Virus record (IMG/VR): IMGVR_UViG_3300033066_001054
Strand: one strand, 5' to 3'
DNA: 64,000 bases
From: a virus
Taxonomy: Duplodnaviria; Caudoviricetes
Part shown: one piece after another, positions 1-64,000 of the stretch
Position numbering within the stretch: position 1 is the stretch's first letter
Layout of the letters: every line of letters begins with the position of its first letter
Program-made: the position numbers and the translations under genes
The notes under the pieces: model-generated
Database searches by the model: none
What the model saw: only the letters and a program-made list of their open reading frames with translations
Told to the model about the DNA's origin: nothing

Positions 1-125
1 ATTCAGATGTATGATGAGATGGGTGGTTTTGATTCTTTCCGTTGTGTTTGGGATACTGTGGATTGTTTGACTCCTGCGGGTGACCCACGCACTTTGGAGC
101 ACAAATAGTCGGGTATGATATTCTT

Positions 126-425
126 ATGTCAGACATGGTTTTGATTCAAGAATTCGCCGGCGACACGACTTACATTGCTGAGGGTCCTGATTTGGAAACA
201 GCGCAGCGTTACATGGGTTATGCTATGCTTGGTCAGCCTGGTTGCATTTGCATGACGAATGCTGACAAGAGTCGAACCATGGTGGTTTATGGCGGTCCAG
301 ATTTCGAGAGTCGTGAGATGAGCGATGACTTAACCATTGCGATGGTTAATGCGCTTGGTTTGTCGATGGAAGATTTCCGCTCATGGATTTCGAGCGAGAA
401 AAACGAAGGAGGTACATCATGTTGA
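126..425 (+). CDS. hypothetical protein
   Basis: 99-aa ORF; TATGAT at 114-119 lies 6 nt before the ATG (leaderless-type -10). Confidence 0.7.
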   Translation: MSDMVLIQEFAGDTTYIAEGPDLETAQRYMGYAMLGQPGCICMTNADKSRTMVVYGGPDFESREMSDDLTIAMVNALGLSMEDFRSWISSEKNEGGTSC

Positions 426-556
426 CGACATTGTTTCTAATGGCGGTCGCTGGTGGTGCTGGTTATGTAGCCGGCCGCATCAAGAAGAGGTAACGCTTCT
501 TACTATATTGTTTACCCCATGGCGTGAGGCTGTGGGGTTTTTTGTAAAAGTGTAGT

Positions 557-796
557 ATGGCTAGTATTTCCTTCAACCTTCCCGACGATAAGATAGATGC
601 AATCGTTAATGCTTTCAGTTCCCAAGAGGGTTATCAGGCAATGATTTGGGAGAATGATGTTCAGATTCCCAATCCTGAGACCAGGCTTCAGTTCACGAAG
701 AAGATTTTGCGCCAGATTATGAAAGCTGCTTATGTCAATAAGCAGGCAGAGCTGGCAAAAGCTGCGGCCAAAGTGATTGCCGAGGCCGAGGTGTGA
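557..796 (+). CDS. hypothetical protein
   Basis: 79-aa ORF with plausible composition, co-oriented with neighbours. Confidence 0.65.
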   Translation: MASISFNLPDDKIDAIVNAFSSQEGYQAMIWENDVQIPNPETRLQFTKKILRQIMKAAYVNKQAELAKAAAKVIAEAEV

Positions 797-922
797 TGTG
801 TCTAAGTTCTGGTATGTTCTTGGTGTTGCACTAACTGCTGGTATTGTTGCGGCCAGCTTGCGGCCGAAGGTGGTTAAGAATCGAGCCCGTCGCGATTTCT
901 GCCATTACTACGGTCTTCCAAA

Positions 923-1570
923 ATGAATTTCAATCACGTTGATGCGTGCGGCAAGCCTTTAGCTAATATTCGAAGCGAGCTGGCTGGTAGTTTTTCGAAC
1001 GGTCCAGGGAACCGTTATGTTGTTTGGTTTCAGGGTTGTGGTCATGGTTGTTTGGGTTGTTACAATCCCAAATCTTGGGCCGCAGAGATTATCGAGCTCA
1101 TAGAACCAGCTTCGCTGGCTGCTCGAATTTTAGATTCTGGTTGCGACGGTGTGACTTTCACAGGTGGTGAGCCGATGAGCCAGCCTGCGGCCTTTTTCGA
1201 GACGTTGCTTGGTTTACAAACTCGAGAGGGTCATTTAGACCATCGTTTGGTTAATGGCATTTTGTTATTCACTGGTCACACGCTACACGAGGTAGCCGCA
1301 GATTATCATTGTGTAGAGGCGTTATCTTTGGTTGATGTTGCAATCATGGGTCGCTATGAGCGCGACAAGCGCAGCGTCGCTGGTTTACGCGGTTCTACAA
1401 ATCAAATCATATGGTGGAACCATTTACCAGGCCGCGGCCGTTCTATTATTTCAGAGGAAGCAATCACCACCGGTCAGGTTTTCGAAACACATTCGATGGG
1501 CGATGGTATCGTGGTAACTGGTTTTCCGGACCTAGAAGGCATGAAAATTCCAGGGATTCGGCGCAGTTAA
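923..1570 (+). CDS. radical SAM 4Fe-4S protein, NrdG/organic-radical activase-like
   Basis: NGPGNRYVVWFQGCGHGCLGCYNP (CxxxCxxC), GVTFTGGEP, and GLRGSTNQ C-terminal motif typical of NrdG-like activases. Confidence 0.85.
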   Translation: MNFNHVDACGKPLANIRSELAGSFSNGPGNRYVVWFQGCGHGCLGCYNPKSWAAEIIELIEPASLAARILDSGCDGVTFTGGEPMSQPAAFFETLLGLQTREGHLDHRLVNGILLFTGHTLHEVAADYHCVEALSLVDVAIMGRYERDKRSVAGLRGSTNQIIWWNHLPGRGRSIISEEAITTGQVFETHSMGDGIVVTGFPDLEGMKIPGIRRS

Positions 1571-1612
1571 TTCATCACATGCAATCACATTGGCATAGTT
1601 AAGTGCAGAGCG

Positions 1613-2512
1613 GTGGTAAAATATCCATCGTTCGAGGTCTTTATATCTGTGCCCAAATCCAAACAATACACTGTCAGCAGCAAACTCGAGTTGTTGCATG
1701 CGATTTTCAATTCTCGAGTATCGTCTCCATACTGTGATTTTTCTGATGTCGAGCTTTGCGGCCTTGTTCACAGGCCGGAGCATCGAGAAGCGGCCCGTTG
1801 CGAACTTCTCCGCCGGCACGCACCTTTGATAGCTTCGCACGTTGTTCGTTGTTTTAATCGCGGGGTTGGTGGTTGCGAGCTTGGTGATTATGAGAGTTTG
1901 GCTGTAACCATTGCGCTGCAATCTTATGACGACTATGACCCCAATCGCGCAGCTTCTCCAAGTTCATACATGTTTGGTTTAGTTTTACGGAGACTCTTAG
2001 ACGCCCAACGCCGGACACCGTTGGAATCAGACTGTCGCTGGCCGATTCGCAAGTTACAATTTCGAGCTTGGTTAAACGGGGACTATGACAAGTATCCAGA
2101 ATTTCGAGAGAAATTCGAGAAAGAGCACGGTGTTAATGAGGCCGACCGTGCAGAGATGCGAGTTTTGTATAGCCATTTGCTTTGTAGTCAAGGTGTATAT
2201 GTTTCGGCCAATTCACTAGACGAGGTTCACGATTCTGGTGCAGCCAGGCACGCTGGTCGTGCGACCAATTACACTGGTCATGAAATATTCAAAGATTCCA
2301 GGGCCGTGACGGACGATGTCATCATCAATCGCATTCTCATTGAGAAAGCATTTTCGAGCTTAAGTGACGATGTCGACCGCCAGGTCTTACATCTATTTGC
2401 AGTCGATGACAAGTCGATGGTGGAAATTTCGAAGGAACTAAAGCTACCATTGCCCGAAGTCCGCAAGCGTGTCAAACGCGCCCAAGTGCATTGTCAGACA
2501 GTTTTCAGTTAA
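1613..2512 (+). CDS. divergent sigma-70-family RNA polymerase sigma factor
   Basis: region 2-like ELLRRHAPLI...DYESLA...YDDYDPNRAASPSSY; region 4 HTH KSMVEISKELKLPLPEVRKRVKRA; start codon uncertain. Confidence 0.75.
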   Translation: MVKYPSFEVFISVPKSKQYTVSSKLELLHAIFNSRVSSPYCDFSDVELCGLVHRPEHREAARCELLRRHAPLIASHVVRCFNRGVGGCELGDYESLAVTIALQSYDDYDPNRAASPSSYMFGLVLRRLLDAQRRTPLESDCRWPIRKLQFRAWLNGDYDKYPEFREKFEKEHGVNEADRAEMRVLYSHLLCSQGVYVSANSLDEVHDSGAARHAGRATNYTGHEIFKDSRAVTDDVIINRILIEKAFSSLSDDVDRQVLHLFAVDDKSMVEISKELKLPLPEVRKRVKRAQVHCQTVFS

Positions 2513-2530
2513 TGTGGTAGAATGGAGAAC

Positions 2531-3013
2531 ATGGTCGGAAAGTTGAAGGATTTGACAGTGGTTGGAACCATCGAGGTCGATGGGAAGGTAAATCGCGTCA
2601 GTCTACCTTTGCCTTTATTGGTGCAGGACGGGATGTTGTACATGGGCACGCTAGCTGCGCGATATTTCGAAGAGGCGGAGAAATCGAAATCGAGTGCTGA
2701 ATCATTGCGCCGGCTTGGTGATAACATTCTTTCCGCGGCCGCTGGCAATCTAACCAAAAGTGGTTGTGGTTTGGCCGACTTACGTTTGGCATTGCATCCG
2801 TTGGTGGTTTACGGAAACGCTTTTGATTCCTGGCGTCGTGCTTTGCTCAAGGTATCGACTCGAGCATCTCGAGAGGACCGTTTAAGTTTCAGGATTTCGA
2901 GTAATGGTCTCGAGGTGTGTCCTGCGCTCTTTTGGTTGGGTGAGTACACGAGCGCGTGCGATTTCAGCGTCAGTCGCAAGCTGGTTGCACCCAAAGCACT
3001 ATTGGCTGTATAA
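2531..3013 (+). CDS. hypothetical protein
   Basis: ORF 2522..3013; extended -10 TGGTAGAAT (2515-2523) favours a leaderless ATG at 2531. Confidence 0.6.
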   Translation: MVGKLKDLTVVGTIEVDGKVNRVSLPLPLLVQDGMLYMGTLAARYFEEAEKSKSSAESLRRLGDNILSAAAGNLTKSGCGLADLRLALHPLVVYGNAFDSWRRALLKVSTRASREDRLSFRISSNGLEVCPALFWLGEYTSACDFSVSRKLVAPKALLAV

Positions 3014-3020
3014 GCCTGGT

Positions 3021-3410
3021 GTGAGAATTTTCAAGCGTGAAGCCCCGGCCTTCTGGGTCGACATCTACTTTTTCGGCAGTAAGGCTGCTGATGCTTTCAA
3101 TCCGGACCTGGTCCCTGGTGTATTGCGCTGGAGTCGTATTGGCGTCACTCAGGTTCAGGTTCTCACTACAAACCATCGTCAGCTTGAAGCCGCGGCCAAA
3201 GAGCACGAGAGATTGCAACTCGAGCTCGTCCGTCAGCAGCGCCTCGAGCAATTGGCCTCGATGGCGATAGCTGATGCCGAGGCCAAGTCCGGGCCCAAAA
3301 AATCGGCCGGAGGCCTGGAAGATGACGTTCCTCGAGCAGCCAGTGTAGCTCCGCCGGCAGCGGCGTCAACTCCAAAGAAGAAACCCTGTCGCGGTTGCGG
3401 AAAGAAGTGA
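3021..3410 (+). CDS. hypothetical protein with C-terminal CxxC
   Basis: GTG at 3021 follows TATAAG (3009-3014); coiled-coil stretch and terminal KPCRGCGKK. Confidence 0.6.
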   Translation: MRIFKREAPAFWVDIYFFGSKAADAFNPDLVPGVLRWSRIGVTQVQVLTTNHRQLEAAAKEHERLQLELVRQQRLEQLASMAIADAEAKSGPKKSAGGLEDDVPRAASVAPPAAASTPKKKPCRGCGKK

Positions 3411-3422
3411 TTTGATAGGGCC

Positions 3423-3453
3423 TTGACACAGAAAACTCATTTTCGTGTATAAT
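3423..3453 (+). promoter_or_regulatory. sigma70-type promoter
   Basis: TTGACA 3423-3428, TATAAT 3448-3453 (19-nt spacer), upstream of 3540. Confidence 0.6.
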
Positions 3454-3539
3454 AGAGGAAGCATCGAGTTCAAATGGCGTGGAAACATGGAAACACTGCT
3501 TGAAGAGTTTGATGCACACAGGAGAAAAAAGAACAAATC

Positions 3540-4004
3540 ATGAAGAAGTTCCTACTTAGCCTCGTGCTTGCGGTTGGCGTAATTGCCGGCGCGTTTGCTC
3601 AGAGCAATCAACTGCCGGTTGACGCCGGTACTCTTAAGCCTGGTCGTGGCCAGGTTGGTGCCCAGAGCACCACTTTCACTATGACCGAGAAGGGTTTCGA
3701 CTTTCTCTGGCTCAATGACGGCTACGAGTCGCTCGGTGCGATTTCGTACACTGTTGCGCCCATTAAGGGCACCAACGGTCGCCTTCGCCTTCAGGCACTC
3801 GGTGCCGGCAACCCTGGCAATCTTGAAGACAAGGCCTATCTGACCCTCGGTCTGGGCTATAACCTCTTTAACTCTGCCAATGGTTTCCGCGTCGACGTCT
3901 TCGGCGGACCCAAGGGATTCAACGTTGCTGATGGATTCAAGTTCCAGAGTGGCAAGGGTTCATGGGTATTTGGTGTTGGCTTCTCTATTCCTCTTGGCAA
4001 CTAA
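3540..4004 (+). CDS. secreted beta-strand-rich protein (outer-membrane-protein-like)
   Basis: signal peptide MKKFLLSLVLAVGVIAGAFAQ; alternating hydrophobic strands; ends WVFGVGFSIPLGN; SD AGGAG. Confidence 0.7.
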   Translation: MKKFLLSLVLAVGVIAGAFAQSNQLPVDAGTLKPGRGQVGAQSTTFTMTEKGFDFLWLNDGYESLGAISYTVAPIKGTNGRLRLQALGAGNPGNLEDKAYLTLGLGYNLFNSANGFRVDVFGGPKGFNVADGFKFQSGKGSWVFGVGFSIPLGN

Positions 4005-4024
4005 CGTTGCCGCTGAATAGTCTT

Positions 4025-4052
4025 AGGGCCGCCGTGATGGCGGCCCTTTTTT
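4025..4052 (+). terminator. intrinsic terminator
   Basis: AGGGCCGCC-GTGAT-GGCGGCCCT followed by T tract. Confidence 0.8.
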
Positions 4053-4082
4053 GATTTTCGAGCTCAATTTTTCGAGCCGGCC

Positions 4083-4111
4083 TTGAAAATCGTCACGAAC
4101 ATTGGTATAAT
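4083..4111 (+). promoter_or_regulatory. sigma70-type promoter of tRNA-like locus
   Basis: TTGAAA-17 nt-TATAAT with extended TG. Confidence 0.75.
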
Positions 4112-4187
4112 AACATCGAATATAACACGTATGGCGGGGAAAACGACCTGAAGGATGCTAAACTTGAATTTAGTATCTGAGTGCAAA

Positions 4188-4258
4188 AAGAGATTGATGT
4201 ATTGTTAACATGCCGAGCTTTGAACTCGGATAAGCTGGTTAGATTCCAGTATCTCATC
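4188..4258 (+). tRNA. degenerate tRNA-Gln(UUG)-like element
   Basis: D stem ATGT/ACAT, anticodon arm CCGAG-CTTTGAA-CTCGG, T arm GCTGG-TTAGATT-CCAGT, acceptor GAGAT/ATCTC; imperfect acceptor, non-canonical T loop, no CCA. Confidence 0.55.
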
Positions 4259-4325
4259 GGTTAAGCGAAGGGTTCGCGCACTTTCTTATAAAAAGTGAGT
4301 CCTGGTTCGACTCCAGGTAACTAGG
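4257..4325 (+). tRNA. degenerate tRNA-Ile(UAU)-like element
   Basis: D arm GCGAA-GGG-TTCGC, anticodon arm ACTTT-CTTATAA-AAAGT, T arm CCTGG-TTCGACT-CCAGG, weak acceptor GGTTA/TAACT; no CCA. Confidence 0.55.
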
Positions 4326-4388
4326 CACGGTGTGTCGGGCACCGCTATACATATATTCGATTTGGTAGAATTTACAAGTTACAACCAG

Positions 4389-4420
4389 GGCGCGGAAAAC
4401 GACTTCGGTCGGGCATCGCT
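4389..4420 (+). ncRNA. small structured RNA motif (UUCG-capped copy of the helix enclosing the tRNA-like pair)
   Basis: GGCGCGGAAAACGAC-TTCG-GTCGGGCATCGCT matches 4133-4147 and 4334-4346; preceded by TGGTAGAAT. Confidence 0.5.
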
Positions 4421-4448
4421 CACAAATTTAGAGATATTTGAAGACAAT

Positions 4449-4479
4449 AAAAGCCACTGTAGAACTACAGTGGCTTTTT
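4449..4479. terminator. bidirectional intrinsic terminator
   Basis: AAAAGCCACTGTAG-AA-CTACAGTGGCTTTT between convergent units. Confidence 0.8.
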
Positions 4480-4520
4480 GCTTTATTGGATTCTCCCTAT
4501 ATCAAACACAATCCGTTCCA

Positions 4521-4943
4521 TTATGCATTTACTGATTCTGGCGCAAGCAGATATTGCACAATACTATTCACATCTGCTCGTTGTATTTCGAGCATATTAA
4601 GCATCTTAGTGCATAGTAATCCAATTTGTTGTCGTGCCAGAGTTAGGTCGGGCGATAAGTTGAGGAATGCTCTTTTCATAGCAACACTGTGTAAGAAAAT
4701 CGTGCTCATAACTGGGTCTTGCGCGAATGCCTGCTTTGCTCGATTTACTATAACGAACGAGCGCGGAGTTTTCCCAGGCGCACCGCGTTGAGTTTGAGAC
4801 ATATTTGCTGTATTTGCTGTATTTGCTTTGTCGTCTCTGTTCCAAAAGTCTGAAAACTTTCTATACATTTTTGAGACATCTTGTGCTTTTTGAGCGTGTC
4901 GTTTTTGTTCCATATGTATGTATATACAGTTCCTGTCCATCAA
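4521..4943 (-). CDS. hypothetical protein
   Basis: 140-aa ORF ending next to the terminator; contains 9-bp tandem repeat (ANTANTAN); start uncertain. Confidence 0.5.
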   Translation of the reverse strand: MMDRNCIYIHMEQKRHAQKAQDVSKMYRKFSDFWNRDDKANTANTANMSQTQRGAPGKTPRSFVIVNRAKQAFAQDPVMSTIFLHSVAMKRAFLNLSPDLTLARQQIGLLCTKMLNMLEIQRADVNSIVQYLLAPESVNA

Positions 4944-5279
4944 TACCTTTGCTTTATAACAGTTTTATAAGAGTCTTGGTCTTCGATTCGCCTTGCGCAG
5001 AAAATCGAGCTACATCGAGTCACGGGGCAGCGGCGCTGGTAGGTGTTTTGCGGACCAGGGAGCACGACGCGAGGTACGGTTTCCACTTCATACAGGCTGC
5101 CCCGAAATTATTCATCTTGATTTTCGAGCCACTCTTCAAAGCACTCGATGCACATGCCTCGAAAGGTTCCAGTCACTTCTTTACCGCAGGTTTTGCATTT
5201 CATCGGTATGTATATTCCGGTGGCCCAGGTTCAAACGGACAGAATTTCGAGCTTTTTTCGAAAAAAGTGCCTTGGGGCC

Positions 5280-5308
5280 TTGACATCATCCGGCGTTTCT
5301 GGCATAAT
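5280..5308 (+). promoter_or_regulatory. sigma70-type promoter of large ncRNA
   Basis: TTGACA 5280-5285, 17 nt, TGG-CATAAT 5303-5308. Confidence 0.8.
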
Positions 5309-5314
5309 ATCAAT

Positions 5315-5973
5315 GTACTTCCGCGAATGGAACGAGAAAATCGAAACGAGAAATCGAGGCGCGATTAAACTCCTCCAGGTCGAGAGACAAACTACGAAAA
5401 CACTGGGTTTCCACAAGATTGCCAGCACGTATCGAAAGTGGTCGCGGAATTCGAAGAACAAGCGTAAGCTAGACTCGTGAACGCCACCGAGTACGGTCTT
5501 CGATGCAGGCAAAGTCTCAATCGCTTTGCCGAACGTGAAAATTTCATACCACCGACTGAGGAACGAGTCTGGAATAGCCCCCAGACGAACTGCGCAAGCA
5601 GCGAGTATCCAACAGAGCTCGTGAACGAAAGGAAGCTAGTAACGAGAAGCCTGGCAGGCGAAAAGAAATCGAGTCGTGAGATTCGTCGGTGGTATGGAAA
5701 GTAAACTGTATAGTGCAGGGGAGGGCCCCGACGAGTCCAAACTCCCGTGAGGCGAAGCCGGTCCGCTTAACCCCTGCACTGTGTAGTGAAATGGTTCTTA
5801 GGTAGGTCTTCGCGGGCTGACGACGAGTTTCTTAGTTCATCACAATTTCGCCTCGAACAGAGTTTGGTTTAACCGCCGGTTCTGCTTAGGGTAATGTGGT
5901 GGAGTCCCAATCACGGGGCGAAGCCAGGCGGAGAGAATAAAGGGTAGACCTTCGGGTCTGCCCTTTTTCTTTT
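5315..5973 (+). ncRNA. large (~650 nt) structured non-coding RNA, family not identified
   Basis: long-range helices 5542-5556/5685-5699, 5706-5721/5771-5786 (G-U wobbles), 5354-5361/5849-5856; several GNRA hairpins; bounded by promoter and terminator; no convincing ORF. Confidence 0.75.
5941..5973 (+). terminator. intrinsic terminator
   Basis: AGGGTAGACC-TTCG-GGTCTGCCCT plus T tract. Confidence 0.85.
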
Positions 5974-6077
5974 ATGCTATACTCTGTGTGCAATCATTTC
6001 GCGGCCCCGGAAACCAGCTTCGCTGGTTAAAATATCGAGCGGCCCCGGAAATCGAGTCGCAGGAGTTAAAACAAATC

Positions 6078-6557
6078 ATGGGATTGGACATGTATCTCTC
6101 AAAGCGCACCTATGTCAAGAACTGGGACCATATGAAACCAGAAGAGCGACATCAGGTCAGCGTCACTCGCAACGGCACGGCAGTTGCCCATATCAAGCCT
6201 GAGCGCGTCAAGTATGTCATCGAAGAGGTGGCGTATTGGCGCAAGGCGAATGCCATTCACGATTGGTTCGTTCAGAACTGTCAGGGTGGAGTGGACGAGT
6301 GCCAGGAAACTTATGTAGAGCGTGAGAAGCTCGAAGAGTTGCTTGGTGTCATCACCGAGATTCTCGATGCACCTGAAGGTGAAGAGCGCGACAAGAAGGC
6401 AGGTGAGTTGCTCCCGCCTTGCGCCGGCTTCTTCTTCGGAAGCACTGAAGTTGACGACTGGTACTACCAGGACCTCGAGTTCACCAAGACCCGTCTTGCG
6501 GAAATCTTGGCAGAACCCGATGAGTCAGAAGGATTCATCTACCAGTCATCCTGGTAG
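6078..6557 (+). CDS. conserved phage hypothetical protein
   Basis: MGLDMYL...AYWRKANAIHDWF...GFFFGS...YQSSW pattern of a common phage family; ATG 38 nt after motif. Confidence 0.85.
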   Translation: MGLDMYLSKRTYVKNWDHMKPEERHQVSVTRNGTAVAHIKPERVKYVIEEVAYWRKANAIHDWFVQNCQGGVDECQETYVEREKLEELLGVITEILDAPEGEERDKKAGELLPPCAGFFFGSTEVDDWYYQDLEFTKTRLAEILAEPDESEGFIYQSSW

Positions 6558-6614
6558 GAAAATCGAGTCCGGGGTTGCGGCCCCGGACTCAAGAAATCGA
6601 AGGAAACAAACATC

Positions 6615-7232
6615 ATGGGAACACGTAACCTAACAATCGTTCAATCTGGCGGCGAATACAAAGTCGGCCAGTATTGCCAATGGGATGGATACCCTAGTGG
6701 ACAGGGCATGACCATTCTCGAGACACTGCGCAAGATGGACCCGGTATTCGATATTCCGGCATTTAAGCAGAAGGTCGACAACCTTAAGCAGCTCACCGAA
6801 GATGAAGTGCAAGCGTACTGGAAGAAGTGCGGCGCAGATGACTCTGGGTGGGTTGGCATGGATGTCAGCGACAAGTTCAAGAAGAAGTACGAGCACCTGC
6901 ATCGCGATTTTGGTGGCAAAATCATTGAAGCGATTGCCTCTGGCAAGGTGAAGGAAGTCTATGCCGATGTGGCGTTCGCTGGCGATTCGCTGTTCTGCGA
7001 ATGGGCGTATGTCATCGACTTGGACAAGAACACGTTCGAAGTGTACGGTGGTTTCAATAAAGGCCCACTGAAGCGTGGTGAGCGTTTCAACTTCCTGAAG
7101 CAACGTAAGACTAAGAAAGACCCAGACCCGTACAGTCCGGTGCGCCTGCTTGCGTCATGGCCACTCGATGCATTGCCAACTGAAGAAGAGTTCTTGGCAC
7201 TCGAGAAGGACGAAGAGGAAGCAGCGGTTTAG
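6615..7232 (+). CDS. conserved phage hypothetical protein
   Basis: MGTR...QYCQWDGYPSGQG...EWAYVIDLD pattern; ATG 37 nt after motif. Confidence 0.85.
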   Translation: MGTRNLTIVQSGGEYKVGQYCQWDGYPSGQGMTILETLRKMDPVFDIPAFKQKVDNLKQLTEDEVQAYWKKCGADDSGWVGMDVSDKFKKKYEHLHRDFGGKIIEAIASGKVKEVYADVAFAGDSLFCEWAYVIDLDKNTFEVYGGFNKGPLKRGERFNFLKQRKTKKDPDPYSPVRLLASWPLDALPTEEEFLALEKDEEEAAV

Positions 7233-7273
7233 CGGCCCCGGAACCCCGCTCGAGACCCTCGATTGTGAACATC

Positions 7274-7435
7274 ATGAAGCCAATTGAACCAACAAAGCTG
7301 ATTGTATCAGCCCACAAGCCTGTGACTCCGAAAGAGTTCAGACCTGTTGGTTGCTACTGTGACGTAGTGAAGCGACGCTGTGGTGTTTGCAATCGCGATG
7401 CCGGCGTCAAAGCCGCACTGAAGAGGCCGGTTTAA
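7274..7435 (+). CDS. small Cys-rich hypothetical protein (53 aa)
   Basis: fills the gap between two motif copies; CATCATG start context. Confidence 0.6.
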   Translation: MKPIEPTKLIVSAHKPVTPKEFRPVGCYCDVVKRRCGVCNRDAGVKAALKRPV

Positions 7436-7477
7436 CCACCGGCCCCGGAACCTAAAAAGAAGGAACAAGAAACAAAC

Positions 7478-8767
7478 ATGTCGACAATGACAGTAATTCA
7501 GAACCCGGTCAATGAGACCTATTTTCGACCATACGATTTCAACATGACCGATGGACGTCGGGCATATGTTGATGCGAATGGCACATTCCGCACCGCATTT
7601 GACGAGACTGCTGATGCTATCCATACTAAGGTGGCTCTGGATTGGCGTGCTCGATGCATTCCTGCGATGCCGCTGTTCGAGCGCGTTTACGACGCTGCTC
7701 AGCACAACATCGACGTCAAGACTCCCGAGAGCAACGTTCGAATCACGAATGACTTGACTTTGCCGGACGGCACCAAGTTCACTCATGGCGGACTGCGGTC
7801 TCTGATGTTCTTTGCCGGCATCCCCATCAAGATGCAGGATTGGCTTGCGATGTTCCAGTATCTTCCGGACCTGGCGCGTTTCTGCAACGAGTCTCTCGAC
7901 CGTCGTGAAATGGAGTGGGCTGACAAGGGTAAGCCGGCTCGGAACTTTATGGTTCGAATGCGCAAGGACGAGCATGGCAAGCACGTTGTGCGTGCTGTGT
8001 TGTCTGGTCAGTATGCGCGTTTCGACAATCATGAGGCGTGCAAGATGGTGCAGAACGCTTTGTCCACGATGGACGATGTGCTCGTCACTCATGGTTGGAC
8101 GAACCAGGATGCCATCATGCTGGACTTGCTCCTGCCTGACACGATGAAGGACGACCCTACCAACCAGTGGGGTGTTGGCTTCAGCTTCTCGAACAACGAG
8201 ATTGGCGCCGGAACCTTCAGCGTGGAACCGTATGTTTTCCGTTCGATTAACCGCACTGGTTACCGATGGGGTGGATTCTCCACCATCGTCAATGTTGACC
8301 AGCGACACATCGGCAACATCAACTACGGCAAACTGCAGGCTGACGTCAAGCGTGCAATCGACATCGCATTGACCGAAGGTCGTTCTATGTTGAATCTGTT
8401 GAGCATGGCTCAGTCGGTTCGCATCAATGACCCGGCATTGGTTATCTCTGGGTTGACCAAGGAAGCCAAGCTGACTCAATCGGATGTTGAGCTGGTGGCT
8501 CGAAAGTACGTCAAGGGTCAGAGTGACCCGCGAACGAACGGGACTGCATTCGGTGTCGTGGAAGCGATTGCCGTTGCGGCCTCAGAAGAGCATGGTGAGC
8601 GACGAACAGCACTTGAGGCTTCCGCCGGACGACTTGTTGCGCCTAAGCTGACTTCGAATGTCACTGACATCGAAAAGCACTGGGCGGACATTGAATCCAC
8701 GGCAGCGCGAAAGGGTGATAAGGATGTCATCCAGTCTGTTCGCGACATCTTGAGTGGTGCGAAGTGA
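7478..8767 (+). CDS. DUF932-like phage/plasmid protein
   Basis: VRAVLSGQYARFDN, GFSFSNNEIGAG, NGTAFGVVEAI resemble the DUF932 family. Confidence 0.7.
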   Translation: MSTMTVIQNPVNETYFRPYDFNMTDGRRAYVDANGTFRTAFDETADAIHTKVALDWRARCIPAMPLFERVYDAAQHNIDVKTPESNVRITNDLTLPDGTKFTHGGLRSLMFFAGIPIKMQDWLAMFQYLPDLARFCNESLDRREMEWADKGKPARNFMVRMRKDEHGKHVVRAVLSGQYARFDNHEACKMVQNALSTMDDVLVTHGWTNQDAIMLDLLLPDTMKDDPTNQWGVGFSFSNNEIGAGTFSVEPYVFRSINRTGYRWGGFSTIVNVDQRHIGNINYGKLQADVKRAIDIALTEGRSMLNLLSMAQSVRINDPALVISGLTKEAKLTQSDVELVARKYVKGQSDPRTNGTAFGVVEAIAVAASEEHGERRTALEASAGRLVAPKLTSNVTDIEKHWADIESTAARKGDKDVIQSVRDILSGAK

Positions 8768-9156
8768 GTGCCTCTCAAGCACTAGCTAATCTGGCAGTCG
8801 CCGCTAACGCGGCGGCTGCCGCCCTCAGCACGTCGACAATCGAGACCGAAGAGAAACCGGGACTTCGATTGCCAAACGGTGAGCGGGTATTGGATTATGC
8901 TCGTCGTCTGTACATCCACTCGATTTCCACATGGATTGATGATGGGGCACTCGAGGGAAAAGATATCGTTGACTTGGAAGTCGACGTGCATCGCAACGAC
9001 GAGCCATATTATCTCGTGCATTGGCCTGGGACCAAAAATTGTGCAATAATCTATCCGTCCAATGGCGGAGCAGGTAATTGCCCTTGGCGAATGCAGGAGA
9101 TGAGACAAGACCCGATGATTGAATCATTCTTACGAGCACGAAGTGCTTGGAACTAG
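8764..9156 (+). CDS. hypothetical protein
   Basis: GTGA overlap with upstream stop. Confidence 0.65.
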   Translation: MSASQALANLAVAANAAAAALSTSTIETEEKPGLRLPNGERVLDYARRLYIHSISTWIDDGALEGKDIVDLEVDVHRNDEPYYLVHWPGTKNCAIIYPSNGGAGNCPWRMQEMRQDPMIESFLRARSAWN

Positions 9157-9205
9157 TAGTGGCAAACCACGACGACCGAATCGAGTAGACAGGAGAAAAA
9201 CGAAC

Positions 9206-9715
9206 ATGGGACGCACTAAGATTATGCGCAACTACAAAGATGCTCGCGATTTCGTTCGCGGGCTTGGACTCAAAGATACGGCTGCTTGGCATGCATATGC
9301 GGCCAGCACTGAACGACCTAAGGACATCCCGGTGAATCCGTGGGTGGCTTACCGTGAGTACTTCGCCCAGACTGGAGAGAAGTTCTCGATTAACGACTTT
9401 ATCGGTGCCCGCGTCAAGCGTGGTCGACCGCGCAAGGACGAGAATCGAGCTCCCAAGCCTGTGAAGACCAAGGTGGTCACGACCGCACCGGTGCAGAAGA
9501 GTGCTTACGAGACGGCGAAGGATATCGTCCGTAGTCTTCACCTGAAGAGCCGCGCCGAATTCACCGCAATGTCGAAGGATGGCAAGCGACCTGAGGGTGT
9601 GCCAGCTCGCCCAGACCTCACCTTTGCAGGTGGTGAATGGGAAGGTTGGGCCGCATTCCTTGGCAATGCTCCGGCGGAGAACAAGACCGAGGAGCGGGAG
9701 TTCGTCACCGCTTAA
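9206..9715 (+). CDS. putative DNA-binding protein with two integrase-repeat-like units and an AT-hook
   Basis: YKDARDFVRGLGLK...RPKDIPVNP and YETAKDIVRSLHLKS...RPEGVPARP...WEGWAAFLG; KRGRPRK between them; SD AGGAG. Confidence 0.7.
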   Translation: MGRTKIMRNYKDARDFVRGLGLKDTAAWHAYAASTERPKDIPVNPWVAYREYFAQTGEKFSINDFIGARVKRGRPRKDENRAPKPVKTKVVTTAPVQKSAYETAKDIVRSLHLKSRAEFTAMSKDGKRPEGVPARPDLTFAGGEWEGWAAFLGNAPAENKTEEREFVTA

Positions 9716-9762
9716 CCTTTCAGCCCCGAGGCCTTTTGGTCTCGGGGCTATAGGTGTTTATC

Positions 9763-10263
9763 ATGACAATCAACAACGCTTTTAACCAAATTGTGGCAGT
9801 GGTGACCGGGCTCATCAATATCATCGACCGAGAGCTCGGCGCGATGGAGATGCTCGGCAACACCGAAGCCAAAGACGTATTCATCGAGGCAAAGAATTCA
9901 CTGCAGGCCTCGACCGGTGGCAGCGGCTTTGTCGGCGGAGTTAGGATGTTGAATGCAATCAACACGTGTTCCAAAGCATTCGAAGACCAAGCCATTGCAG
10001 AACCCGTTACGCCTGAATATTGGCTCCAGCATGCCTACGAATTCCGTCACGGTGCTGAGATGGCGGCCACTGATTTATTGCACGCTGTTGGCAGTGCTCC
10101 TCAATTCGAGCGTTCACTAGCTGGGTTAAGAATCAGTTGTGCCTATCTCGCGAAGCAATTGGGTCATCGCGACGCAGCTCTTGCGTTTGCGCAAGGCGCA
10201 CTGCGATTAGCGGCCCCGGAATCAGACATCGAGCTAGTGAAGAGGGTAATGCAACCGCATTAG
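9763..10263 (+). CDS. hypothetical protein
   Basis: ORF following hairpin 9722-9749; helical composition. Confidence 0.65.
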   Translation: MTINNAFNQIVAVVTGLINIIDRELGAMEMLGNTEAKDVFIEAKNSLQASTGGSGFVGGVRMLNAINTCSKAFEDQAIAEPVTPEYWLQHAYEFRHGAEMAATDLLHAVGSAPQFERSLAGLRISCAYLAKQLGHRDAALAFAQGALRLAAPESDIELVKRVMQPH

Positions 10264-10272
10264 GAGAAAGAA

Positions 10273-11370
10273 ATGCAAATCGCTGGATATCCGTTTGAAA
10301 ATCCGGTGCGACACGTACACCTGCACCTTTACAACCCGAGTGCAAACCACGACAAAGTCTATCACATCGTCTCTGAAAAGAACAGTGAGGGCAAGGTCCA
10401 GGTATCGGCAATGTGGGGTCGGCGTGGAAGTTCGCTCCGGCACATGGTGAAAACCAAAGATGGCAGCAAGCCCGGTTATGTTTCAGAGTGGTCTGCTCGC
10501 GCTGTGTTCGACAAGTTGCTTGCCGAACAAATTCGCGGCGGCTATGAGGTAAAGAACGATGAGTCGTTTACCCCTGGTGCTCCGGTCGCCATCAAAGAAA
10601 TCGAACTCGAACCTGAAACGAATGTGGTCGTCTGGAACCCGCGTTCATACGCTGAGAATCCGGTCCGCGCTACAGTCGTCAACCAGGACTTCAAGCTCAA
10701 TGGTTATGGTATCGTGCTCCTGCCGGAAGGCAAACGCATTCTGACTCTTGTTGAGAAGAACAAGAAGAAGTTCTTCGACCAGCATGGGGCTGAAATCACC
10801 ATCGACCAGTCACTGTTCAATGCGGTCTACGACCTTGAAGGTGACACGATTATCGACGGGGTTTGGGACGGTTCACACTACTTGGTGTTTGATATGCCTG
10901 GTGAGCGTGATTATGCAGAGCGCATCAAATCCTTGGCGGAGTACATCGACGGAACGGTCGATGACAGCGTGGTCCAGATGGCTGATATCTATTTGACTGC
11001 GGCCGAGACCCAGAGAGCTGTGTCTGATGCTCGAGAACTCGGAGCCCAGACGATTATCGGAATCCATATGTCCGGCGGAGAGCGACCCGGACAGAACGAC
11101 AAATCACGAGTGGTCCTAAGCCTGCGGCCCCGGGCTGTGCTCTGTGTGATGTCGGTCGATGGAGACCTTGCGACGCTGGGCGTCGATGACGGCCTCGGAG
11201 TCATCGAAGTGTGCCAGATGATGATTCAAGACGGCTTGAGTGTTGGCGACAACGTTCTTGTCGAATACGATTCGTGGTCTGGACACGGCACTAGCTTGAA
11301 GAAAGCTGAGTATGTCAAGAAGGCGAACCAGCCTGCTGACTGCTCAATCGACCAACTGCTCGCGGTGTAA
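10273..11370 (+). CDS. WGR-domain protein with degenerate ATP-dependent ligase fold
   Basis: HDKVY...AMWGRRG WGR domain; ligase-like LPEGKRI, IIDG, YLVFD, but the KxDG lysine is absent. Confidence 0.7.
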   Translation: MQIAGYPFENPVRHVHLHLYNPSANHDKVYHIVSEKNSEGKVQVSAMWGRRGSSLRHMVKTKDGSKPGYVSEWSARAVFDKLLAEQIRGGYEVKNDESFTPGAPVAIKEIELEPETNVVVWNPRSYAENPVRATVVNQDFKLNGYGIVLLPEGKRILTLVEKNKKKFFDQHGAEITIDQSLFNAVYDLEGDTIIDGVWDGSHYLVFDMPGERDYAERIKSLAEYIDGTVDDSVVQMADIYLTAAETQRAVSDARELGAQTIIGIHMSGGERPGQNDKSRVVLSLRPRAVLCVMSVDGDLATLGVDDGLGVIEVCQMMIQDGLSVGDNVLVEYDSWSGHGTSLKKAEYVKKANQPADCSIDQLLAV

Positions 11371-11397
11371 TATCCGCGAGCAGGGAGACTCGCAGAT

Positions 11398-12450
11398 ATG
11401 ACAAACAAAATCCAATACCTCAATGCTGACGGTGAGTATTTCGAAGTCGAAGGCAATGAGGCGCATTACATGACTGAAGACGAGTTGTACGACGCTTCAA
11501 ACTCCTTTCAGAACACGCTCGAAGACATCAAAATTGAGTTGCAAGACTTGGTGTATCTGTGGTTGGGTCATGCGAACTTAGTATGGTCAGCTCTGACACC
11601 TGAGGAATTGACCATCTTAAACACACGATGCGGCTACATCAAAAAGACCGTTCGGTACTTTCTGGAAGACGTATATCGAGTGCTTGGTACTCGTGGTTCA
11701 GACGATTATGGTATGACAGCGGCTGATTACGAAGATGAGATTTACTGCAATCACGAATTCGAGTTGAACTTGATGCAAGTGATTCAGAAGTCCTTCGAGT
11801 TCAGTTCTGGTAAGAGTCAGGGTATTGATGGCATCATCGACCTTGAGTGGTTTGAGCAGAAGTACGCCGGCACATGGATGTTGCGTATGTTAGAGCCAGT
11901 GACTGTCAAGCCCTGGGTCATGCCTGCTCCGCCTGCTTTGGTTGTGCCTGAGCGGCCGAGAGTCATTCTCACAGTGTTATCGGTGTCAGACAGTGCGCCG
12001 CGAATCTCTGTGGGCTTCGATGATGTTTTCTGCAACGAACCCATCGGCCGCGAAATCCTAGTCGATGACGAAGTGCGCGTAGGCGACCGTGTCATTATCA
12101 AGACCAGTGGATGGGAAGGCATAGGCCATGAGATGCAGAAGCCAGAGTACGACGGTTTGGCTGAACCAGACTGTCCTTGCTCTGAAATGACTGAGGTCAT
12201 GGAAGTGGAGTACAACTTCGACCTTGAGTTTGAACTTGAACAGCACGAAGCCAGATGGCGCAAGGCGTGGATTGACAAGCATTTCACGTTCAAGACCGAG
12301 CATGAAATCAGGACATCCGGCAAGACGACACACAACGGCTTTCTCAACCCAAGAAAGGCCAAGAAGGTCATTGTTTCTGATGGCCGGACAGAATACGGAG
12401 TTTCTGATGGCTGGACAGAATACGGAGAATACGACGAAGAATACAAATAA
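11398..12450 (+). CDS. hypothetical protein with ligase-like OB segment
   Basis: RPRVILTVLSV...VRVGDRVIIKTSGWEGIG resembles C-terminus of 10273; 27-bp tandem repeat 12373-12426. Confidence 0.65.
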   Translation: MTNKIQYLNADGEYFEVEGNEAHYMTEDELYDASNSFQNTLEDIKIELQDLVYLWLGHANLVWSALTPEELTILNTRCGYIKKTVRYFLEDVYRVLGTRGSDDYGMTAADYEDEIYCNHEFELNLMQVIQKSFEFSSGKSQGIDGIIDLEWFEQKYAGTWMLRMLEPVTVKPWVMPAPPALVVPERPRVILTVLSVSDSAPRISVGFDDVFCNEPIGREILVDDEVRVGDRVIIKTSGWEGIGHEMQKPEYDGLAEPDCPCSEMTEVMEVEYNFDLEFELEQHEARWRKAWIDKHFTFKTEHEIRTSGKTTHNGFLNPRKAKKVIVSDGRTEYGVSDGWTEYGEYDEEYK

Positions 12451-12490
12451 CCCCGGTCCCGGAACCGGGGGTTCTTCCTTGAAAACAATC

Positions 12491-13180
12491 ATGCGACAAA
12501 TCAATCCGGCTAGTGCCATTGAAGTAAGTCAGAATCGAAAGCTCGGTGCGGTCAGTGCAACCTATGCTTCGCAATCAACCTGCCCTGCAAGCTGTCCGCT
12601 TCGCAATGCTGGTTGTTATGCTGAGGCTGGACGCATGGGACTCCATACCCGACGATTGAATGATTCAGACATCACCAAGCCCGAAGCCGTAGCCCAAGTT
12701 GAGGCTGACGCCATCGACCGACTTACCGGTCGATTTCCTCTGCGCTTGCACGTCGTTGGCGATTCGCCAAACGCTGAATGTGCTCGAATTGTTTCCGACG
12801 CCGCAGGTCGACATACCGCAAAGCATGGTCAGCCCGTTTGGACTTACACCCATGCGTTGGATGTTCCACGAGAAGCGTGGGGTTCGGTGAGCGTGCTGCG
12901 CTCGTGTGAGCGTGTTGCTGACGTTGTTAAAGCTCTCGAAGAGGGTTTTGGCGCTGCGATGGTGGTTCCCGAGTTCAAGCAGGACACCGCATACGAGATT
13001 GCCGAAGGATTGACGGGTATTCCATGCCCTGAAATGACCGGCAAAGCTGATTCGTGTTTGAGTTGCGGTCTGTGCATGAAGGCAGACAAGTTGCGGGCTG
13101 GTCGCAAGGTCATCCTGTTTGCGGCTCATGGAAGCCGGACCAAAACGGTCCAGAATAATCTCCGGGTGCTGGCTTCATAG
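12491..13180 (+). CDS. Cys-rich Fe-S-like phage protein (gp88-like), paralog 1
   Basis: SQNRKLG...TCPASCPLRNAGCYA, LRLHVVGD, WTYTH, CP..CLSCGLC; ATG 37 nt after motif. Confidence 0.75.
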   Translation: MRQINPASAIEVSQNRKLGAVSATYASQSTCPASCPLRNAGCYAEAGRMGLHTRRLNDSDITKPEAVAQVEADAIDRLTGRFPLRLHVVGDSPNAECARIVSDAAGRHTAKHGQPVWTYTHALDVPREAWGSVSVLRSCERVADVVKALEEGFGAAMVVPEFKQDTAYEIAEGLTGIPCPEMTGKADSCLSCGLCMKADKLRAGRKVILFAAHGSRTKTVQNNLRVLAS

Positions 13181-13218
13181 CCGGCCCCGGAATCGAGTTT
13201 CAAAGGAATCAACACAAC

Positions 13219-14352
13219 ATGACGACAATGACAGTCCGAAAACAGTGCTCACTTTTCTGCCGAGAAGGGTCATCTGACAAAGAATACAACATCTTCATTG
13301 AAGATTCAGCAACAGTACCCGGCGCTTATGACGTGCGTGCGACATGGGGGCGTCGAGGCGCAGCACGAGACTCGCAATACAAGGCCAACGGCGTCACTAT
13401 GCTTCAGGCAGAAGCGACGCTTATGAGTCTGAAGCGTTCGAAGGAAGCCAAGCGATATCGAGAAGACCCCAGTCTTGCTCAGGGTACTCCACTCACTGCT
13501 GTACCTGCGGCGACGATTGTTTCGAACACGGCCGCTGCTCCGGCAACTCCAGAGCGCGAATACACTGAGCTCAAGCCGCAATTGCTCAACCCGATTACGG
13601 TTGATGATATGGAAACGTACATCACGAGCGATGAATGGCTGGCGCAAGAAAAACTCGATGGCAAGCGAATCATGGTTGAGGTCAACTTCGGCCAGATTAC
13701 TGCAAGCAATCGACGTTCGTGGAAGGTCGGAATCCCGCAAGATGTAGCTGAAGAACTCTCGAAGTTCGATGACTGCATTCTCGATGGAGAGCTGGTTGGT
13801 GGAGTTTATTACGTCTTTGACTGTCTTGGTCACAACGGCGAGGACTTGCGTAGCGACTCGTACATGAACAGATTCAACCGATTGGTTGAGAGCGTAATTG
13901 GCGACCGTATGCTGTATCAAGTAGACATCGTGCCAACTGCTTACAGCACGGATGACAAGCGCAATCTGGTCAAATCACTTGAACACAAGGAAGGTGTGGT
14001 GTTCAAGCTATTGAGCGCACCGCACGAGGTGGGTCGACCTAATAAGCTCGGTTCGCAACTCAAGTGCAAATTCTGGTCAAGCGCAACGTGTGTTGTTTCT
14101 GCGGTTAATACCAAGCGAAGCATCGCCGTGTCCGTTGATTCGCCGGATGGCTTCGTGCCTGTTGGTAACGTCACGGTTCCGCCGAACCATGAACTGCCAA
14201 ATGTTGGTGATTGTGTAGAGGTGAAGTATCTCTATGCTCATAAAGAAGGGTCATTGTATCAACCACAATACTTAGGCACTCGTGATGATGTTGAAATAGA
14301 CATACATTCAAGTCTTAAGTTCAAGGCTGAAGATGAAGACTCTGACTATTAG
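13219..14352 (+). CDS. WGR-domain ATP-dependent DNA ligase
   Basis: SSDKEY...WGRRG; motif I AQEKLDGKR, ILDGELV, YVFD, EGVVFK, LKCK; C-terminal OB fold. Confidence 0.88.
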   Translation: MTTMTVRKQCSLFCREGSSDKEYNIFIEDSATVPGAYDVRATWGRRGAARDSQYKANGVTMLQAEATLMSLKRSKEAKRYREDPSLAQGTPLTAVPAATIVSNTAAAPATPEREYTELKPQLLNPITVDDMETYITSDEWLAQEKLDGKRIMVEVNFGQITASNRRSWKVGIPQDVAEELSKFDDCILDGELVGGVYYVFDCLGHNGEDLRSDSYMNRFNRLVESVIGDRMLYQVDIVPTAYSTDDKRNLVKSLEHKEGVVFKLLSAPHEVGRPNKLGSQLKCKFWSSATCVVSAVNTKRSIAVSVDSPDGFVPVGNVTVPPNHELPNVGDCVEVKYLYAHKEGSLYQPQYLGTRDDVEIDIHSSLKFKAEDEDSDY

Positions 14353-14929
14353 GCATGGATTTATTTACGAAATCCGAAACACAATCAATAACAAGCGATA
14401 TGTGGGTTCCACTGTTTCTCTAAAAGAGCGGTGGAAACTACATATCAACAACCTTCGCAAAGGTACTCATCACTCATTGTTGTTGCAACGTGCGTTTGAC
14501 AAATATGGCTTGGATGCTTTTGAATTCAATGTACTAGAGTGCGTGCTGGATTCCAGGCATAATCTACAGATTGAGCAAAAATACCTAGACACTAAGCCCG
14601 AATACAACCGTGCGTTAAAAGCAGGCGCTCCTCGTCTTGGTGCAAAGTCAACACCAGAACACTGTGCCAGAATGAGCGCGGCCCTCAAAGGCAGGGCCGG
14701 GGTCAATAATGGCAAAAAGTTTTCAGACGAGCACAAAGAAAAAATCAGCAAAGCACTTACTGGTTATAGGCGAGGACCAATGAGTGACGAACTTAAACAA
14801 AAACGCTCTGAAGCACTTTTGGCTTATTGGTCCAGAATGAGGGAGCAGGATACAATGCCAAAAAGAAAATTGACCGAAGCACACAAAGCCAACATCAAAG
14901 CATCATTGTTGGCCAGGAAGAACAAATGA
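14333..14929 (+). CDS. GIY-YIG homing endonuclease with NUMOD3-like repeats
   Basis: GFIYEIRNTINNKRYVGS...RWKLH...LQRAFDKYG...IEQKYLD...YN; SDEHKEKISKA repeats; more AT-rich than neighbours. Confidence 0.9.
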   Translation: MKTLTIRHGFIYEIRNTINNKRYVGSTVSLKERWKLHINNLRKGTHHSLLLQRAFDKYGLDAFEFNVLECVLDSRHNLQIEQKYLDTKPEYNRALKAGAPRLGAKSTPEHCARMSAALKGRAGVNNGKKFSDEHKEKISKALTGYRRGPMSDELKQKRSEALLAYWSRMREQDTMPKRKLTEAHKANIKASLLARKNK

Positions 14930-15051
14930 TTAAAGAACTGAAGGAACTCTGGACTGATGCTCCGGTATCTCGACGCATCGGCGCGATAGCGATGAGCTTG
15001 GTTGTGTTGATTGTCGGAATCTGGGTTGTCAATATCAACTGGCTAGACTAG
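14926..15051 (+). CDS. small membrane protein
   Basis: ATGA overlap; one hydrophobic helix. Confidence 0.55.
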   Translation: MIKELKELWTDAPVSRRIGAIAMSLVVLIVGIWVVNINWLD

Positions 15052-15108
15052 AACACCCACGGCCCCGGAACTTCGGTTCCGGGGTATCATTTGCCTTGTG
15101 AGGAATCA

Positions 15109-15513
15109 ATGAAAAAATCCTACGTAATCATGGCCCCATACTGGGACTACAACGATGAATACAGCTACACCGTTGGCGAAGGCGCCGGCAGTCCTGTGGC
15201 TTCATTCACAAATCGAGAAGCCGCTGACAAGCGTTGCGAAGAACTCGAAATCGAAGCGTGGCGACTTAACCTGGCCGGTGAATCCATCGGCGGATGGATG
15301 TGGGACTCATACAAAGATATGTCCGCATTGTCCGAGGATGAGGCCCAAGAGAAACTCAAAGCCGCGTTCCCTGACGAAGATGGCGATGATGTCGAAATCG
15401 ACTTGGATGACTTCGTTGTTCCGTCTGACGTCACCGACGAACAGATTGCTGTTTTGCGCGAAGTCTTTAGCTGGATTTACTTCAATCACGTCGTTGAGGT
15501 AGACTTAGAGTAA
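15109..15513 (+). CDS. hypothetical acidic protein (paralog of 15683)
   Basis: YNDE, PVA.F, TD.QI motifs shared with 15683..16099. Confidence 0.75.
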   Translation: MKKSYVIMAPYWDYNDEYSYTVGEGAGSPVASFTNREAADKRCEELEIEAWRLNLAGESIGGWMWDSYKDMSALSEDEAQEKLKAAFPDEDGDDVEIDLDDFVVPSDVTDEQIAVLREVFSWIYFNHVVEVDLE

Positions 15514-15698
15514 TGACTGAACTTGAAAAGCAAATCAGAACATATCTCAAACGCAGAATCGAAGAGTGCGGGGACCTTTCAAAGTCCCCTGAACTCTCTG
15601 CTTATGAGCAAGACCTTTTCTCCGCACGCACTGAAGCCTTGCTTGGCGTGCAACAGACCTTCTTCCCAGAGGACGTAAAACAATGCCATTCATCGTAA
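15513..15698 (+). CDS. hypothetical protein
   Basis: TAATG overlap. Confidence 0.6.
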   Translation: MTELEKQIRTYLKRRIEECGDLSKSPELSAYEQDLFSARTEALLGVQQTFFPEDVKQCHSS

Positions 15699-16099
15699 CC
15701 AAAACCCACTACGAATACAACGACGAGACCTACAACTCGCCCGAAGCCGAATACGGCAAGGAACCCGGTGTTCCTGTTGCTGTGTTCAACACCAAGGCAG
15801 AAGCCGAAGCAGACCGCTGGCAACGAGAAATCGACCACTGGCGCGACAACGACGAACTCGGTGGATACGTGTACGAAATCAGCAATGGTGAACCTTGGAG
15901 TGGTTCAAGGAACTACCAGGCCGAGATGGACGAGTACAACGAAAAGCGACGCAAGTTCGCGGAAATCGCCGGCGTGGACCCGCTGACTGTAGAGTTCGGC
16001 TACGAGTTCTCAATGCCAACTGGACTGACGGATGCTCAAATCCGAGAAGTCATCGAGATGTTCAAAGGCCCGCACTTCTACAACGTGTTCGAGGTCTAA
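15683..16099 (+). CDS. hypothetical acidic protein (paralog of 15109)
   Basis: shared motifs with 15109..15513. Confidence 0.75.
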   Translation: MPFIVTKTHYEYNDETYNSPEAEYGKEPGVPVAVFNTKAEAEADRWQREIDHWRDNDELGGYVYEISNGEPWSGSRNYQAEMDEYNEKRRKFAEIAGVDPLTVEFGYEFSMPTGLTDAQIREVIEMFKGPHFYNVFEV

Positions 16100-16157
16100 A
16101 AACCCGGCCCCGGAACCGCAGTTCCGGGGCTTTCTTTCTTTCGGAGACATCAAAAAC

Positions 16158-17198
16158 ATGAGTCACTTTGTTACCGCCGTGTTCGTTCCAACGAACATCG
16201 CAACCCAGCCCAACCTCCTTGAGAGGTACTTGGAAGATACGCTCGCGCCTTTTGACGAAAATCTTGAGGTGGAAGAGTACGACCGCGATTGCCACTGTGT
16301 TGGTTCTGTCGCACGCAATGAAGCACGAGCAAGAGCTGACGCCGAATTTGGCACGATTGAATCATTGCGAAATTCGTTCGCTGCCTTGGTATTGACTGAT
16401 GGTCGTTGCGTTGGAGATATGCAGAAACGCAACAACGAGTTGATGTTTAAGCGAAATGCCAGCGAAGAGGAGAAGTCAGAGTACACCGCTTTAGAGGATG
16501 AACTCAACAAGCTCTGGAGGTCACACACCAAAGACCGATACGACGCAGAGCAGCGATACTTTGACGAGCATCCAATGAAGGATTCGCCCGACCCCACCTG
16601 CGGTTTCTACTCTGGTGAGCGACAGACGTGGTGGCCTGAGGACGCCAAAGAAGGTGACAGGTACAGTGATGAGTCTGGTTGTGGTGGCACTGGTACTTAT
16701 CGCTCGACCTACAACCCTGATTCCCAATGGGACTGGTGGGTTGTTGGTGGTCGCTGGAATGGTTGGCTTGCTCCGCCAGAGGCTCAGCCCGAGAAAAACC
16801 CAGACAACTGGGAAACCTGCTGGTTGTGCCAAGGCACTGGTATGCGAAATGACGAGCTTGGGAAGCAGGCACGAGATGCAGACCCGACGTACACCTGCAA
16901 TGGTTGTGGCGGCGAAGGCAAGAGCCTTGTGTGGCCTACTCAGCAAAAGGACTCTGGTTACAACGTTGTGTCGCCTCGATACATCGAGTCTCTGGGTTTG
17001 ATTGGTGACTTGCCAACACCCTATGCCTTTATCGACCTTCAAGGCGAATGGCATCAGAAGGGTGATATGGGTTGGTGGGGTGTGTCCAGCAACGAGAAAG
17101 ACCGAGATGCGTGGGTTGAAGAGTGGCGTGCCGCTCTTGCCGACGTCAGCGATGGCATGGACGGTTTCCGTGTTGTCGTCGTTGATATGCACATCTAA
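16158..17198 (+). CDS. conserved phage protein with CxxCxGxG zinc-finger insert
   Basis: MSHF...LAPFDENL...TYNPDSQWDWWVVGGRW...GEWHQKGDMGWWG...VVDMHI; CWLCQGTG and CNGCGGEG. Confidence 0.8.
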   Translation: MSHFVTAVFVPTNIATQPNLLERYLEDTLAPFDENLEVEEYDRDCHCVGSVARNEARARADAEFGTIESLRNSFAALVLTDGRCVGDMQKRNNELMFKRNASEEEKSEYTALEDELNKLWRSHTKDRYDAEQRYFDEHPMKDSPDPTCGFYSGERQTWWPEDAKEGDRYSDESGCGGTGTYRSTYNPDSQWDWWVVGGRWNGWLAPPEAQPEKNPDNWETCWLCQGTGMRNDELGKQARDADPTYTCNGCGGEGKSLVWPTQQKDSGYNVVSPRYIESLGLIGDLPTPYAFIDLQGEWHQKGDMGWWGVSSNEKDRDAWVEEWRAALADVSDGMDGFRVVVVDMHI

Positions 17199-17241
17199 CA
17201 ACCCGGCCCCGGAGCTACAGCTCCGGGGCTTTCTTTTGTTT

Positions 17242-17523
17242 ATGAGCCAAACTCAAATCGAAGACGACTATTCCGACTGGATTGCGGTCGGCGGTGGCAA
17301 CTACACTTCTGGAGCAGAACTGCTTGCGAATGGGTACAATCAAGCGCAAGTGGATTATCTGTGCTCACTACCAGTCGAGTCATGTGTTGTCGGAATGATT
17401 ATCAACGCGAATCGAGACAGCTCGCTTGGTGTTCATATTGACACACACCCAGACCACTATGGCGCATATGCAGAAGATGTCGAACGCTACCTTACGGAAA
17501 TGTTGAAACTAGCATCATGCTAA
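17242..17523 (+). CDS. hypothetical protein
   Basis: ATG 38 nt after motif. Confidence 0.7.
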   Translation: MSQTQIEDDYSDWIAVGGGNYTSGAELLANGYNQAQVDYLCSLPVESCVVGMIINANRDSSLGVHIDTHPDHYGAYAEDVERYLTEMLKLASC

Positions 17524-17705
17524 CACACGAACAAGAAACCGATTACAAACTCCCCAATGGTAAGTCATGCTGGATTACCGTTGGCAAGTTTAGTGTCTAC
17601 ATCACGAATCACGCTGGCGTAAGCGGTCAGTCAATCGAGGTGTACCGAAAAGGCAAGGAGATGGAGAATCCCGTGGAGACTATTCAATTGGAACAACCGA
17701 AATGA
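17517..17705 (+). CDS. hypothetical protein
   Basis: overlap-coupled ORF. Confidence 0.6.
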   Translation: MLTHEQETDYKLPNGKSCWITVGKFSVYITNHAGVSGQSIEVYRKGKEMENPVETIQLEQPK

Positions 17706-17941
17706 AAGGCCAAAACAAGACCGAGGTCTTTATCCTAGTCAAAGGATATGACTATGATGGTTCGAGCATTATCGGCGCGTATGCCACACATGACATAGCT
17801 GTGAAAATGGCGAAGACTGTTATGGACAGCGAACGTGGCTGGGGAGCATCATGGGTTGAAGTCCCAGAATCTAACGGCTCTGCTTGGAGAAATGGAAGCA
17901 CGGTCGTGCATATCGAGAAACACAAGGTGATGGAAAAATGA
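17702..17941 (+). CDS. hypothetical protein
   Basis: ATGA overlap. Confidence 0.65.
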   Translation: MKGQNKTEVFILVKGYDYDGSSIIGAYATHDIAVKMAKTVMDSERGWGASWVEVPESNGSAWRNGSTVVHIEKHKVMEK

Positions 17942-18330
17942 GCGAAACCGCACAAGAACAAGCACAACGAGAAACCAAGGCACGCATGGAACGCCTTGGG
18001 GGCGTTTGGAATCCGATTATCTGCGACATTCCCGAAGAGGCTTGGGAACCCGTGGGTGATTTTGATGAGGATGAGAACGGGCAAATCATTGATGCACGCA
18101 CCAAACTCAAGGTTTGTATGAGGTTCGCGGGCATCATGATGCACGTCGAGGCCATTGAGGTCTACGAAGTTGAAGAAGGTCCGGAGGCCGGATTCTTGAA
18201 GGCCACAAATCCGTATCTCGAAGTAGATGTCGAACGCATCTGGGCTATCGCAGGTTGGGAGGGTGACAGTCCCGACTTGCTTGAGGTTCAGGGTCGTCAG
18301 TACCTGCTCACGATGTTCCCGTTCGCATAA
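17938..18330 (+). CDS. hypothetical protein
   Basis: ATGA overlap; stop just before a motif. Confidence 0.7.
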   Translation: MSETAQEQAQRETKARMERLGGVWNPIICDIPEEAWEPVGDFDEDENGQIIDARTKLKVCMRFAGIMMHVEAIEVYEVEEGPEAGFLKATNPYLEVDVERIWAIAGWEGDSPDLLEVQGRQYLLTMFPFA

Positions 18331-18371
18331 CCACCGGCCCCGGAATTTCGATTCCGGGGCAACATACCATT

Positions 18372-18851
18372 ATGATTCACATGGTTGAAACCGACTACGC
18401 GAGCCCGGTGCTCCGTAACCTGATGACATCAGAGCGCACCATGCAAGATGACGAGCGAATGCTTGCCATATTCAACGGCGTTCCTGAGAACCACACATTT
18501 GTAGACAAGTATGGACCCGAGTCCATTTTCGCCCAAGTCGGACTGAGCTGGTGGCGAGATGTGGTTCCGCGACTCAATGAAGACTTCATTCTGTCACCTG
18601 TAGAGTGTGGCGCTGTGGCTCAAATGGTCATGGACAATATGCCGCCGTCACCGACCAAGGTGATTCAGGCCATGGGTGAAGGAACCGAGCTTGCACATTG
18701 TGCAGAGCAGTATCCTGAGGCCGAGGTTATTCGAGACCCATCAGTGCCATACAGTGCGATTGACCAGTCTGTGTTCTTCTTCAAGCTAGGGCAACTGGTC
18801 GGTTTCTTGAATAACGGTGCTTACAGCAACGGAATCGTGGTCTCACCTTAG
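18372..18851 (+). CDS. hypothetical protein
   Basis: ATG 37 nt after motif. Confidence 0.7.
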   Translation: MIHMVETDYASPVLRNLMTSERTMQDDERMLAIFNGVPENHTFVDKYGPESIFAQVGLSWWRDVVPRLNEDFILSPVECGAVAQMVMDNMPPSPTKVIQAMGEGTELAHCAEQYPEAEVIRDPSVPYSAIDQSVFFFKLGQLVGFLNNGAYSNGIVVSP

Positions 18852-18879
18852 CAGGTGTTGGCCGGTCTAGTGTATAATA

Positions 18880-18913
18880 GGGGCGTACTCTTCGGAGTAC
18901 GCCCCATTTTTTG
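18880..18913 (+). terminator. intrinsic terminator
   Basis: GGGGCGTACTC-TTCG-GAGTACGCCCC followed by ATTTTTT. Confidence 0.75.
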
Positions 18914-19008
18914 TTTCGGAGGAAGTTTCAATGCCAAACCGTATCATGCGTTAGCAATATCATCTAACTGACGAGATGTGTATTGCTGACGCTACAGAGG
19001 TCAGGTAT

Positions 19009-19353
19009 ATGAAACATCAACGCACCCGCGACTATCGTCGCTCTGTACGCGCTCGCGCTATCGCGCACGCCTTCGACATTTATTGGCACTCATGGGGAGA
19101 ATGCGACGACGCATTTAAGTCCTATCGCTATTACGACCATTGTCGAATCATCCTCGACCACGAGCAAGCTCGCTGGTACTACGAGGACCAGCACCGCATT
19201 AAAGTTCTCGACTGGGCCAAGCAGGCCGCAGATAATATGCGGCTGTGCTCGTGCTTTTTGTGCTCTGGGTACAAGAAATACGAGAAAACTCCCCAAGATT
19301 TACGTGAAGCAGCTCGTGATGCGTGTGATTTAGACGAGCTCTGGGGTGAATAA
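19009..19353 (+). CDS. hypothetical protein with CSCxxC motif
   Basis: MKHQRTRDYRR...LCSCFLCSG; GAGGT upstream. Confidence 0.65.
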   Translation: MKHQRTRDYRRSVRARAIAHAFDIYWHSWGECDDAFKSYRYYDHCRIILDHEQARWYYEDQHRIKVLDWAKQAADNMRLCSCFLCSGYKKYEKTPQDLREAARDACDLDELWGE

Positions 19354-19732
19354 ATTGGTCTTCAGACCGATTTTGGGTTCAAAATCTATAATCTGGGTTC
19401 TAAATAACTTAGAAATCGGTTTGTTGACCTAATTCCAACTTATAAACCTCGAATTAAGAAGTTAACAACGGCCGTTTGAACCTGGACCAGCGCCCGCAGC
19501 GGCCCTGGTCCGGTCGATGGCATCGGGCCTAGATTTATAAATCGAGCAGATTTCGAGCCCCGTAGGTTCAAAATCCTATGTTTTTGAGGCCTGTTTTAAT
19601 TTGGTTTTATATGGCCTTATTCGAGTTATTCTCGAGTATATTTCTCGAGCGGCCGGCGGAGCTGCTCGCACGCCGGCGAGCGACGCTAAAATCCCGGCCC
19701 CGGAATCACGCTAGGTCGGATTTAGGTTCAAT

Positions 19733-20224
19733 ATGACTGAGCTCAGACGACAGTTGGAATGGATTGCGGCCCTTGGTAAAGAGGAGGAGCTGCGCGGCAT
19801 CGGCACCTATGAGCGGTTCGTCCTGAAATACGGATATGAATTCTCTGGTGCCATCGAACTCCCTTCGCATGTTCAACGGGGCGAGATGAAGTTATGCTTT
19901 GGTAACGCGGCCCTGATGGCATTGGCGTTTCCTGAAGAGTTCATCTACACCGAAGGATATGCATATCAAGAAGGAATACCACTCACTATTGCCCACGGTT
20001 GGCTCACCAATCGACAGGGGCAAGTGGTCGACCCCACCTGGGGCGTCGACAAGCACGTTGACTACTTCGGCGTGCTCGTGAAGCCTGAATATGTCCGGCC
20101 CAGGGCTGGACTTTCAATGATTGACGACTGGCAGAACGGCTGGCCTCTGGTCCTGTCCGAATCGCCGGACGAGCATCTCGTTGAACTCGAGAAATGGATT
20201 TCGGGCTCCGGCCCCGGAACTTGA
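19733..20224 (+). CDS. transglutaminase/papain-like fold protein
   Basis: CFGNA...YTEGYA...IAHGW...VVDPTW (Cys-His-Asp pattern). Confidence 0.65.
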   Translation: MTELRRQLEWIAALGKEEELRGIGTYERFVLKYGYEFSGAIELPSHVQRGEMKLCFGNAALMALAFPEEFIYTEGYAYQEGIPLTIAHGWLTNRQGQVVDPTWGVDKHVDYFGVLVKPEYVRPRAGLSMIDDWQNGWPLVLSESPDEHLVELEKWISGSGPGT

Positions 20225-20278
20225 TTGAGCCCGGATTTTTGAATCAACGCGGTTTGAAAAAACCGAAAGAGCACGCTT

Positions 20279-21433
20279 ATGGAAACAATGACCAAAACGA
20301 TTAGGTACAATGAGGCTGTGAAGGGTCTCCCCGACGAGATTAAGGTCTCCGATTTGAAAGCCAATCCTGGCAACTACCACGCACGACAGCTCCGTAACAT
20401 CGTGGTATCGTATGGTATTGGTGATGCGAAGTGGCGCAACTTGGCGCCGAAGGAAGAACTGATTAAGGCACTTGAGGATAACTTCCCCAATGGCATAATC
20501 AAGGTTCTGAAGGCTGGTGATGAGGTTTTGAAAACCGAAGGCGCACCTGCAAAGCCGAAAGCTGAAGCACCTGCACCGACGAACATCCTCCCCGGTCTGT
20601 TCATCCCGAAGGAAGACGAGTCTTTCGTCTTCAACGACAACCTGCGTTCATATCTTTCTGCATTGCGACGTATGTCGCAGGGTTCGACGGATATTATGAA
20701 CACGTTGCTTGTCGGTCCCCAGGGATGCGGTAAGACTTCGGTGGCTTATGAGTTCGCCGCAAAGACGAAGATGCCTTTGCTCAAGATGAACTGCCCGTTG
20801 GTTCGTGAACCCCGAGACTGGTTCGGTGCGAAACGTGCTGAGAACGGTTCGGTGTTCTGGGACAAGGCTTTGTTCGCTGAGGCAATCGCCCAAGGTGGTT
20901 TGATTGTCCTGTTGGACGAAATCACCCGTGCGACTCCGAACGTACTGAACTCGCTCCTGCCACTCTTGGACTGGACGCGAGAATCGTATGTCGAAGAAGC
21001 CAAGGAGAAGTTGGTGGTCGGACCGAAGACGTACTTCTTCGCAACCGCCAACATCGGTGCGCAATTCACTGGTACGTTCAAGCTGGACTCTGCTCTGGCT
21101 GACCGGTTCGGCGCAATTGTTGAGTGTTCGTTCTTGCCTGCCACAGAAGAAGCCGAATTGCTGGTGAAGCGAAGCGGTATCTCTCACGACGTGGCAAGTC
21201 GCTTGGTCAAGGTGGCTAACATGGTGCGAAACGAGAATCAGACCAGCGGTAAGCTGACTGAGACCATTTCAACCCGTGTCCTGCTTGACGTAGCACGGCT
21301 GTATGTCCCTCTCAAGGAGACGGCTTTCCGGTTCACGGTGTTGCCGAAGTTCTCCGCTGACGGTGGCAAGCAGTCCGAACGGGCACAAGTGCTCGGCTTC
21401 ATTCAGGGTCAGTTCCCCAATCTTGTTCTCTAA
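20279..21433 (+). CDS. MoxR/CbbQ/CobS-like AAA+ ATPase
   Basis: Walker A GPQGCGKT, Walker B VLLDEI, ATAN, LDSALADRF, ISTR. Confidence 0.9.
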   Translation: METMTKTIRYNEAVKGLPDEIKVSDLKANPGNYHARQLRNIVVSYGIGDAKWRNLAPKEELIKALEDNFPNGIIKVLKAGDEVLKTEGAPAKPKAEAPAPTNILPGLFIPKEDESFVFNDNLRSYLSALRRMSQGSTDIMNTLLVGPQGCGKTSVAYEFAAKTKMPLLKMNCPLVREPRDWFGAKRAENGSVFWDKALFAEAIAQGGLIVLLDEITRATPNVLNSLLPLLDWTRESYVEEAKEKLVVGPKTYFFATANIGAQFTGTFKLDSALADRFGAIVECSFLPATEEAELLVKRSGISHDVASRLVKVANMVRNENQTSGKLTETISTRVLLDVARLYVPLKETAFRFTVLPKFSADGGKQSERAQVLGFIQGQFPNLVL

Positions 21434-21529
21434 GCAGAACGGGGTTGAGCTGACCCCGAACTGCCGTGCTCTAAAAGGGGTCGGGTAACTCCCGGCCCCG
21501 GAACTACGAATTGAAGGAAAACAAGAATC

Positions 21530-23446
21530 ATGAAACGCTCTTCAGCATCAAAAGTCGTAACGTCCATGTTCGGGTTCGATAGACCCGATAAGCAGGACGA
21601 CAAATCACTACTGAAAGATGGTCTGCGAACTGTCAGCCGTATCCTGTACGCTGCTGGTGGCTTGCACGACAAACACCTTTCGGTAGCTTACTCTGATGGT
21701 CAATCGGTTAACGAAGTCGGTGGTCGGGTGGTCTATCTTGACTCTGACGTGGTTATCAAGCCACGGCAAGAGTTTCAAGATTACGACGTTCGCAACGACG
21801 TTCTGGTTGGTTCTGCTTTGGTTGGCGCAAATGCCAAGCTGACTGCTGATGCTCAGTTCTATGATTCTTTGCAAGAGGAAGATGAGAACATCAAGCGCAT
21901 CTACCAGTCTACTGAGTTCCGCGCCTCTGAAATGCGCGTTGAGAACGAAGCACCGGGTTTGGCGCCTTATCTGGATACACGGTCTGACTACTACGTTGAC
22001 GACAAGTTTGTTCAGATGCTCAACGATGCAGTACAGCAACCTGAGACACATTCAGAAGTGGCTTGTGCGCTGTTGAACAACGCACTACTGCACCGCAACG
22101 CCGGCAACGTCATTGACATGGGTGTTTACACCGAAGCGGTCAACGAAGCTGTTGGACGGCTTGAGCGATGCGACAAGTCGCAAGTTCGACACCAAGAGGC
22201 AACCGAAATCGTCAACTGGTTCAGGGAAATGTTCGACCCCGAACCTCCCCCTCCCCCTCCTAGCGGTGGTGGTGGTGACGAAGACCAAAACCAAGACGAA
22301 GACCAGCAAGAGGGTCAAGGTGGTGGTCAGGGTGACGAAGACGAAGACCAGCAAGAAGGCAAATCGCCCAACGGTGGTTCTGGTGATTCGGACGGCGAAG
22401 GTGATTCGGACGGGCAACCGAACGAGCAACCAGCGAAGCCTGATATGTCTGGTGCGAACCAGAAGTTCGACAAGGAACTGACTGCTGTCTCTGGTGAAGT
22501 CAATAACGAAACCGGCAACAGCAAAGCGGTCAAAGCGGTCTGCGGTCAACCATCCAAGGGCAAGGACAAGCCTGGTGAGGGTGAGATTGGTCTGGAGATT
22601 GGCGAAGATATGCCGTGCAACGGTTGGGGCGATGAAGTCGAACCAGCAACTATCACGGTTGGCAAAATCGCAACTGGTTCCGTTGACGAATACGAAGCAA
22701 TCAAGGCTAATGTTCGCGTTGGCATCCGCGCCCTTGTGAACAAACTTGCTTGGACTGCTCAACTTCCGACCATGACCGAACACGGTTATCGAAGTGGTGA
22801 CTTGGACGAAGGTTCTTTGTCCAACCTGTTCCTGCATGACCCGCTACCTGCGGTGTTTCAGCGAACAGAGATTACGGCGCGTCCTGACGTTGCTGTGGGC
22901 ATCATGGTAGACGAATCTGGTTCAATGAGCGGTAGCAAGATTGCTTCGGCGCGTTCCGTTGCTGTCATGCTCACCGAAGCGTTCAATCAGATTGCCGGTA
23001 CACGGGTTCGGGTGTGGGGTCACACTACGGGGGATTACCGTGGCGATGAATGCAAAGTGATTCCGTATGTCACGGCGCAAAGCAAGTCACCTCACGGTAT
23101 CGCAACAATGCAAGCCAGAAGTGGCAACATTGACGGTGCCGCCTTGTGGTATGCCGCCCAAGAACTTGCTAAGTTCGACGCTGACGCCGAACGTCGCATC
23201 CTGTTCTGTATCTCTGACGGATTGCCTAGTGGTGGTCAAGAAGACGGTGTAGAGTACAACCGACGCAAAGCAGAAGCATCCCGAAACATCGGTGTGGAAG
23301 TCTTCGGTATCGGTATCCTGAACGCCTATAGTGACCACGTTGGCGAAAGGTTGTTCGGCAAGGATGCCTACTGTATCTTCCCCGATGTTGAATCGGCTGG
23401 ACAAGTAATCGGCGCGTTCATCACCCGTGTGGTGAACCGCCTCTGA
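21530..23446 (+). CDS. CobT/NorD-like VWA-domain partner protein
   Basis: acidic Gly/Asp/Gln linker, GYRSGDLD, MIDAS DESGSMS, ISDGLP; adjacent to AAA gene. Confidence 0.88.
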   Translation: MKRSSASKVVTSMFGFDRPDKQDDKSLLKDGLRTVSRILYAAGGLHDKHLSVAYSDGQSVNEVGGRVVYLDSDVVIKPRQEFQDYDVRNDVLVGSALVGANAKLTADAQFYDSLQEEDENIKRIYQSTEFRASEMRVENEAPGLAPYLDTRSDYYVDDKFVQMLNDAVQQPETHSEVACALLNNALLHRNAGNVIDMGVYTEAVNEAVGRLERCDKSQVRHQEATEIVNWFREMFDPEPPPPPPSGGGGDEDQNQDEDQQEGQGGGQGDEDEDQQEGKSPNGGSGDSDGEGDSDGQPNEQPAKPDMSGANQKFDKELTAVSGEVNNETGNSKAVKAVCGQPSKGKDKPGEGEIGLEIGEDMPCNGWGDEVEPATITVGKIATGSVDEYEAIKANVRVGIRALVNKLAWTAQLPTMTEHGYRSGDLDEGSLSNLFLHDPLPAVFQRTEITARPDVAVGIMVDESGSMSGSKIASARSVAVMLTEAFNQIAGTRVRVWGHTTGDYRGDECKVIPYVTAQSKSPHGIATMQARSGNIDGAALWYAAQELAKFDADAERRILFCISDGLPSGGQEDGVEYNRRKAEASRNIGVEVFGIGILNAYSDHVGERLFGKDAYCIFPDVESAGQVIGAFITRVVNRL

Positions 23447-23494
23447 CCTCAAATGCCCGGCCCCGGAGCCGGGCATTTCTTCATTTATCGAATC

Positions 23495-23929
23495 ATGGAA
23501 AACTCCAAAGACCCGATGGAAACAGGCACATTTCCAATGCCTGACTTTGATGCGCCAAGCGCACATGAGAAACTAATCCTTCAGAACATGGCATTGATTC
23601 TGACGGGTCGGTTTGTGGGCAAAATCATGCCTTACATCCAACCAGCACCCGGTCTTAGTTACGTTGATGTGTTCATCACGTTGACCGCAGATGTGCTGAA
23701 GGTCGCCGCAATGTCCATGGAAATGTCCAAGCCGTCACCAGATGCGCCGAATGACTTTGCCACCTGCCTTGAGAGCGCATCTGTTCGCATCACCGACTTA
23801 CTGAAAGACGGTATCGACCCAGAAGCCAAGGCAGAACTCGAAGCGAACATCAAATCGCTTACCACAATGGGCATGGCTGCTGATATGCTCAATGTGCTTG
23901 AGTCACTGTTTCCGAAGCCGCCTCAGTAG
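23495..23929 (+). CDS. hypothetical protein
   Basis: ATG 37 nt after motif. Confidence 0.7.
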   Translation: MENSKDPMETGTFPMPDFDAPSAHEKLILQNMALILTGRFVGKIMPYIQPAPGLSYVDVFITLTADVLKVAAMSMEMSKPSPDAPNDFATCLESASVRITDLLKDGIDPEAKAELEANIKSLTTMGMAADMLNVLESLFPKPPQ

Positions 23930-23969
23930 AGGCGGCCCCGGAAACCAACCACTAACGAATTGAAACATC

Positions 23970-24335
23970 ATGAAAGTTGATTGGAAACTCCTAGCAAAAC
24001 AGAAGGCCACGTTGCTTGATTTAATCAGCAATGGTCTCTTAACGACAGAACAGCGCGAAGACCTAGAGGGAGTCGTGAACTTCATTGACTCAGAGCAAGA
24101 TTGCGCCGCTGACCGGCTTGAGACCGGCGAGGTGGTGTTCTTGCATGAAGACGGCTACCACGACAGCGATGGTAAACTTGTCGCACCGAGCGACTGGGAA
24201 GCCGGTCCGAACTGGCGTGGAATGCTCCGCGATGTGGTAAACTCCGAGGATGACACGGGGTGTGACGGCTTGACTGTCATTGACAAGGATGCATACGACA
24301 AGCTGTACGACGCCTGGTGCAAGGTGCCACAATGA
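23970..24335 (+). CDS. hypothetical protein
   Basis: ATG 37 nt after motif. Confidence 0.7.
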   Translation: MKVDWKLLAKQKATLLDLISNGLLTTEQREDLEGVVNFIDSEQDCAADRLETGEVVFLHEDGYHDSDGKLVAPSDWEAGPNWRGMLRDVVNSEDDTGCDGLTVIDKDAYDKLYDAWCKVPQ

Positions 24336-24646
24336 TTAGAGCAGAAGTACACGACGACGAGTTCAGGACATCATCGCGGTTCGATGCTACAGCTTGGTTT
24401 GAGCAAGCCTCTGACAAAGAGATTCTCGACTTGGCTAAGATTGACTGGAGAGGAGACCAAGCGGCGGATTATGTCGCTGAGTTCTTCGAGGGTCATCACA
24501 TTGGCACGCCGGAAACAGTAGACGAGGTGTTTAAGGCTGTCAACGTGCTGGACACCGGTTTCGAGGTGTCGGTCGAACCAGAGGATGCAGTGCGATGGGT
24601 TGAGGCGAACCGACCGCATCTCATGGAGCAGATAAATGACCTTTGA
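24332..24646 (+). CDS. hypothetical protein
   Basis: ATGA overlap; FDATAWFEQASD...RP motif. Confidence 0.7.
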   Translation: MIRAEVHDDEFRTSSRFDATAWFEQASDKEILDLAKIDWRGDQAADYVAEFFEGHHIGTPETVDEVFKAVNVLDTGFEVSVEPEDAVRWVEANRPHLMEQINDL

Positions 24647-24836
24647 ACACGTCAAAAAAGGCGATACAGTAACGCGCCTTATAGGTGGCACATTGCCGAT
24701 GGAACTCAAGGTCACGAAAGTTGACGACAAGCTGATTCACTGTGGAGACTGGACTTTCGATAGAGTGACCGGTGGTGAAGTTGATGAAGACCTTGGGTGG
24801 ACCACGGACCGAACAGGTAGCGTGCTCAAACAATAA
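24636..24836 (+). CDS. hypothetical protein
   Basis: overlap-coupled; stop just before a motif. Confidence 0.7.
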   Translation: MTFEHVKKGDTVTRLIGGTLPMELKVTKVDDKLIHCGDWTFDRVTGGEVDEDLGWTTDRTGSVLKQ

Positions 24837-24903
24837 CCCCGGCCCCGGAGCTTCGGCTCCGGGGCTTTTTTCGTTTATCGGCCTGTGCCGAAGGAGAACA
24901 AAA

Positions 24904-25404
24904 ATGGGAATGGGATTTAGCGGCTCATACGCCGAAGTAATCGAACCTGACAAGCTGGCTACAATCGCGCCGGCTGCTTGGCAAAGCGTACAAAGCCTCT
25001 TGACCGAAGATGTGGCCGATGGCAAACAAGACTTGTTCTTGCAAGTCATGGCTTATCTGTGGATGTCCGACCAGTATGGCGCGGACATGATTGATGACAA
25101 ATGGTTAAAGCCAGAAAGCCCCTTGTATAGCGGCGCAGATGAAGAGGCGTTCGAGCAACGTGTCAAGTTGTACGAAGACGCCTTTGATATGTTGCGCAAG
25201 GAGTTTGAATTCGCCACCGCTGTAGGAGACAGCAAGCTGGAGCTCTACATGGGATACCATGATTGCGACTCTGATGGCGACCGATATGATGAAGTTGATG
25301 GTGCATACTTCTGTGTTGACGGATGTTATGAACCCACTCCGGCCGCGAAGGGACTACTCAAGGATGGAACTATCGAACGCAGGTGGTTCGTAATACTCTG
25401 CTGA
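24904..25404 (+). CDS. hypothetical protein
   Basis: SD AAGGAG; hairpin leader beginning 37 nt after motif. Confidence 0.7.
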   Translation: MGMGFSGSYAEVIEPDKLATIAPAAWQSVQSLLTEDVADGKQDLFLQVMAYLWMSDQYGADMIDDKWLKPESPLYSGADEEAFEQRVKLYEDAFDMLRKEFEFATAVGDSKLELYMGYHDCDSDGDRYDEVDGAYFCVDGCYEPTPAAKGLLKDGTIERRWFVILC

Positions 25405-25691
25405 TGAACATGGAAGCAATCAACCGCGACGGCGCGGAAGTCAAGCCAAAGGAACTCTTGGGCACCCATACGGGTGCCCTGTTCGTTGGCTGCTTTAGTG
25501 CCGGAATCGCACTCGACGGTGGTGTGACGCTGATGTTCAACCACCCAGGCGATGTGCCAAAAGAACTGATGCCATCGAAGCGGGCGCATTTTGTGCCTGT
25601 CACTGTGAAGGTCTACATTGACCATCTCGAGCGCATCGTTTACGACGCCGAACGCTCTGGGCCTGATTTTCTCGAGCGGCCCCGGACCTAA
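25404..25691 (+). CDS. hypothetical protein
   Basis: TGATG overlap. Confidence 0.6.
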   Translation: MNMEAINRDGAEVKPKELLGTHTGALFVGCFSAGIALDGGVTLMFNHPGDVPKELMPSKRAHFVPVTVKVYIDHLERIVYDAERSGPDFLERPRT

Positions 25692-25715
25692 TCAACCGAA
25701 TGAAACACAAAACTG

Positions 25716-26021
25716 ATGGATGCTTTCGAAATCCCCGTAACAGACGAGCAGCTACCTGCTCCGCCAACTAAGTTCTGGAAAACCACAATCTCGGTGACAA
25801 TTCTCACCGAAGGTGATGAACCGCCCAACTACAGTTCGCTTGCAGATGTGGCCAGTGATATGATTCATGGCGACGCGAGCGGCCAGTGGACGACAAACGA
25901 ACATGAGGAACTCCAGCCGCAGGCCATGGCCGACGCATTGGTCGAGCAAGGGTCCGACCCTGAATTCCTTGGCATTCAAGTGGATGACGACAACAAGGTG
26001 GTAGGAATCGGATATGCCTAA
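25716..26021 (+). CDS. hypothetical protein
   Basis: ATG 39 nt after motif. Confidence 0.7.
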   Translation: MDAFEIPVTDEQLPAPPTKFWKTTISVTILTEGDEPPNYSSLADVASDMIHGDASGQWTTNEHEELQPQAMADALVEQGSDPEFLGIQVDDDNKVVGIGYA

Positions 26022-26205
26022 GTTCACCGTCACATCTACTGGCCTGGCCAGAATGTCTCAAACAGTCACAGTCGAGGCCGAAGACGCGCAGCAGGCCGAG
26101 GAGAAAGTCCGCTCTGACGAGTTCGACACCTACCACGGCAACCAAGTCTGGAAGTATCTAGGCATGGAAGACAACTCAATCGAGGTTGACGTACAGCCTC
26201 TCTGA
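26014..26205 (+). CDS. hypothetical protein
   Basis: VEAEDAQQAEE motif common in small phage proteins. Confidence 0.65.
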   Translation: MPKFTVTSTGLARMSQTVTVEAEDAQQAEEKVRSDEFDTYHGNQVWKYLGMEDNSIEVDVQPL

Positions 26206-26247
26206 CGACGCGGCCCCGGAGTTAAACTCCGGGGCAATCAAACCATC

Positions 26248-26793
26248 ATGGGAAAAATCATCCTTATCGTTGACACAGAGGAACCCGGAGCATTCGACAG
26301 CACGAGTAGCATGGCGGTCATCAATCTTGACACCGCATTTGTTTATCGTCTGAGTGTGCTCACGACCGATTTGAAGAAGAACCACCCTGACTTTTCCGAA
26401 CTCAGGATGTGGGGCTCATACACCGAGTATTACGACGGGCCGAATGGCGACCAGTTGCTCGACGCCTTGAGCAAAATCGCAGAGGCAGACGCCAAGAGCG
26501 GTTTGTTTAGAATCACTGAGGAACAGGTTGATGAGATTCGTCAACTGTACCAAGACAACGGTTCGTTCAAGTGGCCGGCCAACATCGAGTTCAATCTGCG
26601 CGATTTGCTCAATATGACCGCAGAAGATTACGGCGAGGAACAGAGCGAAGACGAACCCGACCCCATGAGTGTGGACATCGAGGAAATCGTTGCCGAGTCT
26701 GGAGACTTCCGATGTGCGGCGTATTACGGCGACCAGCAGGTGTACACCAAGCACGTACCCTACTCTTGGGTGCTTGATGAGGCGGCAGTCTAA
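26248..26793 (+). CDS. hypothetical protein
   Basis: ATG 37 nt after motif. Confidence 0.7.
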   Translation: MGKIILIVDTEEPGAFDSTSSMAVINLDTAFVYRLSVLTTDLKKNHPDFSELRMWGSYTEYYDGPNGDQLLDALSKIAEADAKSGLFRITEEQVDEIRQLYQDNGSFKWPANIEFNLRDLLNMTAEDYGEEQSEDEPDPMSVDIEEIVAESGDFRCAAYYGDQQVYTKHVPYSWVLDEAAV

Positions 26794-27020
26794 TGTGGGT
26801 GCTTGACCTGACAACCGACCAAGGTGGCGGAAGCTATGGGATGTATCTCATGAAGTGTGATTTCGGGCACAAGTCCGATGTCGAACAACTCGTGGGTGAA
26901 ATCATAGAGAACTTCGAAGCAACAGGAAATGATGAGTGGGATGTCTCTGATATTTCCAATGAGCTGAACGCAAAAGGCTTCGAGAACGAGTACATCGACT
27001 GCCTGAGCATCAACGTCTGA
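26793..27020 (+). CDS. hypothetical protein
   Basis: TAATG overlap. Confidence 0.65.
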   Translation: MWVLDLTTDQGGGSYGMYLMKCDFGHKSDVEQLVGEIIENFEATGNDEWDVSDISNELNAKGFENEYIDCLSINV

Positions 27021-27061
27021 CCACCGGCCCCGGAGCAAAAGCTCCGGGGCTTTCTTTGTTT

Positions 27062-27295
27062 ATGCCCGATGTGCTAAACTTCCAAGACCTCGTTCGCATG
27101 AACGAGCGAATACAACATGACGAAGACAACGACGGTGTGACAATCGCCACGTTGTTTAACAACACTTGTGAAATGGGACTCGAGATTCGATATATCGAAG
27201 ACTCTATGTGGGAATTCGTAAATCCGAATGAGGCCCAGGAAACACTCGACACAATTTGGCAGAAAGATGCCAAACGATGCGGATTGGACGCATAA
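27062..27295 (+). CDS. hypothetical protein
   Basis: ATG 37 nt after motif. Confidence 0.65.
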   Translation: MPDVLNFQDLVRMNERIQHDEDNDGVTIATLFNNTCEMGLEIRYIEDSMWEFVNPNEAQETLDTIWQKDAKRCGLDA

Positions 27296-27299
27296 AACC

Positions 27300-28076
27300 A
27301 TGCCATACGGAACACAAGCGCTCAAAATCATCGGCTATGCAAAGCCGCAACCTTTCGAAATCACCAGTGGCAAGATGATTGTCACCGACCCTTGCTATGA
27401 CAAGGAAACGTGGTGTCAAGCCAAGCTGGACAACGTGAAAATCGGTCCTTGGTGGGCCACGGTCGAATACTCTGACGAAGACGACTGGGGTGTGCGCGTC
27501 GCTCAAATTTGGGTTTGGCACGACAGCCTCGGAATCACCGAACCCGGTACTTTCTTCCCGCCTTGTCCTGAGTATATCCCCGCTGACATCGGTGTCGATT
27601 CTGGTCAAGCCGGATTCTTCGACCTCGATAAGTACCCGGACGACCCTCACAAGGACGATGCGTTCTATGATGCGGTCTGCAAGCTAACGCTGTCTGGTAT
27701 TCCTTACAGCGTGCTGGAAGAAGTCGGCGTGTACCCAATGGCGAACGTGGATAAGCTGTCTGACGAACAGAAGGCAAATCGCACAAGTTCGGACTATGAT
27801 GACCGAAACGCTTACCATATCAACAGATTCACCAGTCGCGATGGTGATAACACTTCATCTAAGCAACGCGACAAAAGCAAGCTGGCTGACGCTCTTGCGT
27901 TGCATGGTTCGCTTGGTTCGTTCGGTGTGCTACCGTTCGGCGCGGTGTCATCGTCAGGTTTTGGTGATGGTGGTTACAACCTGTGCATTAAACGCGATAG
28001 TAATGGCGAAGTCGTCGCTGCGCGAATCGAATTCATCGTTGAAGACCCCGAAGACGAAAACGACGAAGAAGAATAA
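27300..28076 (+). CDS. DUF4241-like protein
   Basis: SGKMIVTDPCY, IGVDSGQAGFFD, SSGFGDGGY motifs. Confidence 0.65.
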   Translation: MPYGTQALKIIGYAKPQPFEITSGKMIVTDPCYDKETWCQAKLDNVKIGPWWATVEYSDEDDWGVRVAQIWVWHDSLGITEPGTFFPPCPEYIPADIGVDSGQAGFFDLDKYPDDPHKDDAFYDAVCKLTLSGIPYSVLEEVGVYPMANVDKLSDEQKANRTSSDYDDRNAYHINRFTSRDGDNTSSKQRDKSKLADALALHGSLGSFGVLPFGAVSSSGFGDGGYNLCIKRDSNGEVVAARIEFIVEDPEDENDEEE

Positions 28077-28156
28077 CCAACGTGTGCCCGGAACTTCGGT
28101 TCCGGGCATTTTTCATTCCGGCCCCGGAACCAGCAAATCAATCAAAACAAACCATC

Positions 28157-29812
28157 ATGGGATTATCAACCACAACCCCAACCGCACACAACTTTGAAAT
28201 GCACCCTGACCTACTTCGGTCAGTCATCAAGAAGCAAGCAGGTACCTTGGACAAGGCACTTCTTGAAGGCATTATGAACTCAATCGACGCCGGCGCGAAG
28301 CGGGTCGACGTCACTATCGAACCGTTGCGTGTGACCATCAACGACGACGGTCGTGGTTTCCGCAACGCTGATGAAGTCAAGGACTTCTTCGCCACCTTTG
28401 GCACACCACACGAGGAAGGCGACGCAACGTATGGTCGTTTCCGAATGGGTCGCGGTCAAATGTTCGCATTTGGTATCAACTCATGGCGAACTGGCACGTT
28501 CAAGATGGATGTTGACATCAACAAGCGTCTTGGTTTTGAACTTGAGGAAGAACTGCCCAATCAGATTGGTTGCAGTATCGAAATCAAGCTGTATGACGCC
28601 CTGTCGCTTGCAGACGTACACAACACAACCCGCGCCATTACCAAGATGGTCAAGTACACACCAGTACCCGTTTACATCAACGGCGAAAAGGTGAACGTTG
28701 ATGTTGACCCCAAGAAGTTTCCACAGACCATTGAGGAAGCATACATCAACACCGAATCATCGAAGTATGGCGGTCTTGATGTTTACAACCTTGGTGTTCT
28801 TGTCTGCACCATGCCTGCATGGAAGTTCGGGGTGTCTGGTGTTGTTGTTAGCCGTCAACAACTTGACGTTAACTTCGCACGAAATGACATCTTGGCAACG
28901 TGTAAGGTTTGGCGCAAAATCAAGGCTGTTGTTGATGCCTCTGGCAAGAAGGAAGTGACGCGACGTGCGACGCTTACCGAAGATGAACAAGAGAACATCA
29001 TCAACCGTTTGGTGACGCAAAACCTGAGCGTTTACGAAGCAGACGGCATTCGGTTCTTGCGCGACGTAACGGGTAAGGCTTGGACACCTGCACAAGTGCG
29101 ACGCGCAAGGTTTGAAGCCTATAGCGTGGCACCGCGTGGCAACGTCTACGGCGATAAGCTGATGCAAACCGGCAAGGCTATCGTGTTTGATGAAGGGTGT
29201 ATTGCGTTATTCGAGTGCGAACCGCATGAAGTGTTCAAGAAGTTCCCATTCACGGGTATGCCGTCGTTTGCGACTCTTGACAGTCTGACTACTGGCATTT
29301 CTTCAACCGGCACAATCTTGCCCAAGAAGCAATGGAAGCCAAGCGAAAAGGCTTGGAATGCCGTGGCACGTCGAATGCAAGGTTATCTGTCACAAGGCAG
29401 GTGGGATATGAACCAACGCCGATACACCTATGACTACAAAGCAAGGCGTATTGACATTGGTACAAGTGATGTCGCTAACGGTTGGACTGATGGTGCGACG
29501 TACATCGCTATTGGACGTGAGTTCTTGAAGGGACTTGCAATGTTCAAGCGTGGTGTGCCGAACATCAATGCGTTCACCAAAATGGCACTTCTGCTTATTC
29601 ACGAAGCCTGTCACAACACAGATTCGAGAGAGAACGTACACTCTCCTGACTTCTATCGTGAGTACCACGACACCACCATAAAACACGTTGGATGGATGGT
29701 ACAGGACGCTCTGTCATACATGACACCTGCACGATACAAGTATCTGTCTGGTAAGGACGTGGACTTGGATGAAGCGGTAGAAATGCCGTCTGAGTCCGAA
29801 CTAGACGAGTAG
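28157..29812 (+). CDS. GHKL (Hsp90/MORC-like) ATPase domain protein with C-terminal HExxH
   Basis: EGIMNSIDAGA, INDDGRGF, YGRFRMGRG; LLIHEACH near C-terminus. Confidence 0.8.
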   Translation: MGLSTTTPTAHNFEMHPDLLRSVIKKQAGTLDKALLEGIMNSIDAGAKRVDVTIEPLRVTINDDGRGFRNADEVKDFFATFGTPHEEGDATYGRFRMGRGQMFAFGINSWRTGTFKMDVDINKRLGFELEEELPNQIGCSIEIKLYDALSLADVHNTTRAITKMVKYTPVPVYINGEKVNVDVDPKKFPQTIEEAYINTESSKYGGLDVYNLGVLVCTMPAWKFGVSGVVVSRQQLDVNFARNDILATCKVWRKIKAVVDASGKKEVTRRATLTEDEQENIINRLVTQNLSVYEADGIRFLRDVTGKAWTPAQVRRARFEAYSVAPRGNVYGDKLMQTGKAIVFDEGCIALFECEPHEVFKKFPFTGMPSFATLDSLTTGISSTGTILPKKQWKPSEKAWNAVARRMQGYLSQGRWDMNQRRYTYDYKARRIDIGTSDVANGWTDGATYIAIGREFLKGLAMFKRGVPNINAFTKMALLLIHEACHNTDSRENVHSPDFYREYHDTTIKHVGWMVQDALSYMTPARYKYLSGKDVDLDEAVEMPSESELDE

Positions 29813-29871
29813 TCCGACATTGGGGCAGGTGGAAACACCTGCCCCTTTTTTGTTGTATAAGTCCAACTACC

Positions 29872-30315
29872 ATGGACGAAAAACCCACACCCAAACCCGA
29901 AGCAAAAGCCAAAGCTGTTGAAGCCGAGGTAGCACCGGAAACAAAACCGGAACCCATCGTTATCAAAGCCGAACCATTGCTAGAAGTCAAGGACTCAAAT
30001 GGTGAAACCTTACTCAAGGTTGAGGCACCAGTACCTGCAATGCCTATTGAACCACCATCGGCACCAGAACCACCCAAGGCAGAAGTACCTGCACCTGAAC
30101 CCGAGAAGGCACCAGAATTGCCCAAGGCACCAGAGCCAGCGAAGCTATTCTCTGTCAAGACAGATGCGTATAGCGCATGGGTGACACAGAATGGTGACAA
30201 GTCATTCCTTGCCAATCTCGAACTAACAGGTGGTTCAGCGTACAACTGGCCAGCAGGGTCTGCCAGCGAAGCAGAAGAATTGCTGAAGTACCACATCGCC
30301 AACCAAAAGTTGTAA
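29872..30315 (+). CDS. Pro/Glu/Lys-rich hypothetical protein
   Basis: low-complexity PEPK/APE repeats; preceded by a terminator hairpin and TGTATAAG rather than the array motif. Confidence 0.65.
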   Translation: MDEKPTPKPEAKAKAVEAEVAPETKPEPIVIKAEPLLEVKDSNGETLLKVEAPVPAMPIEPPSAPEPPKAEVPAPEPEKAPELPKAPEPAKLFSVKTDAYSAWVTQNGDKSFLANLELTGGSAYNWPAGSASEAEELLKYHIANQKL

Positions 30316-30395
30316 AAGTATCTTGTCGGTTCATTTCCATGACGACATCTCCTTTGCGCGGCCCCGGAAACGGGGTTGCGCTTTTTTAGTTTATC

Positions 30396-30683
30396 ATGTC
30401 AACGATGAACGATGACCAATTCTTTGAGCACTATAAGCCGATTAAGAACCATCTGGTGGCAGATGCGCCAGAAGGCGGCTGTATGTTTGAAACCTACGGC
30501 CCCGAACTGGATTTTGTCCGGGCCCAAAACCCAAAGAACATCTGGACCTTGATTGACGGTGAAAACGACAATATTGTCTACATGGCCGGTTTCCATCTGG
30601 TAAACCGAATCGGATATCTCATTACCGAAGTCCCTTGGGAGACTGGCAATGAAGAAATCGAATGCGAAGGGGTGCCGGCCTAG
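30396..30683 (+). CDS. conserved phage hypothetical protein
   Basis: MFETYG...IWT...GFHLVNRIGYLITEVPW; ATG 37 nt after motif. Confidence 0.8.
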   Translation: MSTMNDDQFFEHYKPIKNHLVADAPEGGCMFETYGPELDFVRAQNPKNIWTLIDGENDNIVYMAGFHLVNRIGYLITEVPWETGNEEIECEGVPA

Positions 30684-30721
30684 CCGGCCCCGGAACCAAC
30701 ATCGAGGTAAAATAAAACATC

Positions 30722-31402
30722 ATGGCAAACCCACAGGTTCATGCACGTTCTTCAGCCCGCAAGTTCGGCGGCACATGGGAATACTATATCGACATACACG
30801 CATTTCTCGACAGCTCAAAGCTGCACTATGCGAAGGCAACTCATCGAGCTTTGTTGCATCACGAGTTTGGCAAGCAGTTGGCGCAGGATATCTTTAGGGC
30901 TGAGTTTGACGATGGCCTTCCTGAGGATGGAACGCTTGAAGGTGCGTTGTTTGTTGGGAAAGTGGTTGACCAGCACTTTGCCGAGGACTTCACTCGCTTC
31001 ACTCCGACCGTGGCCAAGTGGTTCGAGGGTTCAGACGCAAGTCTACGGCCTCAGATGAGCCGCAGGCTCACCGTCGATGAGCAATGCGCCGAGAGCGTGC
31101 GCCACTTTGGCGGCGACCCAGAGGATTATCGAGAACTCCACGAGTTCATCGACTCCATTACGGACGAAATCGAAGGCGCGTGGGGCATCACACACTCCAC
31201 CTTTGGTCTTGGGCTGGCTGAACAATGGTTCGGCTATGTCATAGGTCCCCGAGATGTTCCTACTCGAACAGTCGCAGAAAAGCACATCCTTGCCGAGTAT
31301 CTGGCAATCCCTTCAGTCCAAGACTGGTTGGCTGCCGTACCTATTCAGCCCTGGATGTATAACCAAGCCGCTCAGTTGAGCGTGGAACTGCAAAATGCTT
31401 AG
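30722..31402 (+). CDS. DUF6915-like protein, internally duplicated
   Basis: HARSSARKFGG..YIDIH.FLDSSK..HRALLHH repeated as ESVRHFGG..YRELH.FIDS..ITHSTFG. Confidence 0.7.
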   Translation: MANPQVHARSSARKFGGTWEYYIDIHAFLDSSKLHYAKATHRALLHHEFGKQLAQDIFRAEFDDGLPEDGTLEGALFVGKVVDQHFAEDFTRFTPTVAKWFEGSDASLRPQMSRRLTVDEQCAESVRHFGGDPEDYRELHEFIDSITDEIEGAWGITHSTFGLGLAEQWFGYVIGPRDVPTRTVAEKHILAEYLAIPSVQDWLAAVPIQPWMYNQAAQLSVELQNA

Positions 31403-31592
31403 CCCAGTTTACGAGCAATGCCTAGCGGCCTACAACAAGGGTGGCTTCACCGCCGCCCTTGAAGTGGCCGAAGCCAACGGAATCACCGACAGTCGCTATT
31501 GCGAACCATGCGAAGCTCAGTCTTTGTGCGTCGATGGAGTTTGCGCTGCGTGCGGCTCGGCCATGCCGGCCCCGGAATCAACCGGGGCTTAG
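31395..31592 (+). CDS. small zinc-finger-like protein
   Basis: CEPC and CAAC pairs. Confidence 0.6.
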   Translation: MLSPVYEQCLAAYNKGGFTAALEVAEANGITDSRYCEPCEAQSLCVDGVCAACGSAMPAPESTGA

Positions 31593-31604
31593 GCCAACAT
31601 CAAC

Positions 31605-31841
31605 ATGGAAAACGTTCGACCCGAACACGTCAACCATACGGCCTGGGTGTTTGAAACCGAAATCGGTCCGCACGAAGAGCCACGCGACTATCACTTCGAC
31701 GCAGAAGGCCTTGAGGCCGCTATGCGCCACTCCCAGCAACTGCTCAAGGAAGCACAAGACGAAGGTCAGGAAGTGTTGTGGCCTCGCCTACGACCATATG
31801 GTCTCAACGCCGATGAAACCTACGAAGTGAAACTGGTTTAG
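31605..31841 (+). CDS. hypothetical protein
   Basis: ATG 38 nt after motif. Confidence 0.7.
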   Translation: MENVRPEHVNHTAWVFETEIGPHEEPRDYHFDAEGLEAAMRHSQQLLKEAQDEGQEVLWPRLRPYGLNADETYEVKLV

Positions 31842-31879
31842 CGGCCCCGGAATCGAAATCAACAAGGAATCAAAACATC

Positions 31880-32347
31880 ATGCAGATTGAAGAAATCGCT
31901 CAAATCCTCTCCCAGCGCGAAGCTGGTCAAGTGTTCACCGTCGAGATGATTCGCCCTGGAAAGGTGCGAGCTGGTGTGGTACAAGACATCCAGAAGCACA
32001 GCGTGTTTCAGGGTCAGCATTGCGACTACGCCAACCGCTCGCCGGTTCGCGAAGCAATCGAAGCCGGTGTTCGTGGCGAACCTGAACTTCCTGGTCACAT
32101 CGCATACTCGTTCCAAGAGAACGGAGTGCGGTTCTGGCAGGGTAAGAACAGCGAGGTCTACCTTCCGGTGGTGGTGTTCGACAGCCACAAGAAGTCCACG
32201 TGGTACAGCAACGGGGTCGAGGTGCCCAAGAAAGACATTGCCATGTATCTTATGGCTTCGGAGACTTACAAGCCGAAGGATAATACCGACAAGGGGCAAG
32301 TGCCGTTCGTCGGCATCAACATCAAGCACATTCTGGACATCCGGTAA
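31880..32347 (+). CDS. hypothetical protein
   Basis: ATG 38 nt after motif. Confidence 0.75.
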   Translation: MQIEEIAQILSQREAGQVFTVEMIRPGKVRAGVVQDIQKHSVFQGQHCDYANRSPVREAIEAGVRGEPELPGHIAYSFQENGVRFWQGKNSEVYLPVVVFDSHKKSTWYSNGVEVPKKDIAMYLMASETYKPKDNTDKGQVPFVGINIKHILDIR

Positions 32348-32405
32348 GGTGCGACGCTTCCGGGGTTCCGGCCCCGGAAGCAACAATCGAAGGAATCAAA
32401 CAATC

Positions 32406-32939
32406 ATGGGATGGATGTCAGGCTGGAATAGCCGCCAAGAACTCGTAGACCACCTTACAACGCCACATCAGTGGAACAATGAAGGCAAGCAACACACGTT
32501 GCGAGTTATCAAGAAGTGCTTCAGGGGCAACAATCTCTGGACCATTATGGAACTGGTGGTCGATGGACAACAGACCGACAAGTTTATCGTACTGTTCATG
32601 CTCAAGCCGTTTGGACACGAGGGCTGGGGCTACAAGGACGTTGAAGAGACTTGCGGCCCGACTTACTACAACTGCCCAGTGAGCTGGCTGGACGAAGTGC
32701 CGGACCCTGGCTCGTTTGCTACGGCCTGGCGCGAAAACGTGCGCCAAGCAGCCACAAAGCTGAAGGCGTTCAAAGACGGCCAACGCATCGTGTTCCCTTG
32801 GGAAGTTCGATTCGGAGACGGTGTAACTGCCAAAGAGTTTACCGTAGAGAAGTTTCGCCGGCGCACATTGTTCCGCCGACCCGATGGCGTGCTATGCAGG
32901 CTGACTAAGCGGATTCAAGAGGCCGCTCAACTCGCCTAA
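32406..32939 (+). CDS. DUF6927-like protein
   Basis: GWGYKDVEETCGPTYYNCP...AWRENVR motif; ATG 37 nt after motif. Confidence 0.7.
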   Translation: MGWMSGWNSRQELVDHLTTPHQWNNEGKQHTLRVIKKCFRGNNLWTIMELVVDGQQTDKFIVLFMLKPFGHEGWGYKDVEETCGPTYYNCPVSWLDEVPDPGSFATAWRENVRQAATKLKAFKDGQRIVFPWEVRFGDGVTAKEFTVEKFRRRTLFRRPDGVLCRLTKRIQEAAQLA

Positions 32940-32981
32940 CGACCCGGCCCCGGAGCTACGGCTCCGGGGCTTTCTTTGCTT

Positions 32982-33206
32982 ATGCCCGAAATCAAAAACA
33001 TTCGAGTCGTAAACGTGTCGTCTTTGTTCGATAAGGACGACCTTGAACTGTTCCAAGACGAGGTGACAAACCGGTGGACCTGGGGCGATACCAAAATGTC
33101 GCTGGTGCCCATCACCGAAGTACGAGATGTGGCTTTCGAACTTTCGATTCTGAAAGTCGAGGACGGAGAACTGGACGAAGACATCTTTGTGGACCTGAAC
33201 AACTGA
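32982..33206 (+). CDS. hypothetical protein
   Basis: ATG 37 nt after motif. Confidence 0.7.
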   Translation: MPEIKNIRVVNVSSLFDKDDLELFQDEVTNRWTWGDTKMSLVPITEVRDVAFELSILKVEDGELDEDIFVDLNN

Positions 33207-33207
33207 T

Positions 33208-33366
33208 ATGCCAAAAGTCGAGCTAAAAGCACCATACGATGCCATTCTGCGCATCGTTCTGAACTATGCACGTTCCAATGCGGACGACATTGCCGAGACC
33301 ATCGAAGGCCCGTTCGCAGAGTCTGATGTTGAGGAACTTGCCGAAATCACGGGAGTCGAACTGTGA
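33208..33366 (+). CDS. hypothetical protein (52 aa)
   Basis: fills the gap, coupled to both neighbours. Confidence 0.55.
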   Translation: MPKVELKAPYDAILRIVLNYARSNADDIAETIEGPFAESDVEELAEITGVEL

Positions 33367-33758
33367 AGAAGTACAACTTCGATGTGTCATACACGTCCAT
33401 CACCACGATGTCCGTGATTGCCGAGTCTGAGGAAGCGGCGCAAGAGGAAGTCCAACAGCGATTCCGAAATCAACCAAACTTGACTTTCGGACTATCTGGC
33501 ACCAAGGAACTCGAGTGGTTCGCATCACGTTGTGACACAGAACTCGGAGCGTGGTACAACGACGAGTACGAGCGAATCGAGAGCAATCACGAAAAACTCG
33601 GCCCGTTCGTCTCTGCTGAAGAAGCACTAAACGCCACACGTACACAATGGGGGTACTGCGGTACATTCCACAAGTCGTTCAATGAGTCGTATACATCATC
33701 CGACCAGCAACGCGACGGCATGAAAGACTACACAGTCTACGCCAAAGAGGTCGTTTGA
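33363..33758 (+). CDS. hypothetical protein
   Basis: GTGA overlap. Confidence 0.65.
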   Translation: MKKYNFDVSYTSITTMSVIAESEEAAQEEVQQRFRNQPNLTFGLSGTKELEWFASRCDTELGAWYNDEYERIESNHEKLGPFVSAEEALNATRTQWGYCGTFHKSFNESYTSSDQQRDGMKDYTVYAKEVV

Positions 33759-33799
33759 CCACCGGCCCCGGAGCTTCGGCTCCGGGGCTTTTTTCATTT

Positions 33800-34048
33800 A
33801 TGCCCAATCACGATTTTTCAGTCGAAGACCACGGTTCAATCTTCCTTGTGACTCCACACACCGACGCCGCAAAGGAGTGGTGGGAGACAAGAGTAGACGG
33901 TGGTCAGTCGTTCGGTCTCGGATACGCGGTCGAACACCGATTCATTCAGAACATCAGTCACGCTATCTTGGATGCTGGTATGAGCATCACCAAGGACGGC
34001 AAGACTATGGCAGTGTCCGAAAACACAGGAGACCTAGTACTGGTATGA
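33800..34048 (+). CDS. hypothetical protein
   Basis: ATG 37 nt after motif. Confidence 0.7.
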   Translation: MPNHDFSVEDHGSIFLVTPHTDAAKEWWETRVDGGQSFGLGYAVEHRFIQNISHAILDAGMSITKDGKTMAVSENTGDLVLV

Positions 34049-34182
34049 GAATCCCCTATTGGCACGGTACGAGACCCGATGGCTCATGGAAGCCTGGTCT
34101 TAAGTTCAAACTTGAGCGATTGTGCAACCGCATTCGCTCGCGATTCGGCTGGGACCCATTCGACTCGGAATAATCTTGTATA

Positions 34183-34656
34183 ATGATGACTGTGCAGTAC
34201 GAAAAAGCCTTGAATAAGTACGGTCGTCATCATGAGTTCCGAGACGAATATGGATATATTTGGGTGACTGCGCCTATCGGTCACCCACGTGCAACCAAGT
34301 CGGTTCAAGGTAAATATACTGGATATGTAAAGCGGTGTGTCTTGGTGATAGAACTCAGTTTAGGCCGTCTATTATTAGCTGGTGAAGCGGTGCATCATAT
34401 CAACGGGTGCAAAGATGATGACCGAATAGAAAACCTTAAGGTTATGTCATTTACTGAACACTCAAGATTGCACCAAGCACAAAACAATCCAAGGAAAAGG
34501 ACTGGTAGTCCTGGTATTGGCGAACCATGCACTAGATGCTCAAAGGCATTAGATACACCAAAGCGAGGATTGTGCAACGCGTGTTATATGAAAGCCAAGA
34601 AACACAAAAAGAAACATGGTTGTTGGCCAGTTTTCGCTCTTCAGTTTGGTGAGTAA
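34183..34656 (+). CDS. HNH endonuclease (homing type)
   Basis: GYI...HPRA...LGRLL...VHHINGCKDDDRIENL; C-terminal CxxC pairs; AT-rich; lacks array motif. Confidence 0.85.
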   Translation: MMTVQYEKALNKYGRHHEFRDEYGYIWVTAPIGHPRATKSVQGKYTGYVKRCVLVIELSLGRLLLAGEAVHHINGCKDDDRIENLKVMSFTEHSRLHQAQNNPRKRTGSPGIGEPCTRCSKALDTPKRGLCNACYMKAKKHKKKHGCWPVFALQFGE

Positions 34657-34697
34657 CCACCGGCCCCGGAGTTTAACTCCGGGGCAAACCCTACATC

Positions 34698-35381
34698 ATG
34701 CACAAACCGGCAACCGCAGTCGAACTGAGTCGAAACTCCAAGATTGGCGACGCAAGCGCAACCTATGTTTCACAAGCGTCATGCCCCACAACTTGCCCTT
34801 TCAAGAACTCCGGCTGCTACGCCGAGACTGGAATGACGGGTATTCACACCCACCGGCTGAATAAATCGGTCATGAGCGACCCCGAGGCTATCGCAGAATG
34901 CGAGGCTGAGGCGATTCGCAAGCTGACCGGTCGATTCCCGTTGCGCTTGCACGTTGTCGGAGACTGCACCACCGACGTTGCTGCTGACATCGTTTCAGCC
35001 GCGGCCTCGGAACATCAGTCGAAGCACGGGCAACCAGCGTGGACATACACTCATGCCCACAACGTCCGACGCGAGTCGTGGCGGGACATCAGTGTTCTAC
35101 GGTCGTGCGAGAACATCGAGCAGGTTAAAAAAGCCCACGATGATGGCTTCGCCACCGCGATGGTCGTACCTGAGTTTGAGCGCGAAACCGCATATCCAAT
35201 TGCCGAGGATATCGTGGGCATCCCGTGCCCACAGCAAACCGGTAAGGTTGCGAACTGTATGCAGTGTCGCCTGTGTATGCAGGATGGCAAGCTACACCGC
35301 AGTCGGCGCACAATTCTCTTCGAGGCACACGGCACCAGCCGGAACCGCCTCGTGAACGTCCTCACCGGCCCCGGAGTTTAA
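34698..35381 (+). CDS. Cys-rich Fe-S-like phage protein (gp88-like), paralog 2
   Basis: colinear with 12491..13180 (LTGRFPLRLHVVGD, KHGQP.WTYTHA, SVLRSCE, AMVVPEF). Confidence 0.8.
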   Translation: MHKPATAVELSRNSKIGDASATYVSQASCPTTCPFKNSGCYAETGMTGIHTHRLNKSVMSDPEAIAECEAEAIRKLTGRFPLRLHVVGDCTTDVAADIVSAAASEHQSKHGQPAWTYTHAHNVRRESWRDISVLRSCENIEQVKKAHDDGFATAMVVPEFERETAYPIAEDIVGIPCPQQTGKVANCMQCRLCMQDGKLHRSRRTILFEAHGTSRNRLVNVLTGPGV

Positions 35382-35402
35382 CTCCGGGGCACAATAATCA
35401 TC

Positions 35403-35657
35403 ATGGCAATGTTCATCAAACTCGCACGTGGCACGGATGTTGCAGTACATCTCGGAAACTCACTACCTGCCAGCGTAGTCAATGACCTACAAAACGTCAC
35501 AGCGGTTCAAGCTAGTGACAAAGAACTCGAGCGGCTGCAGAAAATCTTCTACAACTGCTTGCCAACCGCACACGGCCGCAAAACGGTAACGTATGTGGGC
35601 GACACAGCAAGGTTCATTGTGGCCAACTGGATGACCGGCAAGCACACAGAAGATTGA
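35403..35657 (+). CDS. hypothetical protein
   Basis: ATG 37 nt after motif. Confidence 0.7.
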   Translation: MAMFIKLARGTDVAVHLGNSLPASVVNDLQNVTAVQASDKELERLQKIFYNCLPTAHGRKTVTYVGDTARFIVANWMTGKHTED

Positions 35658-35695
35658 CCGGCCCCGGAGTTACGTTTCGAGACAAACCAATCATC

Positions 35696-35896
35696 ATGGC
35701 AAATCCAACGGTTTTCCAATGCCTGACTTTGGCGGCGGCTATCGACCTGTATGCTAAGACTGGAATCAAGGCAAACAGGTCGTACACTCCGACCAATATG
35801 CTCAGAACCGCCAGCAAGCTGACTGGCAAGACATTCAAGCGGGGTCAATACCAAGCGGCCTCGGAAGCACTTAGGGAGCACGCAAAGACAATATGA
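35696..35896 (+). CDS. hypothetical protein
   Basis: ATG 37 nt after motif. Confidence 0.7.
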   Translation: MANPTVFQCLTLAAAIDLYAKTGIKANRSYTPTNMLRTASKLTGKTFKRGQYQAASEALREHAKTI

Positions 35897-36294
35897 AACT
35901 CACTTTCGACGCAAAACTCGTCCAGCAACTGCTGGATGACTCAAAGAACGCCAAGGAATGGCGACTGGCATACGGTGAAGAGTTCAGCGACAAGTCTGAA
36001 GCCCGACCAGGACTTTGGATTGTCGGAGACCAGGGCGTGTACCTGATGTCCAACTCCAAGACCGGAATCTTCAAGCCGAGCAAGGCTGGAGAGGAGCCGA
36101 GTCACCTTGTGGCGTATGCGCACCAGTGCGACCCTACGGGTGATTTCGACACCTGGTGGGAGAACAAACGCGCTGCTTTCGGTGGCGATGATGGCGTCGA
36201 GTTCCTCAGTGCCGAGTTCATTGAGGCTGCGCTGGCGAAGGCAAAGAACGGTAAGATGGCGATGTACGTCACGCCGACGAAAATCAAAATCTAA
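35893..36294 (+). CDS. DUF3085-like protein
   Basis: LWIVGDQGVYLMSN, VAYA..CDP, FGGDDGVEF. Confidence 0.75.
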   Translation: MKLTFDAKLVQQLLDDSKNAKEWRLAYGEEFSDKSEARPGLWIVGDQGVYLMSNSKTGIFKPSKAGEEPSHLVAYAHQCDPTGDFDTWWENKRAAFGGDDGVEFLSAEFIEAALAKAKNGKMAMYVTPTKIKI

Positions 36295-36382
36295 CCACCG
36301 GCCCCGGAGCTTCGGCTCCGGGGTATACTTTCAATGTCGCCGCCCATTTTTGGCGGCAAATGGCTAACAGGAAAAACCTACT

Positions 36383-37447
36383 ATGTCAAACCCATACACT
36401 CAACTCGCAGTTGCTAAAATCCTTGGCAACGGTTCTCCAATCCCTCTACTGCCTTCTGGTAACAAGCCGGTCGCCGTAGGGTTCGCCCATATCTCGCCAG
36501 AGCAAGCCGCCAAACTTGTCGAGTGCAAAACGCTCTACGCTGTCCGTCGCCGGTACGATACCAAGGTTAAGGAATATCGTTCCACTATGGACGCTGGCAA
36601 TTGGTCTGATGACTGCAGCATCTCATTTGTGGTGTTGCGAGGTCACGAGGACCAGTGGTGCATCGCCAACGGCAATCACCGCCTCGAAAGCCTGTCCGGC
36701 GCGAAAATCCCCGGTCTGGATGTGCAGGTAACGATTCACCTGGTGGAAACCAAGACCGACCTTCAACGGCTAGTCAATGGCATGGACAGCGGCAAAAGTC
36801 GAAGCAATGCTGACAAGCTCATGATTGGCGGCTTCGGACACCTGCCCGACTTGAAACTGCTCGGCGGCTGCCTTGGTGCGCTGCGGTATGGTTTCACGTT
36901 CTCGCAGTCAAGCATGGAACACAATGACATTGTGGCTTCTGCTAAGGCATGGGAACCCTACTACACCGCCTATATGGAAGTGATTACTGGCGACATTCCA
37001 GAACTTCCGACCATTCCGACTTACCAGCAGGATGCAATGGCTGCTAAGTTGCGGACTAACGTGGTGGCTTCGGTTGGCATGGTGACCTTCAGCAACAGCG
37101 ACCCAGATATGGTTGCGATGGCAAAGGTGTTCTGGCGCGGCTTGCGAACTCTTGACGCCCAAGGTGATGACCGCTTACAGGTTTACATCAAGGAAACCCA
37201 AGAACTGTTCCACCAGCTTTCAGAGTCCGCTCTGAAAGGCAAGAACCCGCTTCGCTCCGAAGGTGGTCGGCGCAGACTGTTCCGACAGATGTGCGTTCTG
37301 TGGAATGATTGGGTGGATGGTGCTGAAAAGCCTCGAAGCCTGACTTCAGTCACCGAAGAGATGTTCCCCGCAATCAAGGCAACCAACCTTGACGGTACGG
37401 CGAACAAGGCATGGTCTTCAATCAAGCGCGATTGGACCATCGTCTAA
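36383..37447 (+). CDS. ParB/Srx-like N-terminal domain protein
   Basis: ISPEQA.KL...Y...M..GNW...ANGNHRL...MDSGKSRS (variant of DGQHRL). Confidence 0.6.
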   Translation: MSNPYTQLAVAKILGNGSPIPLLPSGNKPVAVGFAHISPEQAAKLVECKTLYAVRRRYDTKVKEYRSTMDAGNWSDDCSISFVVLRGHEDQWCIANGNHRLESLSGAKIPGLDVQVTIHLVETKTDLQRLVNGMDSGKSRSNADKLMIGGFGHLPDLKLLGGCLGALRYGFTFSQSSMEHNDIVASAKAWEPYYTAYMEVITGDIPELPTIPTYQQDAMAAKLRTNVVASVGMVTFSNSDPDMVAMAKVFWRGLRTLDAQGDDRLQVYIKETQELFHQLSESALKGKNPLRSEGGRRRLFRQMCVLWNDWVDGAEKPRSLTSVTEEMFPAIKATNLDGTANKAWSSIKRDWTIV

Positions 37448-37492
37448 TGCAACCTCGGCCCCGGAGCTTCGGCTCCGGGGCTTTTTTGCTTT

Positions 37493-37807
37493 ATGGCATT
37501 CACATTCATGGAATCCGGACCAGGTACAATCCGAGGTGATAAAATCACCCTGACGCGCTTTTGCGGGCCAGCTTCGGACAAGTTCCTGCAACGCCTGAAG
37601 GGCAATCGACACTGTTTGCAAATCAGTTTTGACCCTGCTGGGGCACCGTTCGATGTACGGTTCAAATACTGTGACGTGCAACTGACAAGAGACGAGGCAA
37701 TCGTGCTTCGAGACAACCTGACGCGCTTTATCGACGGCGTTCAGGATGGAGAACACGTCAGTCGATTCGACACCGCAAGAGAGCGCAAAAACAAACTCAT
37801 CCTATGA
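37493..37807 (+). CDS. hypothetical protein
   Basis: ATG 37 nt after motif. Confidence 0.7.
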   Translation: MAFTFMESGPGTIRGDKITLTRFCGPASDKFLQRLKGNRHCLQISFDPAGAPFDVRFKYCDVQLTRDEAIVLRDNLTRFIDGVQDGEHVSRFDTARERKNKLIL

Positions 37808-38412
37808 AACGAACACCACTAGACGAAGCAATCGGAGTACCCGCCGGCGCAGCCCAGGTATTCCTCGACGTTGTTGGCGGCGCAAGCCTAGACAAAGCCA
37901 TCAAGAACCAAGAGAAGCAAGGCCAAGCAGACTCGTGCAGGGCACAAGCATTGCCAATCAATGGTACGACGAACAACCGAGAGGTCTGGGAGAAGCTGGG
38001 CTTTGTCTTTGGTGACAATGCCGATGACCTGTTCGTAAACGTTACCATGCCACCGGGCTGGGAACTGCGGCCTACCGAACACTCGATGTGGTCCGACCTA
38101 CGCGATGAGCAAGGCCGCATTCGAGCCAAAATGTTCTACAAGGCCGCGTTCTACGACCGAGATGCGAGTATCTCACTGTGTCGAAGGTTCAATATTGACC
38201 AGTATGACAACAAGGAAGGCGAACCTGACAGTCTGATTCGCGTGTCGGTGTATGATAGCAGTGCGATGCGCAAAGAGCCAGTCCACGTCATCGAGACAGA
38301 ATGCGACGAACCCAAAGAACGCTATGACGCTCGCGCAGAACTCGCCAAAGAAGCCAAGGAATGGCTGAACGAGACCTATCCAGACTGGCAAGACCCGCTT
38401 GCCTACTGGTAA
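37804..38412 (+). CDS. conserved phage hypothetical protein
   Basis: PPGW..TEHSMWS.L.DEQGR.RA.MFYKAAFYDRDA...YPDWQDPLAYW. Confidence 0.8.
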   Translation: MKRTPLDEAIGVPAGAAQVFLDVVGGASLDKAIKNQEKQGQADSCRAQALPINGTTNNREVWEKLGFVFGDNADDLFVNVTMPPGWELRPTEHSMWSDLRDEQGRIRAKMFYKAAFYDRDASISLCRRFNIDQYDNKEGEPDSLIRVSVYDSSAMRKEPVHVIETECDEPKERYDARAELAKEAKEWLNETYPDWQDPLAYW

Positions 38413-38455
38413 GCCACCGGCCCCGGAACCGAAGTTCCGGGGCTCAACTATCATC

Positions 38456-38743
38456 ATGAGCAATCAAGGCACACTTATCAAATCAGGCAGCGGAGTTCCT
38501 TTCATCTTCATTGATGACAAATCACCCGAATGGGAGAAGGCATGGAGCAATCTCTACAAGCAGTACGAGAATCATGTCTCTGGGTACGAAGTCTGGCAGT
38601 ACATGGGGACGTGGCTGACTGAAGGCACGACCTGGGTTCACCAGTTCCGGCACAGGGACTATCATGGCAAGCGGACGTATGTCGATATCACTCCGACAGA
38701 CGAGTTCCTGGTCAGCATCCCTGAGATTCTCGCCGCAAGCTGA
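38456..38743 (+). CDS. hypothetical protein
   Basis: ATG 38 nt after motif; WQYMGT...HQFRHR. Confidence 0.75.
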   Translation: MSNQGTLIKSGSGVPFIFIDDKSPEWEKAWSNLYKQYENHVSGYEVWQYMGTWLTEGTTWVHQFRHRDYHGKRTYVDITPTDEFLVSIPEILAAS

Positions 38744-38786
38744 ATCACCGGCCCCGGAGTCGAACTCCGGGGCGCAACTTCAAACC

Positions 38787-39044
38787 ATGAGAAAACGCGA
38801 CCTTCTTAAAATCCTACTCCAAGGTGTCGTAATCGAGTTCTGTAACACTGGATTCGAGCGGAGAGGCAACAAGGCCTGGGACCTTGGGTACTACCAGCTA
38901 CGCTACCCAAGCGGCGCCACCGCCTCACTTGGTATGACACAAGGCCACAACATCACAAGCCAGTGGTGTTACTATGATGCACAAAACAAGTGCTATCGAC
39001 TCAACCAGCCAGCAAGATTGCTACTAACAGGAAGGAAATCATGA
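38787..39044 (+). CDS. hypothetical protein
   Basis: ATG 38 nt after motif. Confidence 0.65.
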   Translation: MRKRDLLKILLQGVVIEFCNTGFERRGNKAWDLGYYQLRYPSGATASLGMTQGHNITSQWCYYDAQNKCYRLNQPARLLLTGRKS

Positions 39045-39379
39045 CATTCAGAGTGTTTCAGTTTTGGTCAGGTCGCGAAGCGACTATTCGCGAAGTCACA
39101 TTGCCCGATTCGGTGGTCGAGGATAACAAGTCCAAGTACACCACCCACGGTTCTGAAGGCGTGCGCCTTGGGTTCCTCAATGCCATCTTCCACTATGGAC
39201 AAAACGAAGTCCAGAACCGCATGGCACCTAGCGTGTCGGTCGGTGACATCATCGAGCTCGTACAGGATGGAGAGTATGAGTTCTGGGTTGTGGCGAACGC
39301 GGGATTCGAGAACTACGGCCGAGAGAAGCATTTTCTCTTCACACAATCGCGGCCCGGGAACGAGACAATCGGGGTTTGA
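39041..39379 (+). CDS. hypothetical protein (YodL-like SVSVGDII motif)
   Basis: ATGA overlap; PSVSVGDIIEL...VANAGF. Confidence 0.65.
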   Translation: MTFRVFQFWSGREATIREVTLPDSVVEDNKSKYTTHGSEGVRLGFLNAIFHYGQNEVQNRMAPSVSVGDIIELVQDGEYEFWVVANAGFENYGREKHFLFTQSRPGNETIGV

Positions 39380-39386
39380 AATGAGC

Positions 39387-39731
39387 ATGAGACAAGCAAT
39401 CGTTTGGCCGCTCACGACCGACCAGGCAACATTCGAGCCATACTACGTGTTTGGCGAGGCAAGCAGGTTCCCCGAGATTCTTCGAAGGGAACTGCAAGGT
39501 CATATCTCGGATGTCCTGGCCAATCTCATATTCGAGAACCAAGACACGCTCACACAAGCGCGAAGGTTTATCTCGTATATGCCGAACAACAGGAGCGAAG
39601 ACGACACTAAGTACGTCGTGGATACCTTTGTCGAACTCTCTGACGCGATGGCTGAAGAGATTGGCGACAACGAACAGCTCGCCCAATGGCGAGTTCGACT
39701 GTTTAGCGACGCCGGAGTGGTCGCCGGCTGA
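39387..39731 (+). CDS. hypothetical protein
   Basis: ATG 37 nt after variant motif at 39350. Confidence 0.65.
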   Translation: MRQAIVWPLTTDQATFEPYYVFGEASRFPEILRRELQGHISDVLANLIFENQDTLTQARRFISYMPNNRSEDDTKYVVDTFVELSDAMAEEIGDNEQLAQWRVRLFSDAGVVAG

Positions 39732-39775
39732 GCCGACCCGGCCCCAGATTCCTCCCTGGGGCCTACATTTTCATC

Positions 39776-40102
39776 ATGACAATCAGAGAAGCATTCTCAC
39801 TGGTCCAGGGTTGCGAAATCGACCCAGAAGTCATCCTCACCGTGCAGACAATACCATGGCACGACGGCGTAGGCCTGCATAGTGGCTGGAGTTATATCTG
39901 GGCCGCTGTAAAAGGCAATAGCACCTCGGTATTCAAAGTCGAGCAAGGCGGATGGGTCGGCGCTGGTATTCACTTCCGCCTTCCAAGCCCGCTGCTTGAT
40001 ATCTCTAGTGCCGACGCTTTTGCGAATCTCGGCGTACTTCCTGAACCGGTCCGGAGCGCGGTGCTGATTGCACGCGGCCCCGGAATCGAGATAACCCACT
40101 AA
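39776..40102 (+). CDS. hypothetical protein
   Basis: ATG 37 nt after variant motif at 39739. Confidence 0.65.
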   Translation: MTIREAFSLVQGCEIDPEVILTVQTIPWHDGVGLHSGWSYIWAAVKGNSTSVFKVEQGGWVGAGIHFRLPSPLLDISSADAFANLGVLPEPVRSAVLIARGPGIEITH

Positions 40103-40111
40103 ACAAACATC

Positions 40112-40369
40112 ATGGCAAACCCATACGGCAAAACCCGAAAGCAGGACGACCCTTACGCTATCTATCGAGATGGCACTTGGGAGTATCGCATCCTGAAGTT
40201 GAATCAAGCACCGGCGAACGCCGCAAAGAACCAGTACGCTTCTGCGTTCTGCGCTGTCAGTTCTCCGATGACCCACGGCTCGTTCGACCTTGGCGACACC
40301 TACCTGAATGACATCAGCGGTGTGCTCGTTCAGGGTCCAGACATCCTCAAGGAGTGTGGCAGGCGATAG
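40112..40369 (+). CDS. conserved phage hypothetical protein
   Basis: NPYGKTR..DPYAIY...WEYRILK...CAVSSPMTHGSFDLGDTY. Confidence 0.8.
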   Translation: MANPYGKTRKQDDPYAIYRDGTWEYRILKLNQAPANAAKNQYASAFCAVSSPMTHGSFDLGDTYLNDISGVLVQGPDILKECGRR

Positions 40370-40587
40370 AATACGTACTACTGCTGACCGTAATCGCCCT
40401 GGTACTCTGGTACCTCATCATTCCCAAAAAGGAATGCTTCACGGTAATCCTGAAGAGCGGTGTGTCCTACGAAGGACATATCCGCTATCAGGGTAAGAGA
40501 GACCAAGCGGCACTGGAAGCCGAGATTATCGCCAGGGTTGGCGAAGAGATGCCGGGCGAACAGATTGCCCGTATCTATCTTGGATGA
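40354..40587 (+). CDS. small membrane-anchored protein
   Basis: N-terminal hydrophobic helix. Confidence 0.6.
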   Translation: MWQAIEYVLLLTVIALVLWYLIIPKKECFTVILKSGVSYEGHIRYQGKRDQAALEAEIIARVGEEMPGEQIARIYLG

Positions 40588-40625
40588 CCGGCCCCGGAGC
40601 TTCTGCTCCGGGGCTTTTTTCATTT

Positions 40626-40790
40626 ATGCCAAACACAAAAGAACGGCTGGAAGAGTTGCGACAAGCGATTCGAGCAGAGAACATCAGCTATGGTGAAATC
40701 TGCGAACTGCAATCCCTTGCGGGCTCCATCGAACCTGGTGATGTCGAACTCCTGCAATGGGCTGGAGTGCCAGAGAATCAGGTACAATAA
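40626..40790 (+). CDS. hypothetical protein
   Basis: ATG 37 nt after motif. Confidence 0.7.
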   Translation: MPNTKERLEELRQAIRAENISYGEICELQSLAGSIEPGDVELLQWAGVPENQVQ

Positions 40791-40796
40791 CCTAGC

Positions 40797-40976
40797 ATGT
40801 ACGTCATAGCACAAGCCAACAACGAGTACGTTCTGGATGCCACTGGTAAAATCCAGCGCTTCAAGAACCCCAAGTCTGCCAGAGACTTCTTGCGAGACCA
40901 TGGAATCCGCAAGCCTGATAAGGAAGGAATCCGAATCATTCCGCAATCCGATGCGGCCCCGGAACCAGCGAAGTAA
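40797..40976 (+). CDS. hypothetical protein (59 aa)
   Basis: fills the gap; not in ORF track. Confidence 0.55.
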   Translation: MYVIAQANNEYVLDATGKIQRFKNPKSARDFLRDHGIRKPDKEGIRIIPQSDAAPEPAK

Positions 40977-40990
40977 TCGAGACAACCATC

Positions 40991-41335
40991 ATGTTCCAAG
41001 TTACCGACGAACAAGCATCACACATTCGGAGCAAGTACTCCCACATCCTCAACAAGAAAGGCGAAGCCTATCAGGCTAGTGCCATTCGCGCAATCGCCGC
41101 TGCTGAATCGCTGTCGAACTCGGTCAACGAGATGGGATTCGACTACGAGACGTTTGCACAGGTGCTTGGTAGCGACCACCGCACACTGCAACAGAACACC
41201 ATGAGGGCGTTCGTAGCGTTCTGCAACGAACTTGCCAAGTGGAACGACCTAGAGCATTACGACGAGCGCAATAAGGCAAGTTGCAAGTTGGCTGCCGAGG
41301 TCGTCAAGTTACCAGTATACCTGCCTCACATTTGA
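40991..41335 (+). CDS. hypothetical protein
   Basis: ATG 37 nt after motif; HRTLQQ..MR...DERN. Confidence 0.75.
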   Translation: MFQVTDEQASHIRSKYSHILNKKGEAYQASAIRAIAAAESLSNSVNEMGFDYETFAQVLGSDHRTLQQNTMRAFVAFCNELAKWNDLEHYDERNKASCKLAAEVVKLPVYLPHI

Positions 41336-41377
41336 GGCGTCGGCCCCGGAGCTACGGCTCCGGGGCTTTTTTCATTC

Positions 41378-41542
41378 ATGCTAACGAACTACACCGTGAT
41401 GTTCCGCGAATCAGGATGCTACACTGCATGGGTTCGCATTGACGACACTGACATGGAATCAGCATTGCAGAGTGCCAAAGACCGATTCGGCTATGCCAAC
41501 AATGGTCAGACATCGTTCTGTATTTGGCGCACGAATCCGTAG
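41378..41542 (+). CDS. hypothetical protein (54 aa)
   Basis: ATG 37 nt after motif; stop abuts next motif. Confidence 0.65.
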   Translation: MLTNYTVMFRESGCYTAWVRIDDTDMESALQSAKDRFGYANNGQTSFCIWRTNP

Positions 41543-41580
41543 CCGGTCCCGGAATCAAGAAACACAGGAGGACTTAAATC

Positions 41581-41877
41581 ATGCCAACCATCTATGCCAT
41601 CGCACTTGGAAGTCGAGACGGAGACACCAGTACCGAACTCAAAATGGCGAACGGCGCGAAAGACGCGCTCGAAGCCGTTAAGGAACTGGCATCGAAGCAC
41701 ATTGCCTATGTACTGGCAGGCGAAGAGGACGCTCAACAGTTTGTTGATGCTATCAACGCTTCAAATGCAATCGACCAGGCATTGTCAAGATTCGATGACG
41801 CCATGCAAGAAGCACACGACCGTGAAGTCGAAAACGCCTACTCTGCCGAACTCGTCATTGAGGCGTTAGAGGCGTAG
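41581..41877 (+). CDS. hypothetical protein
   Basis: ATG 37 nt after motif. Confidence 0.7.
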   Translation: MPTIYAIALGSRDGDTSTELKMANGAKDALEAVKELASKHIAYVLAGEEDAQQFVDAINASNAIDQALSRFDDAMQEAHDREVENAYSAELVIEALEA

Positions 41878-41915
41878 CGGTCCCGGAATCAAGTCAAGGG
41901 GAGAATCATTCAATC

Positions 41916-42329
41916 ATGGGAATCACAACGCAAGAAATCACCGAGTTCGCCGGAAGCGTCAACTGGGACAGGATGCACGAAGCACTCGTAGCACGAGCGA
42001 ACAGTGGCGACCCACGGTCAATGCTGGCGTTATCCAAGAATGACGCCGAAGCACAGGTGGCAATCGAAGCATGGCTTGGTTCTCCTCTGACTCCGGTCAA
42101 TATGGGCGCAATGATGAGCACGGCACGACAAGCCATGTCGCTCAATCACATGCACGTCTATGCCGAGAAGGACTTCCGCACCAGCGAACCGACAGGTAAC
42201 ATCCGAGTCTACGGATACCTGAAGAACCTCAAGCGTCGCGGAGAACTCATACCATCGTTCGAGTTGTCACTCGACAAGGAATCGGCAAGGGTACTTGCCG
42301 AAGCGTTGCTCGCCCAGTTGGGCGAGTAG
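41916..42329 (+). CDS. hypothetical protein
   Basis: ATG 38 nt after motif. Confidence 0.7.
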   Translation: MGITTQEITEFAGSVNWDRMHEALVARANSGDPRSMLALSKNDAEAQVAIEAWLGSPLTPVNMGAMMSTARQAMSLNHMHVYAEKDFRTSEPTGNIRVYGYLKNLKRRGELIPSFELSLDKESARVLAEALLAQLGE

Positions 42330-42369
42330 CGCGGTCCCGGAATCACTCAAAACATCGAAACAAAGAATC

Positions 42370-42963
42370 ATGGAAGCAAACACGCTACCCAAAAACATCG
42401 CCGCTACCGTGGCGAATCTCACCAAGAAGCCGTGGACTACGCTTGCACAAGCAGACGCCGCCGCTGACTTCATTCGGGAACTTCGACTGGAAGCTAACGC
42501 ACTCGGTGCCCTCACCGACGAAGAGCTTGCCATGAAGCGACAGATTGACGCCAAGCTGGCTGCCGAAGCGAATGCTCGCAAGGACGCGAATGCGGTTGAA
42601 GCGGAGCTGAAGCCCTACTTCCTCACCTTCACCAAGGACGAAACGGAACGAGTCAACTCCACCCTACCCGTGAGCAAGCATCGCAAGTTCATCGAAGGCA
42701 AGGGTTGGAAGGTGCAACTCAAGGACAAGCCTGGACAGGTCGTCGTGACCAACTCCAATGAGGCTATTAAGTGGCTTGAAACCAACGAACCGACCGCCGT
42801 GAAGGTTGTCAAGACGGTGGATATGTCCGAAGTCGGACGTGAGTCGGTTGTCACCAAGCTGAAGAAGCTGGGTGCAAAACTGGCAAAAATCGGATTCATG
42901 GTGGTGGACACCGTACCCGATGGAAACTCCAGCCTGAAGATTCAGGACTTGGACATCCAGTAA
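42370..42963 (+). CDS. possible Mu Gam-like DNA-end-binding protein
   Basis: N-terminal coiled coil then RKFIE..WKVQLKDKP..VV...AIKWL...VKVVKTVD, loosely Gam-like. Confidence 0.5.
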   Translation: MEANTLPKNIAATVANLTKKPWTTLAQADAAADFIRELRLEANALGALTDEELAMKRQIDAKLAAEANARKDANAVEAELKPYFLTFTKDETERVNSTLPVSKHRKFIEGKGWKVQLKDKPGQVVVTNSNEAIKWLETNEPTAVKVVKTVDMSEVGRESVVTKLKKLGAKLAKIGFMVVDTVPDGNSSLKIQDLDIQ

Positions 42964-43003
42964 GCCGGTCCCGGAACCCCGGAAACGGGGTTCCATTTCA
43001 ATC

Positions 43004-43213
43004 ATGAGCGAAGCAAAAACGCGAAGAATCCGAGTCTATGAAATCGAACACGACGGCGACCTAGATAACGCCGTGTACGAAATCGGCAAGTGCGGGGCGT
43101 CACAAGTTGAAGTGGTGTCCAGCAACTTCGACTCTGAAGACGCTGTAATCAGTTTTGTCGCCACCGACGAGGTGTACGACAAGGTCAAGAACGAGGCAGA
43201 CATCTGTCTGTAA
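43004..43213 (+). CDS. hypothetical protein
   Basis: ATG 38 nt after motif. Confidence 0.7.
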   Translation: MSEAKTRRIRVYEIEHDGDLDNAVYEIGKCGASQVEVVSSNFDSEDAVISFVATDEVYDKVKNEADICL

Positions 43214-43221
43214 CACAACAC

Positions 43222-43389
43222 ATGGGAATCACGTTTATCGTACTCTGTATCCTCTGCTTAGCAGTGGCACTTTTTATCGCAGTGGGCAACCGCACCAGCG
43301 AGCAAGCGGCGACGAACGCCGAACTCGCCAAGGTCTGGGTTTACATCGCTGCGGTCATTCTCGCACTCGGCCACTTCTGGCCTAGCTGA
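43222..43389 (+). CDS. small two-helix membrane protein
   Basis: 55-aa ORF with two hydrophobic stretches; not in ORF track. Confidence 0.55.
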   Translation: MGITFIVLCILCLAVALFIAVGNRTSEQAATNAELAKVWVYIAAVILALGHFWPS

Positions 43390-43430
43390 CTGCGGCCCAG
43401 GAATCGGCCGTGTATCCGACTACCGACCAT

Positions 43431-43643
43431 ATGAGCCAGTTCAAACAAGGCGACAAGGCACTCTTCGGCCCGCTGAAGGTGCCTTGCACTGTGCAACGCG
43501 TAGATACCTCTGGTATTGAACTCGAGGGTCTAACACACCGAATCACTGTGCTGTTTGACGAAAGTCAACGCACTGCTGCAAAATGGGAGTGGGAACTGAC
43601 CCCGGCCCCGGAATCCAACATCGAACAGGAGCAAACATCGTGA
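43431..43643 (+). CDS. hypothetical protein
   Basis: ATG 38 nt after variant motif at 43393. Confidence 0.65.
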   Translation: MSQFKQGDKALFGPLKVPCTVQRVDTSGIELEGLTHRITVLFDESQRTAAKWEWELTPAPESNIEQEQTS

Positions 43644-44083
43644 GCAAACACAAATTCACCACCGAAAACCTTACGCCCACCCAGTGGGATACCACTGATG
43701 TCAAGGCTAAGTTCCTGAATGACTTGGCGAACTTCATGCGGTCTGGGTTCAAGCGCACCAAGTTCAGCAAGGCACTCTACAAGCGGTTGAGCATGACGTT
43801 TAGCCACATTGCCCACTACAACATCGAGGGGTTCTATGGCGAGTGGTTCGAGACGCCTGCCAAGCAACTGGCATGGGTGCAGAATGCCCTCCAGTATCCC
43901 TGTTTCGGTTCACCGGCGTACACTTATTGTGACGCCGAACGGCAGTTCAAGCAATGGTTGCAGTCCGACGAGGGTCAAGACCTTATCGCCGGAATCAAGC
44001 AACGGGCAAGGGACGCCGATATTGAGTTTGCACGTGCCATGAAGGAACGTGCTGAAGCGACGCTGGCATCATACGGCGTCTAA
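43640..44083 (+). CDS. conserved phage hypothetical protein
   Basis: GTG 37 nt after motif; FSKALYKRLS.TFSHIAHYN..GFY. Confidence 0.75.
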   Translation: MSKHKFTTENLTPTQWDTTDVKAKFLNDLANFMRSGFKRTKFSKALYKRLSMTFSHIAHYNIEGFYGEWFETPAKQLAWVQNALQYPCFGSPAYTYCDAERQFKQWLQSDEGQDLIAGIKQRARDADIEFARAMKERAEATLASYGV

Positions 44084-44124
44084 CCACCGGCCCCGGAGCT
44101 ACGGCTCCGGGGCTTTTTTGCTTC

Positions 44125-44415
44125 ATGACACACGGTTTCGATTGGACACACACACCGCACAAGGAAGACCTCGAGCGCGATAGCCAAACACCGGAAAGGT
44201 TCAGATTCTGGAAGAAGTTCCAGTACATCAGGACCGCAAAGAGATTCGGTGAAGTCGTACACGTCGAGACAACCACGGTGTACACTCGCACCGAGCACAT
44301 CTTCAATGAGATTATCAGGCACTGGAACGCGCTTGGTAACTCAGACCGACCACTAAATCCGGGCTTAACGTGGCATTATGCCGCGGTCCCGGAACCGACC
44401 GAAGGTTCAAACTAA
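44125..44415 (+). CDS. hypothetical protein
   Basis: ATG 37 nt after motif. Confidence 0.65.
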   Translation: MTHGFDWTHTPHKEDLERDSQTPERFRFWKKFQYIRTAKRFGEVVHVETTTVYTRTEHIFNEIIRHWNALGNSDRPLNPGLTWHYAAVPEPTEGSN

Positions 44416-44421
44416 AACATC

Positions 44422-44838
44422 ATGGGAAGCATCAAACTTTCACCAAAACACGGCGTAAACCCAAGCATCCCCACCTGCTTTTGGTGCGGAGAAGCCATGA
44501 ACATGCTTGTGCTGTTTGGCAGGTTGCCGAACGACAGGGAAGCGGGTATGCACTGCGGTGCTATCTCGTATGAACCATGCGACAAGTGCAAGGGACATTG
44601 GGCGCAGGGTATCACGCTTATTGAGGCTGGTATGTCTCCGCAGTCGGAGAATCAGCCGGAGATGCAGAAAGGCGTCTATCCTACGGGTCGATTCCTGGTA
44701 TTGAAACCCGATGCAGTAGAGCAAATCTTTCCACCAGATGCGGCCGCCGATGTGCTGAAGCATCGAATGTGCTTCATGGACTTCGAGACCTTCGACAAGT
44801 TCGTACCGGCCCCGGAACCAGAACCAGCGCCGGGATAA
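44422..44838 (+). CDS. zinc-binding phage protein
   Basis: LSPKHGVNP..CFWCG...YEPCDKC. Confidence 0.75.
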   Translation: MGSIKLSPKHGVNPSIPTCFWCGEAMNMLVLFGRLPNDREAGMHCGAISYEPCDKCKGHWAQGITLIEAGMSPQSENQPEMQKGVYPTGRFLVLKPDAVEQIFPPDAAADVLKHRMCFMDFETFDKFVPAPEPEPAPG

Positions 44839-44843
44839 TCAAC

Positions 44844-45032
44844 ATGCCTTACAAACGCAAAACCCGCGACGAGTTCGATATCGAGGGGAACTATGGTTAT
44901 GGTGACGGCTGGGAAGTCGTCACCTGCGAAGAGAACCGTAAGGATGCCAGTGCTGCCCTGAAGGAGCATCGCGAAAACGAACCTGGTGTACCGTTCAGAA
45001 TCAGGAAACACCGAGTACCAATCGAGGCATAA
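44844..45032 (+). CDS. hypothetical protein
   Basis: ATG 37 nt after motif. Confidence 0.7.
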   Translation: MPYKRKTRDEFDIEGNYGYGDGWEVVTCEENRKDASAALKEHRENEPGVPFRIRKHRVPIEA

Positions 45033-45033
45033 T

Positions 45034-45324
45034 ATGGCAAAAGCGAAACCTCAGTTCCACGCCGGTCCTGACTGGCAAACTGGTCAAAAGTACTTCAGCA
45101 TCGAAGATGCAATGAAGGGCGCAGAGACCAACGTACAATGGACTGTATGGCGCAACACGCCAGGAACCTGGGCAATCGTCTACAGTCAAGGCGACAAGCT
45201 CGAACTCACTGGTGGCGGATACGGTCGGGGTAAGCCACGAGGCACCCGCAACGAGTGGGATACAGCCTATGTGTACGAAGACCTTCGATGGGCTTCGGTT
45301 TCTGAACTCTGCAAAATGGTGTAA
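45034..45324 (+). CDS. hypothetical protein
   Basis: coupled to upstream stop. Confidence 0.65.
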   Translation: MAKAKPQFHAGPDWQTGQKYFSIEDAMKGAETNVQWTVWRNTPGTWAIVYSQGDKLELTGGGYGRGKPRGTRNEWDTAYVYEDLRWASVSELCKMV

Positions 45325-45364
45325 GGCGGCCCCGGAGCCGCCTTCGCCAACAAATCAAAACATC

Positions 45365-45688
45365 ATGGACAAGGCACTTTACACTTTGCACAAAGCTCGC
45401 CCCGGCGTTGGTGGCTTCCACTGCTCCTGCTGCAATCCTGCATTCGGTAACTTCAAGGGGCCGGATTCTCGCCGTCATCGCCAAGCAGCCAAGCGTGCCC
45501 TGCGACGCGTCGAGCGCCAACGCGCACGCAATGCTGGTGCAGAAGAGTTGCATCAGCAGTTCATCGAAGCCATCCATGAACACAACTATTGGATGATTGA
45601 TTTTGGTATGGAAGACCAGTGCATCGAGTACAATCGGCTTCAAGGTGTGATTCGCAAGCCGGCCCCGGAACTAAGCATGGCGTGGTGA
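45365..45688 (+). CDS. basic Cys-containing hypothetical protein
   Basis: ATG 38 nt after motif; GGFHCSCC. Confidence 0.65.
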   Translation: MDKALYTLHKARPGVGGFHCSCCNPAFGNFKGPDSRRHRQAAKRALRRVERQRARNAGAEELHQQFIEAIHEHNYWMIDFGMEDQCIEYNRLQGVIRKPAPELSMAW

Positions 45689-45696
45689 AATGAATC

Positions 45697-46005
45697 ATGC
45701 GAAGCGATTACATCGAATTCGACACTACTCCGGTTGATGAGCCTTGTGTGGGTATCAATGGCGATATGACCGAGGCAAAAGCCGAAGCCTATCGCATGAA
45801 GGAACTGCTGGAGAAGCGGTTTCCCGATGTTAATGGCTACTTCACAATCAAGAGCATGCCACACGACTTTGGTTCGTACTTGGAGATGCGGTTCTACTAC
45901 TACGACGACGAAGATGGCATCAAGGAGATGCAACACGTCGAAGCCAACTACCCTCAAACTTGGCAGGACACCGAACCCGTGTTGCTGTATCCTAAGAAGG
46001 ACTGA
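45697..46005 (+). CDS. conserved phage hypothetical protein
   Basis: TPVDEPC...PHDFGSYLE. Confidence 0.75.
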   Translation: MRSDYIEFDTTPVDEPCVGINGDMTEAKAEAYRMKELLEKRFPDVNGYFTIKSMPHDFGSYLEMRFYYYDDEDGIKEMQHVEANYPQTWQDTEPVLLYPKKD

Positions 46006-46047
46006 CCCACCGGCCCCGGAGCTACGGCTCCGGGGCTTTTTTACTTC

Positions 46048-46287
46048 ATGGCTATCATCCCTGAATCACTCAAGTTCACCCAAGAAGAACAAGCCAAACT
46101 CGAGGCCATCCGCGTGAAGGCCAGGGCACGACATGAGCGCGAACGCAAGGCTGCCCTGAAGCGCGGCTGCAAGGACTATCCACTGTTGCCATATGAATGC
46201 TCATGGGCATATGAAGAGCAGTTCAGGCGAGCCGTCAGGAATCCGGCCCCGGAACCAAGACGACGATTTGGTTTTCTATCATGCTGA
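46048..46287 (+). CDS. hypothetical protein
   Basis: ATG 37 nt after motif. Confidence 0.6.
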   Translation: MAIIPESLKFTQEEQAKLEAIRVKARARHERERKAALKRGCKDYPLLPYECSWAYEEQFRRAVRNPAPEPRRRFGFLSC

Positions 46288-46601
46288 AACTTCCAAGCAA
46301 CATCCCGCCACTCTATGCCACCGAAAAGGTGGATACTGACGACAAAGTGATGCACGCTCGTTTGTTTGCATTAAATAGCGCAGCAACCTGGCTTGTTGCT
46401 GAGTATGACCCCGAAGACAGGGTCATCTATGGCTATTGTGACCTATACGGTCAAGGTCGAGAAGGTGGTGCCGAATGGGGATGTGTCTCCATCGCAGAGC
46501 TGGAGTCGCTCAAGTTCATGGGCATTCCCCGTGTCGAGGTTGACGCGCACTTCACGCCGAAGCCGTTTAAGGAGTGCATCTCGCCTGACGGTCGCATCTA
46601 A
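46281..46601 (+). CDS. DUF2958-like protein
   Basis: PPLYATE...ATWLVAEYDP...YGYCDL...EWGCVSIAELE...VEVDAHFTP. Confidence 0.8.
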   Translation: MLKLPSNIPPLYATEKVDTDDKVMHARLFALNSAATWLVAEYDPEDRVIYGYCDLYGQGREGGAEWGCVSIAELESLKFMGIPRVEVDAHFTPKPFKECISPDGRI

Positions 46602-46646
46602 ACCGACCCGGTCCCGGAACCCCGGAAACGGGGTTCCCACCCATCA

Positions 46647-46706
46647 ATGGCGAACCACAAACGAAAGAAATGCAAGCGGTCGACACATGCCATTACGGGC
46701 AACTAA
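46647..46706 (+). CDS. putative 19-aa basic micropeptide
   Basis: ATG 38 nt after motif; stop 3 nt before next (variant) motif. Confidence 0.5.
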   Translation: MANHKRKKCKRSTHAITGN

Positions 46707-46747
46707 GCCCGGCCCCAGAACCTCAATTCAGGTATAACCACAACATC

Positions 46748-46906
46748 ATGAGCAAGAAGCGAAAACAAGCATCGCCCAAGCCATCGTACACTCCGGTGCC
46801 GTTCACACGGGCTCACTCAAAGCCACATAGGCTGGAGGAGAACTCCCGTGCCAGACGCAAGCGCGAAGAGCGCGATGCCAAGAACGGCAAGTGGGGGCAA
46901 GATTGA
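46748..46906 (+). CDS. small basic protein
   Basis: ATG 38 nt after variant motif at 46710. Confidence 0.6.
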   Translation: MSKKRKQASPKPSYTPVPFTRAHSKPHRLEENSRARRKREERDAKNGKWGQD

Positions 46907-47274
46907 TAACTGAGTTCAAGGGCGAACGCGGTAGCTTCTCAGTGTGTCACAAGGGAGAGGTCTGGACAGTCCAGGCTATGGTGTTTGGTGTTGAGCCGCC
47001 GGATGAATTCAACATCAAACACAAGGAACCAATTGACTGGCGATTGGATGAGAAAAATCACTCACCTACCGGTCTCGAATGGGGATATGGTGGTTCCGGA
47101 CCAAGTCAATTGGCGTGGTGTATCCTACGAGAATGTGGACTGACTCAACCACAAGCCGCTAAGCTGTATATGCAGTTCAAGGCAGATGTGATTGCTAACC
47201 TGCCACGTGATGGATTCACCTTAACTGTCCAACAGGTCATGGATTGGGTCAAGAAGAACGGCCCCGGAACCTAA
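46891..47274 (+). CDS. DUF6166-like protein
   Basis: NHSPTGLEWGYGGSGPSQLA...LYMQFK..VIA. Confidence 0.75.
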   Translation: MGARLITEFKGERGSFSVCHKGEVWTVQAMVFGVEPPDEFNIKHKEPIDWRLDEKNHSPTGLEWGYGGSGPSQLAWCILRECGLTQPQAAKLYMQFKADVIANLPRDGFTLTVQQVMDWVKKNGPGT

Positions 47275-47295
47275 TCCGGGTAAGGACTTATCAAC

Positions 47296-47685
47296 ATGTG
47301 GAAAGCAAATCAAGAGCGACCTGGAAGCTGGTACATCACGCACAACGACCGAGTTCAACCCTTCGGCGCAATCTTTTTCAATGAGCGCGGCGACATCGGT
47401 GAACTGGTCAAGCGTGCTGTTACACAACTCAACGCCGGCAAGCGCGTCATCCAGGGTGTCCGCGACCTGTACGAAGTCGTCATGACACCTTCTGGTGTGG
47501 CTGATATCAACTTGGTGCGCACTCCACTTTGCAAGAAGTGTAATGTGCCCATGAAAGAGGGTGAAGCACTCCAGAACCAACTCGTTGGTGGTGACTTTCG
47601 CGGTGCCACACTTAGCCACACCGGACCGGCGCAAATGGTCAAGGTATGGAAGTGCCCTGACTGTGGGCACTCGTTCACAAAGTAG
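47296..47685 (+). CDS. zinc-ribbon-containing protein
   Basis: CKKC...KCPDCGHS. Confidence 0.7.
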   Translation: MWKANQERPGSWYITHNDRVQPFGAIFFNERGDIGELVKRAVTQLNAGKRVIQGVRDLYEVVMTPSGVADINLVRTPLCKKCNVPMKEGEALQNQLVGGDFRGATLSHTGPAQMVKVWKCPDCGHSFTK

Positions 47686-47723
47686 CGGTCCCGGAACCGC
47701 GCAAACCACAAAAGGAGTAAGAC

Positions 47724-48014
47724 ATGAGCAGACACACTACTCAAGCAGGCAACCTCGAAGTCGTTCTCGGTGTCGACCGACCACTGAACCATGTGTTCGC
47801 GTCCATCTTCGAAGATGGCGAAGAGGTCGAAGGGTTCGACCCGTTCTCGTGGTTCCAACCGACACCAGCAGGTGTTGATGAGGCGATTTCCGCCGTGGAA
47901 ACCTTCGTTGGCAACAACTGGAAGGTTCCTGGCGAGCTGCGCCAAGCCTTGCTTGATGACCTGACAGCGATGTTATTCGGTGCGTCCATCAACCACGCTA
48001 AGGTACACAGGTAA
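47724..48014 (+). CDS. hypothetical protein
   Basis: ATG 38 nt after motif. Confidence 0.7.
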   Translation: MSRHTTQAGNLEVVLGVDRPLNHVFASIFEDGEEVEGFDPFSWFQPTPAGVDEAISAVETFVGNNWKVPGELRQALLDDLTAMLFGASINHAKVHR

Positions 48015-48059
48015 CCCTGAACCGGCCCCGGAGCTTCGGCTCCGGGGCTTTTTTGCTTC

Positions 48060-48269
48060 ATGAACAAGATTCAACGCATCGCAGCAACACTCGGCATTCC
48101 TGCGAACGAAATCACAAAAGCCGAGCGAAAAGCCATCAGCAAGACCAAATCAGCCGCAGAAGTGTGCCGAATACTTGCAATTGAAGTCGACGGTAATGTA
48201 CAATATGTGCAGGCCGCCATGAAGCGACACAAGAAGTCGAAAGCGCAGGTGTATGCGTATGCGGCGTAA
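48060..48269 (+). CDS. hypothetical protein
   Basis: ATG 37 nt after motif. Confidence 0.7.
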   Translation: MNKIQRIAATLGIPANEITKAERKAISKTKSAAEVCRILAIEVDGNVQYVQAAMKRHKKSKAQVYAYAA

Positions 48270-48281
48270 TGGAGTAAAACT

Positions 48282-48413
48282 ATGAGTCTACAAGGTTCAG
48301 GATGCATGTTCATCATCGGGATGCTGTTCTGTGCGATGTTCTGGGGATTCTATGGTGCTTTTTGGTGGACGGTTGCAAGCGTCATCGTCACCATATTGAG
48401 CAACGACGACTAA
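48282..48413 (+). CDS. small membrane protein (43 aa)
   Basis: SD GGAG; hydrophobic; stop abuts motif. Confidence 0.55.
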   Translation: MSLQGSGCMFIIGMLFCAMFWGFYGAFWWTVASVIVTILSNDD

Positions 48414-48453
48414 GCCGGTCCCGGAACTCAAACAACCAACAAATCACAAAAGC

Positions 48454-48828
48454 ATGTGGAAAACATCAAAGATGGAATCCACCTTCGAGCATAGCCTTGA
48501 AGGTGCAAAGCAGGCTGGGTTCAACGGTTGCATCAAGTATGCCGACCAAGACACCGCAGTCGAAGCCAAAAAGGTACTTCGACCGCACTTGGATGAAGCA
48601 TACGACCTTGTCGCTTACCAGGGTGATGTCACAGCCGAGGTTGACATGGAGTACATGAGCGAACCAAGACTTCGGGTTTCTGAGTTCCTCAAGGCGATTG
48701 TTGCCACTAACCCAGTATCAGCCGAGTTTGAAGCTGAGGATGAGGACGGTGAACAGTACCAGATGAACCTGGTGGATGGTCAATGGGTGCTCATGCAACG
48801 CTCTGACAACTTCCAAGAGGTAGCGTAA
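48454..48828 (+). CDS. hypothetical protein
   Basis: ATG 38 nt after motif. Confidence 0.7.
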   Translation: MWKTSKMESTFEHSLEGAKQAGFNGCIKYADQDTAVEAKKVLRPHLDEAYDLVAYQGDVTAEVDMEYMSEPRLRVSEFLKAIVATNPVSAEFEAEDEDGEQYQMNLVDGQWVLMQRSDNFQEVA

Positions 48829-48871
48829 AACTCGCGGTCCCGGAACTTCGGTTCCGGGACTTTTTTCATTT

Positions 48872-49045
48872 ATGCCGAAAGCAAAGCCGGTCAAGACGCT
48901 CAAAGAGCTGGGCGAAATCATCACTAAGAACTTCTCGCAGAAAATGATTCGCGAGGGGTACAATATCGACCCGTCTGACTTGGAAGAGGTCGGCCGCCAA
49001 GCATTGGCATGGGGCGATATTCGACGCGACGGTACACTCAACTAG
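48872..49045 (+). CDS. hypothetical protein (57 aa)
   Basis: ATG 37 nt after motif; not in ORF track. Confidence 0.65.
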   Translation: MPKAKPVKTLKELGEIITKNFSQKMIREGYNIDPSDLEEVGRQALAWGDIRRDGTLN

Positions 49046-49054
49046 GAGGTTGAT

Positions 49055-49267
49055 ATGCAAACCACAGTAAGGCACTTGCTACCGGGCGATGTCCTGGTAG
49101 GTTCGGGGTTCACGGTGACCCGTGCGCCATATGTTGCGGTCAATACACCGCGTGGCAAGATGTGCGTTGAAGGGCACTACAAGAACAAACCGGTAGGCAC
49201 TCGCATTTGGGGAGCATCAACCACCGTCACAATCAAGCGCGAAGGCGCGGTCCCGGAACCCGGATAG
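49055..49267 (+). CDS. hypothetical protein
   Basis: strong SD AGGAGGT. Confidence 0.7.
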   Translation: MQTTVRHLLPGDVLVGSGFTVTRAPYVAVNTPRGKMCVEGHYKNKPVGTRIWGASTTVTIKREGAVPEPG

Positions 49268-49285
49268 TCCGGGTTCCATACAATC

Positions 49286-49654
49286 ATGGAAACATGGCTG
49301 AAGGACGACGATGCCAAGGCAATCTGCCGGCATCGAGCGAAGTCAAACGAGTACATTCGACGCCGGTTGTCCTCCGGCGCGAAAGTACCGCGAGCGGAAT
49401 GGATGCAATGGGCGCACGAGTACGATGCAGTCCATACAATCCTGAAGGTACTCGCTGGTATCTGCGACGGCGCAAAGTCGCATGATGGATGCGGATTCAA
49501 CAAACTGGACTCAGGCAGGGGCAAGCGACTGGCTTATCAGTCAGAACTTACCAACGATGAGTTCTGGACTGGAGTCCGAATAGTCCGCAAGTACCACAAG
49601 CAAATCGACCCCGCACTCATGGCGTGGGTTCCCCGGTCCCGGAACCCGCAATAG
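49286..49654 (+). CDS. hypothetical protein with CDGA..DG.GFN.LD domain
   Basis: motif resembles a small domain seen appended to phage helicases. Confidence 0.7.
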   Translation: METWLKDDDAKAICRHRAKSNEYIRRRLSSGAKVPRAEWMQWAHEYDAVHTILKVLAGICDGAKSHDGCGFNKLDSGRGKRLAYQSELTNDEFWTGVRIVRKYHKQIDPALMAWVPRSRNPQ

Positions 49655-49670
49655 CGGGTTCCCACCTAAC

Positions 49671-49991
49671 ATGAGCGAAACACTCGAAAACTCCGCCGAC
49701 CGCTTCTTCAAGTGGTTGGATTCAATCGCTGAATCGACGCTCGGGAAAATCGGTAAGTCGAAAGGATTCCATATCTGGCACTCAGGTGGTGGTTGCCATC
49801 ATTTCCGAAAGGACAATCCGAACGGATGCTATGTCCTGGTGTGCCACGAATCCGAGATTCCCGAAAACGACCTTGGAACCTGGATGGTCGGCACCTACGA
49901 TGCCGAAGGTATGGAAATCGGAGTCGAGGACTTCGAGGGAAAACTCGAAGATGCGCTGGATATGGCGGACAAACTTCTAGCCGAAGTCTAG
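49671..49991 (+). CDS. hypothetical protein
   Basis: ATG 37 nt after motif; WHSGGGC. Confidence 0.7.
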   Translation: MSETLENSADRFFKWLDSIAESTLGKIGKSKGFHIWHSGGGCHHFRKDNPNGCYVLVCHESEIPENDLGTWMVGTYDAEGMEIGVEDFEGKLEDALDMADKLLAEV

Positions 49992-50029
49992 CCGGTCCCG
50001 GAACCCCGGAAACGGGGTTCCCACCTATC

Positions 50030-50233
50030 ATGGACATCAAGAAGATTAAACAGTCCATCGGAGAACAGTACGCTTATGTACTGCGCTCCGATATCTACAC
50101 CGATGAGGTGCGCAAGCAAATCATCGCTGCAATGGATGACATGGTGGAACTCACTTCCAAAATCACAGGGTACACCGTGACCGAACTCAAGGAACTCGTA
50201 CCCGATGGACGCCCGGTCCCGGAACCCGCCTAG
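50030..50233 (+). CDS. hypothetical protein
   Basis: ATG 37 nt after motif. Confidence 0.65.
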   Translation: MDIKKIKQSIGEQYAYVLRSDIYTDEVRKQIIAAMDDMVELTSKITGYTVTELKELVPDGRPVPEPA

Positions 50234-50274
50234 TGCGGGTTCCATAAAGCATCACCACGGAGGGTGACAGCATC

Positions 50275-50565
50275 ATGGAAGATAACAAGACAGGTTTACA
50301 ACGTGCCCTAGAGAACGCTGCTATCAAGGCAGGCTGGGGCATTCTCGTCACCGCGATGGCACTGCCTACTGCATGGCAATGGGCAACCACACTTGACCCT
50401 GATGGCATCTTAGGTGTCACGATTGCACTTTGCATCCTCGGATGCGCTGCGCTATCGCCCCTAGTGCTAGGATGCGGGTTTGCATCCGATGACCTGCGAA
50501 AAGCGCGTCGTATATGGCGTGCTTCACGACCACAACTGCGGTCCCGGAATCAGCGGAACGCCTAG
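50275..50565 (+). CDS. two-helix membrane protein
   Basis: SD GGAGG; two hydrophobic segments. Confidence 0.65.
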   Translation: MEDNKTGLQRALENAAIKAGWGILVTAMALPTAWQWATTLDPDGILGVTIALCILGCAALSPLVLGCGFASDDLRKARRIWRASRPQLRSRNQRNA

Positions 50566-50610
50566 ACCATATCAATGTCCCAAGCAATGGGACGGAGGAA
50601 AATCACACTC

Positions 50611-50805
50611 ATGTTCACCGTAGACAAGTTCGACCCCAAGACCAACAAGCTCACCGTCACGTTCGACCTCAGCGCACCCCGCAAGCCGGAACCCGGCAAG
50701 GTCATGTGGATGATGGGTACGACCGGCGGATTCAAGGAAGTTCCCGGCGTCAACATCGACGGGCACGCTCTCAAGTTGTCCGCCAATATCGGCTTCAAGA
50801 AGTAG
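50611..50805 (+). CDS. hypothetical protein
   Basis: SD GGAGG after GTCCC hairpin leader. Confidence 0.7.
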   Translation: MFTVDKFDPKTNKLTVTFDLSAPRKPEPGKVMWMMGTTGGFKEVPGVNIDGHALKLSANIGFKK

Positions 50806-50877
50806 CCACAATCGCCGGTCCCGGAACCCCGCCTAGCGGGGTTCCTCTACATTGTCCCAAGGGACAAAGGAGATACG

Positions 50878-51105
50878 ATGCCTAAGACAAGCACAGTCAT
50901 CGACAACGCCGTTGCGGAATACACGCAACGCCAGACTCGCCAAGCCGTCAAGCGACTGACGGCGCAAGCCGAACGCCTCAATGGTGACCGGCTTTGCCGA
51001 CTTCCCAAAGCCGATGAACGGCTTGTCAAGACCTTGCGCGACCTTAGCGCAATCGACCGCGAAGGTGCCAAGCATCTCGCCAAGTCTATGGGGATGACGT
51101 TCTAA
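50878..51105 (+). CDS. hypothetical protein
   Basis: SD AAGGAG after GTCCC hairpin leader. Confidence 0.7.
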   Translation: MPKTSTVIDNAVAEYTQRQTRQAVKRLTAQAERLNGDRLCRLPKADERLVKTLRDLSAIDREGAKHLAKSMGMTF

Positions 51106-51173
51106 ATCGCCGGTCCCGGAACCCCGCCTAGCGGGGTTCCATTGTAATGTCCCAAGGGACAACAGGAGGAACC

Positions 51174-51383
51174 ATGAAGGTTACTGATATCCGCCTCACC
51201 GCTTCGGCAGAGGGCACGCTCGTCACTCCGGTAAACGCGCTCGGTTCGCGGGTTGCCAAGACCCAACTGCCAGGTTGCGGTGACTTTACCGCCATTGGCG
51301 TGCCCGTGACCGTCAAGATGCCGGTCGATATTGTCAAGTCGATTCTGCGCGGTCGAGGTGCGCGATTCAGCGCGACCGCATAA
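51174..51383 (+). CDS. hypothetical protein
   Basis: SD AGGAGG after GTCCC hairpin leader. Confidence 0.7.
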   Translation: MKVTDIRLTASAEGTLVTPVNALGSRVAKTQLPGCGDFTAIGVPVTVKMPVDIVKSILRGRGARFSATA

Positions 51384-51423
51384 CAGCGGTCCCGGAACCC
51401 CGGAAACGGGGTTCCCACCTATC

Positions 51424-51528
51424 ATGAAAGCAATCTTCGCGGTGGCACTGGTGTACGGACTGGTGTTCCACACCACACTGACCATCGTCGTCATCATCGC
51501 ACTTGCGGTGCTTAAGGTAGTTAAGTAA
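51424..51528 (+). CDS. small membrane peptide (34 aa)
   Basis: ATG 37 nt after motif; fully hydrophobic. Confidence 0.6.
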   Translation: MKAIFAVALVYGLVFHTTLTIVVIIALAVLKVVK

Positions 51529-51857
51529 CCGCCGGTCCCGGAACTCAACACACGACCAAACGCCTAAGCATGGCAAGAGAGGTAGTCACATGAAGCGCTG
51601 AGCATTCAAGCTAATCTGGAACCGACAAGCCGGGGTGGTGCCCCGGCTCCAAATCCAAGGCGGCCCCGGACGCCTGGCAAGCGCCCGGTGACTAGCTCCC
51701 GGCTCGCAAGCCGGACCGCCGAGGTCGACCTTGGTGCCAATCGCTGTTTCCCTAAGTGGAGGGGGTGGGGTCAAGATTTTAGGTACCATATTGGAAATAG
51801 TAACGTCCGTATACGGGATGTTATTTTTCTTCTGTGAGTCATATTAGTGAGCGCCAT

Positions 51858-52572
51858 GGTGGGTCTAAAAAACAGTTTTGGTTTCAGAAAGACCATTTTT
51901 CAAAAAAATATCACAAATTTTTTCTAGATTGTAAAACCATTCTGGAACCACGGTTGAATGATGCTTTCTATGACAAATTACGCACAGTAATTCACATTTG
52001 CAAAGTTCAGTCTGTATTGTGTCCCATGGTAGCAAACGGTTGATTCCATCTCCTATTTCAAAGGTTTTCATAGATTCGTCTATGTGATGATAGTCAAATA
52101 AACAAAAGTCATCTTGAAGATTAGACTTAAGACCGCAACGATTACACTTACCGCTCATTTGAATGATTGCCAAACGTTTTAATTGCCATTTGCGATAAAG
52201 ATGCAAGCAAGCACCACACAGTTGCAATTCGTTGTTTCGACACGTTCGACCGCACACCTTGCACTTTGGTACATGAATTGGTTTTGGTTTTTGATTTAAT
52301 CTTGTGACGCCCCTTCTGGTATCTCCGGTGTAAGGCAAGCACTTAAAGCAATACTTTCTATTGTAGTTGCCAACCCTTTGACCAAGTTGATTCTCCCTCG
52401 GATAAAACAAATCACCACAAGACTGACAGGTTTTATATGAACTAGTACTTCTGTTTCTTCCCATGTGACTCTTATACACTATATGGGAGTCTTGAACAGG
52501 GGGGGTGGGTCGGAAAAACCGATTTTGGTTTGGAAACGGCCATTTTCGAAAAAATACCACACAAAAATTTCT
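51858..52572 (+). repeat. diverged ~70-bp direct repeats (51858-51925 and 52504-52572) flanking the HNH gene
   Basis: GGTGGGTC..AAAAAC..TTTTGGTTT..GAAA..CCATTTT..AAAAAATA.CACA in both copies. Confidence 0.75.
51865..52464 (-). CDS. HNH endonuclease with zinc-ribbon N-terminus
   Basis: CNRCG...FDYHHID...ELCKCELLCVICHRKHH; several CxxC; probable start MGRNRS at 52464, 6 nt after TATAAG. Confidence 0.8.
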   Translation of the reverse strand: MGRNRSTSSYKTCQSCGDLFYPRENQLGQRVGNYNRKYCFKCLPYTGDTRRGVTRLNQKPKPIHVPKCKVCGRTCRNNELQLCGACLHLYRKWQLKRLAIIQMSGKCNRCGLKSNLQDDFCLFDYHHIDESMKTFEIGDGINRLLPWDTIQTELCKCELLCVICHRKHHSTVVPEWFYNLEKICDIFLKNGLSETKTVF

Positions 52573-52624
52573 GCAAAGATTTTCGACTTGCTTTTTTGGG
52601 GCGCGATGATGTATACTCAGGCGC

Positions 52625-52756
52625 ATGAGCGTTGCTTTACCCGAAAGGCCGATACAGTCTGAATCACCTGTGCCTGAAGTGCGGACTGGTGCTGGAGTTC
52701 CACCACCCCAAAAACCACCGAAGGCACCACCAGTGAGTCCACCGGAGGATGATTGA
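52625..52756 (+). CDS. Pro-rich small protein (43 aa)
   Basis: TATACT 7 nt upstream; TGATG overlap with next gene. Confidence 0.5.
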   Translation: MSVALPERPIQSESPVPEVRTGAGVPPPQKPPKAPPVSPPEDD

Positions 52757-53262
52757 TGCCTCCGTATAGAGACTTTACCATAGAGCAGATAACCAAAACA
52801 CTTATCGAGTGCTTCTTGATTGCCGAATACACTGGTATTTACACAAAAAGAACCGTGCCGTCTCAATGTTTGCAAGTAGAAAGGGGCGCAGATACTACCG
52901 CAGTTGATATCTGCAACACTATTGCCAATCACTTTTCCAAAGAACTACTTGACCACTATGGCAAAAAGGCAATCCTTACATCTATCGAAGAACAAGATTT
53001 GTCGCCGGCATCATATAAGGTCGTGCAAGAGTTTGATGGCGTTCAACCTAAGTCCACGGTAATTGAGGATGAAAACATTCCAAAAGCCGAGGCGTTAAAA
53101 ATCACATTCAACAACGGTAGGTCGCCTTGCATATATGTTCACAAAGTAGACCATGAATCCGTGTACTGGAGCATGGATTTTGGCGATGGGTATGCCGAGA
53201 GGGTGAATATGCAGTATTACGGCAGTGTTATTGATGGTATACTGGAGTCCGCAAATGGCTAA
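52756..53262 (+). CDS. hypothetical protein, C-terminal SVIDGILE motif
   Basis: SD GGAGG; first of eight genes with a shared C-terminal motif. Confidence 0.7.
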   Translation: MPPYRDFTIEQITKTLIECFLIAEYTGIYTKRTVPSQCLQVERGADTTAVDICNTIANHFSKELLDHYGKKAILTSIEEQDLSPASYKVVQEFDGVQPKSTVIEDENIPKAEALKITFNNGRSPCIYVHKVDHESVYWSMDFGDGYAERVNMQYYGSVIDGILESANG

Positions 53263-53791
53263 ACGCACACCGGTTAAACCACGTTCCGAGTTCAACTGCA
53301 CACTGTACTTGGCAGATTTGGGTATCGCCATCAAAATGCGCGGCTTATCAGGCTACAAAGGACATTCGTGGCTTGACGACACTCTCAGGCTTACATTCAC
53401 ACCATCATATCCACAGCAGGCTGCGTATCACGGTTCTCAAAATGTCATTGTGTTTCACGAGGCTGGCCGCAGTCACCATTTAACCAACTTACGCACTGGT
53501 AATTTTCAAGGTGGTTCATTACATATAGAGTGTGATGGTGCTAATGAATTACACTTCGAGGAACCAGCTTGCGAATGGTTCTCATTTGATTTTTCACGCT
53601 TTGACGAAGTTTTACAACTGCCAAGACCCACTATGACCGGTTTTTGGTGGTCGTACTATGACCGGCATAATGAGTCTAGCTTAAATGTCGACTATAGATA
53701 CACAGCACGTAAGAATAGCGTGAATTCCCTTGGAACAAAATACATGAAACCCAACAAGCTGGACATCATGTTGGAGGAATTATCGAAATGA
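53255..53791 (+). CDS. hypothetical protein (KRTP paralog family)
   Basis: MAKRTPVK...YLADLGIAIKMR; ends KLDIMLEELSK. Confidence 0.7.
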   Translation: MAKRTPVKPRSEFNCTLYLADLGIAIKMRGLSGYKGHSWLDDTLRLTFTPSYPQQAAYHGSQNVIVFHEAGRSHHLTNLRTGNFQGGSLHIECDGANELHFEEPACEWFSFDFSRFDEVLQLPRPTMTGFWWSYYDRHNESSLNVDYRYTARKNSVNSLGTKYMKPNKLDIMLEELSK

Positions 53792-54465
53792 AACCCCCGG
53801 TTGAAATCAAGCGCGTCGAGCAAGGCGAGCGCGGCATTTCTGACAGTGCCAGTACGAAGAAATTGCTTCAAACACAAAGGGTACACAGTTTGTTCCGTTC
53901 TCATTTCATTGGTCATCTGTGGAAACCGGCAGTAAACCACGAAGACGGTGTACACCACACACGTATTACATGGCCTGAGAAAGACTCTGACGGTCTGGAT
54001 ATCCTAGTTGAAGCAGGTTTTGAGTATGCGCTTGGCGAGTGCCTCAAAGACCAATATATGAAGCGTTCCGGTCCAGTCAACGAAGGCCAGTCAAGATGGT
54101 TCCGTGAATTCGGCCGCAGACACGATGGTATGCTTGCCATCAATCCACTTGACACAATTCTCGAGTACGACAAGTATTTCGGCAAGAACATTGCTCCAGA
54201 GCGCATTGCTTATGCAGATGTCATCCCACCCGGTCACGTGCTTTGCTTTAGCTGGTTGAAAGACAACTACATGCACCTCGAGTTTAACGAAGACGGCACG
54301 GCAGATGCGTGGATGAAATACAACACTCAAATTGACTCCAAAAAGTTTGCTTCAAAAGACGACATTGACGACGACGAACCAGAAATCTGTGATTCAATGC
54401 TGGTCAACATACCCGGCTTGGCTGGCGCATCTGTAGTGGATAACATTCTCGATGGGCTCATATAG
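53788..54465 (+). CDS. hypothetical protein
   Basis: ATGA overlap; ends SVVDNILDGLI. Confidence 0.7.
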   Translation: MKPPVEIKRVEQGERGISDSASTKKLLQTQRVHSLFRSHFIGHLWKPAVNHEDGVHHTRITWPEKDSDGLDILVEAGFEYALGECLKDQYMKRSGPVNEGQSRWFREFGRRHDGMLAINPLDTILEYDKYFGKNIAPERIAYADVIPPGHVLCFSWLKDNYMHLEFNEDGTADAWMKYNTQIDSKKFASKDDIDDDEPEICDSMLVNIPGLAGASVVDNILDGLI

Positions 54466-55021
54466 AACACCAATAAAGCATGACCGGCGACTCAGAAACA
54501 CCGTCTATATCTTTTTAGGCGATGCAAACCTAGCCATGCGTCTCGAACTCAGTGTGGCGCAAAAACCGTCTTGGTATGACAAAAAGGTTTGGTTGGCGTG
54601 TCATCTGTATGACATTAAATATGCACCGTGGGACGGTAAGCTGAATCTCATACATACACCAGGTTCAAAACGCACACACCCATTGATATCAATAATGCTT
54701 GAAGGTGACGCATACTCTAACGAACAATACCGAGACATCATTCTTGAAATCAATGCAATTGATGATTTCCCAACACCTGAAATACCAGAATTTGCCCACA
54801 TGTCTCCGCTCGATGTTATACGCACATCGAGATGTCCTGTTCCATCAAGACTGGATATCAACTGGCAACTTAGCTATCATGGTATATCCACCTTAGAAAT
54901 GTCCGCAGTAAGTCAAGAAACCGGTATACCAGTCGACGCCGGCGCACGTAAGCGCATGGAATCAGACCCAAGCTACCTTGATGATATTTTCCAAACATGG
55001 GGCTTGGCAAATATCACATAG
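54452..55021 (+). CDS. hypothetical protein (KRTP paralog family)
   Basis: YRTPIK...IFLGDANLAMRL; ends SYLDDIFQTW. Confidence 0.7.
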   Translation: MGSYRTPIKHDRRLRNTVYIFLGDANLAMRLELSVAQKPSWYDKKVWLACHLYDIKYAPWDGKLNLIHTPGSKRTHPLISIMLEGDAYSNEQYRDIILEINAIDDFPTPEIPEFAHMSPLDVIRTSRCPVPSRLDINWQLSYHGISTLEMSAVSQETGIPVDAGARKRMESDPSYLDDIFQTWGLANIT

Positions 55022-55039
55022 TTATGGTAGACTACATAC

Positions 55040-55564
55040 ATGAGCAAACGAACACCACTGAAGAAGGGCGAGACTGGTTATGCTTATGTGTTTATGTCTG
55101 ACCCAGGTATCGTGCTAAAGATTCGTGCTGAGGTTACCGATTACAATTGGCAAGGTCAAAGACTAGAGTTGCGCATGAAGTCTAAGAGCATTGCTGTTGC
55201 CGGGTACAGTGGGACTCGCAATATGGTGTATTTCCCAGGCGTTAACAAGACCAGGCCTCTGTATCAGTTTAGTTGTTATTTCGACAACAGTAGTTCTCAA
55301 CATCTTTCTGTGTATGTTGACGGTGTTGAATCGTTGCACAATCCAAACATCTCTATGGATTTTGACAGCAATGTTTCCACTTTGTCTTTGCTCCGCCACA
55401 TGCGTATGCCACCTCCGGTGAGTATCAATGTAGGATGGACCGCAGCAGACTACCAGACCAAGCAGCCCAAGTACTCGTGTCGGTTGGATTGTGTTGAGGG
55501 TGGACGTCAAACCAATTACAGGAAGCAAACCGAGGTCGACAAGATTCTGGAGTCTCTCTTGTGA
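55040..55564 (+). CDS. hypothetical protein (KRTP paralog family)
   Basis: MSKRTPLK...VFMSDPGIVLKIR; ends TEVDKILESLL; TGGTAGACT 6 nt upstream. Confidence 0.7.
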   Translation: MSKRTPLKKGETGYAYVFMSDPGIVLKIRAEVTDYNWQGQRLELRMKSKSIAVAGYSGTRNMVYFPGVNKTRPLYQFSCYFDNSSSQHLSVYVDGVESLHNPNISMDFDSNVSTLSLLRHMRMPPPVSINVGWTAADYQTKQPKYSCRLDCVEGGRQTNYRKQTEVDKILESLL

Positions 55565-56271
55565 CACCACGCACGTACAAAGACCTAAAGCCCAAGCATC
55601 GTTATCAAAGCACCACATTTTGGGTGACACTTATGAAAAAAGGTTATCACCCAAAAACCGGGGCGCACAAACCTACTATTAGTGTCATCGACCACAGTGA
55701 ATATCTGCTCGAGCAGCAATTGCAAGCTGGCAAGCTGGTGTTAGACGGTCTTAGCTATCCTGTGATATATTGGAAGTGTGTGAGTCGAACTCACTGCGAC
55801 TTATATGACAAGGTTCGATGTGTTTATGAGATAGCGCTTGGCATGTCCGCATTGCCTGTTAAGAAATTCCAGTACAACAGGCCAGACACTGAGTCCCAAT
55901 GTGGTGTTGCAGCAGCTAAGGTTGGCAATTGTTATCACGTCAATCAATATCGTGGCAAGCTAGTTAAGAAAAATGTTTGTGTTGATGACACACATCATGT
56001 GGTTGTTGTGTCTATGGAGCACTATCATTATGATGCTTTAGATTACCAGCTAAAAACCAATGAGGTAGTCGCATTCAACCATATGCTATACTTAGTGCTT
56101 GACAGGGAAAAAATCATTCGCAAGGTCGCGACGAAGCAAGACGGCACACCTTATTTTCACCGCAAGGTTTATTTGCAGTTGAAGCTAAAGACACCGGGTC
56201 GCAGAATCCAATACGACCATGAAAAGCCCAAAAGCGTTTTAGACGAGATGTTTGAGAATGTACAGTTATGA
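55561..56271 (+). CDS. hypothetical protein
   Basis: GTGA overlap; ends SVLDEMFENVQL. Confidence 0.7.
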   Translation: MTPRTYKDLKPKHRYQSTTFWVTLMKKGYHPKTGAHKPTISVIDHSEYLLEQQLQAGKLVLDGLSYPVIYWKCVSRTHCDLYDKVRCVYEIALGMSALPVKKFQYNRPDTESQCGVAAAKVGNCYHVNQYRGKLVKKNVCVDDTHHVVVVSMEHYHYDALDYQLKTNEVVAFNHMLYLVLDREKIIRKVATKQDGTPYFHRKVYLQLKLKTPGRRIQYDHEKPKSVLDEMFENVQL

Positions 56272-56671
56272 CGACCGCTGGATGCTTGAGAAAACGCTAA
56301 CGCTTGTCGAGTTCAATTTAGACGGCATTACTGTTTTCGACTGCAAGGCCATCACTGGAGAGTTTTACAACAATCGTCTCCGCCGTATAATTGTAACTGA
56401 CCTCACCAATCTTCATCGCACAGACGGACACGCAGGAGACGACGAACCAATCAGCGAGTCATTCCGTATTCAGCACGGAGAGCCAATGCCTAACACTCGT
56501 TACCTTGGTGTTTCGCAGCAGATGTGTCACATGGACCGTTATTTCCGTATTCTATCACAGCGTGTAACGTTTCCCGCAGGTTCTTTTCTTGGCGTATACG
56601 ATTACGAGCTCGCTGGTTTACCTGGCGAGGGGCAAGGCGTTTTAGACGAGATTTTGGATGAGATAAGATGA
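56258..56671 (+). CDS. hypothetical protein
   Basis: ends GVLDEILDEIR. Confidence 0.7.
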   Translation: MYSYDDRWMLEKTLTLVEFNLDGITVFDCKAITGEFYNNRLRRIIVTDLTNLHRTDGHAGDDEPISESFRIQHGEPMPNTRYLGVSQQMCHMDRYFRILSQRVTFPAGSFLGVYDYELAGLPGEGQGVLDEILDEIR

Positions 56672-56762
56672 GTGAGTTTGAACTTGAAATCATTACAACC
56701 AGCTTGCTTCTGATGGGATACTTGTTGTACCAGGCTATTCGGCGCAATGGGAGACGTCAGTG

Positions 56763-57170
56763 ATGTATCGCCCTCCCACGCAACGCGAGAAATTCTGTTT
56801 GTTCTTCGACAATGCACGTTGTCGTAAAGTTGGCCGCAAATACGTGGTCACGTGTTACAATTACGAAGTATCATACGACAGGATTATAGCCAGCGAAGCA
56901 AACACTGCTGAACGCGCATGGAGTGTTGCTTGGTGTTCTTTCAAGCGTCAAATCTTTGACAGGCTACGCAATGAATACATTGACCCATGGCTCGAGTTGC
57001 CAGACGGAGTTATGATTCCTGGCAAACACAATGTGCAGTGGTCTTGGTCAGAGTTCAAGGCAGACCCCAAGGTTCGCCACCTTTGGTTTGACATTCTTAA
57101 ACCATCGGAGCGCGGCTGTTCGATGCTTGACAGTCTTATTCAGCTATCGGCTCTGGAAGTCTGTGATTGA
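56763..57170 (+). CDS. hypothetical protein
   Basis: ends SMLDSLIQLS; converges on the SNF2 gene. Confidence 0.65.
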   Translation: MYRPPTQREKFCLFFDNARCRKVGRKYVVTCYNYEVSYDRIIASEANTAERAWSVAWCSFKRQIFDRLRNEYIDPWLELPDGVMIPGKHNVQWSWSEFKADPKVRHLWFDILKPSERGCSMLDSLIQLSALEVCD

Positions 57171-60100
57171 GAATCTTATTGGCCGCAGCGTACTTTCCGC
57201 TTGCGATTGCGTAAAGTCTTTCATCGAACGTTTTAGGCAGCCACATATACGTTTCGCTCACCTGTCTGTCTTGTCCGCGTCTCCATGCTCTAGCATATGC
57301 TTGTTCATAGTCGATTGGGTTAGGCATAAGTTCTGCGTGTATGACTTTATTGGCCGCAGTCAGCGTGATACCTTCTTTCAGTACTTTGTACGACGCAACG
57401 ATTACCTTGACGTTCGGGTCGTTTTGGAATTGTTCAAACGTTTCTTCGCGTTTTTTGTCCGATGTAGCACCGTACACGATGGCGACTTTCCATTCTGGGT
57501 GTCCCATTGATTTGAATTTCTGTTCTATACCGGCCGCAACAGTTTCGATAACGTTTTTGTGATATGCGAACACCAAGACCTGATTAGGTCTTCCTTGTTC
57601 GCTACCTCTGGCTTGCAACGCTGCTTCGGCCGCGACATACGGTGCTTTTCTCATACCAATGGCATTTCTCACCTTGGCCACGCGTTGGAAGCTGACTTTC
57701 ACCTTGTCGTTGTATTCATGTTCAAGTTCTGCTAGTTCGTCTTGGCTTGCACCATTCTTCTTAGCTTCGATGATTTTGTGTTCGATTGCCGACAGTTCTG
57801 TTGTGCGTGCGTCAAGTCCTGTATTGTCCTGGTCTTCTACAATGGCTCGATATTGTGCTTGTCCTTTCGGTGGCCATGTATATTGGTCTCCGAGTGCTTC
57901 GAGGTCTTTGTGTATCCTTCGCATGATAATGCCATCGAAGTGTTTTGTTTGGCCTCCCGAGCGATATGTACCACCACCGAACAGTATTTTGTTCAGCAGC
58001 GTCATGTTTTGTGGGCGCACTGGTTTGGTAATGAACAGTCTATGTAATTCCGGTGTACCGGTTTGTTTGTTCTTCTTCCACATAGTGGTTCGGAACGCTT
58101 TCATTACTGCAAACTGGTACATGAATTCGTCTTCATTATTGAAGATATCTGGTCGTACAAATCTCAGGTTGGCGTACAGTTCCCATGCGTATGACGGTAT
58201 AGGTGTACCAGTGAGCAACAGTCTTCTTTTGCTTGGCACGCCTGGATAGTGTCCATCATCGCTCAGTCCTGGTGTTTTGACTTCTGGTATGAGCGGATTT
58301 TCGCTTTTTCTGCGTTTTGGTCGTCCACCCATAATGACACATGCTTGAACGCTATGTTCATCTTTGACACGGTGTGATTCGTCAAGAATGACATAGTCCC
58401 AGGCTCTGTCTCCGATTCTCTCTGGGTTTGAGATATCCTTAGACGCCTTGCTCAATGACTCATAGCTCATCACCGTAATGTCCGGCAATTCTTCATCTTT
58501 CTTATATCTTCCAACTTTGACTTTCAGTTTGGTGGTAATAGGGTCTCTCATATGGTCTCCTGCGAGCCATTTTTTCATTTCCCTTATCCACACTGGCACC
58601 ATAACGCTTGGGCACACCACGAGCACTTTTTTAATGCTTGGGTTTGTGCTGATGACACCAATGGCAGGCATAGTTTTACCGATGCCTGGTGAGTCGGCAA
58701 GTATTGCTCCTCTTTCTTCATCTGGTTTCGCGTCATCCTTTCCTCCGAGTCTTTCATTGATAAAGCTGACTGCGGCCATTTGATATGGCAGATATTCAAT
58801 TTGTTTCTTTGTAGGTATGAGGTTTTTCGGTGTTGGAATCGCTGTTATCTTGTGTGGTGTATGTGCGTATGATTTGCGATGGTTTTCTTCGTTGTATCCT
58901 TCTACAGAGTATGGTTGTCGTGTCCGTTGTACGCGGTCGATGTTTTCTTGATACTTTTTGCGTTGTCGTTCGCTTTCTTCTCTTCTCGAGTCGATAAGCA
59001 TTTGTTCTCTGCGGCCGGCTATCGCGATTGGGTGGTTTGGGTTTGACCAAGCAGCTTCGACTGCGTCCTTGCCTTCGGTTCCCACTGACACATACATATT
59101 GGCGTGTTTCGCCCCTCTCCAATCATTTTTGGCACTAGGTTTCGGGAAGAAGTACACCACCTTTGGTTTGAATCCTGCTGCTTTCAGTATGCCTTCATAT
59201 TCTGCTTTATCTCCAAAAGCTGCATACACTGGTTTGCCGTCTGGATACGACACTGCGCCCACATCTTCGATGGTCATGTCTGCGACTTCATCATAGGCAC
59301 CGTCTGGCACTGCTGGCATTGCATCGAGTGGCGTGCCGGGTTTAGGCATCACCACGAGTGCGTTGCCTTGTGCCACCAATGCCTGTACTTTTTCCGGCAC
59401 TGGATTACCTTGGATATACTGTTGTAGTTCCGTAGTGTTTTGGGCTTGTTGTCGTTTTTGTACGGCATCTTTCAGTGCCTGCATGCGTTTTTGTGCTTCT
59501 TCCGAGAGCAGCGAGCTGGTTTCTGGTGCAGTCTTTTCTGGTGTTACTGGTTGATTTTGTGCCGGCTTTGGTGTTACGGTTTGTGTTGGTTGCACCACCT
59601 TTGGTGTATCATTCACTTTCTGGTTGATTTTGTCCATGAACGACAGTTGTGGTTTCTTTCCTGGTATGACGGCTGGTTGTGGTGTTACGACCGGTGGTGT
59701 TACGACCGGTGGTGTTGCGGCTGGTGTTGGTTGCGCCACATTCTGGGTTTCGTTCAATTTCTGGTTGATTTTGTCCATGAACGACGGCCTTGGTTTTTCA
59801 TCTGCGGCCATTCTGATAAATTCGTTCACCAGTGCTCCATGCACGGTGTTGTCATGGATTTCAACTGTTTCCGGGTGATATGCGACGATTTCACCCATTT
59901 CCTTTGGGTGTACAGCGTCGATAAATCCGTCATAGCCTTTTTCCTTCAGCATTTGCGGATATTCTCCAGACGCTCTTAGTTTTGCGCTCGTCCAATCCAG
60001 TCCTTGTTCTTCAAGTTCCAGTGTTCTTTTTGGAATCCAGTCATATGGCATGATTGGGTCTTTCCAGTTTTCTTCTGTTCTGACAAGCGGATTTTTGAAC

Positions 60101-60444
60101 TTAAATGTCAGGTTTTTCAGCTTGCGGCCAGGTTTTTCAGCATAGCTTTGTGCTGCTTTTTTGCTTCCTCCATACAGTCCTCGACCAGCGTAGCCTGTGT
60201 CGCTATGTCCGAATCCCGACATGGCTTCTTCAAACGTATTGTGGTCTTCTTTCATTCCGGACCATGCGTGAACCACCACTGGCCCTTCGTGGTGTTTGAA
60301 TTGCTCCCCGCCGTTCTCAGTATCGTAGTGTGGAACTTCCTGTTGTGCAAGCAGTGTACGGCGCAACACCTGGAGTTCTCCGGTGTTGTCGTTTTCCGTG
60401 GCAACTTGTGCAAGTGCCTTTTTTATTGCACTATATCTAGACAT
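57136..60444 (-). CDS. polyvalent protein: ART-like N-terminal domain plus SNF2-family helicase
   Basis: ILADSPGIGKT, LVVCP, ILDESH, LLLTGTP, EGITLTAA, QAYARAWRRGQ; N-terminal GYAGRGLYG..A.SYA..FKNPL..GYDGFI..EIVAY. Confidence 0.88.
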   Translation of the reverse strand: MSRYSAIKKALAQVATENDNTGELQVLRRTLLAQQEVPHYDTENGGEQFKHHEGPVVVHAWSGMKEDHNTFEEAMSGFGHSDTGYAGRGLYGGSKKAAQSYAEKPGRKLKNLTFKFKNPLVRTEENWKDPIMPYDWIPKRTLELEEQGLDWTSAKLRASGEYPQMLKEKGYDGFIDAVHPKEMGEIVAYHPETVEIHDNTVHGALVNEFIRMAADEKPRPSFMDKINQKLNETQNVAQPTPAATPPVVTPPVVTPQPAVIPGKKPQLSFMDKINQKVNDTPKVVQPTQTVTPKPAQNQPVTPEKTAPETSSLLSEEAQKRMQALKDAVQKRQQAQNTTELQQYIQGNPVPEKVQALVAQGNALVVMPKPGTPLDAMPAVPDGAYDEVADMTIEDVGAVSYPDGKPVYAAFGDKAEYEGILKAAGFKPKVVYFFPKPSAKNDWRGAKHANMYVSVGTEGKDAVEAAWSNPNHPIAIAGRREQMLIDSRREESERQRKKYQENIDRVQRTRQPYSVEGYNEENHRKSYAHTPHKITAIPTPKNLIPTKKQIEYLPYQMAAVSFINERLGGKDDAKPDEERGAILADSPGIGKTMPAIGVISTNPSIKKVLVVCPSVMVPVWIREMKKWLAGDHMRDPITTKLKVKVGRYKKDEELPDITVMSYESLSKASKDISNPERIGDRAWDYVILDESHRVKDEHSVQACVIMGGRPKRRKSENPLIPEVKTPGLSDDGHYPGVPSKRRLLLTGTPIPSYAWELYANLRFVRPDIFNNEDEFMYQFAVMKAFRTTMWKKNKQTGTPELHRLFITKPVRPQNMTLLNKILFGGGTYRSGGQTKHFDGIIMRRIHKDLEALGDQYTWPPKGQAQYRAIVEDQDNTGLDARTTELSAIEHKIIEAKKNGASQDELAELEHEYNDKVKVSFQRVAKVRNAIGMRKAPYVAAEAALQARGSEQGRPNQVLVFAYHKNVIETVAAGIEQKFKSMGHPEWKVAIVYGATSDKKREETFEQFQNDPNVKVIVASYKVLKEGITLTAANKVIHAELMPNPIDYEQAYARAWRRGQDRQVSETYMWLPKTFDERLYAIASGKYAAANKILNHRLPEPIAE

Positions 60445-60749
60445 CAGCAGTTCTCGATAGATTCTTCAATTCGATTGAGCATTGCTTGCAGTGTTGCGGT
60501 TTTGTGTATCAGTGCTTGTTTAACTTCTGCGTCGACTTCTTTGCTCTTTTGTTCTTGAGCTAGTCTCAATGCGTGTTCTGTTATTTCAATCATATCCATG
60601 ATTGCCAAGACGTTTTCATTGATAGGTTGTTCTTGCGCGACTTTCATCGCCATTTTCTCGGTGGCCGATGCAGCAACGTGCGCCCCTCTCGCGGTCATTT
60701 CTGCGCTGAGTTCTATTAGTTGGTTGGTTGTTTCGTATACGTGGTCCAC
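60444..60749 (-). CDS. small helical protein
   Basis: TGATG overlap with SNF2 gene; repeated (K/R)(V/L)AQEQ. Confidence 0.7.
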   Translation of the reverse strand: MDHVYETTNQLIELSAEMTARGAHVAASATEKMAMKVAQEQPINENVLAIMDMIEITEHALRLAQEQKSKEVDAEVKQALIHKTATLQAMLNRIEESIENC

Positions 60750-60803
60750 AATGGAGATTTATCTGTGAATCTGTTGCGAACCTGCTGGATTAGAAAAATG
60801 AAG

Positions 60804-60883
60804 GCGTCAATTCGCCCTACCACTAAGCTGTATCGACCGAAGGGAGGATACAGCCAATGGTCATCAGATGGGCGAATTGACGC
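60804..60883. other. nested stem-loop in intergenic region
   Basis: perfect 14-bp inverted repeat GCGTCAATTCGCCC/GGGCGAATTGACGC enclosing GCTGTATC/GATACAGC. Confidence 0.6.
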
Positions 60884-60889
60884 TAGTCA

Positions 60890-62287
60890 TTATTCGAATT
60901 CAGAGAGCATGAATTTATGTGATGAATTCGGAATACAGCTAAAGTATTTCTCTGTCATAAACCAGAACCATTGTTTTGGTTTCTCTGGATGAACATTGTC
61001 TCCATATCCATCAGTGATAACAAAGACTGCATCAGGATATCGTTTCATTTCTCCAGACTTCAATTTGGCTTGGATAAAGTCTTCCATGATATGGAAAGAC
61101 GTTCCACCACCACCCATCATCTTTGGAGAATTGATGTCCAGTTGATACACCCTTGTATCGAACGAACAGAGGTGAACATTGAAGATATTCCTTGGCACTG
61201 TTGCTGCGGCTTTGAAGAATCTGTCAGCCATGCTATAACACGAACCAGATGCATCAAGGAAGAACACCAAGTCAATCTTGGCTTTGTTCATGACAATGTC
61301 ATAATCCTCGATTTCTGCTGGAAGTTTAAGGTCTGACGGAAGACTCATATGATTCCGTTGTTTCTGTGCCCATTGTTCGACCATGCCATACTGATTTTTG
61401 ATAATCATTTTGACCTTGTCTCGAACGATGGTTTCCCACTTAGGTTTTCGAATAGGTTTTGGCTTAGAAACGAAAATCCATGCTCCAACAGCATCTTTTC
61501 CTGCTTGTTTACCGCCCTTCTTGCTTTTTGATTCTTTGTCCCCTTCTGGCCCTTCGCCGCCATCGGGTCCACCAACGACATGTTGTTCAATCATGTCTCG
61601 GAGTTCTTTCTTTTCATCTTCTGATAGCGACTCATTGAGCGTCTTTTCAATTTGCTCTCGAACTTCTTCTGGAAGGTCAAAATATTCGTGACTATCCATT
61701 AGCCGAAGTGACTTAGATTTACCGATATCTTCCTTAAGTAGTTCGTAGTAGTATTCAAAGCACTCATCAGTTGGGATGTTTGGGTTGTCTGGCCAGATGG
61801 TATCCACCCAGCACCATTGCTCCCATCCTTGCACCATGCTTCTATCGAATCCGAATGTATTCAATAGCGCATGATTGATAACGATGTCCTGAGCGACGTT
61901 TGCTAGTCGAGAGTCATCATAGATGTACTTGCCGTCTTCTGACACTTTGTATCGCTTGTCAAGTGCGTGTCGCTTGATGTGGTTGAACAAGATATGAAGA
62001 CTTTCATGACCGAGCACGAACGCCCTTGTGTAGTTGTCGATACTGTCCCAGAATTCTGGGTTCATGTACCACCCAAGTGCCTTGCCTGTTTTGTCCTTGG
62101 GGTCATAGACGACCGCAGCGGTGGGCAAGTCATTGGTAAATACAGGTCGTCCCATCTCCCAAATCATATAGAACAGGGAGTGGTGTCCCTCGAGCAGTCG
62201 CGAGACACCATAGATTTCCTGCAATGTCATACTGCGGTCGCACGCAGTAGGCATTTTCACTATCTTTGTCAGTTCTTCTTCTGTCAT
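60890..62287 (-). CDS. HExxH metallopeptidase-like plus VWA-domain protein (DUF2201-like)
   Basis: PTAAV..NPEFW..FVLGHESLH..NVAQDIVIN; FLDASGS, SFDT, GGGGTSF, VITDGY. Confidence 0.88.
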   Translation of the reverse strand: MTEEELTKIVKMPTACDRSMTLQEIYGVSRLLEGHHSLFYMIWEMGRPVFTNDLPTAAVVYDPKDKTGKALGWYMNPEFWDSIDNYTRAFVLGHESLHILFNHIKRHALDKRYKVSEDGKYIYDDSRLANVAQDIVINHALLNTFGFDRSMVQGWEQWCWVDTIWPDNPNIPTDECFEYYYELLKEDIGKSKSLRLMDSHEYFDLPEEVREQIEKTLNESLSEDEKKELRDMIEQHVVGGPDGGEGPEGDKESKSKKGGKQAGKDAVGAWIFVSKPKPIRKPKWETIVRDKVKMIIKNQYGMVEQWAQKQRNHMSLPSDLKLPAEIEDYDIVMNKAKIDLVFFLDASGSCYSMADRFFKAAATVPRNIFNVHLCSFDTRVYQLDINSPKMMGGGGTSFHIMEDFIQAKLKSGEMKRYPDAVFVITDGYGDNVHPEKPKQWFWFMTEKYFSCIPNSSHKFMLSEFE

Positions 62288-62294
62288 GGTGTTG

Positions 62295-63386
62295 TTACTT
62301 CGTGGTAGGAAGTTTGAACAAGTCTTCGAGCTTGTATCGCTTAATCAGCACGACAAGGTGGTCAATGTGTTGCTGACTTCCATTGTGGTCAAGGAACATC
62401 TGTATTGCCTCTTGGAACTCAGGTACTTCCCGTGCATTATTTGCCATGGTTTCCATAACAAATCCTTCTGGGATAAGTGACATCAGCCTTTCTTTGCTGA
62501 GTAATGGCAGGATGATTTTCGCAGCCTTTGTGCTCTCAATCAAGTGCGGCTTAAGCTGTCGGTAGTAGTTGTCATCCTTGAGGTATTCCTTGAATCCGGC
62601 AAAATCCTTGTTCTTGATGAAATCATACATCTTTTCGAGTGCTGGCGCATCTCCAAGGTCTTTTGATAGTTTGTCAGGGTGTGATTCATACGGAAGGATG
62701 TCTCGAACGTCTCCTGACTTCATGTGATAGTCAATCGCAGCGCAGAGCCGACGTGGTGAAACCTTTTCACGGACTTTCTCTGGCAGTTCTGCCCACCACT
62801 TGAGTGCTGGTGTTGCATACTGCTTACCGTATTCATTGACCATATGCACAGGGCACGGTCGATAGTCAAGTTCGACTTTGACTTGGAATCGGTCTTCGAG
62901 TGCTGGGTCGAGTGGTTCGACGTCATACTCAATCTTTTCTTCGTCGTGCGGGTTGATTGCAGCCCAAACGACTTTCAGGTTGGGGTATGGCACTCCATTG
63001 ATGGTTTTGAACTGAATGAGTTCCATGACGGCGTTGCGGACCTTTTTTGGTGCGCGGTTGAGCTCGTCAATGAAAATTGCCTCTACTTCTCCCAGCACAA
63101 ATCGCTTTGGCGGGATGATATCGCTATACGGCTTTCCGTCTGCCGTAGGGTCGTTGCGGACGATTTCTGGGATTCCAATAATGTCAACCCATGGGTCGAG
63201 TGTCGAGCCGCTTAGGTACAAACCCTTGACGCCATTGCGGTCGAACGTTTTCTTGATGATTTGTGTCTTTCCGACTCCGTGCTTGCCAACAAGCAATACG
63301 TTGAGTTGAAGTGAAAGCCAAAAATCCAACTTGTTGGGGTCAATCAAGACTCCTTTGTTGATAATGTCGTTTACGGTTTCAGGCAT
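62295..63386 (-). CDS. MoxR-like AAA+ ATPase
   Basis: GKHGVGKT, IFIDELNRA, AAINP, LDPALEDRF, VSPRRL. Confidence 0.9.
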   Translation of the reverse strand: MPETVNDIINKGVLIDPNKLDFWLSLQLNVLLVGKHGVGKTQIIKKTFDRNGVKGLYLSGSTLDPWVDIIGIPEIVRNDPTADGKPYSDIIPPKRFVLGEVEAIFIDELNRAPKKVRNAVMELIQFKTINGVPYPNLKVVWAAINPHDEEKIEYDVEPLDPALEDRFQVKVELDYRPCPVHMVNEYGKQYATPALKWWAELPEKVREKVSPRRLCAAIDYHMKSGDVRDILPYESHPDKLSKDLGDAPALEKMYDFIKNKDFAGFKEYLKDDNYYRQLKPHLIESTKAAKIILPLLSKERLMSLIPEGFVMETMANNAREVPEFQEAIQMFLDHNGSQQHIDHLVVLIKRYKLEDLFKLPTTK

Positions 63387-63395
63387 AACGCTTGT

Positions 63396-63425
63396 ATTCT
63401 ACCTCGGTTTGGTTTTGGATGTCAA
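63396..63425 (-). promoter_or_regulatory. sigma70-type promoter for AAA/VWA operon
   Basis: minus strand TTGACA-18 nt-TAGAAT, 9 nt before ATG. Confidence 0.65.
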
Positions 63426-63481
63426 GTGCCGTTATTCGTTTTGTTGCATGTTTTTGCCCCATTTAAGCCTAATATACGATT

Positions 63482-63694
63482 ATGGATTTCGCTCCGGGCT
63501 CTGAGGCTTTTCTATCAACTGATTTTGCGGGCACTTCGTTGCATCGCGGGCAATGCGTTGTTATTATAGCATGTCGCGAGAACACAGTGCTGGCCGAGGT
63601 TCTTGACTCGAAACCGGGCGAGCGCATCATTTCGATTCCAAAATCCATACTCGTTCCACGAATGAGTGATAATGAAGATATAGACGAGGGTTAA
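63482..63694 (+). CDS. hypothetical SH3-like small protein
   Basis: 70-aa ORF divergent from AAA gene. Confidence 0.55.
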   Translation: MDFAPGSEAFLSTDFAGTSLHRGQCVVIIACRENTVLAEVLDSKPGERIISIPKSILVPRMSDNEDIDEG

Positions 63695-63695
63695 C

Positions 63696-64000
63696 ATGAG
63701 TAAAACAAAAACGCTATTTCCGAATCCATGGTTATCTTTGATGCAAATTGAAGACCCAGACAAAGGTGTCTCTGGTTACGTTTATGCGCACGAAACGCGC
63801 TGCGAGGGCAAAATTGTCTTAGTTCTCCCGTTTCGTTCTAAAGAAGACAGTCAATTTGGCGGGATAGAGGTATTGTTCAGGCGAGAAGTGACTCCTGCTT
63901 GGGATATGAACTCAAAGTTAAGTGGAATTACTGGTGGAGTCGAGGAAGAAGACCCCGCAGAAGACGCATTGCGCGAACTTGAAGAAGAAGCCGGGTATAC
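63696..64000 (+). CDS. Nudix hydrolase (partial, runs off window)
   Basis: manual translation ends ITGGVEEEDPAEDALRELEEEAGY, a Nudix box. Confidence 0.85.
   Translation, partial: MSKTKTLFPNPWLSLMQIEDPDKGVSGYVYAHETRCEGKIVLVLPFRSKEDSQFGGIEVLFRREVTPAWDMNSKLSGITGGVEEEDPAEDALRELEEEAGY

Follow-up and report, generated by a model that had tools for sequence, protein, structure and literature searches.

A predicted ~655-nt structured RNA of an uncatalogued family beside tRNA genes in a jumbo-phage lineage

Few bacterial or phage RNAs longer than 500 nt with complex folds have been described. Amongst them, GOLLD and ROOL are found in phages, near tRNA genes, each as its own large RNA, and both assemble as RNA-only cages (10.1101/2024.12.08.627333; PMC5737381). 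ROOL is abundant, yet it is non-essential in one strain (10.1101/2024.12.08.627333; PMC5737381), and pull-downs reportedly show GOLLD bound to ribosomes (PMC12286853, preprint text). The stretch of phage DNA analysed here (64,000 nt of IMG/VR record IMGVR_UViG_3300033066_001054, hereafter the window) presents the same type of setting, a stand-alone large phage RNA near tRNA genes. The gene for this RNA, of ~655 nt, is predicted to run from promoter to terminator at 5315-5972 on the + strand. Comparison with related loci shows an RNA gene that is conserved, structured, non-coding and modular. We lean towards the view that its product is a stand-alone accessory RNA of an uncatalogued family, acting like the GOLLD and ROOL scaffolds. 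The initial annotation of this DNA had likewise read a large structured + strand non-coding RNA near tRNAs with its own promoter and terminator, and this much of it stands; a link to the adjacent gene array and an internal pseudoknot between 5724 and 5914, which it also offered, are not supported.

The likeness to GOLLD (RF02032; PMC12286853) is that of a large ornate phage RNA near tRNAs whose domains are separable, whose linker varies and which has GNRA loops and pseudoknots. However, it is the 3' domain that is optional here, next to conserved 5' and middle domains, and in GOLLD the arrangement is the other way round. ROOL (RF03087; PMC5737381) is similar in size (~580-660 nt), in its occurrence in phages and prophages near tRNAs, and in its multistem junctions and pseudoknots, but its 5' half is intertwined with its 3' half; the window RNA instead folds as four consecutive domains. 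The raiA motif and OLE RNA are also large compact bacterial non-coding RNAs with conserved cores and optional peripheral stems, from which the window RNA differs in being phage-borne, in size and architecture, and in having no Rfam match. Indeed, cmscan searches of the window, its sub-regions and the relatives against Rfam 15, at gathering thresholds or at E<=10, gave nothing relevant, even with short sub-regions included, where filters are lax. The failure of the initial annotation to match GOLLD, ROOL, RNase P, tmRNA or group I/II introns is borne out, no such family being matched.

For GOLLD this negative result has a positive control. RF02032, which models the conserved 3' domain, had no match on the RNA at E<=10 but recovered separate GOLLD-like RNAs in two relatives, G001 and G002, at 113 and 118 bits (E ~1e-31), below the cut-off of 150 bits. 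These lie 86 kb and ~120 kb from the large RNA, with which they have chance 10-mers in common at most. They are located at L080 ~1020-1975 (G001 233,300) and in L079 (G002 C5 412,450), and the G001 copy seems to contain a tRNA-like insert (L080 ~1565-1640). RF03087 likewise gave no cmscan match at E<=10, and ROOL was not found in a genome-level search that had no positive control. No palindromic kissing loop with covariation was found in the RNA, so oligomerisation stays an analogy to GOLLD and ROOL. A description of the RNA was not found in the literature, the large candidate list of PMC10690425, which may contain it, lying outside this comparison. By these searches the RNA appears to be a new family of the ornate phage RNA kind and a member of no catalogued family.

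The genes of the window are phage-like in content, and the source of the RNA appears to be a jumbo-phage lineage. The relative G001 is a complete virus of 478,840 bp with terminal repeats, and in the relative L019/G002 a phage region of >150 kb is embedded in a contig of 1.36 Mb from an Armatimonadetes MAG. This bacterial contig carries phage genes, the motif array and the GOLLD-like RNA at G002 C5 ~243,000-413,000, which suggests either a prophage of very large size or chimerism in the assembly. It is the sole pointer to the host, and gives a hint only; a marker protein of the neighbourhood was absent in 400 other genomes of the same phylum. GATC is missing from all 64 kb of the window and TCGA is strongly enriched, a composition that suggests avoidance of host restriction and perhaps a favoured modification site.

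The RNA gene sits between a small tRNA unit and a co-oriented array of ~75 genes. The tRNA-like genes (4188-4326), for which relatives have tRNAs at the equivalent place, have poor acceptor stems. They are bracketed by a two-part conserved RNA motif (4133-4150, 4326-4346 and 4389-4421) that is also present as an empty copy with a UUCG cap. The motif has no Rfam match, is kept in every relative (L011, L013, L015, L017, L019, L020, L074, L075 and L078), including those without the large RNA, and may be a processing signal for degenerate tRNAs. A second conserved structured element without an Rfam match (~4985-5110) lies downstream of the tRNA terminator and upstream of the RNA promoter. It is closed by a 9-bp helix (~5021-5029 with 5100-5108) retained with changes in L011, L013, L017, L020, L074, L075 and L078. 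Upstream of the RNA there is also a variable insertion site (window 4480-4960, compared with L001 7845-8810, L008 and L009), which holds a 140-aa ORF in the window, nothing in L008 and, in L001-L007, a peptidoglycan-binding protein gene in place of the tRNA unit.

Syntenic loci fetched via flanking proteins, with one metagenome match added, placed the RNA at this locus in ten further assemblies, giving ten homologues. Seven are complete or nearly so and are 80-98% identical to the window RNA (L001, L008 and L022, 98%; L011, 89%; L013, 87%; L020, 84%; L075, 80%). L078 has the 5' domain and the core with a different 3' part, and the divergent L074, at a contig end, has the 5' domain and the first 28 nt of the core, which survive as an exact match to domain II. 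In L019, on the Armatimonadetes contig, the same slot holds a very stable RNA of ~570 nt (14274-14850; z -8.3) with no Rfam match. By eye it shares with the window RNA the 5' start, both words of the pseudoknot described below and a UCAA loop. With filters off, a model of the 5' domain had one match in 11 kb of L019, inside this RNA (E 0.04); with default filters it was not detected. These likenesses weakly support homology, and the L019 RNA is probably domain I with a ~270-nt insert and without domains II-IV.

Two relatives, L015 and L017, have no such RNA, their slots holding just 110- and 250-nt sequences. Both are placed within a supported clade (95/98) of RNA-bearing phages in a midpoint-rooted tree, so that the RNA seems to have been lost, if that root is right. 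L001 and L075 have identical neighbouring proteins, yet their RNAs are 98% and 80% identical to that of the window, which points to swapping by recombination. Domains that are gained, lost or swapped, and two close phages without the RNA, indicate that it is conserved but accessory. Its known range is narrow. A blastn search of GenBank phages and plasmids gave no match, and pattern scans of IMG/VR found one related genome and no others. A pattern scan of GTDB gave 42 matches, all by chance, and a core model, run over 151 genomes from the same phylum as the L019 MAG, gave a single match, spurious and in coding sequence. Contig P0159 was not syntenic.

The limits of the gene are predicted from its promoter and terminator. 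A host-type sigma-70 promoter is predicted at 5280-5308 on the + strand (-35 at 5280-85, extended -10 at 5300-08), scoring 11/12 against consensus plus the TG extension. The -35 hexamer is retained in nine of the ten loci compared, with a variable spacer; L013 keeps the extended -10 and not the -35 hexamer. The eight RNA-bearing loci among these ten begin with GU ~7 nt past the -10, and this spacing, with the invariant first G, would put the start site at ~5315. An intrinsic terminator (5939-5973, +) follows, with a 12-bp stem (5939-5966), a UUCG loop and a U tract, and its stem shows two-sided changes in L013 and L075. Both the TTGACA-17-CATAAT promoter and the strong terminator that the initial annotation had pointed out are found at the locus and kept in its relatives. 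Directly 3' of the terminator is an extended -10-like element (5975-5983, +), identical in the window, L001, L011, L013, L020 and L075, variant in L017 and absent in L015 and L019, which may serve the array head as its own host promoter.

Folding energy by itself is a modest guide. Against shuffles, the whole region has a z-score of -2.55 with the terminator and -1.96 without it; the score is -4.9 for domain II and -4.0 for domain III and ~0 for domains I and IV. Stems of at least 15 bp, G-U pairs allowed, are present in 14 of 103 window tiles. With energies this modest and long stems this common, the case rests on comparison. Across eight sequences, pairing within the 5' 390 nt holds in 98.1% of aligned cells (31-39% in slid registers), and 15 of 105 pairs show a two-sided change, compared with 5.2 in shuffles, none of 500 reaching as high. 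These statistics lean to the favourable side, the structure having been derived from the same alignment of related sequences. With about eight distinct but related sequences, in which most pairs are invariant and uninformative, no R-scape-level support is claimed.

One-sided changes mostly preserve pairing as G-U, which indicates that the + strand acts as RNA. Tetraloops change within the GNRA class (GUAA/GCAA/GUGA; GAGA/GAAA), and both kinds of change are typical of + strand RNA. These observations agree with two earlier proposals, of GNRA hairpins and of a + strand RNA deduced from G-U pairs. The sequence words quoted in the initial annotation are all present where they were placed. Of the long helices proposed at the same time, 5542-56/5685-99, 5706-21/5771-86 (with three G-U pairs) and 5508-14/5524-30 are kept, with compensatory or G-U-consistent changes in homologues. 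The long-range helix 5354-61/5849-56 is unsupported, since it has one-sided changes in L011 and L075 and its 3' partner is missing in L013. Bases 5358-61 covary with 5482-85 instead of joining 5849-56, and the long-range helix is probably wrong.

The predicted + strand fold is a series of domains. Domain I (5315-5538) is a multi-junction 5' domain closed by the 5' end, 5316-18 with 5535-37, where pair 5317:5536 is A-U in four sequences and C-G in four. Inside this domain lie a GNRA hairpin at 5379-88, a stem that varies (~5398-5432), a three-way junction at 5450-5502 and, at 5508-30, a hairpin whose UCAA loop is conserved; the domain is collinear in the divergent L074. A probable 4-bp pseudoknot joins 5358-61 to the hairpin loop 5482-85. 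This pairing is Watson-Crick in all eight aligned rows, with 5359:5484 changing between G-C and A-U, and of seven registers tested this one alone is fully paired. A strict scan left seven column pairs, one of which, 5359-5484, sits in this helix, which crosses the nested fold. The A-U form is also found in L074 and L019, both outside the alignment. Trees need two or three changes at 5359:5484, with one still possible, and the rows that vary there also vary at column 5381; for these two reasons the pseudoknot is graded as probable.

Domain II (5542-5699), the most conserved core, is a 15-bp helix closing a multi-way junction. It includes a loop-E-type module (5618-46), GNRA hairpins (5590-5601 and 5670-85) and purine-rich linkers, with two-sided changes at 5619:5645, 5620:5644 and 5622:5642 and also in the hairpins. 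Domain III (5706-5786) is a long irregular hairpin with two-sided changes in L013 and L075; its hypervariable apex (5735-62) holds most of the differences amongst the 98%-identical relatives. A variable linker (5787-5845) carries an insertion of ~60 nt in L020 and a conserved word (5814-26) that the loop 5573-80 could pair with, for which no supporting covariation was found. Domain IV (5846-5933) is an optional 3' domain, absent in L013 and rebuilt with different hairpins in L075.

The position of this sequence at the boundary of a polar gene array could in principle suit a DNA-level element, such as an origin or a packaging or injection signal, and a small-protein gene might be sought in the 75-aa ORF at 5477-5704, the most persistent of the region, which is open in six close homologues. 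However, a frameshift in L075 and stops in L078 interrupt this ORF, and the G-U-consistent changes, the GNRA interchange and the promoter-terminator pair indicate an RNA, so we rate either explanation as very improbable. The earlier statement that there is no credible ORF holds more generally: the overlapping ORFs, of 51-187 aa, are broken by stops or frameshifts in at least one homologue, except for the shortest, a 51-aa minus-strand ORF that has no internal stop but is aligned just in part. The absence of ORF conservation indicates that the RNA region is non-coding.

Several features of the RNA recall catalytic RNAs. The purine-rich core (5553-5690) is highly conserved, with junction sequence kept beyond the needs of pairing, and loop-E-type, GNRA and tandem-GA motifs are present as in large ribozymes. 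A new or derived ribozyme, related to group II introns, RNase P or the hammerhead, might process the odd tRNA units, with their poor acceptor stems, or the array mRNAs. The resemblance to group II introns and their permuted forms (PMC8637638) consists of loop E, GNRA, long-range loop pairing and a large ORF-less RNA; but circularly permuted group II RNAs are defined by domains 5 and 6 (PMC8637638), and the window RNA has neither of these domains, nor splice boundaries. No domain 5 hairpin (AGC/CGC triad, 2-nt bulge) was found in six homologues with a descriptor that recovers two of three control introns, and RF00029 gave no match. The domain 1 model RF02001 had no match in the complete relative G001, which also has no reverse transcriptase, and alignments to real group II introns were no better than shuffles. 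No RNase P core is present: a P4-like pairing (5734-45/5861-71) is limited to the window and its near-identical relatives L008 and L022, its 3' strand being absent in L013. With no Rfam match to group I/II introns, RNase P or hammerhead at E<=10, a ribozyme seems improbable.

Other candidates were tried and dropped. ARAGORN finds no tmRNA, with its tRNA-like ends and tag ORF; the RNA is intergenic with its own promoter and terminator, which argues against a group I intron. A CUGANGA-type word at 5817-23 recalls the hammerhead, but it has no conserved stem II or GAAA, and the domain downstream is missing in L013. T-box-like and anti-Shine-Dalgarno readings lacked conservation or significance.

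The reported ribosome binding of GOLLD in pull-downs (PMC12286853) also prompts comparison with rRNA. Domain II might mimic modules of 23S rRNA domain I and act as a decoy that sequesters ribosomal proteins or ribonucleases directed against the phage. In E. coli 23S rRNA, the best local match is that of nt 441-483 with window 5622-5667, and there is a similar module near nt 190-235. However, 64 of 300 shuffles score as high as this match, which is thus not significant, and the core model gives no match to 23S rRNA. The loop-E strands of the RNA pair upstream, unlike those of 23S helix 23. A decoy role, like a ribozyme, seems improbable.

The array downstream extends over 45 kb (window 6001-51670), each of its ~75 genes having a 10-bp GC-rich motif upstream. 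There are 63 matches to the motif at <=1 mismatch, compared with 0.8 expected, the first copy lying outside the RNA at 6001-6011 (+). The distance from motif to ATG is 37-38 nt in 55 of the 56 scored copies, and a Shine-Dalgarno-like word precedes 13 of the 56 scored genes; most array genes have ATC just before the ATG. The array is shared by G001, where 81 copies lie on one strand, and by G002. As the RNA heads the array and a sigma-70-like gene lies 2.8 kb upstream of it, the RNA could be taken for a guide or adaptor for the motif, in RNA-guided promoter recognition with the sigma-like protein or in cassette recombination. That gene (1613-2512), which has weak region 2 and region 4 matches, is kept in all relatives, with 19 homologues found in total, and its product is a candidate reader of the motif.

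Besides the fixed motif-ATG spacing, a guide role has in its favour a 7-nt same-sense match at 5724-30 (GGCCCCG), the word on which the initial annotation had based its array link. However, this 7-mer is altered in L013 and L075, where the match drops to 5-6 nt elsewhere whilst the arrays keep the canonical motif, and antisense matches are of 5-6 nt and not conserved. The G-run 5914-19, put forward as its partner in an internal pseudoknot, forms a local pairing with 5904-07; L075 has a different hairpin in its place, and in L013 the whole enclosing domain is gone. The RNA has no 14-nt match, and one 13-nt match, in the rest of the window, and L015 and L017 keep arrays, with lineage-specific motif variants, without having the RNA. 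Taken together, these points make base-pairing guidance unlikely. A guide RNA of Cas12f/TnpB type is disfavoured by the lack of an adjacent nuclease gene and of a conserved match to the array motif, the three Cas12f/TnpB-like genes of a relative lying 34-180 kb away. The guide explanation seems largely refuted already, and we give it hardly any credence. An RNA of a new class that acts by its structure and not by base-pairing to the motif, as a ribozyme or as a partner of the host or phage polymerase or the ribosome, and so switches expression to the ~75 Shine-Dalgarno-poor array genes, is also decidedly unlikely.

The RNA might alternatively be a cis-acting leader, an attenuator or antitermination element (cf. 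HK022 put or riboswitch leaders) controlling read-through from the strong host promoter into the 45-kb array. A promoter-RNA-terminator slot precedes the first array motif in every relative, including the replacements in L015 and L017, and it is this constancy that keeps such a role possible. Many array motifs, moreover, form part of terminator-like hairpins, and 5718-26 could form 9 bp with the 3' arm of the terminator, with one two-sided change. However, this pairing could form only if the 16-bp helix of domain III opened, and local helices account for part of its changes. The terminator is strong and covarying, and the extended -10 element after it, together with a motif at fixed distance before each array gene, means that read-through into the array is not needed. 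A length of 650 nt with optional domains also far exceeds what such leaders need. On balance, control of the array in cis seems unlikely.

Returning to the stand-alone scaffold, the host sigma-70 RNA polymerase would make the RNA early and as a separate transcript, as it would the neighbouring tRNA unit. The RNA would adopt a compact tertiary fold held by the pseudoknot and by A-minor and tetraloop contacts, and would act in trans without catalysis, in the manner of GOLLD and ROOL, either self-assembling or binding host translation or RNA-processing components during takeover. Its location at the head of the array may then reflect an island of RNA genes read by the host polymerase, and not pairing with the array motif.

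The new RNA would add to the large phage RNAs a family with a distinct architecture, alongside which G001 and G002 also carry a GOLLD-like RNA. The narrow known range and the lack of a cultured phage-host pair limit the weight of the finding, but the RNA should be a good target for cryo-EM. It also comes with a series of natural deletion variants: L013 has no domain IV, L078 has a different 3' part, L019 probably has domain I with a large insert, and L015 and L017 have no RNA at all. These variants allow one to ask which domains fold, oligomerise or bind partners.

Follow-up and report, generated by a model that had tools for sequence, protein, structure and literature searches.

A GC-rich element at a fixed distance before the start codons of a megaphage gene array: a candidate promoter class and its possible sigma factor

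The window, by which we mean the whole stretch of 64,000 nucleotides analysed here, belongs to a clade of megaphages with genomes of 480-530 kb that probably infect Armatimonadota, and a complete relative, G001 (~80% identical), stood in for its full genome. The left part of the window carries a radical-SAM (NrdG-like) gene and the gene of a divergent sigma factor, the database product of which begins 12 codons later than the frame in table 1. To the right follow a leader region with a non-coding RNA, for which a hammerhead reading did not fit, and an array of ~99 called genes. These genes are small, ~65 of them are headed by one and the same motif, and most copies of the motif are no more than a few bases away from the stop codon of the preceding gene.

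Table 1. Location of the motif array, its example cassettes and the neighbouring features in the window
Feature	Position	Strand	Remarks
Divergent sigma70-family factor; candidate reader	1613..2512	+	regions 2, 3-like and 4; extended -10-like match upstream at ~1591-1599
Antisense near-copy inside radical-SAM (NrdG-like) gene	1073..1082	-	two mismatches here, one in G001
Antisense near-copy inside sigma gene	2297..2306	-	exact in G001, L075 and L076; <=1 mismatch in 7/12 orthologues
Antisense near-copy in gene after sigma	2732..2741	-	exact in G001
Long direct terminal repeat, ~47 kb, probable	4963..51800		right edge from depth, left edge inferred
Near-perfect host sigma70 promoter at block head	5280..5308	+	similar site in all relatives read
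Conserved ~650-nt non-coding RNA	5314..5972	+	terminator at end; no Rfam match
Extended -10 host-type promoter match into first array genes	5975..5983	+
S-CGGYCCCGGA-RYY array	6001..51673	+	68 exact copies and ~6 variants; putative promoters at ~-38..-25
Read-through-type cassette, example	13181..13221	+	no hairpin, A-rich spacer, AGGA word, A at -3, ATG +37
Leadered copy, example	16104..16160	+	C-G step at +37/38, GGAG, ATG at +53
Terminator-type cassette, example	44087..44127	+	motif is 5' arm of 11-bp hairpin; U-tract, ATG +37, no Shine-Dalgarno

The DNA depth is ~88-91x over the array and drops to 45x at or after 51,777, the ratio between 36.0-51.7 kb and 51.8-56.0 kb being 1.94-2.02 (one DNA run, contig-level depth, right edge only). 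This twofold (2.0x) depth indicates that the array is probably a terminal repeat of ~47 kb, which the sequence-only reading of the window had overlooked; the left edge (4963/4964) is placed only by the start of identity blocks, and it is possible that two strains sharing the block produce the doubled depth.

The motif CGGYCCCGGA occurs in 68 exact copies, where 0.17 would be expected under a third-order Markov model of the region. When both strands of the window were scanned, all copies were found on the plus strand and none on the minus strand, the first at 6002 and the last at 51661. A start codon stands at +37/38 from the first C in 56 of the 68 (ATG at +37 in 35, ATG at +38 in 19, GTG in two); the background rate for any window of two positions is 3% (p~1e-72). 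The GTG cases are motifs 43603 and 15060, and for the latter the true start is probably at +49 rather than the GTG. The sequence-only reading had described ~73 plus-strand copies between 6.0 and 51.7 kb, ~58 of them at 37 or 38 nt. The restriction to one strand, one block and one distance holds, the distribution of distances is far from flat, and all eight of its example coordinates are correct; its count is too high for exact copies and agrees with the total of ~74 that includes one-mismatch variants. The four variants it named (39350, 39739, 43393, 46710) keep the spacing, as do two more (35002, 35856). The element that it placed at -37..-28 is indeed GC-rich but extends over 14 nt, S-CGGYCCCGGA-RYY, with C or G at -1 in 64/68 copies and R, Y and Y after the 10-mer in 65, 62 and 67 of 68, and has the form of a CCGG-NN-CCGG repeat. 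The pyrimidine that was said to precede almost every start is found before 54/56 motif-led starts, compared with 56% of other G001 genes.

Between the motif and the start codon only the length is held constant. In 36 orthologous pairs the spacer is ~60% identical, yet it is still 37 or 38 nt long, with a switch between the two lengths in 13 pairs. It had been called unconserved; it is not featureless, and the embedded terminators had been missed: in 15/56 copies the motif is the 5' arm of a hairpin followed by a U-tract, 17/56 have a hairpin without a U-tract, and 24/56 have an A-rich spacer and no hairpin, on which ground integron attC sites are rejected. As far as sequence can tell, the terminator-type copies end just before the start codon. 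Shine-Dalgarno-like words, already suspected to be often missing, precede only 11/56 motif-led starts, and they are distributed unevenly: 0/15 in copies with hairpin and U-tract versus 10/24 in copies without a hairpin (p=0.006). The same contrast is seen for A at -3 (3/15 versus 22/24, p=8e-6), and G001 repeats both. A gene that lies behind a terminator and has no Shine-Dalgarno would need a leaderless start of its own.

The region where a -10 box would be expected was compared within and outside the array. The absence of TANNNT claimed earlier is complete at -12, with 0/58, 0/63 and 0/15 motif-led genes in the phages compared, so that the hexamer 6-7 nt before the start that marks a primary sigma70 promoter does not occur in these genes. 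Outside the array TANNNT peaks at -12 from the ATG (27/323 and 28/351 genes), which implies that leaderless mRNAs are normal in these phages; they thus appear already to use leaderless sigma70 promoters elsewhere in the genome. Consensus sigma70 sites number 8 in 32-51.9 kb versus 12.6 expected. No other word takes the place of the -10 box in the non-terminator copies (<=0.6 bit per position at -12..-6), and the region -12..-6 is a T-run in terminator copies and A-rich in the others.

To judge from the leadered copy in table 1, it is a pyrimidine-purine (YR) step, and not the start codon itself, that stands at the fixed distance. Among copies without ATG or GTG at 37/38, a YR step is present at 36/37 or 37/38 in 38/54, against a background of 44% (p=6e-5). 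In a distant phage, G002, taken alone, 18/25 such copies have it (p=0.008; 17 of the 18 at 37/38), although one non-ATG control offset also reached 72% YR there. Contigs from the wastewater RNA runs X1-X3 contain the array, and the flank as well; being contigs, they carry no 5' ends, strand or level and are left out of the evidence. The YR, Shine-Dalgarno and TANNNT tests all agree with the earlier proposal of a promoter with a leaderless start at +37/38; the putative start sites are well supported by these indirect tests, and that the motif is a promoter is very probable.

The same observations can be read at the level of RNA. A long polycistronic transcript from the host promoter at 5.3-6.0 kb could carry the motif as a signal for processing, antitermination or enhanced translation, recognised by a phage protein with a ruler distance. 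The strict strand bias, the 32/56 copies in or beside hairpins and the structured RNA at the head of the block would suit this, but where a copy is of the terminator type, the stem of the upstream RNA encloses the motif and a U-tract sets it apart from the next gene, and the 24/56 copies with an A-rich spacer lack a hairpin. Moreover, a sequence-independent ruler of 37/38 nt to a YR step fits a DNA-bound polymerase better than flexible RNA, and we regard an RNA signal as very unlikely.

Gene content around the motifs is variable, since 27/99 array genes have no match in G001, and 21 of the 31 alignment blocks between the window and G001 begin within -17..+38 of a motif. Together with the fact that all copies in the relative L086 are hairpins, this could suggest that the motif is mainly a repeat for recombination, or a family of terminators that multiplied as genes were shuffled, with the spacing as an inherited by-product. 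However, most gene boundaries carry a motif, so block starts at motifs are expected of any gene-level indel; the joints between hairpin copies are repeat artefacts and do not demonstrate excision. The spacers of different copies are unrelated and nevertheless keep their length, the motif is invariant while its flanks drift, and the spacing outlives a change of the motif sequence. This explanation is the least probable of those considered, and shuffling at the motifs is better seen as a side effect.

If the motif is a promoter, the question is what reads it. Motif and spacing together give 13 matches in the phage part and 0 in ~3.3 Mb of probable host DNA, by which a host housekeeping or ECF promoter is rejected in exact form. 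The sequence-only reading had left the choice between a phage-encoded sigma factor, activator or RNA polymerase. That the reader is phage-encoded is supported; a phage RNA polymerase is unlikely, and the sigma gene at 1613-2512, which it did not name, is the best candidate. This gene lies 3.5 kb upstream of the array in every relative examined, down to 24% identity. Its product lacks the W-W pair and the F427-type residue of region 2.3, but the W-W pair is missing from all three sigma factors of G001, and its absence therefore does not single out the array-adjacent one. Only two of 193 sigma columns, 266 and 286, both in region 4, follow the difference between C and T at motif position 6; residue 286 corresponds to an ECF position that is structural and not base-reading. 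This co-variation involves six lineages with 2-3 changes, and the number of separating columns under control partitions is 1-17. Adjacency and co-divergence with the motif can also reflect shared ancestry. Overall, we see the arguments for and against this sigma factor as the reader as about balanced.

The same promoter could instead be read by either of the other phage sigma factors, encoded in G001 far from the array (189 aa at ~173 kb; 222 aa, sigmaH-like, at ~432 kb), or by an RNA polymerase that has diverged beyond detection. Divergent phage polymerases can escape Pfam, and the T7-type search had no positive control; still, no multisubunit polymerase (beta or beta-prime) was matched in the complete G001, where the controls worked, and no large protein contains a DFDGD-type catalytic motif. 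The remaining sigma factors could have other upstream words as their targets (TGTATAA, CATAAT at -11). We consider such a reader quite unlikely.

Somewhat less remote, though also unlikely, is a host primary-sigma holoenzyme redirected to the same promoter and start by a phage activator or co-activator of the MotA/AsiA kind, which would be either a product of the first array genes or a protein injected together with the DNA. In its favour, the array is probably a terminal repeat, and the repeat genes of PA5oct and SPO1 are immediate-early; a host-type extended -10 leads into the first array genes, two of which occur in nearly all relatives; and the CCGG-NN-CCGG form could suit an activator site. 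On the other hand, activated primary-sigma promoters such as the T4 middle promoters keep a -10 box, and none is found here, the array genes tested showed no recognisable DNA-binding family, and the CCGG symmetry is gone in relatives.

In the clade the motif drifts by lineage at constant spacing. G001 has 82 copies in the same block. The motif is CGGYCCCNGA where the sigma factor is 44% identical, CGGCCTNGGA at 58-60%, GGACCCTCAG at 28%, and YGWGCCCCGC, hairpin-bound, at 24%. The GGACCCTCAG variant, looked for in viral contigs, gave single chance matches only, and the sigma factor or the DUF932-like protein as query returned no viral contigs beyond G001 and one marginal genome match. GroEL is nearest to Fimbriimonadaceae; this, the sigma factors and the intrinsic terminators rule out a giant eukaryotic virus, at which tRNA-Ile(TAT) and a Kozak-like context had hinted. 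Literature searches returned nothing on a megaphage clade of Armatimonadota and nothing relevant on the motif or such a promoter class.

In the explanation we favour, a promoter class specific to the phage would have the motif as its sole sequence-specific element. The core RNA polymerase of the host, joined by the array-adjacent sigma factor, would bind the 14-nt element and open a stretch that is poor in G, rich in A/T and devoid of a conserved -10 hexamer. Transcription would begin on the purine of a YR step, at 37 or 38 nt counted from the first C of the motif. This purine would usually be the A of the start codon and the mRNA leaderless. About one quarter of the copies would also serve as the 5' arm of an intrinsic terminator for the upstream transcript, giving self-contained gene units, and the remaining copies would permit read-through and retain the translation signals for it. 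It counts against this scheme that, if the array enters the cell first, the sigma gene, which lies outside the repeat, has to be expressed ahead of its action, or else the protein has to be carried in the virion. Host sigma may at first drive the phage sigma gene along with the genes at the head of the terminal repeat, after which the phage sigma would fire ~70 promoters in each of the two repeat copies, with genes for host takeover. Antisense near-copies lie left of the array and are directed back through the sigma gene (in G001, a 1.7-kb stretch across the sigma and NrdG-like genes contains 3/9 minus-strand near-copies), and they may later damp it; the copy inside the sigma gene is absent from 5/12 orthologues and overlaps Ser-Gly-Ala codons. 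Taken as a whole, this explanation is in our view as open to failure as to success, and we are a little more tentative about the stricter claim of a new promoter class, in which a phage sigma70-family factor reads only a GC-rich upstream element, opens DNA without -10 capture and sets the start by distance and YR step.

In the textbook view, promoters are opened through sequence-specific capture of the -10 strand by sigma region 2. If a sigma factor and its promoters naturally do without a -10 word, as ~150 sequenced examples would show, it could be tested directly how far this capture is dispensable. Four or five variants of the motif occur in the clade, each next to a sigma factor of its own, and they could map a recognition code and supply orthogonal expression parts with 25 free downstream bases. 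If the explanation is true, an upstream-only sigma class drives ~70 mostly leaderless units in a repeat of ~47 kb, with several natural sigma-motif pairs across the clade, and the early programme and probable terminal repeat of an undescribed Armatimonadota megaphage clade are outlined.

The layout of the array has a known counterpart, and the earlier statement that no described system is recognised applies to the promoter sequence and not to the cassette. PeSL promoter-terminator cassettes occur in the T4-like phages RB49/phi1, PST and nt-1 (PMC2839356, PMC4122927). They too are repeated intergenic cassettes from stop to start in a variable region of small genes of unknown function, with a stem-loop terminator that follows the upstream element and precedes the start (here by sequence, 15/56 with U-tract and 17 with hairpin only). 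PeSLs gain and lose genes at the cassettes; the 21/31 block starts at motifs may reflect a similar process in the array, but any gene-level indel would be expected to give them too. In contrast, PeSLs have consensus sigma70 -35 and -10 boxes and a 3' end that is a Shine-Dalgarno, whereas the array has a GC-rich element, no -10 and starts that are predicted to be mostly leaderless. The array cassettes work like PeSLs, yet are not PeSLs.

In genome organisation the array resembles PA5oct, with a terminal repeat of 39,080 bp and 105 genes (PMC7318152), and SPO1, with a host-takeover module in its long terminal repeat (PMC6873191): a jumbo phage that lacks an RNA polymerase of its own has ~100 small genes gathered in a long terminal repeat. 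PA5oct promoters are of host type (TTGAC/TATAATA) and SPO1 early genes use host sigmaA (PMC13401047), unlike the probable ~47-kb repeat described here, whose promoters would be non-host. Sigma-encoding group 2 jumbo phages have been described (PMC7824862), and here likewise a sigma factor is encoded and no polymerase was found, with the reservation on the T7-type search given above.

Private early motifs are found in several other viruses, including the leaderless promoters of phiYS40, the 21-bp promoters of phiC31, the mycobacteriophage SAS/ESAS and the family A repeats of EhV-86. Thermus phage P23-45 has a private early motif read with a phage RNAP (PMC4124052). All of these share with the array a phage-specific repeated motif before an early gene cluster, but they lie at or near the start or the ribosome site, use host sigma or depend on a phage RNAP. 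To our knowledge, none is a lone element at -38..-25. As had been proposed, the array also differs from sigma70 promoters and from T4 middle promoters, where a MotA box near -30 is combined with a sigma70 -10. ECF/group 3 promoters have GGAAC as -35 element at about -34; the motif similarly ends in GGA-R-Y-Y and the recognition helix of the array sigma resembles the ECF pattern, but GGAAC would sit at -30/-31, without a conserved -10 word. A parallel in mechanism would be SPO1 gp28 and T4 gp55, phage sigma factors that recruit host core polymerase to a private promoter class, as proposed here. gp28 promoters have -35 and -10 consensus sequences and gp55 promoters a -10 only, and no conserved -10 word for sigma region 2 of this type is seen in the array. 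T4 gp55 and extended -10 promoters would thus have their mirror image in the array class, with its upstream element alone.

Exact copies of CGG(C/T)CCCGGA number 68 in the window, against 0.17 expected; a regular-expression scan places all of them on the plus strand between 6002 and 51661 and finds no exact copy on the minus strand. Counted from the first C, ATG stands at +37 in 35 copies and at +38 in 19, and GTG in two more, so that a start codon lies at the fixed spacing in 56 of 68 copies compared with 3% at other offsets. Six one-mismatch variants preserve this spacing. The conserved element covers 14 nt (S-CGGYCCCGGA-RYY), usually lies only a few bases from the upstream stop codon, and heads approximately 65 of the approximately 99 called genes of the array, which are small unknown genes together with a WGR protein, an RNA ligase, a MoxR ATPase with vWA partner and a GHKL ATPase. 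The sequence-only reading had proposed such an array with about 73 copies; array and spacing are borne out, and the exact count is lower. The motif is a real regulatory signal, and it is clade-wide.

A search with a hairpin form of the motif brought up G001, a complete phage of 478,840 bp that is approximately 80% identical to the window. Its copies, 80 on the plus and 2 on the minus strand, lie without exception within 317-369 kb. G001 has three sigma factor genes, and no multisubunit RNA polymerase could be detected in it. A more distant relative, collinear with G001, occupies the opening 531 kb of one contig in the Armatimonadetes MAG G002 (G002:C5 1-531,300; JAFDWS010000002.1) and has more than 50 tRNA genes. 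It is joined to chromosomal DNA inside groEL, and therefore the contig may be an assembly chimera, the alternative being a very large prophage. Because of this contig and because the nearest named cellular relatives of the phage GroEL are Fimbriimonadaceae, the host is probably an Armatimonadota bacterium. GATC is absent from the window (64 kb), G001 (479 kb) and G002:C5 1-529,000 (529 kb), and occurs about 60 times per 10 kb in the bacterial part of G002, which would point to a host GATC restriction system.

The motif is very probably a promoter. Its ruler appears to end at a pyrimidine-purine (YR) step rather than at the start codon itself. Three phages together have 54 copies that lack ATG/GTG at 37/38, and 38 of these have a YR step at 36/37 or 37/38 (background 44%, p=6e-5); in the G002 phage, whose starts are 39-53 nt away from the motif, YR falls exactly at 37/38 in 17 of 25. 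Spacers of orthologous genes share only about 60% identity but keep a length of 37 or 38 nt. In 15 of the 56 start-linked copies an 11-bp-type hairpin with U-tract ends a few bases before the ATG, and in these terminator-type copies the motif should be unable to act on the mRNA of the following gene. A Shine-Dalgarno sequence is found in 0/15 of them versus 10/24 hairpin-free copies, and A at -3 in 3/15 versus 22/24. Since the genes behind the terminator have no ribosome site, a leaderless start of their own is the best explanation, and the hairpin-free copies can presumably permit read-through. Outside the array, where leaderless host-type promoters seem to be used, TANNNT is most frequent at -12 from ATG; it is absent at -12 in all motif-led genes, whose -12 to -1 stretch is G-poor and without a common word. 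Outside 319-370 kb, G001 has further upstream words that are candidate targets of its two remaining sigma factors: CATAAT(A), placed at -11 relative to ATG, and TGTATAA, placed near -15 or -40. Both phage-sigma promoters and cassettes combining a promoter with a terminator are already known kinds. The new part, and the more novel reading, would be an upstream-only promoter, an element without a -10 word, which we hold tentatively and at somewhat less than an even chance. To our knowledge, no phage-sigma promoter class of the gp28/gp55 type lacks a -10 word.

In the G002 MAG, motif plus spacing matches 13 times, always inside the array of the phage and never in the roughly 3.3 Mb of bacterial sequence, which supports a phage-made reader. 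If the motif is a promoter, the divergent sigma70-family protein encoded beside the array is the somewhat favoured candidate. Every relative read has the same arrangement, running from the NrdG-like gene through sigma, the signal-peptide protein and the host-type promoter to the array, even where sigma identity is down to 24%. Between lineages the motif sequence drifts and the spacing stays unchanged. G002 has CGGYCCCNGA, relatives L011 and L079 have CGGCCTNGGA, and L086 has YGWGCCCCGC bound up in a hairpin. In L083 and L084 the form is GGACCCTCAG, with six plus-strand copies and one minus-strand copy in each; ATG keeps its register in four. Divergence is quicker in the sigma than in the gene next to it (28% versus 53% identity in L083). 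Among the 193 columns of the sigma, C- and T-lineages at motif position 6 are told apart by 266 and 286 alone, which both lie in region 4; because control partitions separate 1-17 columns and position 6 involves only 2-3 changes, this co-variation is suggestive only. Region 2.3 has lost the W-W pair, also missing from the other two sigmas, and has an invariant proline at what we take to be the F427-type position; these changes would be in line with the missing -10. Three of nine minus-strand near-copies in G001 are clustered within 1.7 kb spanning the NrdG-like and sigma genes, and at the edge of the array L083/L084 carry a copy of their lineage's variant that points left. This arrangement fits antisense feedback on the sigma.

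In DNA sequencing run X7, depth is 84-95 on the contigs covering 36.0-51.7 kb and 45.1 on the 15-kb contig that begins at 51,777, which gives a ratio of 1.94-2.02; GC drops from 53% to 45% at this step, near 51.7-51.8 kb. On the left side, identity blocks shared with two relatives start at 4963/4964. The simplest reading, which we consider likely, makes the block a direct terminal repeat about 47 kb long, with depth measured at the right edge only. Two strains of equal abundance that have the block in common would give the same picture, and the relative contig L007 (14121-17991) is indeed 98.5% identical at the array start, over 4963-8838 only, with 77-89% on both flanks; this pattern is best read as recent recombination starting at the inferred left edge of the repeat.

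Several further features were recorded in and around the array. The signal-peptide protein adjoins the array at constant length in nearly all relatives, and a PHROGs search gave no match for it. The non-coding RNA heading the probable repeat is more conserved than nearby genes and has no Rfam match; different-looking RNAs occupy its site in G002 and L083/L084, and in the distant relative L086 (13100-14050) one module of it is repeated at least 5 times at a spacing of about 175-200 nt.

Features of the window, with coordinates
Feature	Position	Remarks
Sigma70-family gene	1613-2512	
154-aa protein	3540-4004	Signal peptide; C-terminus resembles outer-membrane protein
tRNA-Ile(TAT) abutting tRNA-Gln	4257-4326	ARAGORN; Rfam supports tRNA-Gln only
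Host-type promoter	5280-5308	Points inward to array
Non-coding RNA, ~650 nt	5314-5972	Under host promoter
Cysteine-rich paralogues (two)	12491-13180; 34698-35381	Motif-led array members, among its most conserved genes: 96% and 92% to G001, 75% and 59% to G002
Putative GIY-YIG-like gene	14333-14929 (+)	In array; absent from G001; by eye
MoxR-type ATPase + vWA pair	20279-23446	Inside array
MoxR-type ATPase + vWA pair, separate	60890-63386	Outside array
HNH endonuclease	51865-52932 (-)	Just beyond right edge; PHROGs

A literature search found no description of the motif or of the phage clade. The array cassettes resemble those called PeSL in T4-like phages (PMC2839356, PMC4122927) in being repeated and intergenic, with a terminator within the promoter. 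However, sigma70 boxes and Shine-Dalgarno sequences are absent here, and identity with PeSLs was therefore rejected. Alignment blocks between the window and G001 often begin at a cassette (21 of 31), a pattern that any gene-level indel would give where most gene boundaries carry a motif. The gp28 and gp55 systems (PMC7824862) are alike in that a phage sigma acts on the host core, as would be the case here. In position the array resembles the early modules in the terminal repeats of PA5oct and SPO1, but those two use host promoters. The early repeat of PA5oct, with 39,080 bp and 105 genes (PMC7318152), is a long direct terminal repeat, as the one of about 47 kb proposed here would be.

Follow-up and report, generated by a model that had tools for sequence, protein, structure and literature searches.

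Leadered genes in the motif array of a jumbo phage suggest a transcription start 37 or 38 nt past each motif

The window examined here, meaning the whole 64,000-nt stretch of the viral record IMGVR_UViG_3300033066_001054, is part of a jumbo-phage gene array. The nearest complete relative is the IMG/VR contig G001 (478,840 bp), with approximately 80% nucleotide identity to the window. The array (6002-51670; + strand, as for all features given below) contains 68 exact copies of the motif CGGYCCCGGA, every one of them on the + strand and ahead of a single gene. Positions such as +37 and +38 are counted in nucleotides from the first base of the motif (C). In 35 copies the ATG was found at +37, and in another 19 at +38; an ORF of at least 30 codons begins at +37/38 behind 52 of the copies. 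These are the leaderless genes of the array, and the base preceding their start codon was C or T in 52/52. G001 possesses 80 forward motif copies within 49 kb, spaced as in the window. The comparison set comprised approximately 11 strains and relatives of the array with 37-97% protein identity, some of which carry motif variants, and the motif core CGG.C..GGA was invariant. The variants CGGCCTCGGA, CGGCCTTGGA, and CGGCCTAGGA predominate in some of L113, L116, L120, L121, and L122, where the terminator arm is changed to match; region 4 of the neighbouring sigma factor offers a comparison for them. It was noted that L001, L049, L050, L053, L055, L060, and most matches of the viral search were chance or unrelated matches, and these were excluded. 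No close cultured phage relatives were found, a host genome scan returned one weak, unrelated match, and a limited literature search yielded no description of this motif or phage clade.

Near the head of the array lies the gene of a phage sigma-70-family factor (1613-2512), which is syntenic in the distant relative L113. Its family is uncharacterised, comprises approximately 20 clusters, and shows a conserved insertion separating regions 2 and 4. G001 contains three sigma-70 region-2 genes, of which one is the orthologue of 1613-2512. As regards promoters read by a phage-encoded RNA polymerase (phiKZ, AR9, T7, and N4 types), no match to beta or beta' RNA polymerase subunits was detected in G001, where the positive controls worked and divergent enzymes could escape; T7-type RNA polymerases were searched for without a positive control. 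Alignment of the 52 leaderless copies revealed no -10 consensus, the stretch before the start being merely G-poor, and sigma-70 promoters were not in excess (5 sigma-70-like sites found versus 5.7 expected). These two results count against a promoter, in that we know of no precedent for a promoter of this type and its reader is unassigned. The sigma factor at 1613-2512 is a candidate reader of the motif. The motif copies at 6002 and 6040 form a tandem pair with a distance of 38 nt (39 in G001 and 38 in L115), and the second begins where the first would initiate RNA. Upstream of this pair, ARAGORN called a tRNA-Ile with anticodon TAT at 4257-4326, abutting a tRNA-Gln. Such a tRNA-Ile is rare in bacteria. 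The Rfam scan reported tRNA only, confirming the tRNA-Gln alone. A cassette missing from the window carries a weak prepilin-type N-methylation start (PF07963; L119 5227-5574, G001 363914, L056 3853), which might bear on superinfection exclusion or on the identity of the host.

Three genes close to the end of the array are preceded by leaders that begin with GTCCC. The first cassette consists of a motif copy at 50539-50548, the putative upstream promoter element (about -38 to -29), a 5' hairpin of 6 bp with a 5-nt loop at the presumed +1 (50577-50593), the Shine-Dalgarno (SD) sequence GGAGG (50594-50598), and a 64-aa ORF of no known family (50611-50805). In the second, the motif copy (50816-50825) is overlapped by a spacer hairpin that lies upstream of the presumed start, has no U-tract, and covaries in relatives (50823-50845); it is followed by the 5' hairpin GTCC-CAAG-GGAC at the presumed +1 (50854-50865), the SD AAGGAG (50867-50872), and a 75-aa ORF with a weak match to phrog_22391, whose function is unassigned (50878-51105). 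The third repeats this arrangement with a motif copy at 51111-51120, the same spacer hairpin at 51118-51140, the same 5' hairpin at the presumed +1 (51149-51160), the SD AGGAGG (51164-51169), and a 69-aa ORF of no known family (51174-51383). The small leadered proteins had no usable family match. As the earlier note had placed them, G50577, G50854, and G51149 each lie 38 nt past the motif C (50539, 50816, and 51111), and each leader runs into an SD and then an ATG (50611, 50878, and 51174).

The details of these leaders differed in part from their first description. They had been called identical, which is true over 7 nt in all three and over 14 nt in two, and not beyond that. A pairing of the form GTCCC-AA-GGGAC would leave an impossible 2-nt loop, and the fold actually predicted pairs GUCC with GGAC around a CAAG tetraloop (-6.3 kcal/mol). 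The distance of exactly 38 nt holds within the window, whereas the GTCC leader begins at +37 in L104, L105, L111, and L123; the rule is therefore 37 or 38, as it is for the ATGs. Because the GTCC palindrome reaches the T at +37, the start could fall one base earlier. Among relatives the loop of the GTCC stem varies from 3 to 6 nt and its arms hardly vary across 20 copies, with no compensatory change among the 4 pairs (1 invariant, 3 only broken). In orthologues of 50577 both arms are replaced, and another stem, TCGC/GCGA with loops of 5-16 nt, occupies the same place. The word GTCC-N3-7-GGAC was not above chance (6 found versus 4.7 expected), and the signal is therefore the position of the word.

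Further leadered genes occur elsewhere in the window, and the six named previously (A24877, G36336, A50251, A20246, G16143, and G15098) were all confirmed as pyrimidine-purine (Y-R) steps at +37 or +38. The leader at 50251-50274 contains a TCACC/GGTGA stem (50252-50267) ahead of the gene at 50275-50565; in 8 genomes it opens at +37 with either A or G, and the preceding pyrimidine is kept. The GGAGG that had been read as its SD lies mostly in the loop and is not conserved, and the SD-like sequence that is conserved, GGTGA, forms the 3' arm of the stem. The leader at 24877-24903 combines a TCGGC/GCCGA stem (24878-24891) with an SD, and its G001 counterpart has the stem GCCC/GGGC instead. At 36336-36382 a GCCGCC/GGCGGC stem (36339-36357) precedes the gene at 36383-37447. 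The leader of a MoxR/CobS-type AAA gene (20246-20278) carries a stem at 20250-20265, in which CGGTT/AACCG becomes TGGTT/AACCA in L115. An additional case, overlooked earlier, is A10248, which opens the leader of a WGR-domain gene (10248-10272) with the stem AATGC/GCATT (10248-10261). Across seven genomes this WGR cassette aligned almost without gaps, with the motif fixed, the spacer diverged, and the stem at +37; the first stem pair changes from A-U to G-C in L117, a covariation of one pair that was not significant (29/500). The leaders at 16143-16157 and 15098-15108 had been listed among the similar cases, and no hairpin was found in either. The former is a short leader with SD-like purines at its very start, beginning at +37/38 in seven genomes with a length of 12-17 nt, and the latter is a short leader with GAGG. 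A rule without exceptions was also not upheld, as the Y-R step is missing behind the motif copies at 6002 and 51661.

Several observations were made at the end of the array. The second-last cassette (window 51570-51598; G001 369245, L119 10360, L120 3256) has a conserved SD, GAGGT, followed by an ORF of 2-3 codons (MK, MKR, or MKF, and MKY in G001) and no longer gene; it is possibly a small RNA or a ribosome decoy. The last motif copy (51661-51760) has CCC at +37 to +39, then two strong hairpins and no ORF, and the Y-R step is likewise missing in G001, L104, and L119; perhaps it produces a C-initiated non-coding RNA. At 51755-51830 a G-run is followed by an element of approximately 60 nt that is conserved in G001, L119, and L120. 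A terminus, an origin, or a packaging site is a possible identity for this element. L048 and L104-L109 lack about 51915-52500.

We assessed whether the position 37 or 38 nt past the motif behaves as an RNA start. When all exceptions to the leaderless arrangement were counted, a Y-R step was present at +37/38 in 14/16 in the window (background 0.46; P = 7e-4) and in 14/22 in G001 (P = 0.03), where 8/22 had none and several of these place the ATG at +39 to +42. A stem of -3 kcal/mol or stronger starting at +36 to +41 was found in 8/8 leaders of at least 20 nt versus 1/52 leaderless genes (P = 2e-7, with GTCC counted once), and such stems occur in at least seven unrelated leader sequences. In a hand-curated list of 53 long leaders from the relatives, which contains orthologues, 51/53 had the Y-R step at +37/38, and the best stem began at +35 to +41 in 49/53 (quartiles 37-38) while the ATG was spread from +54 to +104. 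Reduced to one member each, 9/9 unrelated leader families had stems at +36 to +41, and the product of their shuffle phase probabilities was 8e-6. Orthologue identity rose from 5.8/10 before the presumed start to 9.1/10 after it (13 pairs, not all independent). The +1 base changed from A to G with the -1 pyrimidine retained in L121, L122, and L117, and orthologues exchange stems or change between the leadered and leaderless states. The leader stems are weak (-3 to -11 kcal/mol), and single leaders folded only modestly better than their shuffles (z -0.6 to -3.3); for this reason, calling the stems stabilising rests on established knowledge. The proposal that +37/38 is an RNA 5' end thus draws support from the stem phase, the +1 purine, the conservation step, and the free leader length, and the available RNA contigs were uninformative on it. 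We assign a probability of roughly 0.8 to the reading, made from sequence comparison, in which transcription starts at +37/38 and the stems form hairpins at the very 5' end.

The distribution of SD sequences and hairpins also bears on this reading. An SD was present at 9/10 leadered starts versus 15/52 leaderless starts (P = 5e-4). Hairpins were found in 24/52 leaderless copies, 13 of them with a T-tract right before the ATG. It was noted that the SD occurs in 0/24 of the hairpin-type leaderless copies versus 15/28 of the hairpin-less ones, with agreement in G001, a contrast that is partly built in because the hairpin sequence itself restricts the room for an SD. The 13 leaderless genes that lie behind a hairpin and T-tract, with no SD, therefore need a start of their own, for which there is little room besides +37/38. 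The SDs upstream in the hairpin-less cassettes suggest an additional use of read-through RNA.

The same elements could be explained by processing, in which a transcript of the whole array is cut 37-38 nt past each motif, in the single-stranded linker between the spacer and leader hairpins, such that every piece would begin and end with a stem. We consider this improbable, and it is the best of the competing explanations. The spacer hairpin upstream of the start showed strong covariation (4/9 pairs), and in the cassettes at 50816 and 51111 this hairpin, which has no U-tract, stops 7-8 nt short of the leader stem, as cleavage in a linker would have it; the SDs upstream of +37 in 15 of the 28 hairpin-less leaderless cassettes likewise indicate that read-through RNA is probably used. 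However, a terminator-like hairpin and T-tract stand immediately before the start in 13 copies, the copies all lie on one strand before single genes, and a Y-R rule with a choice of two bases is typical of initiation. The motif, taken as RNA, would be base-paired in 24 copies and free in 28, and this mixture therefore favours its reading as DNA.

The diversity among relatives indicates that cassettes have been copied and lost. The three GTCCC leaders descend from one cassette by recombination and therefore count once rather than as three independent witnesses. The independence that had been claimed for this evidence consequently falls away for the three GTCCC leaders, and it is provided instead by the unrelated leader families and the orthologues. 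Upstream of the start, 50810-50845 is identical to 51105-51140 (36 nt), and strain L048 lacks exactly the cassette 50816-51110. In L104, L106, L107, L108, and L110 the last five cassettes, at about 49993-51423 in the window, are tandemly duplicated; in most cases the two neighbouring alleles have diverged, and leaders are joined to other alleles. A motif-to-motif deletion with its joint at 35668-35894 was seen in two runs from two studies. The GTCC leader was also encountered in G001 (369075) on the orthologue of the window gene 51387, which is leaderless in the window, and in L121 on a gene resembling the leaderless window gene at 41581; the WGR gene and its L113 orthologue likewise fall into different classes, leadered and leaderless, at the same position.

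Such losses, gains, and duplications at motifs, namely those in L048, the five duplication contigs, and the deletion found in two studies, could suggest that the motif is mainly a recombination site at which genes are inserted at a fixed distance, as in integrons, with no RNA end at +37/38 and with GTCCC as a plain duplication. This appears very unlikely. The L048 crossover falls inside the 36-nt identity at 50810-50845 and not at +37, no tyrosine recombinase (PF00589) was matched in the complete relative G001 while the control was positive in 14/14, and the unrelated stems at +36 to +41 and the conserved +1 purine would be left unexplained. The shuffling is best regarded as a side effect of having the promoter in many copies.

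An equally slim chance is given to the leaders being translated, with an ATG at +36 in the GTCCC cassettes serving as a leaderless start that would lengthen the protein at its N-terminus, and an ATG or GTG at +37/38 elsewhere opening mini-ORFs for coupling. The ATGs found at +36 at 50575 and 51147 do share the reading frame of the main ORF. In six genomes the WGR leader keeps, without variation, an ATG at +38 (10249), which opens a mini-ORF of 4-8 codons (MQxH...) with its stop near the main ATG, and in four genomes the 15098 leader has a GTG...TGA that overlaps the main ATG (window 15098-15112). Against this, the upstream ATG is in frame in 9/19 only, it is out of frame in intact orthologues, it shifts to +35 together with the leader, and no ordinary array gene begins at +36. 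The WGR and 15098 mini-ORFs are possible in themselves and compatible with a start at +37/38, and they may couple or damp translation. Least probable of all is a role of TGTCC-Nn-GGACA as an operator in the DNA, spanning the start site, through which a repressor would control the last cassettes: the arms are near-invariant in 20 copies, the T at +37 included, but they lie 3-7 nt apart depending on the copy, the inverted repeats of orthologous cassettes are unrelated, and just two scattered matches occur elsewhere in 479 kb, equal to the control.

We also examined RNA data and the expression of the leadered genes. Three wastewater metatranscriptome runs contain the region, as contigs only. Depth in these RNA runs was flat and similar to that of the DNA run, spanning the non-coding 51763-52400, and contigs ended at the same repeats in RNA and DNA (48033-50019). 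Because the RNA runs are DNA-like, contigs that cross 50251 and 50577 are neutral with respect to 5' ends. The suggestion that leadered genes are the most highly expressed members of the array found no support, as their codon use equals that of the leaderless genes (P = 0.48) and the 50251 stem buries the SD-like arm.

With transcription starting at +37/38, the array would work as follows. CGGYCCCGGA, at about -37 to -28, would act as a promoter element in the DNA, and the polymerase would initiate 37 or 38 nt past its first base, at whichever purine follows a pyrimidine. Since no phage beta or beta' subunits were found, this polymerase is probably that of the host, redirected by a phage factor that may be the sigma at 1613-2512. 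In the majority of cassettes the start codon would coincide with the +1 base, giving a leaderless mRNA with the ribosome on a terminal AUG. Short leaders (11-17 nt) would place the SD itself at the 5' end, and leaders of at least 20 nt would have a hairpin of 4-8 bp, set 0-4 nt from the 5' end, and then an SD. The likeliest role of these hairpins would be the protection of a ribosome-free 5' end from 5'-end-dependent decay. The GTCCC leader is one such leader that has spread across the last cassettes through recombination between repeats.

The leadered exceptions decouple the motif-to-start ruler from the start-to-ATG distance and so yield a prediction at single-base resolution. They form the strongest sequence-based evidence for a phage clade that would transcribe approximately 70 genes with no -10 consensus and mostly as leaderless mRNAs. 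More tentatively, and with distinctly less confidence than in the start position, the array might represent an undescribed promoter class that combines a phage sigma, one GC-rich element, no -10, a 37-38-nt ruler, 70-80 cassettes, and a 5' end that is always covered. If so, the 5' ends would be covered by an AUG-bound ribosome, an SD-bound ribosome, or a hairpin, in a phage-wide strategy to outlast 5'-end-dependent decay. With starts at +37/38, the array presents side by side, behind one kind of promoter, 5' ends that would be leaderless, SD-terminal, or hairpin-terminal, and its class-switching orthologues could show how the make-up of the 5' end governs the lifetime and output of an mRNA.

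Among known systems, the promoter-early stem-loop (PeSL) cassettes of the T4-type phages RB49/phi1, PST, and nt-1 (PMC2839356, PMC4122927) share several features with the array. Both have repeated intergenic units before small genes without assigned function in a variable region. In PeSLs the promoter overlaps a terminator hairpin, as may be the case for the 24/52 leaderless copies with a hairpin, whose terminators are predicted. Single genes are lost or shuffled when the units recombine, comparable here to the L048 deletion, the duplications, and the joint at 35668-35894. However, PeSLs have sigma-70 -35/-10 boxes and end in an SD, whereas the array has a GC-rich 10-mer with no -10 consensus, mostly no SD, and a start codon on the presumed +1; in addition, its leadered minority carries a second hairpin downstream of +1. 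Because two defining features fail, namely the sigma-70 boxes and the terminal SD, the array was not classed as PeSL. The SAS/ESAS repeats of Cluster K mycobacteriophages and the repeats of Microbacterium phages (PMC3203893, PMC7302621) are also conserved phage-specific repeats before start codons, some containing inverted repeats, and their function is putative. SAS is SD-like and sits at the SD position, whereas the motif here is of unrelated sequence, is not SD-like, lies 27-28 nt from the start codon, and is present in 68-80 copies. The array differs from an integron cassette array in having no tyrosine recombinase match and a crossover in shared identity upstream of +37.

The leaderless promoters of Thermus phage phiYS40 rest on a -10-like box, whereas the conserved element here lies at about -37 to -28. 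The mRNAs of phiKZ and AR9 have leaders. The middle and late mRNAs of phiYS40 are reported to be leaderless (PMC3594737, citing Sevostyanova 2007), and the phage studied here would resemble it as a large phage in which most mRNAs of one class have no leader. The 5'-terminal stem-loops of ompA, papA, and aprE hinder 5'-end-dependent decay, and RppH needs at least 2 unpaired 5' bases (PMC3997798). The hairpin mechanism itself is already known. The leaders described here resemble these cases in having a stem 0-4 nt from the presumed 5' end and then a free SD. They differ in being phage stems that are short (4-8 bp) and of at least seven origins with unrelated sequences, for which a role in mRNA half-life is suggested by analogy.
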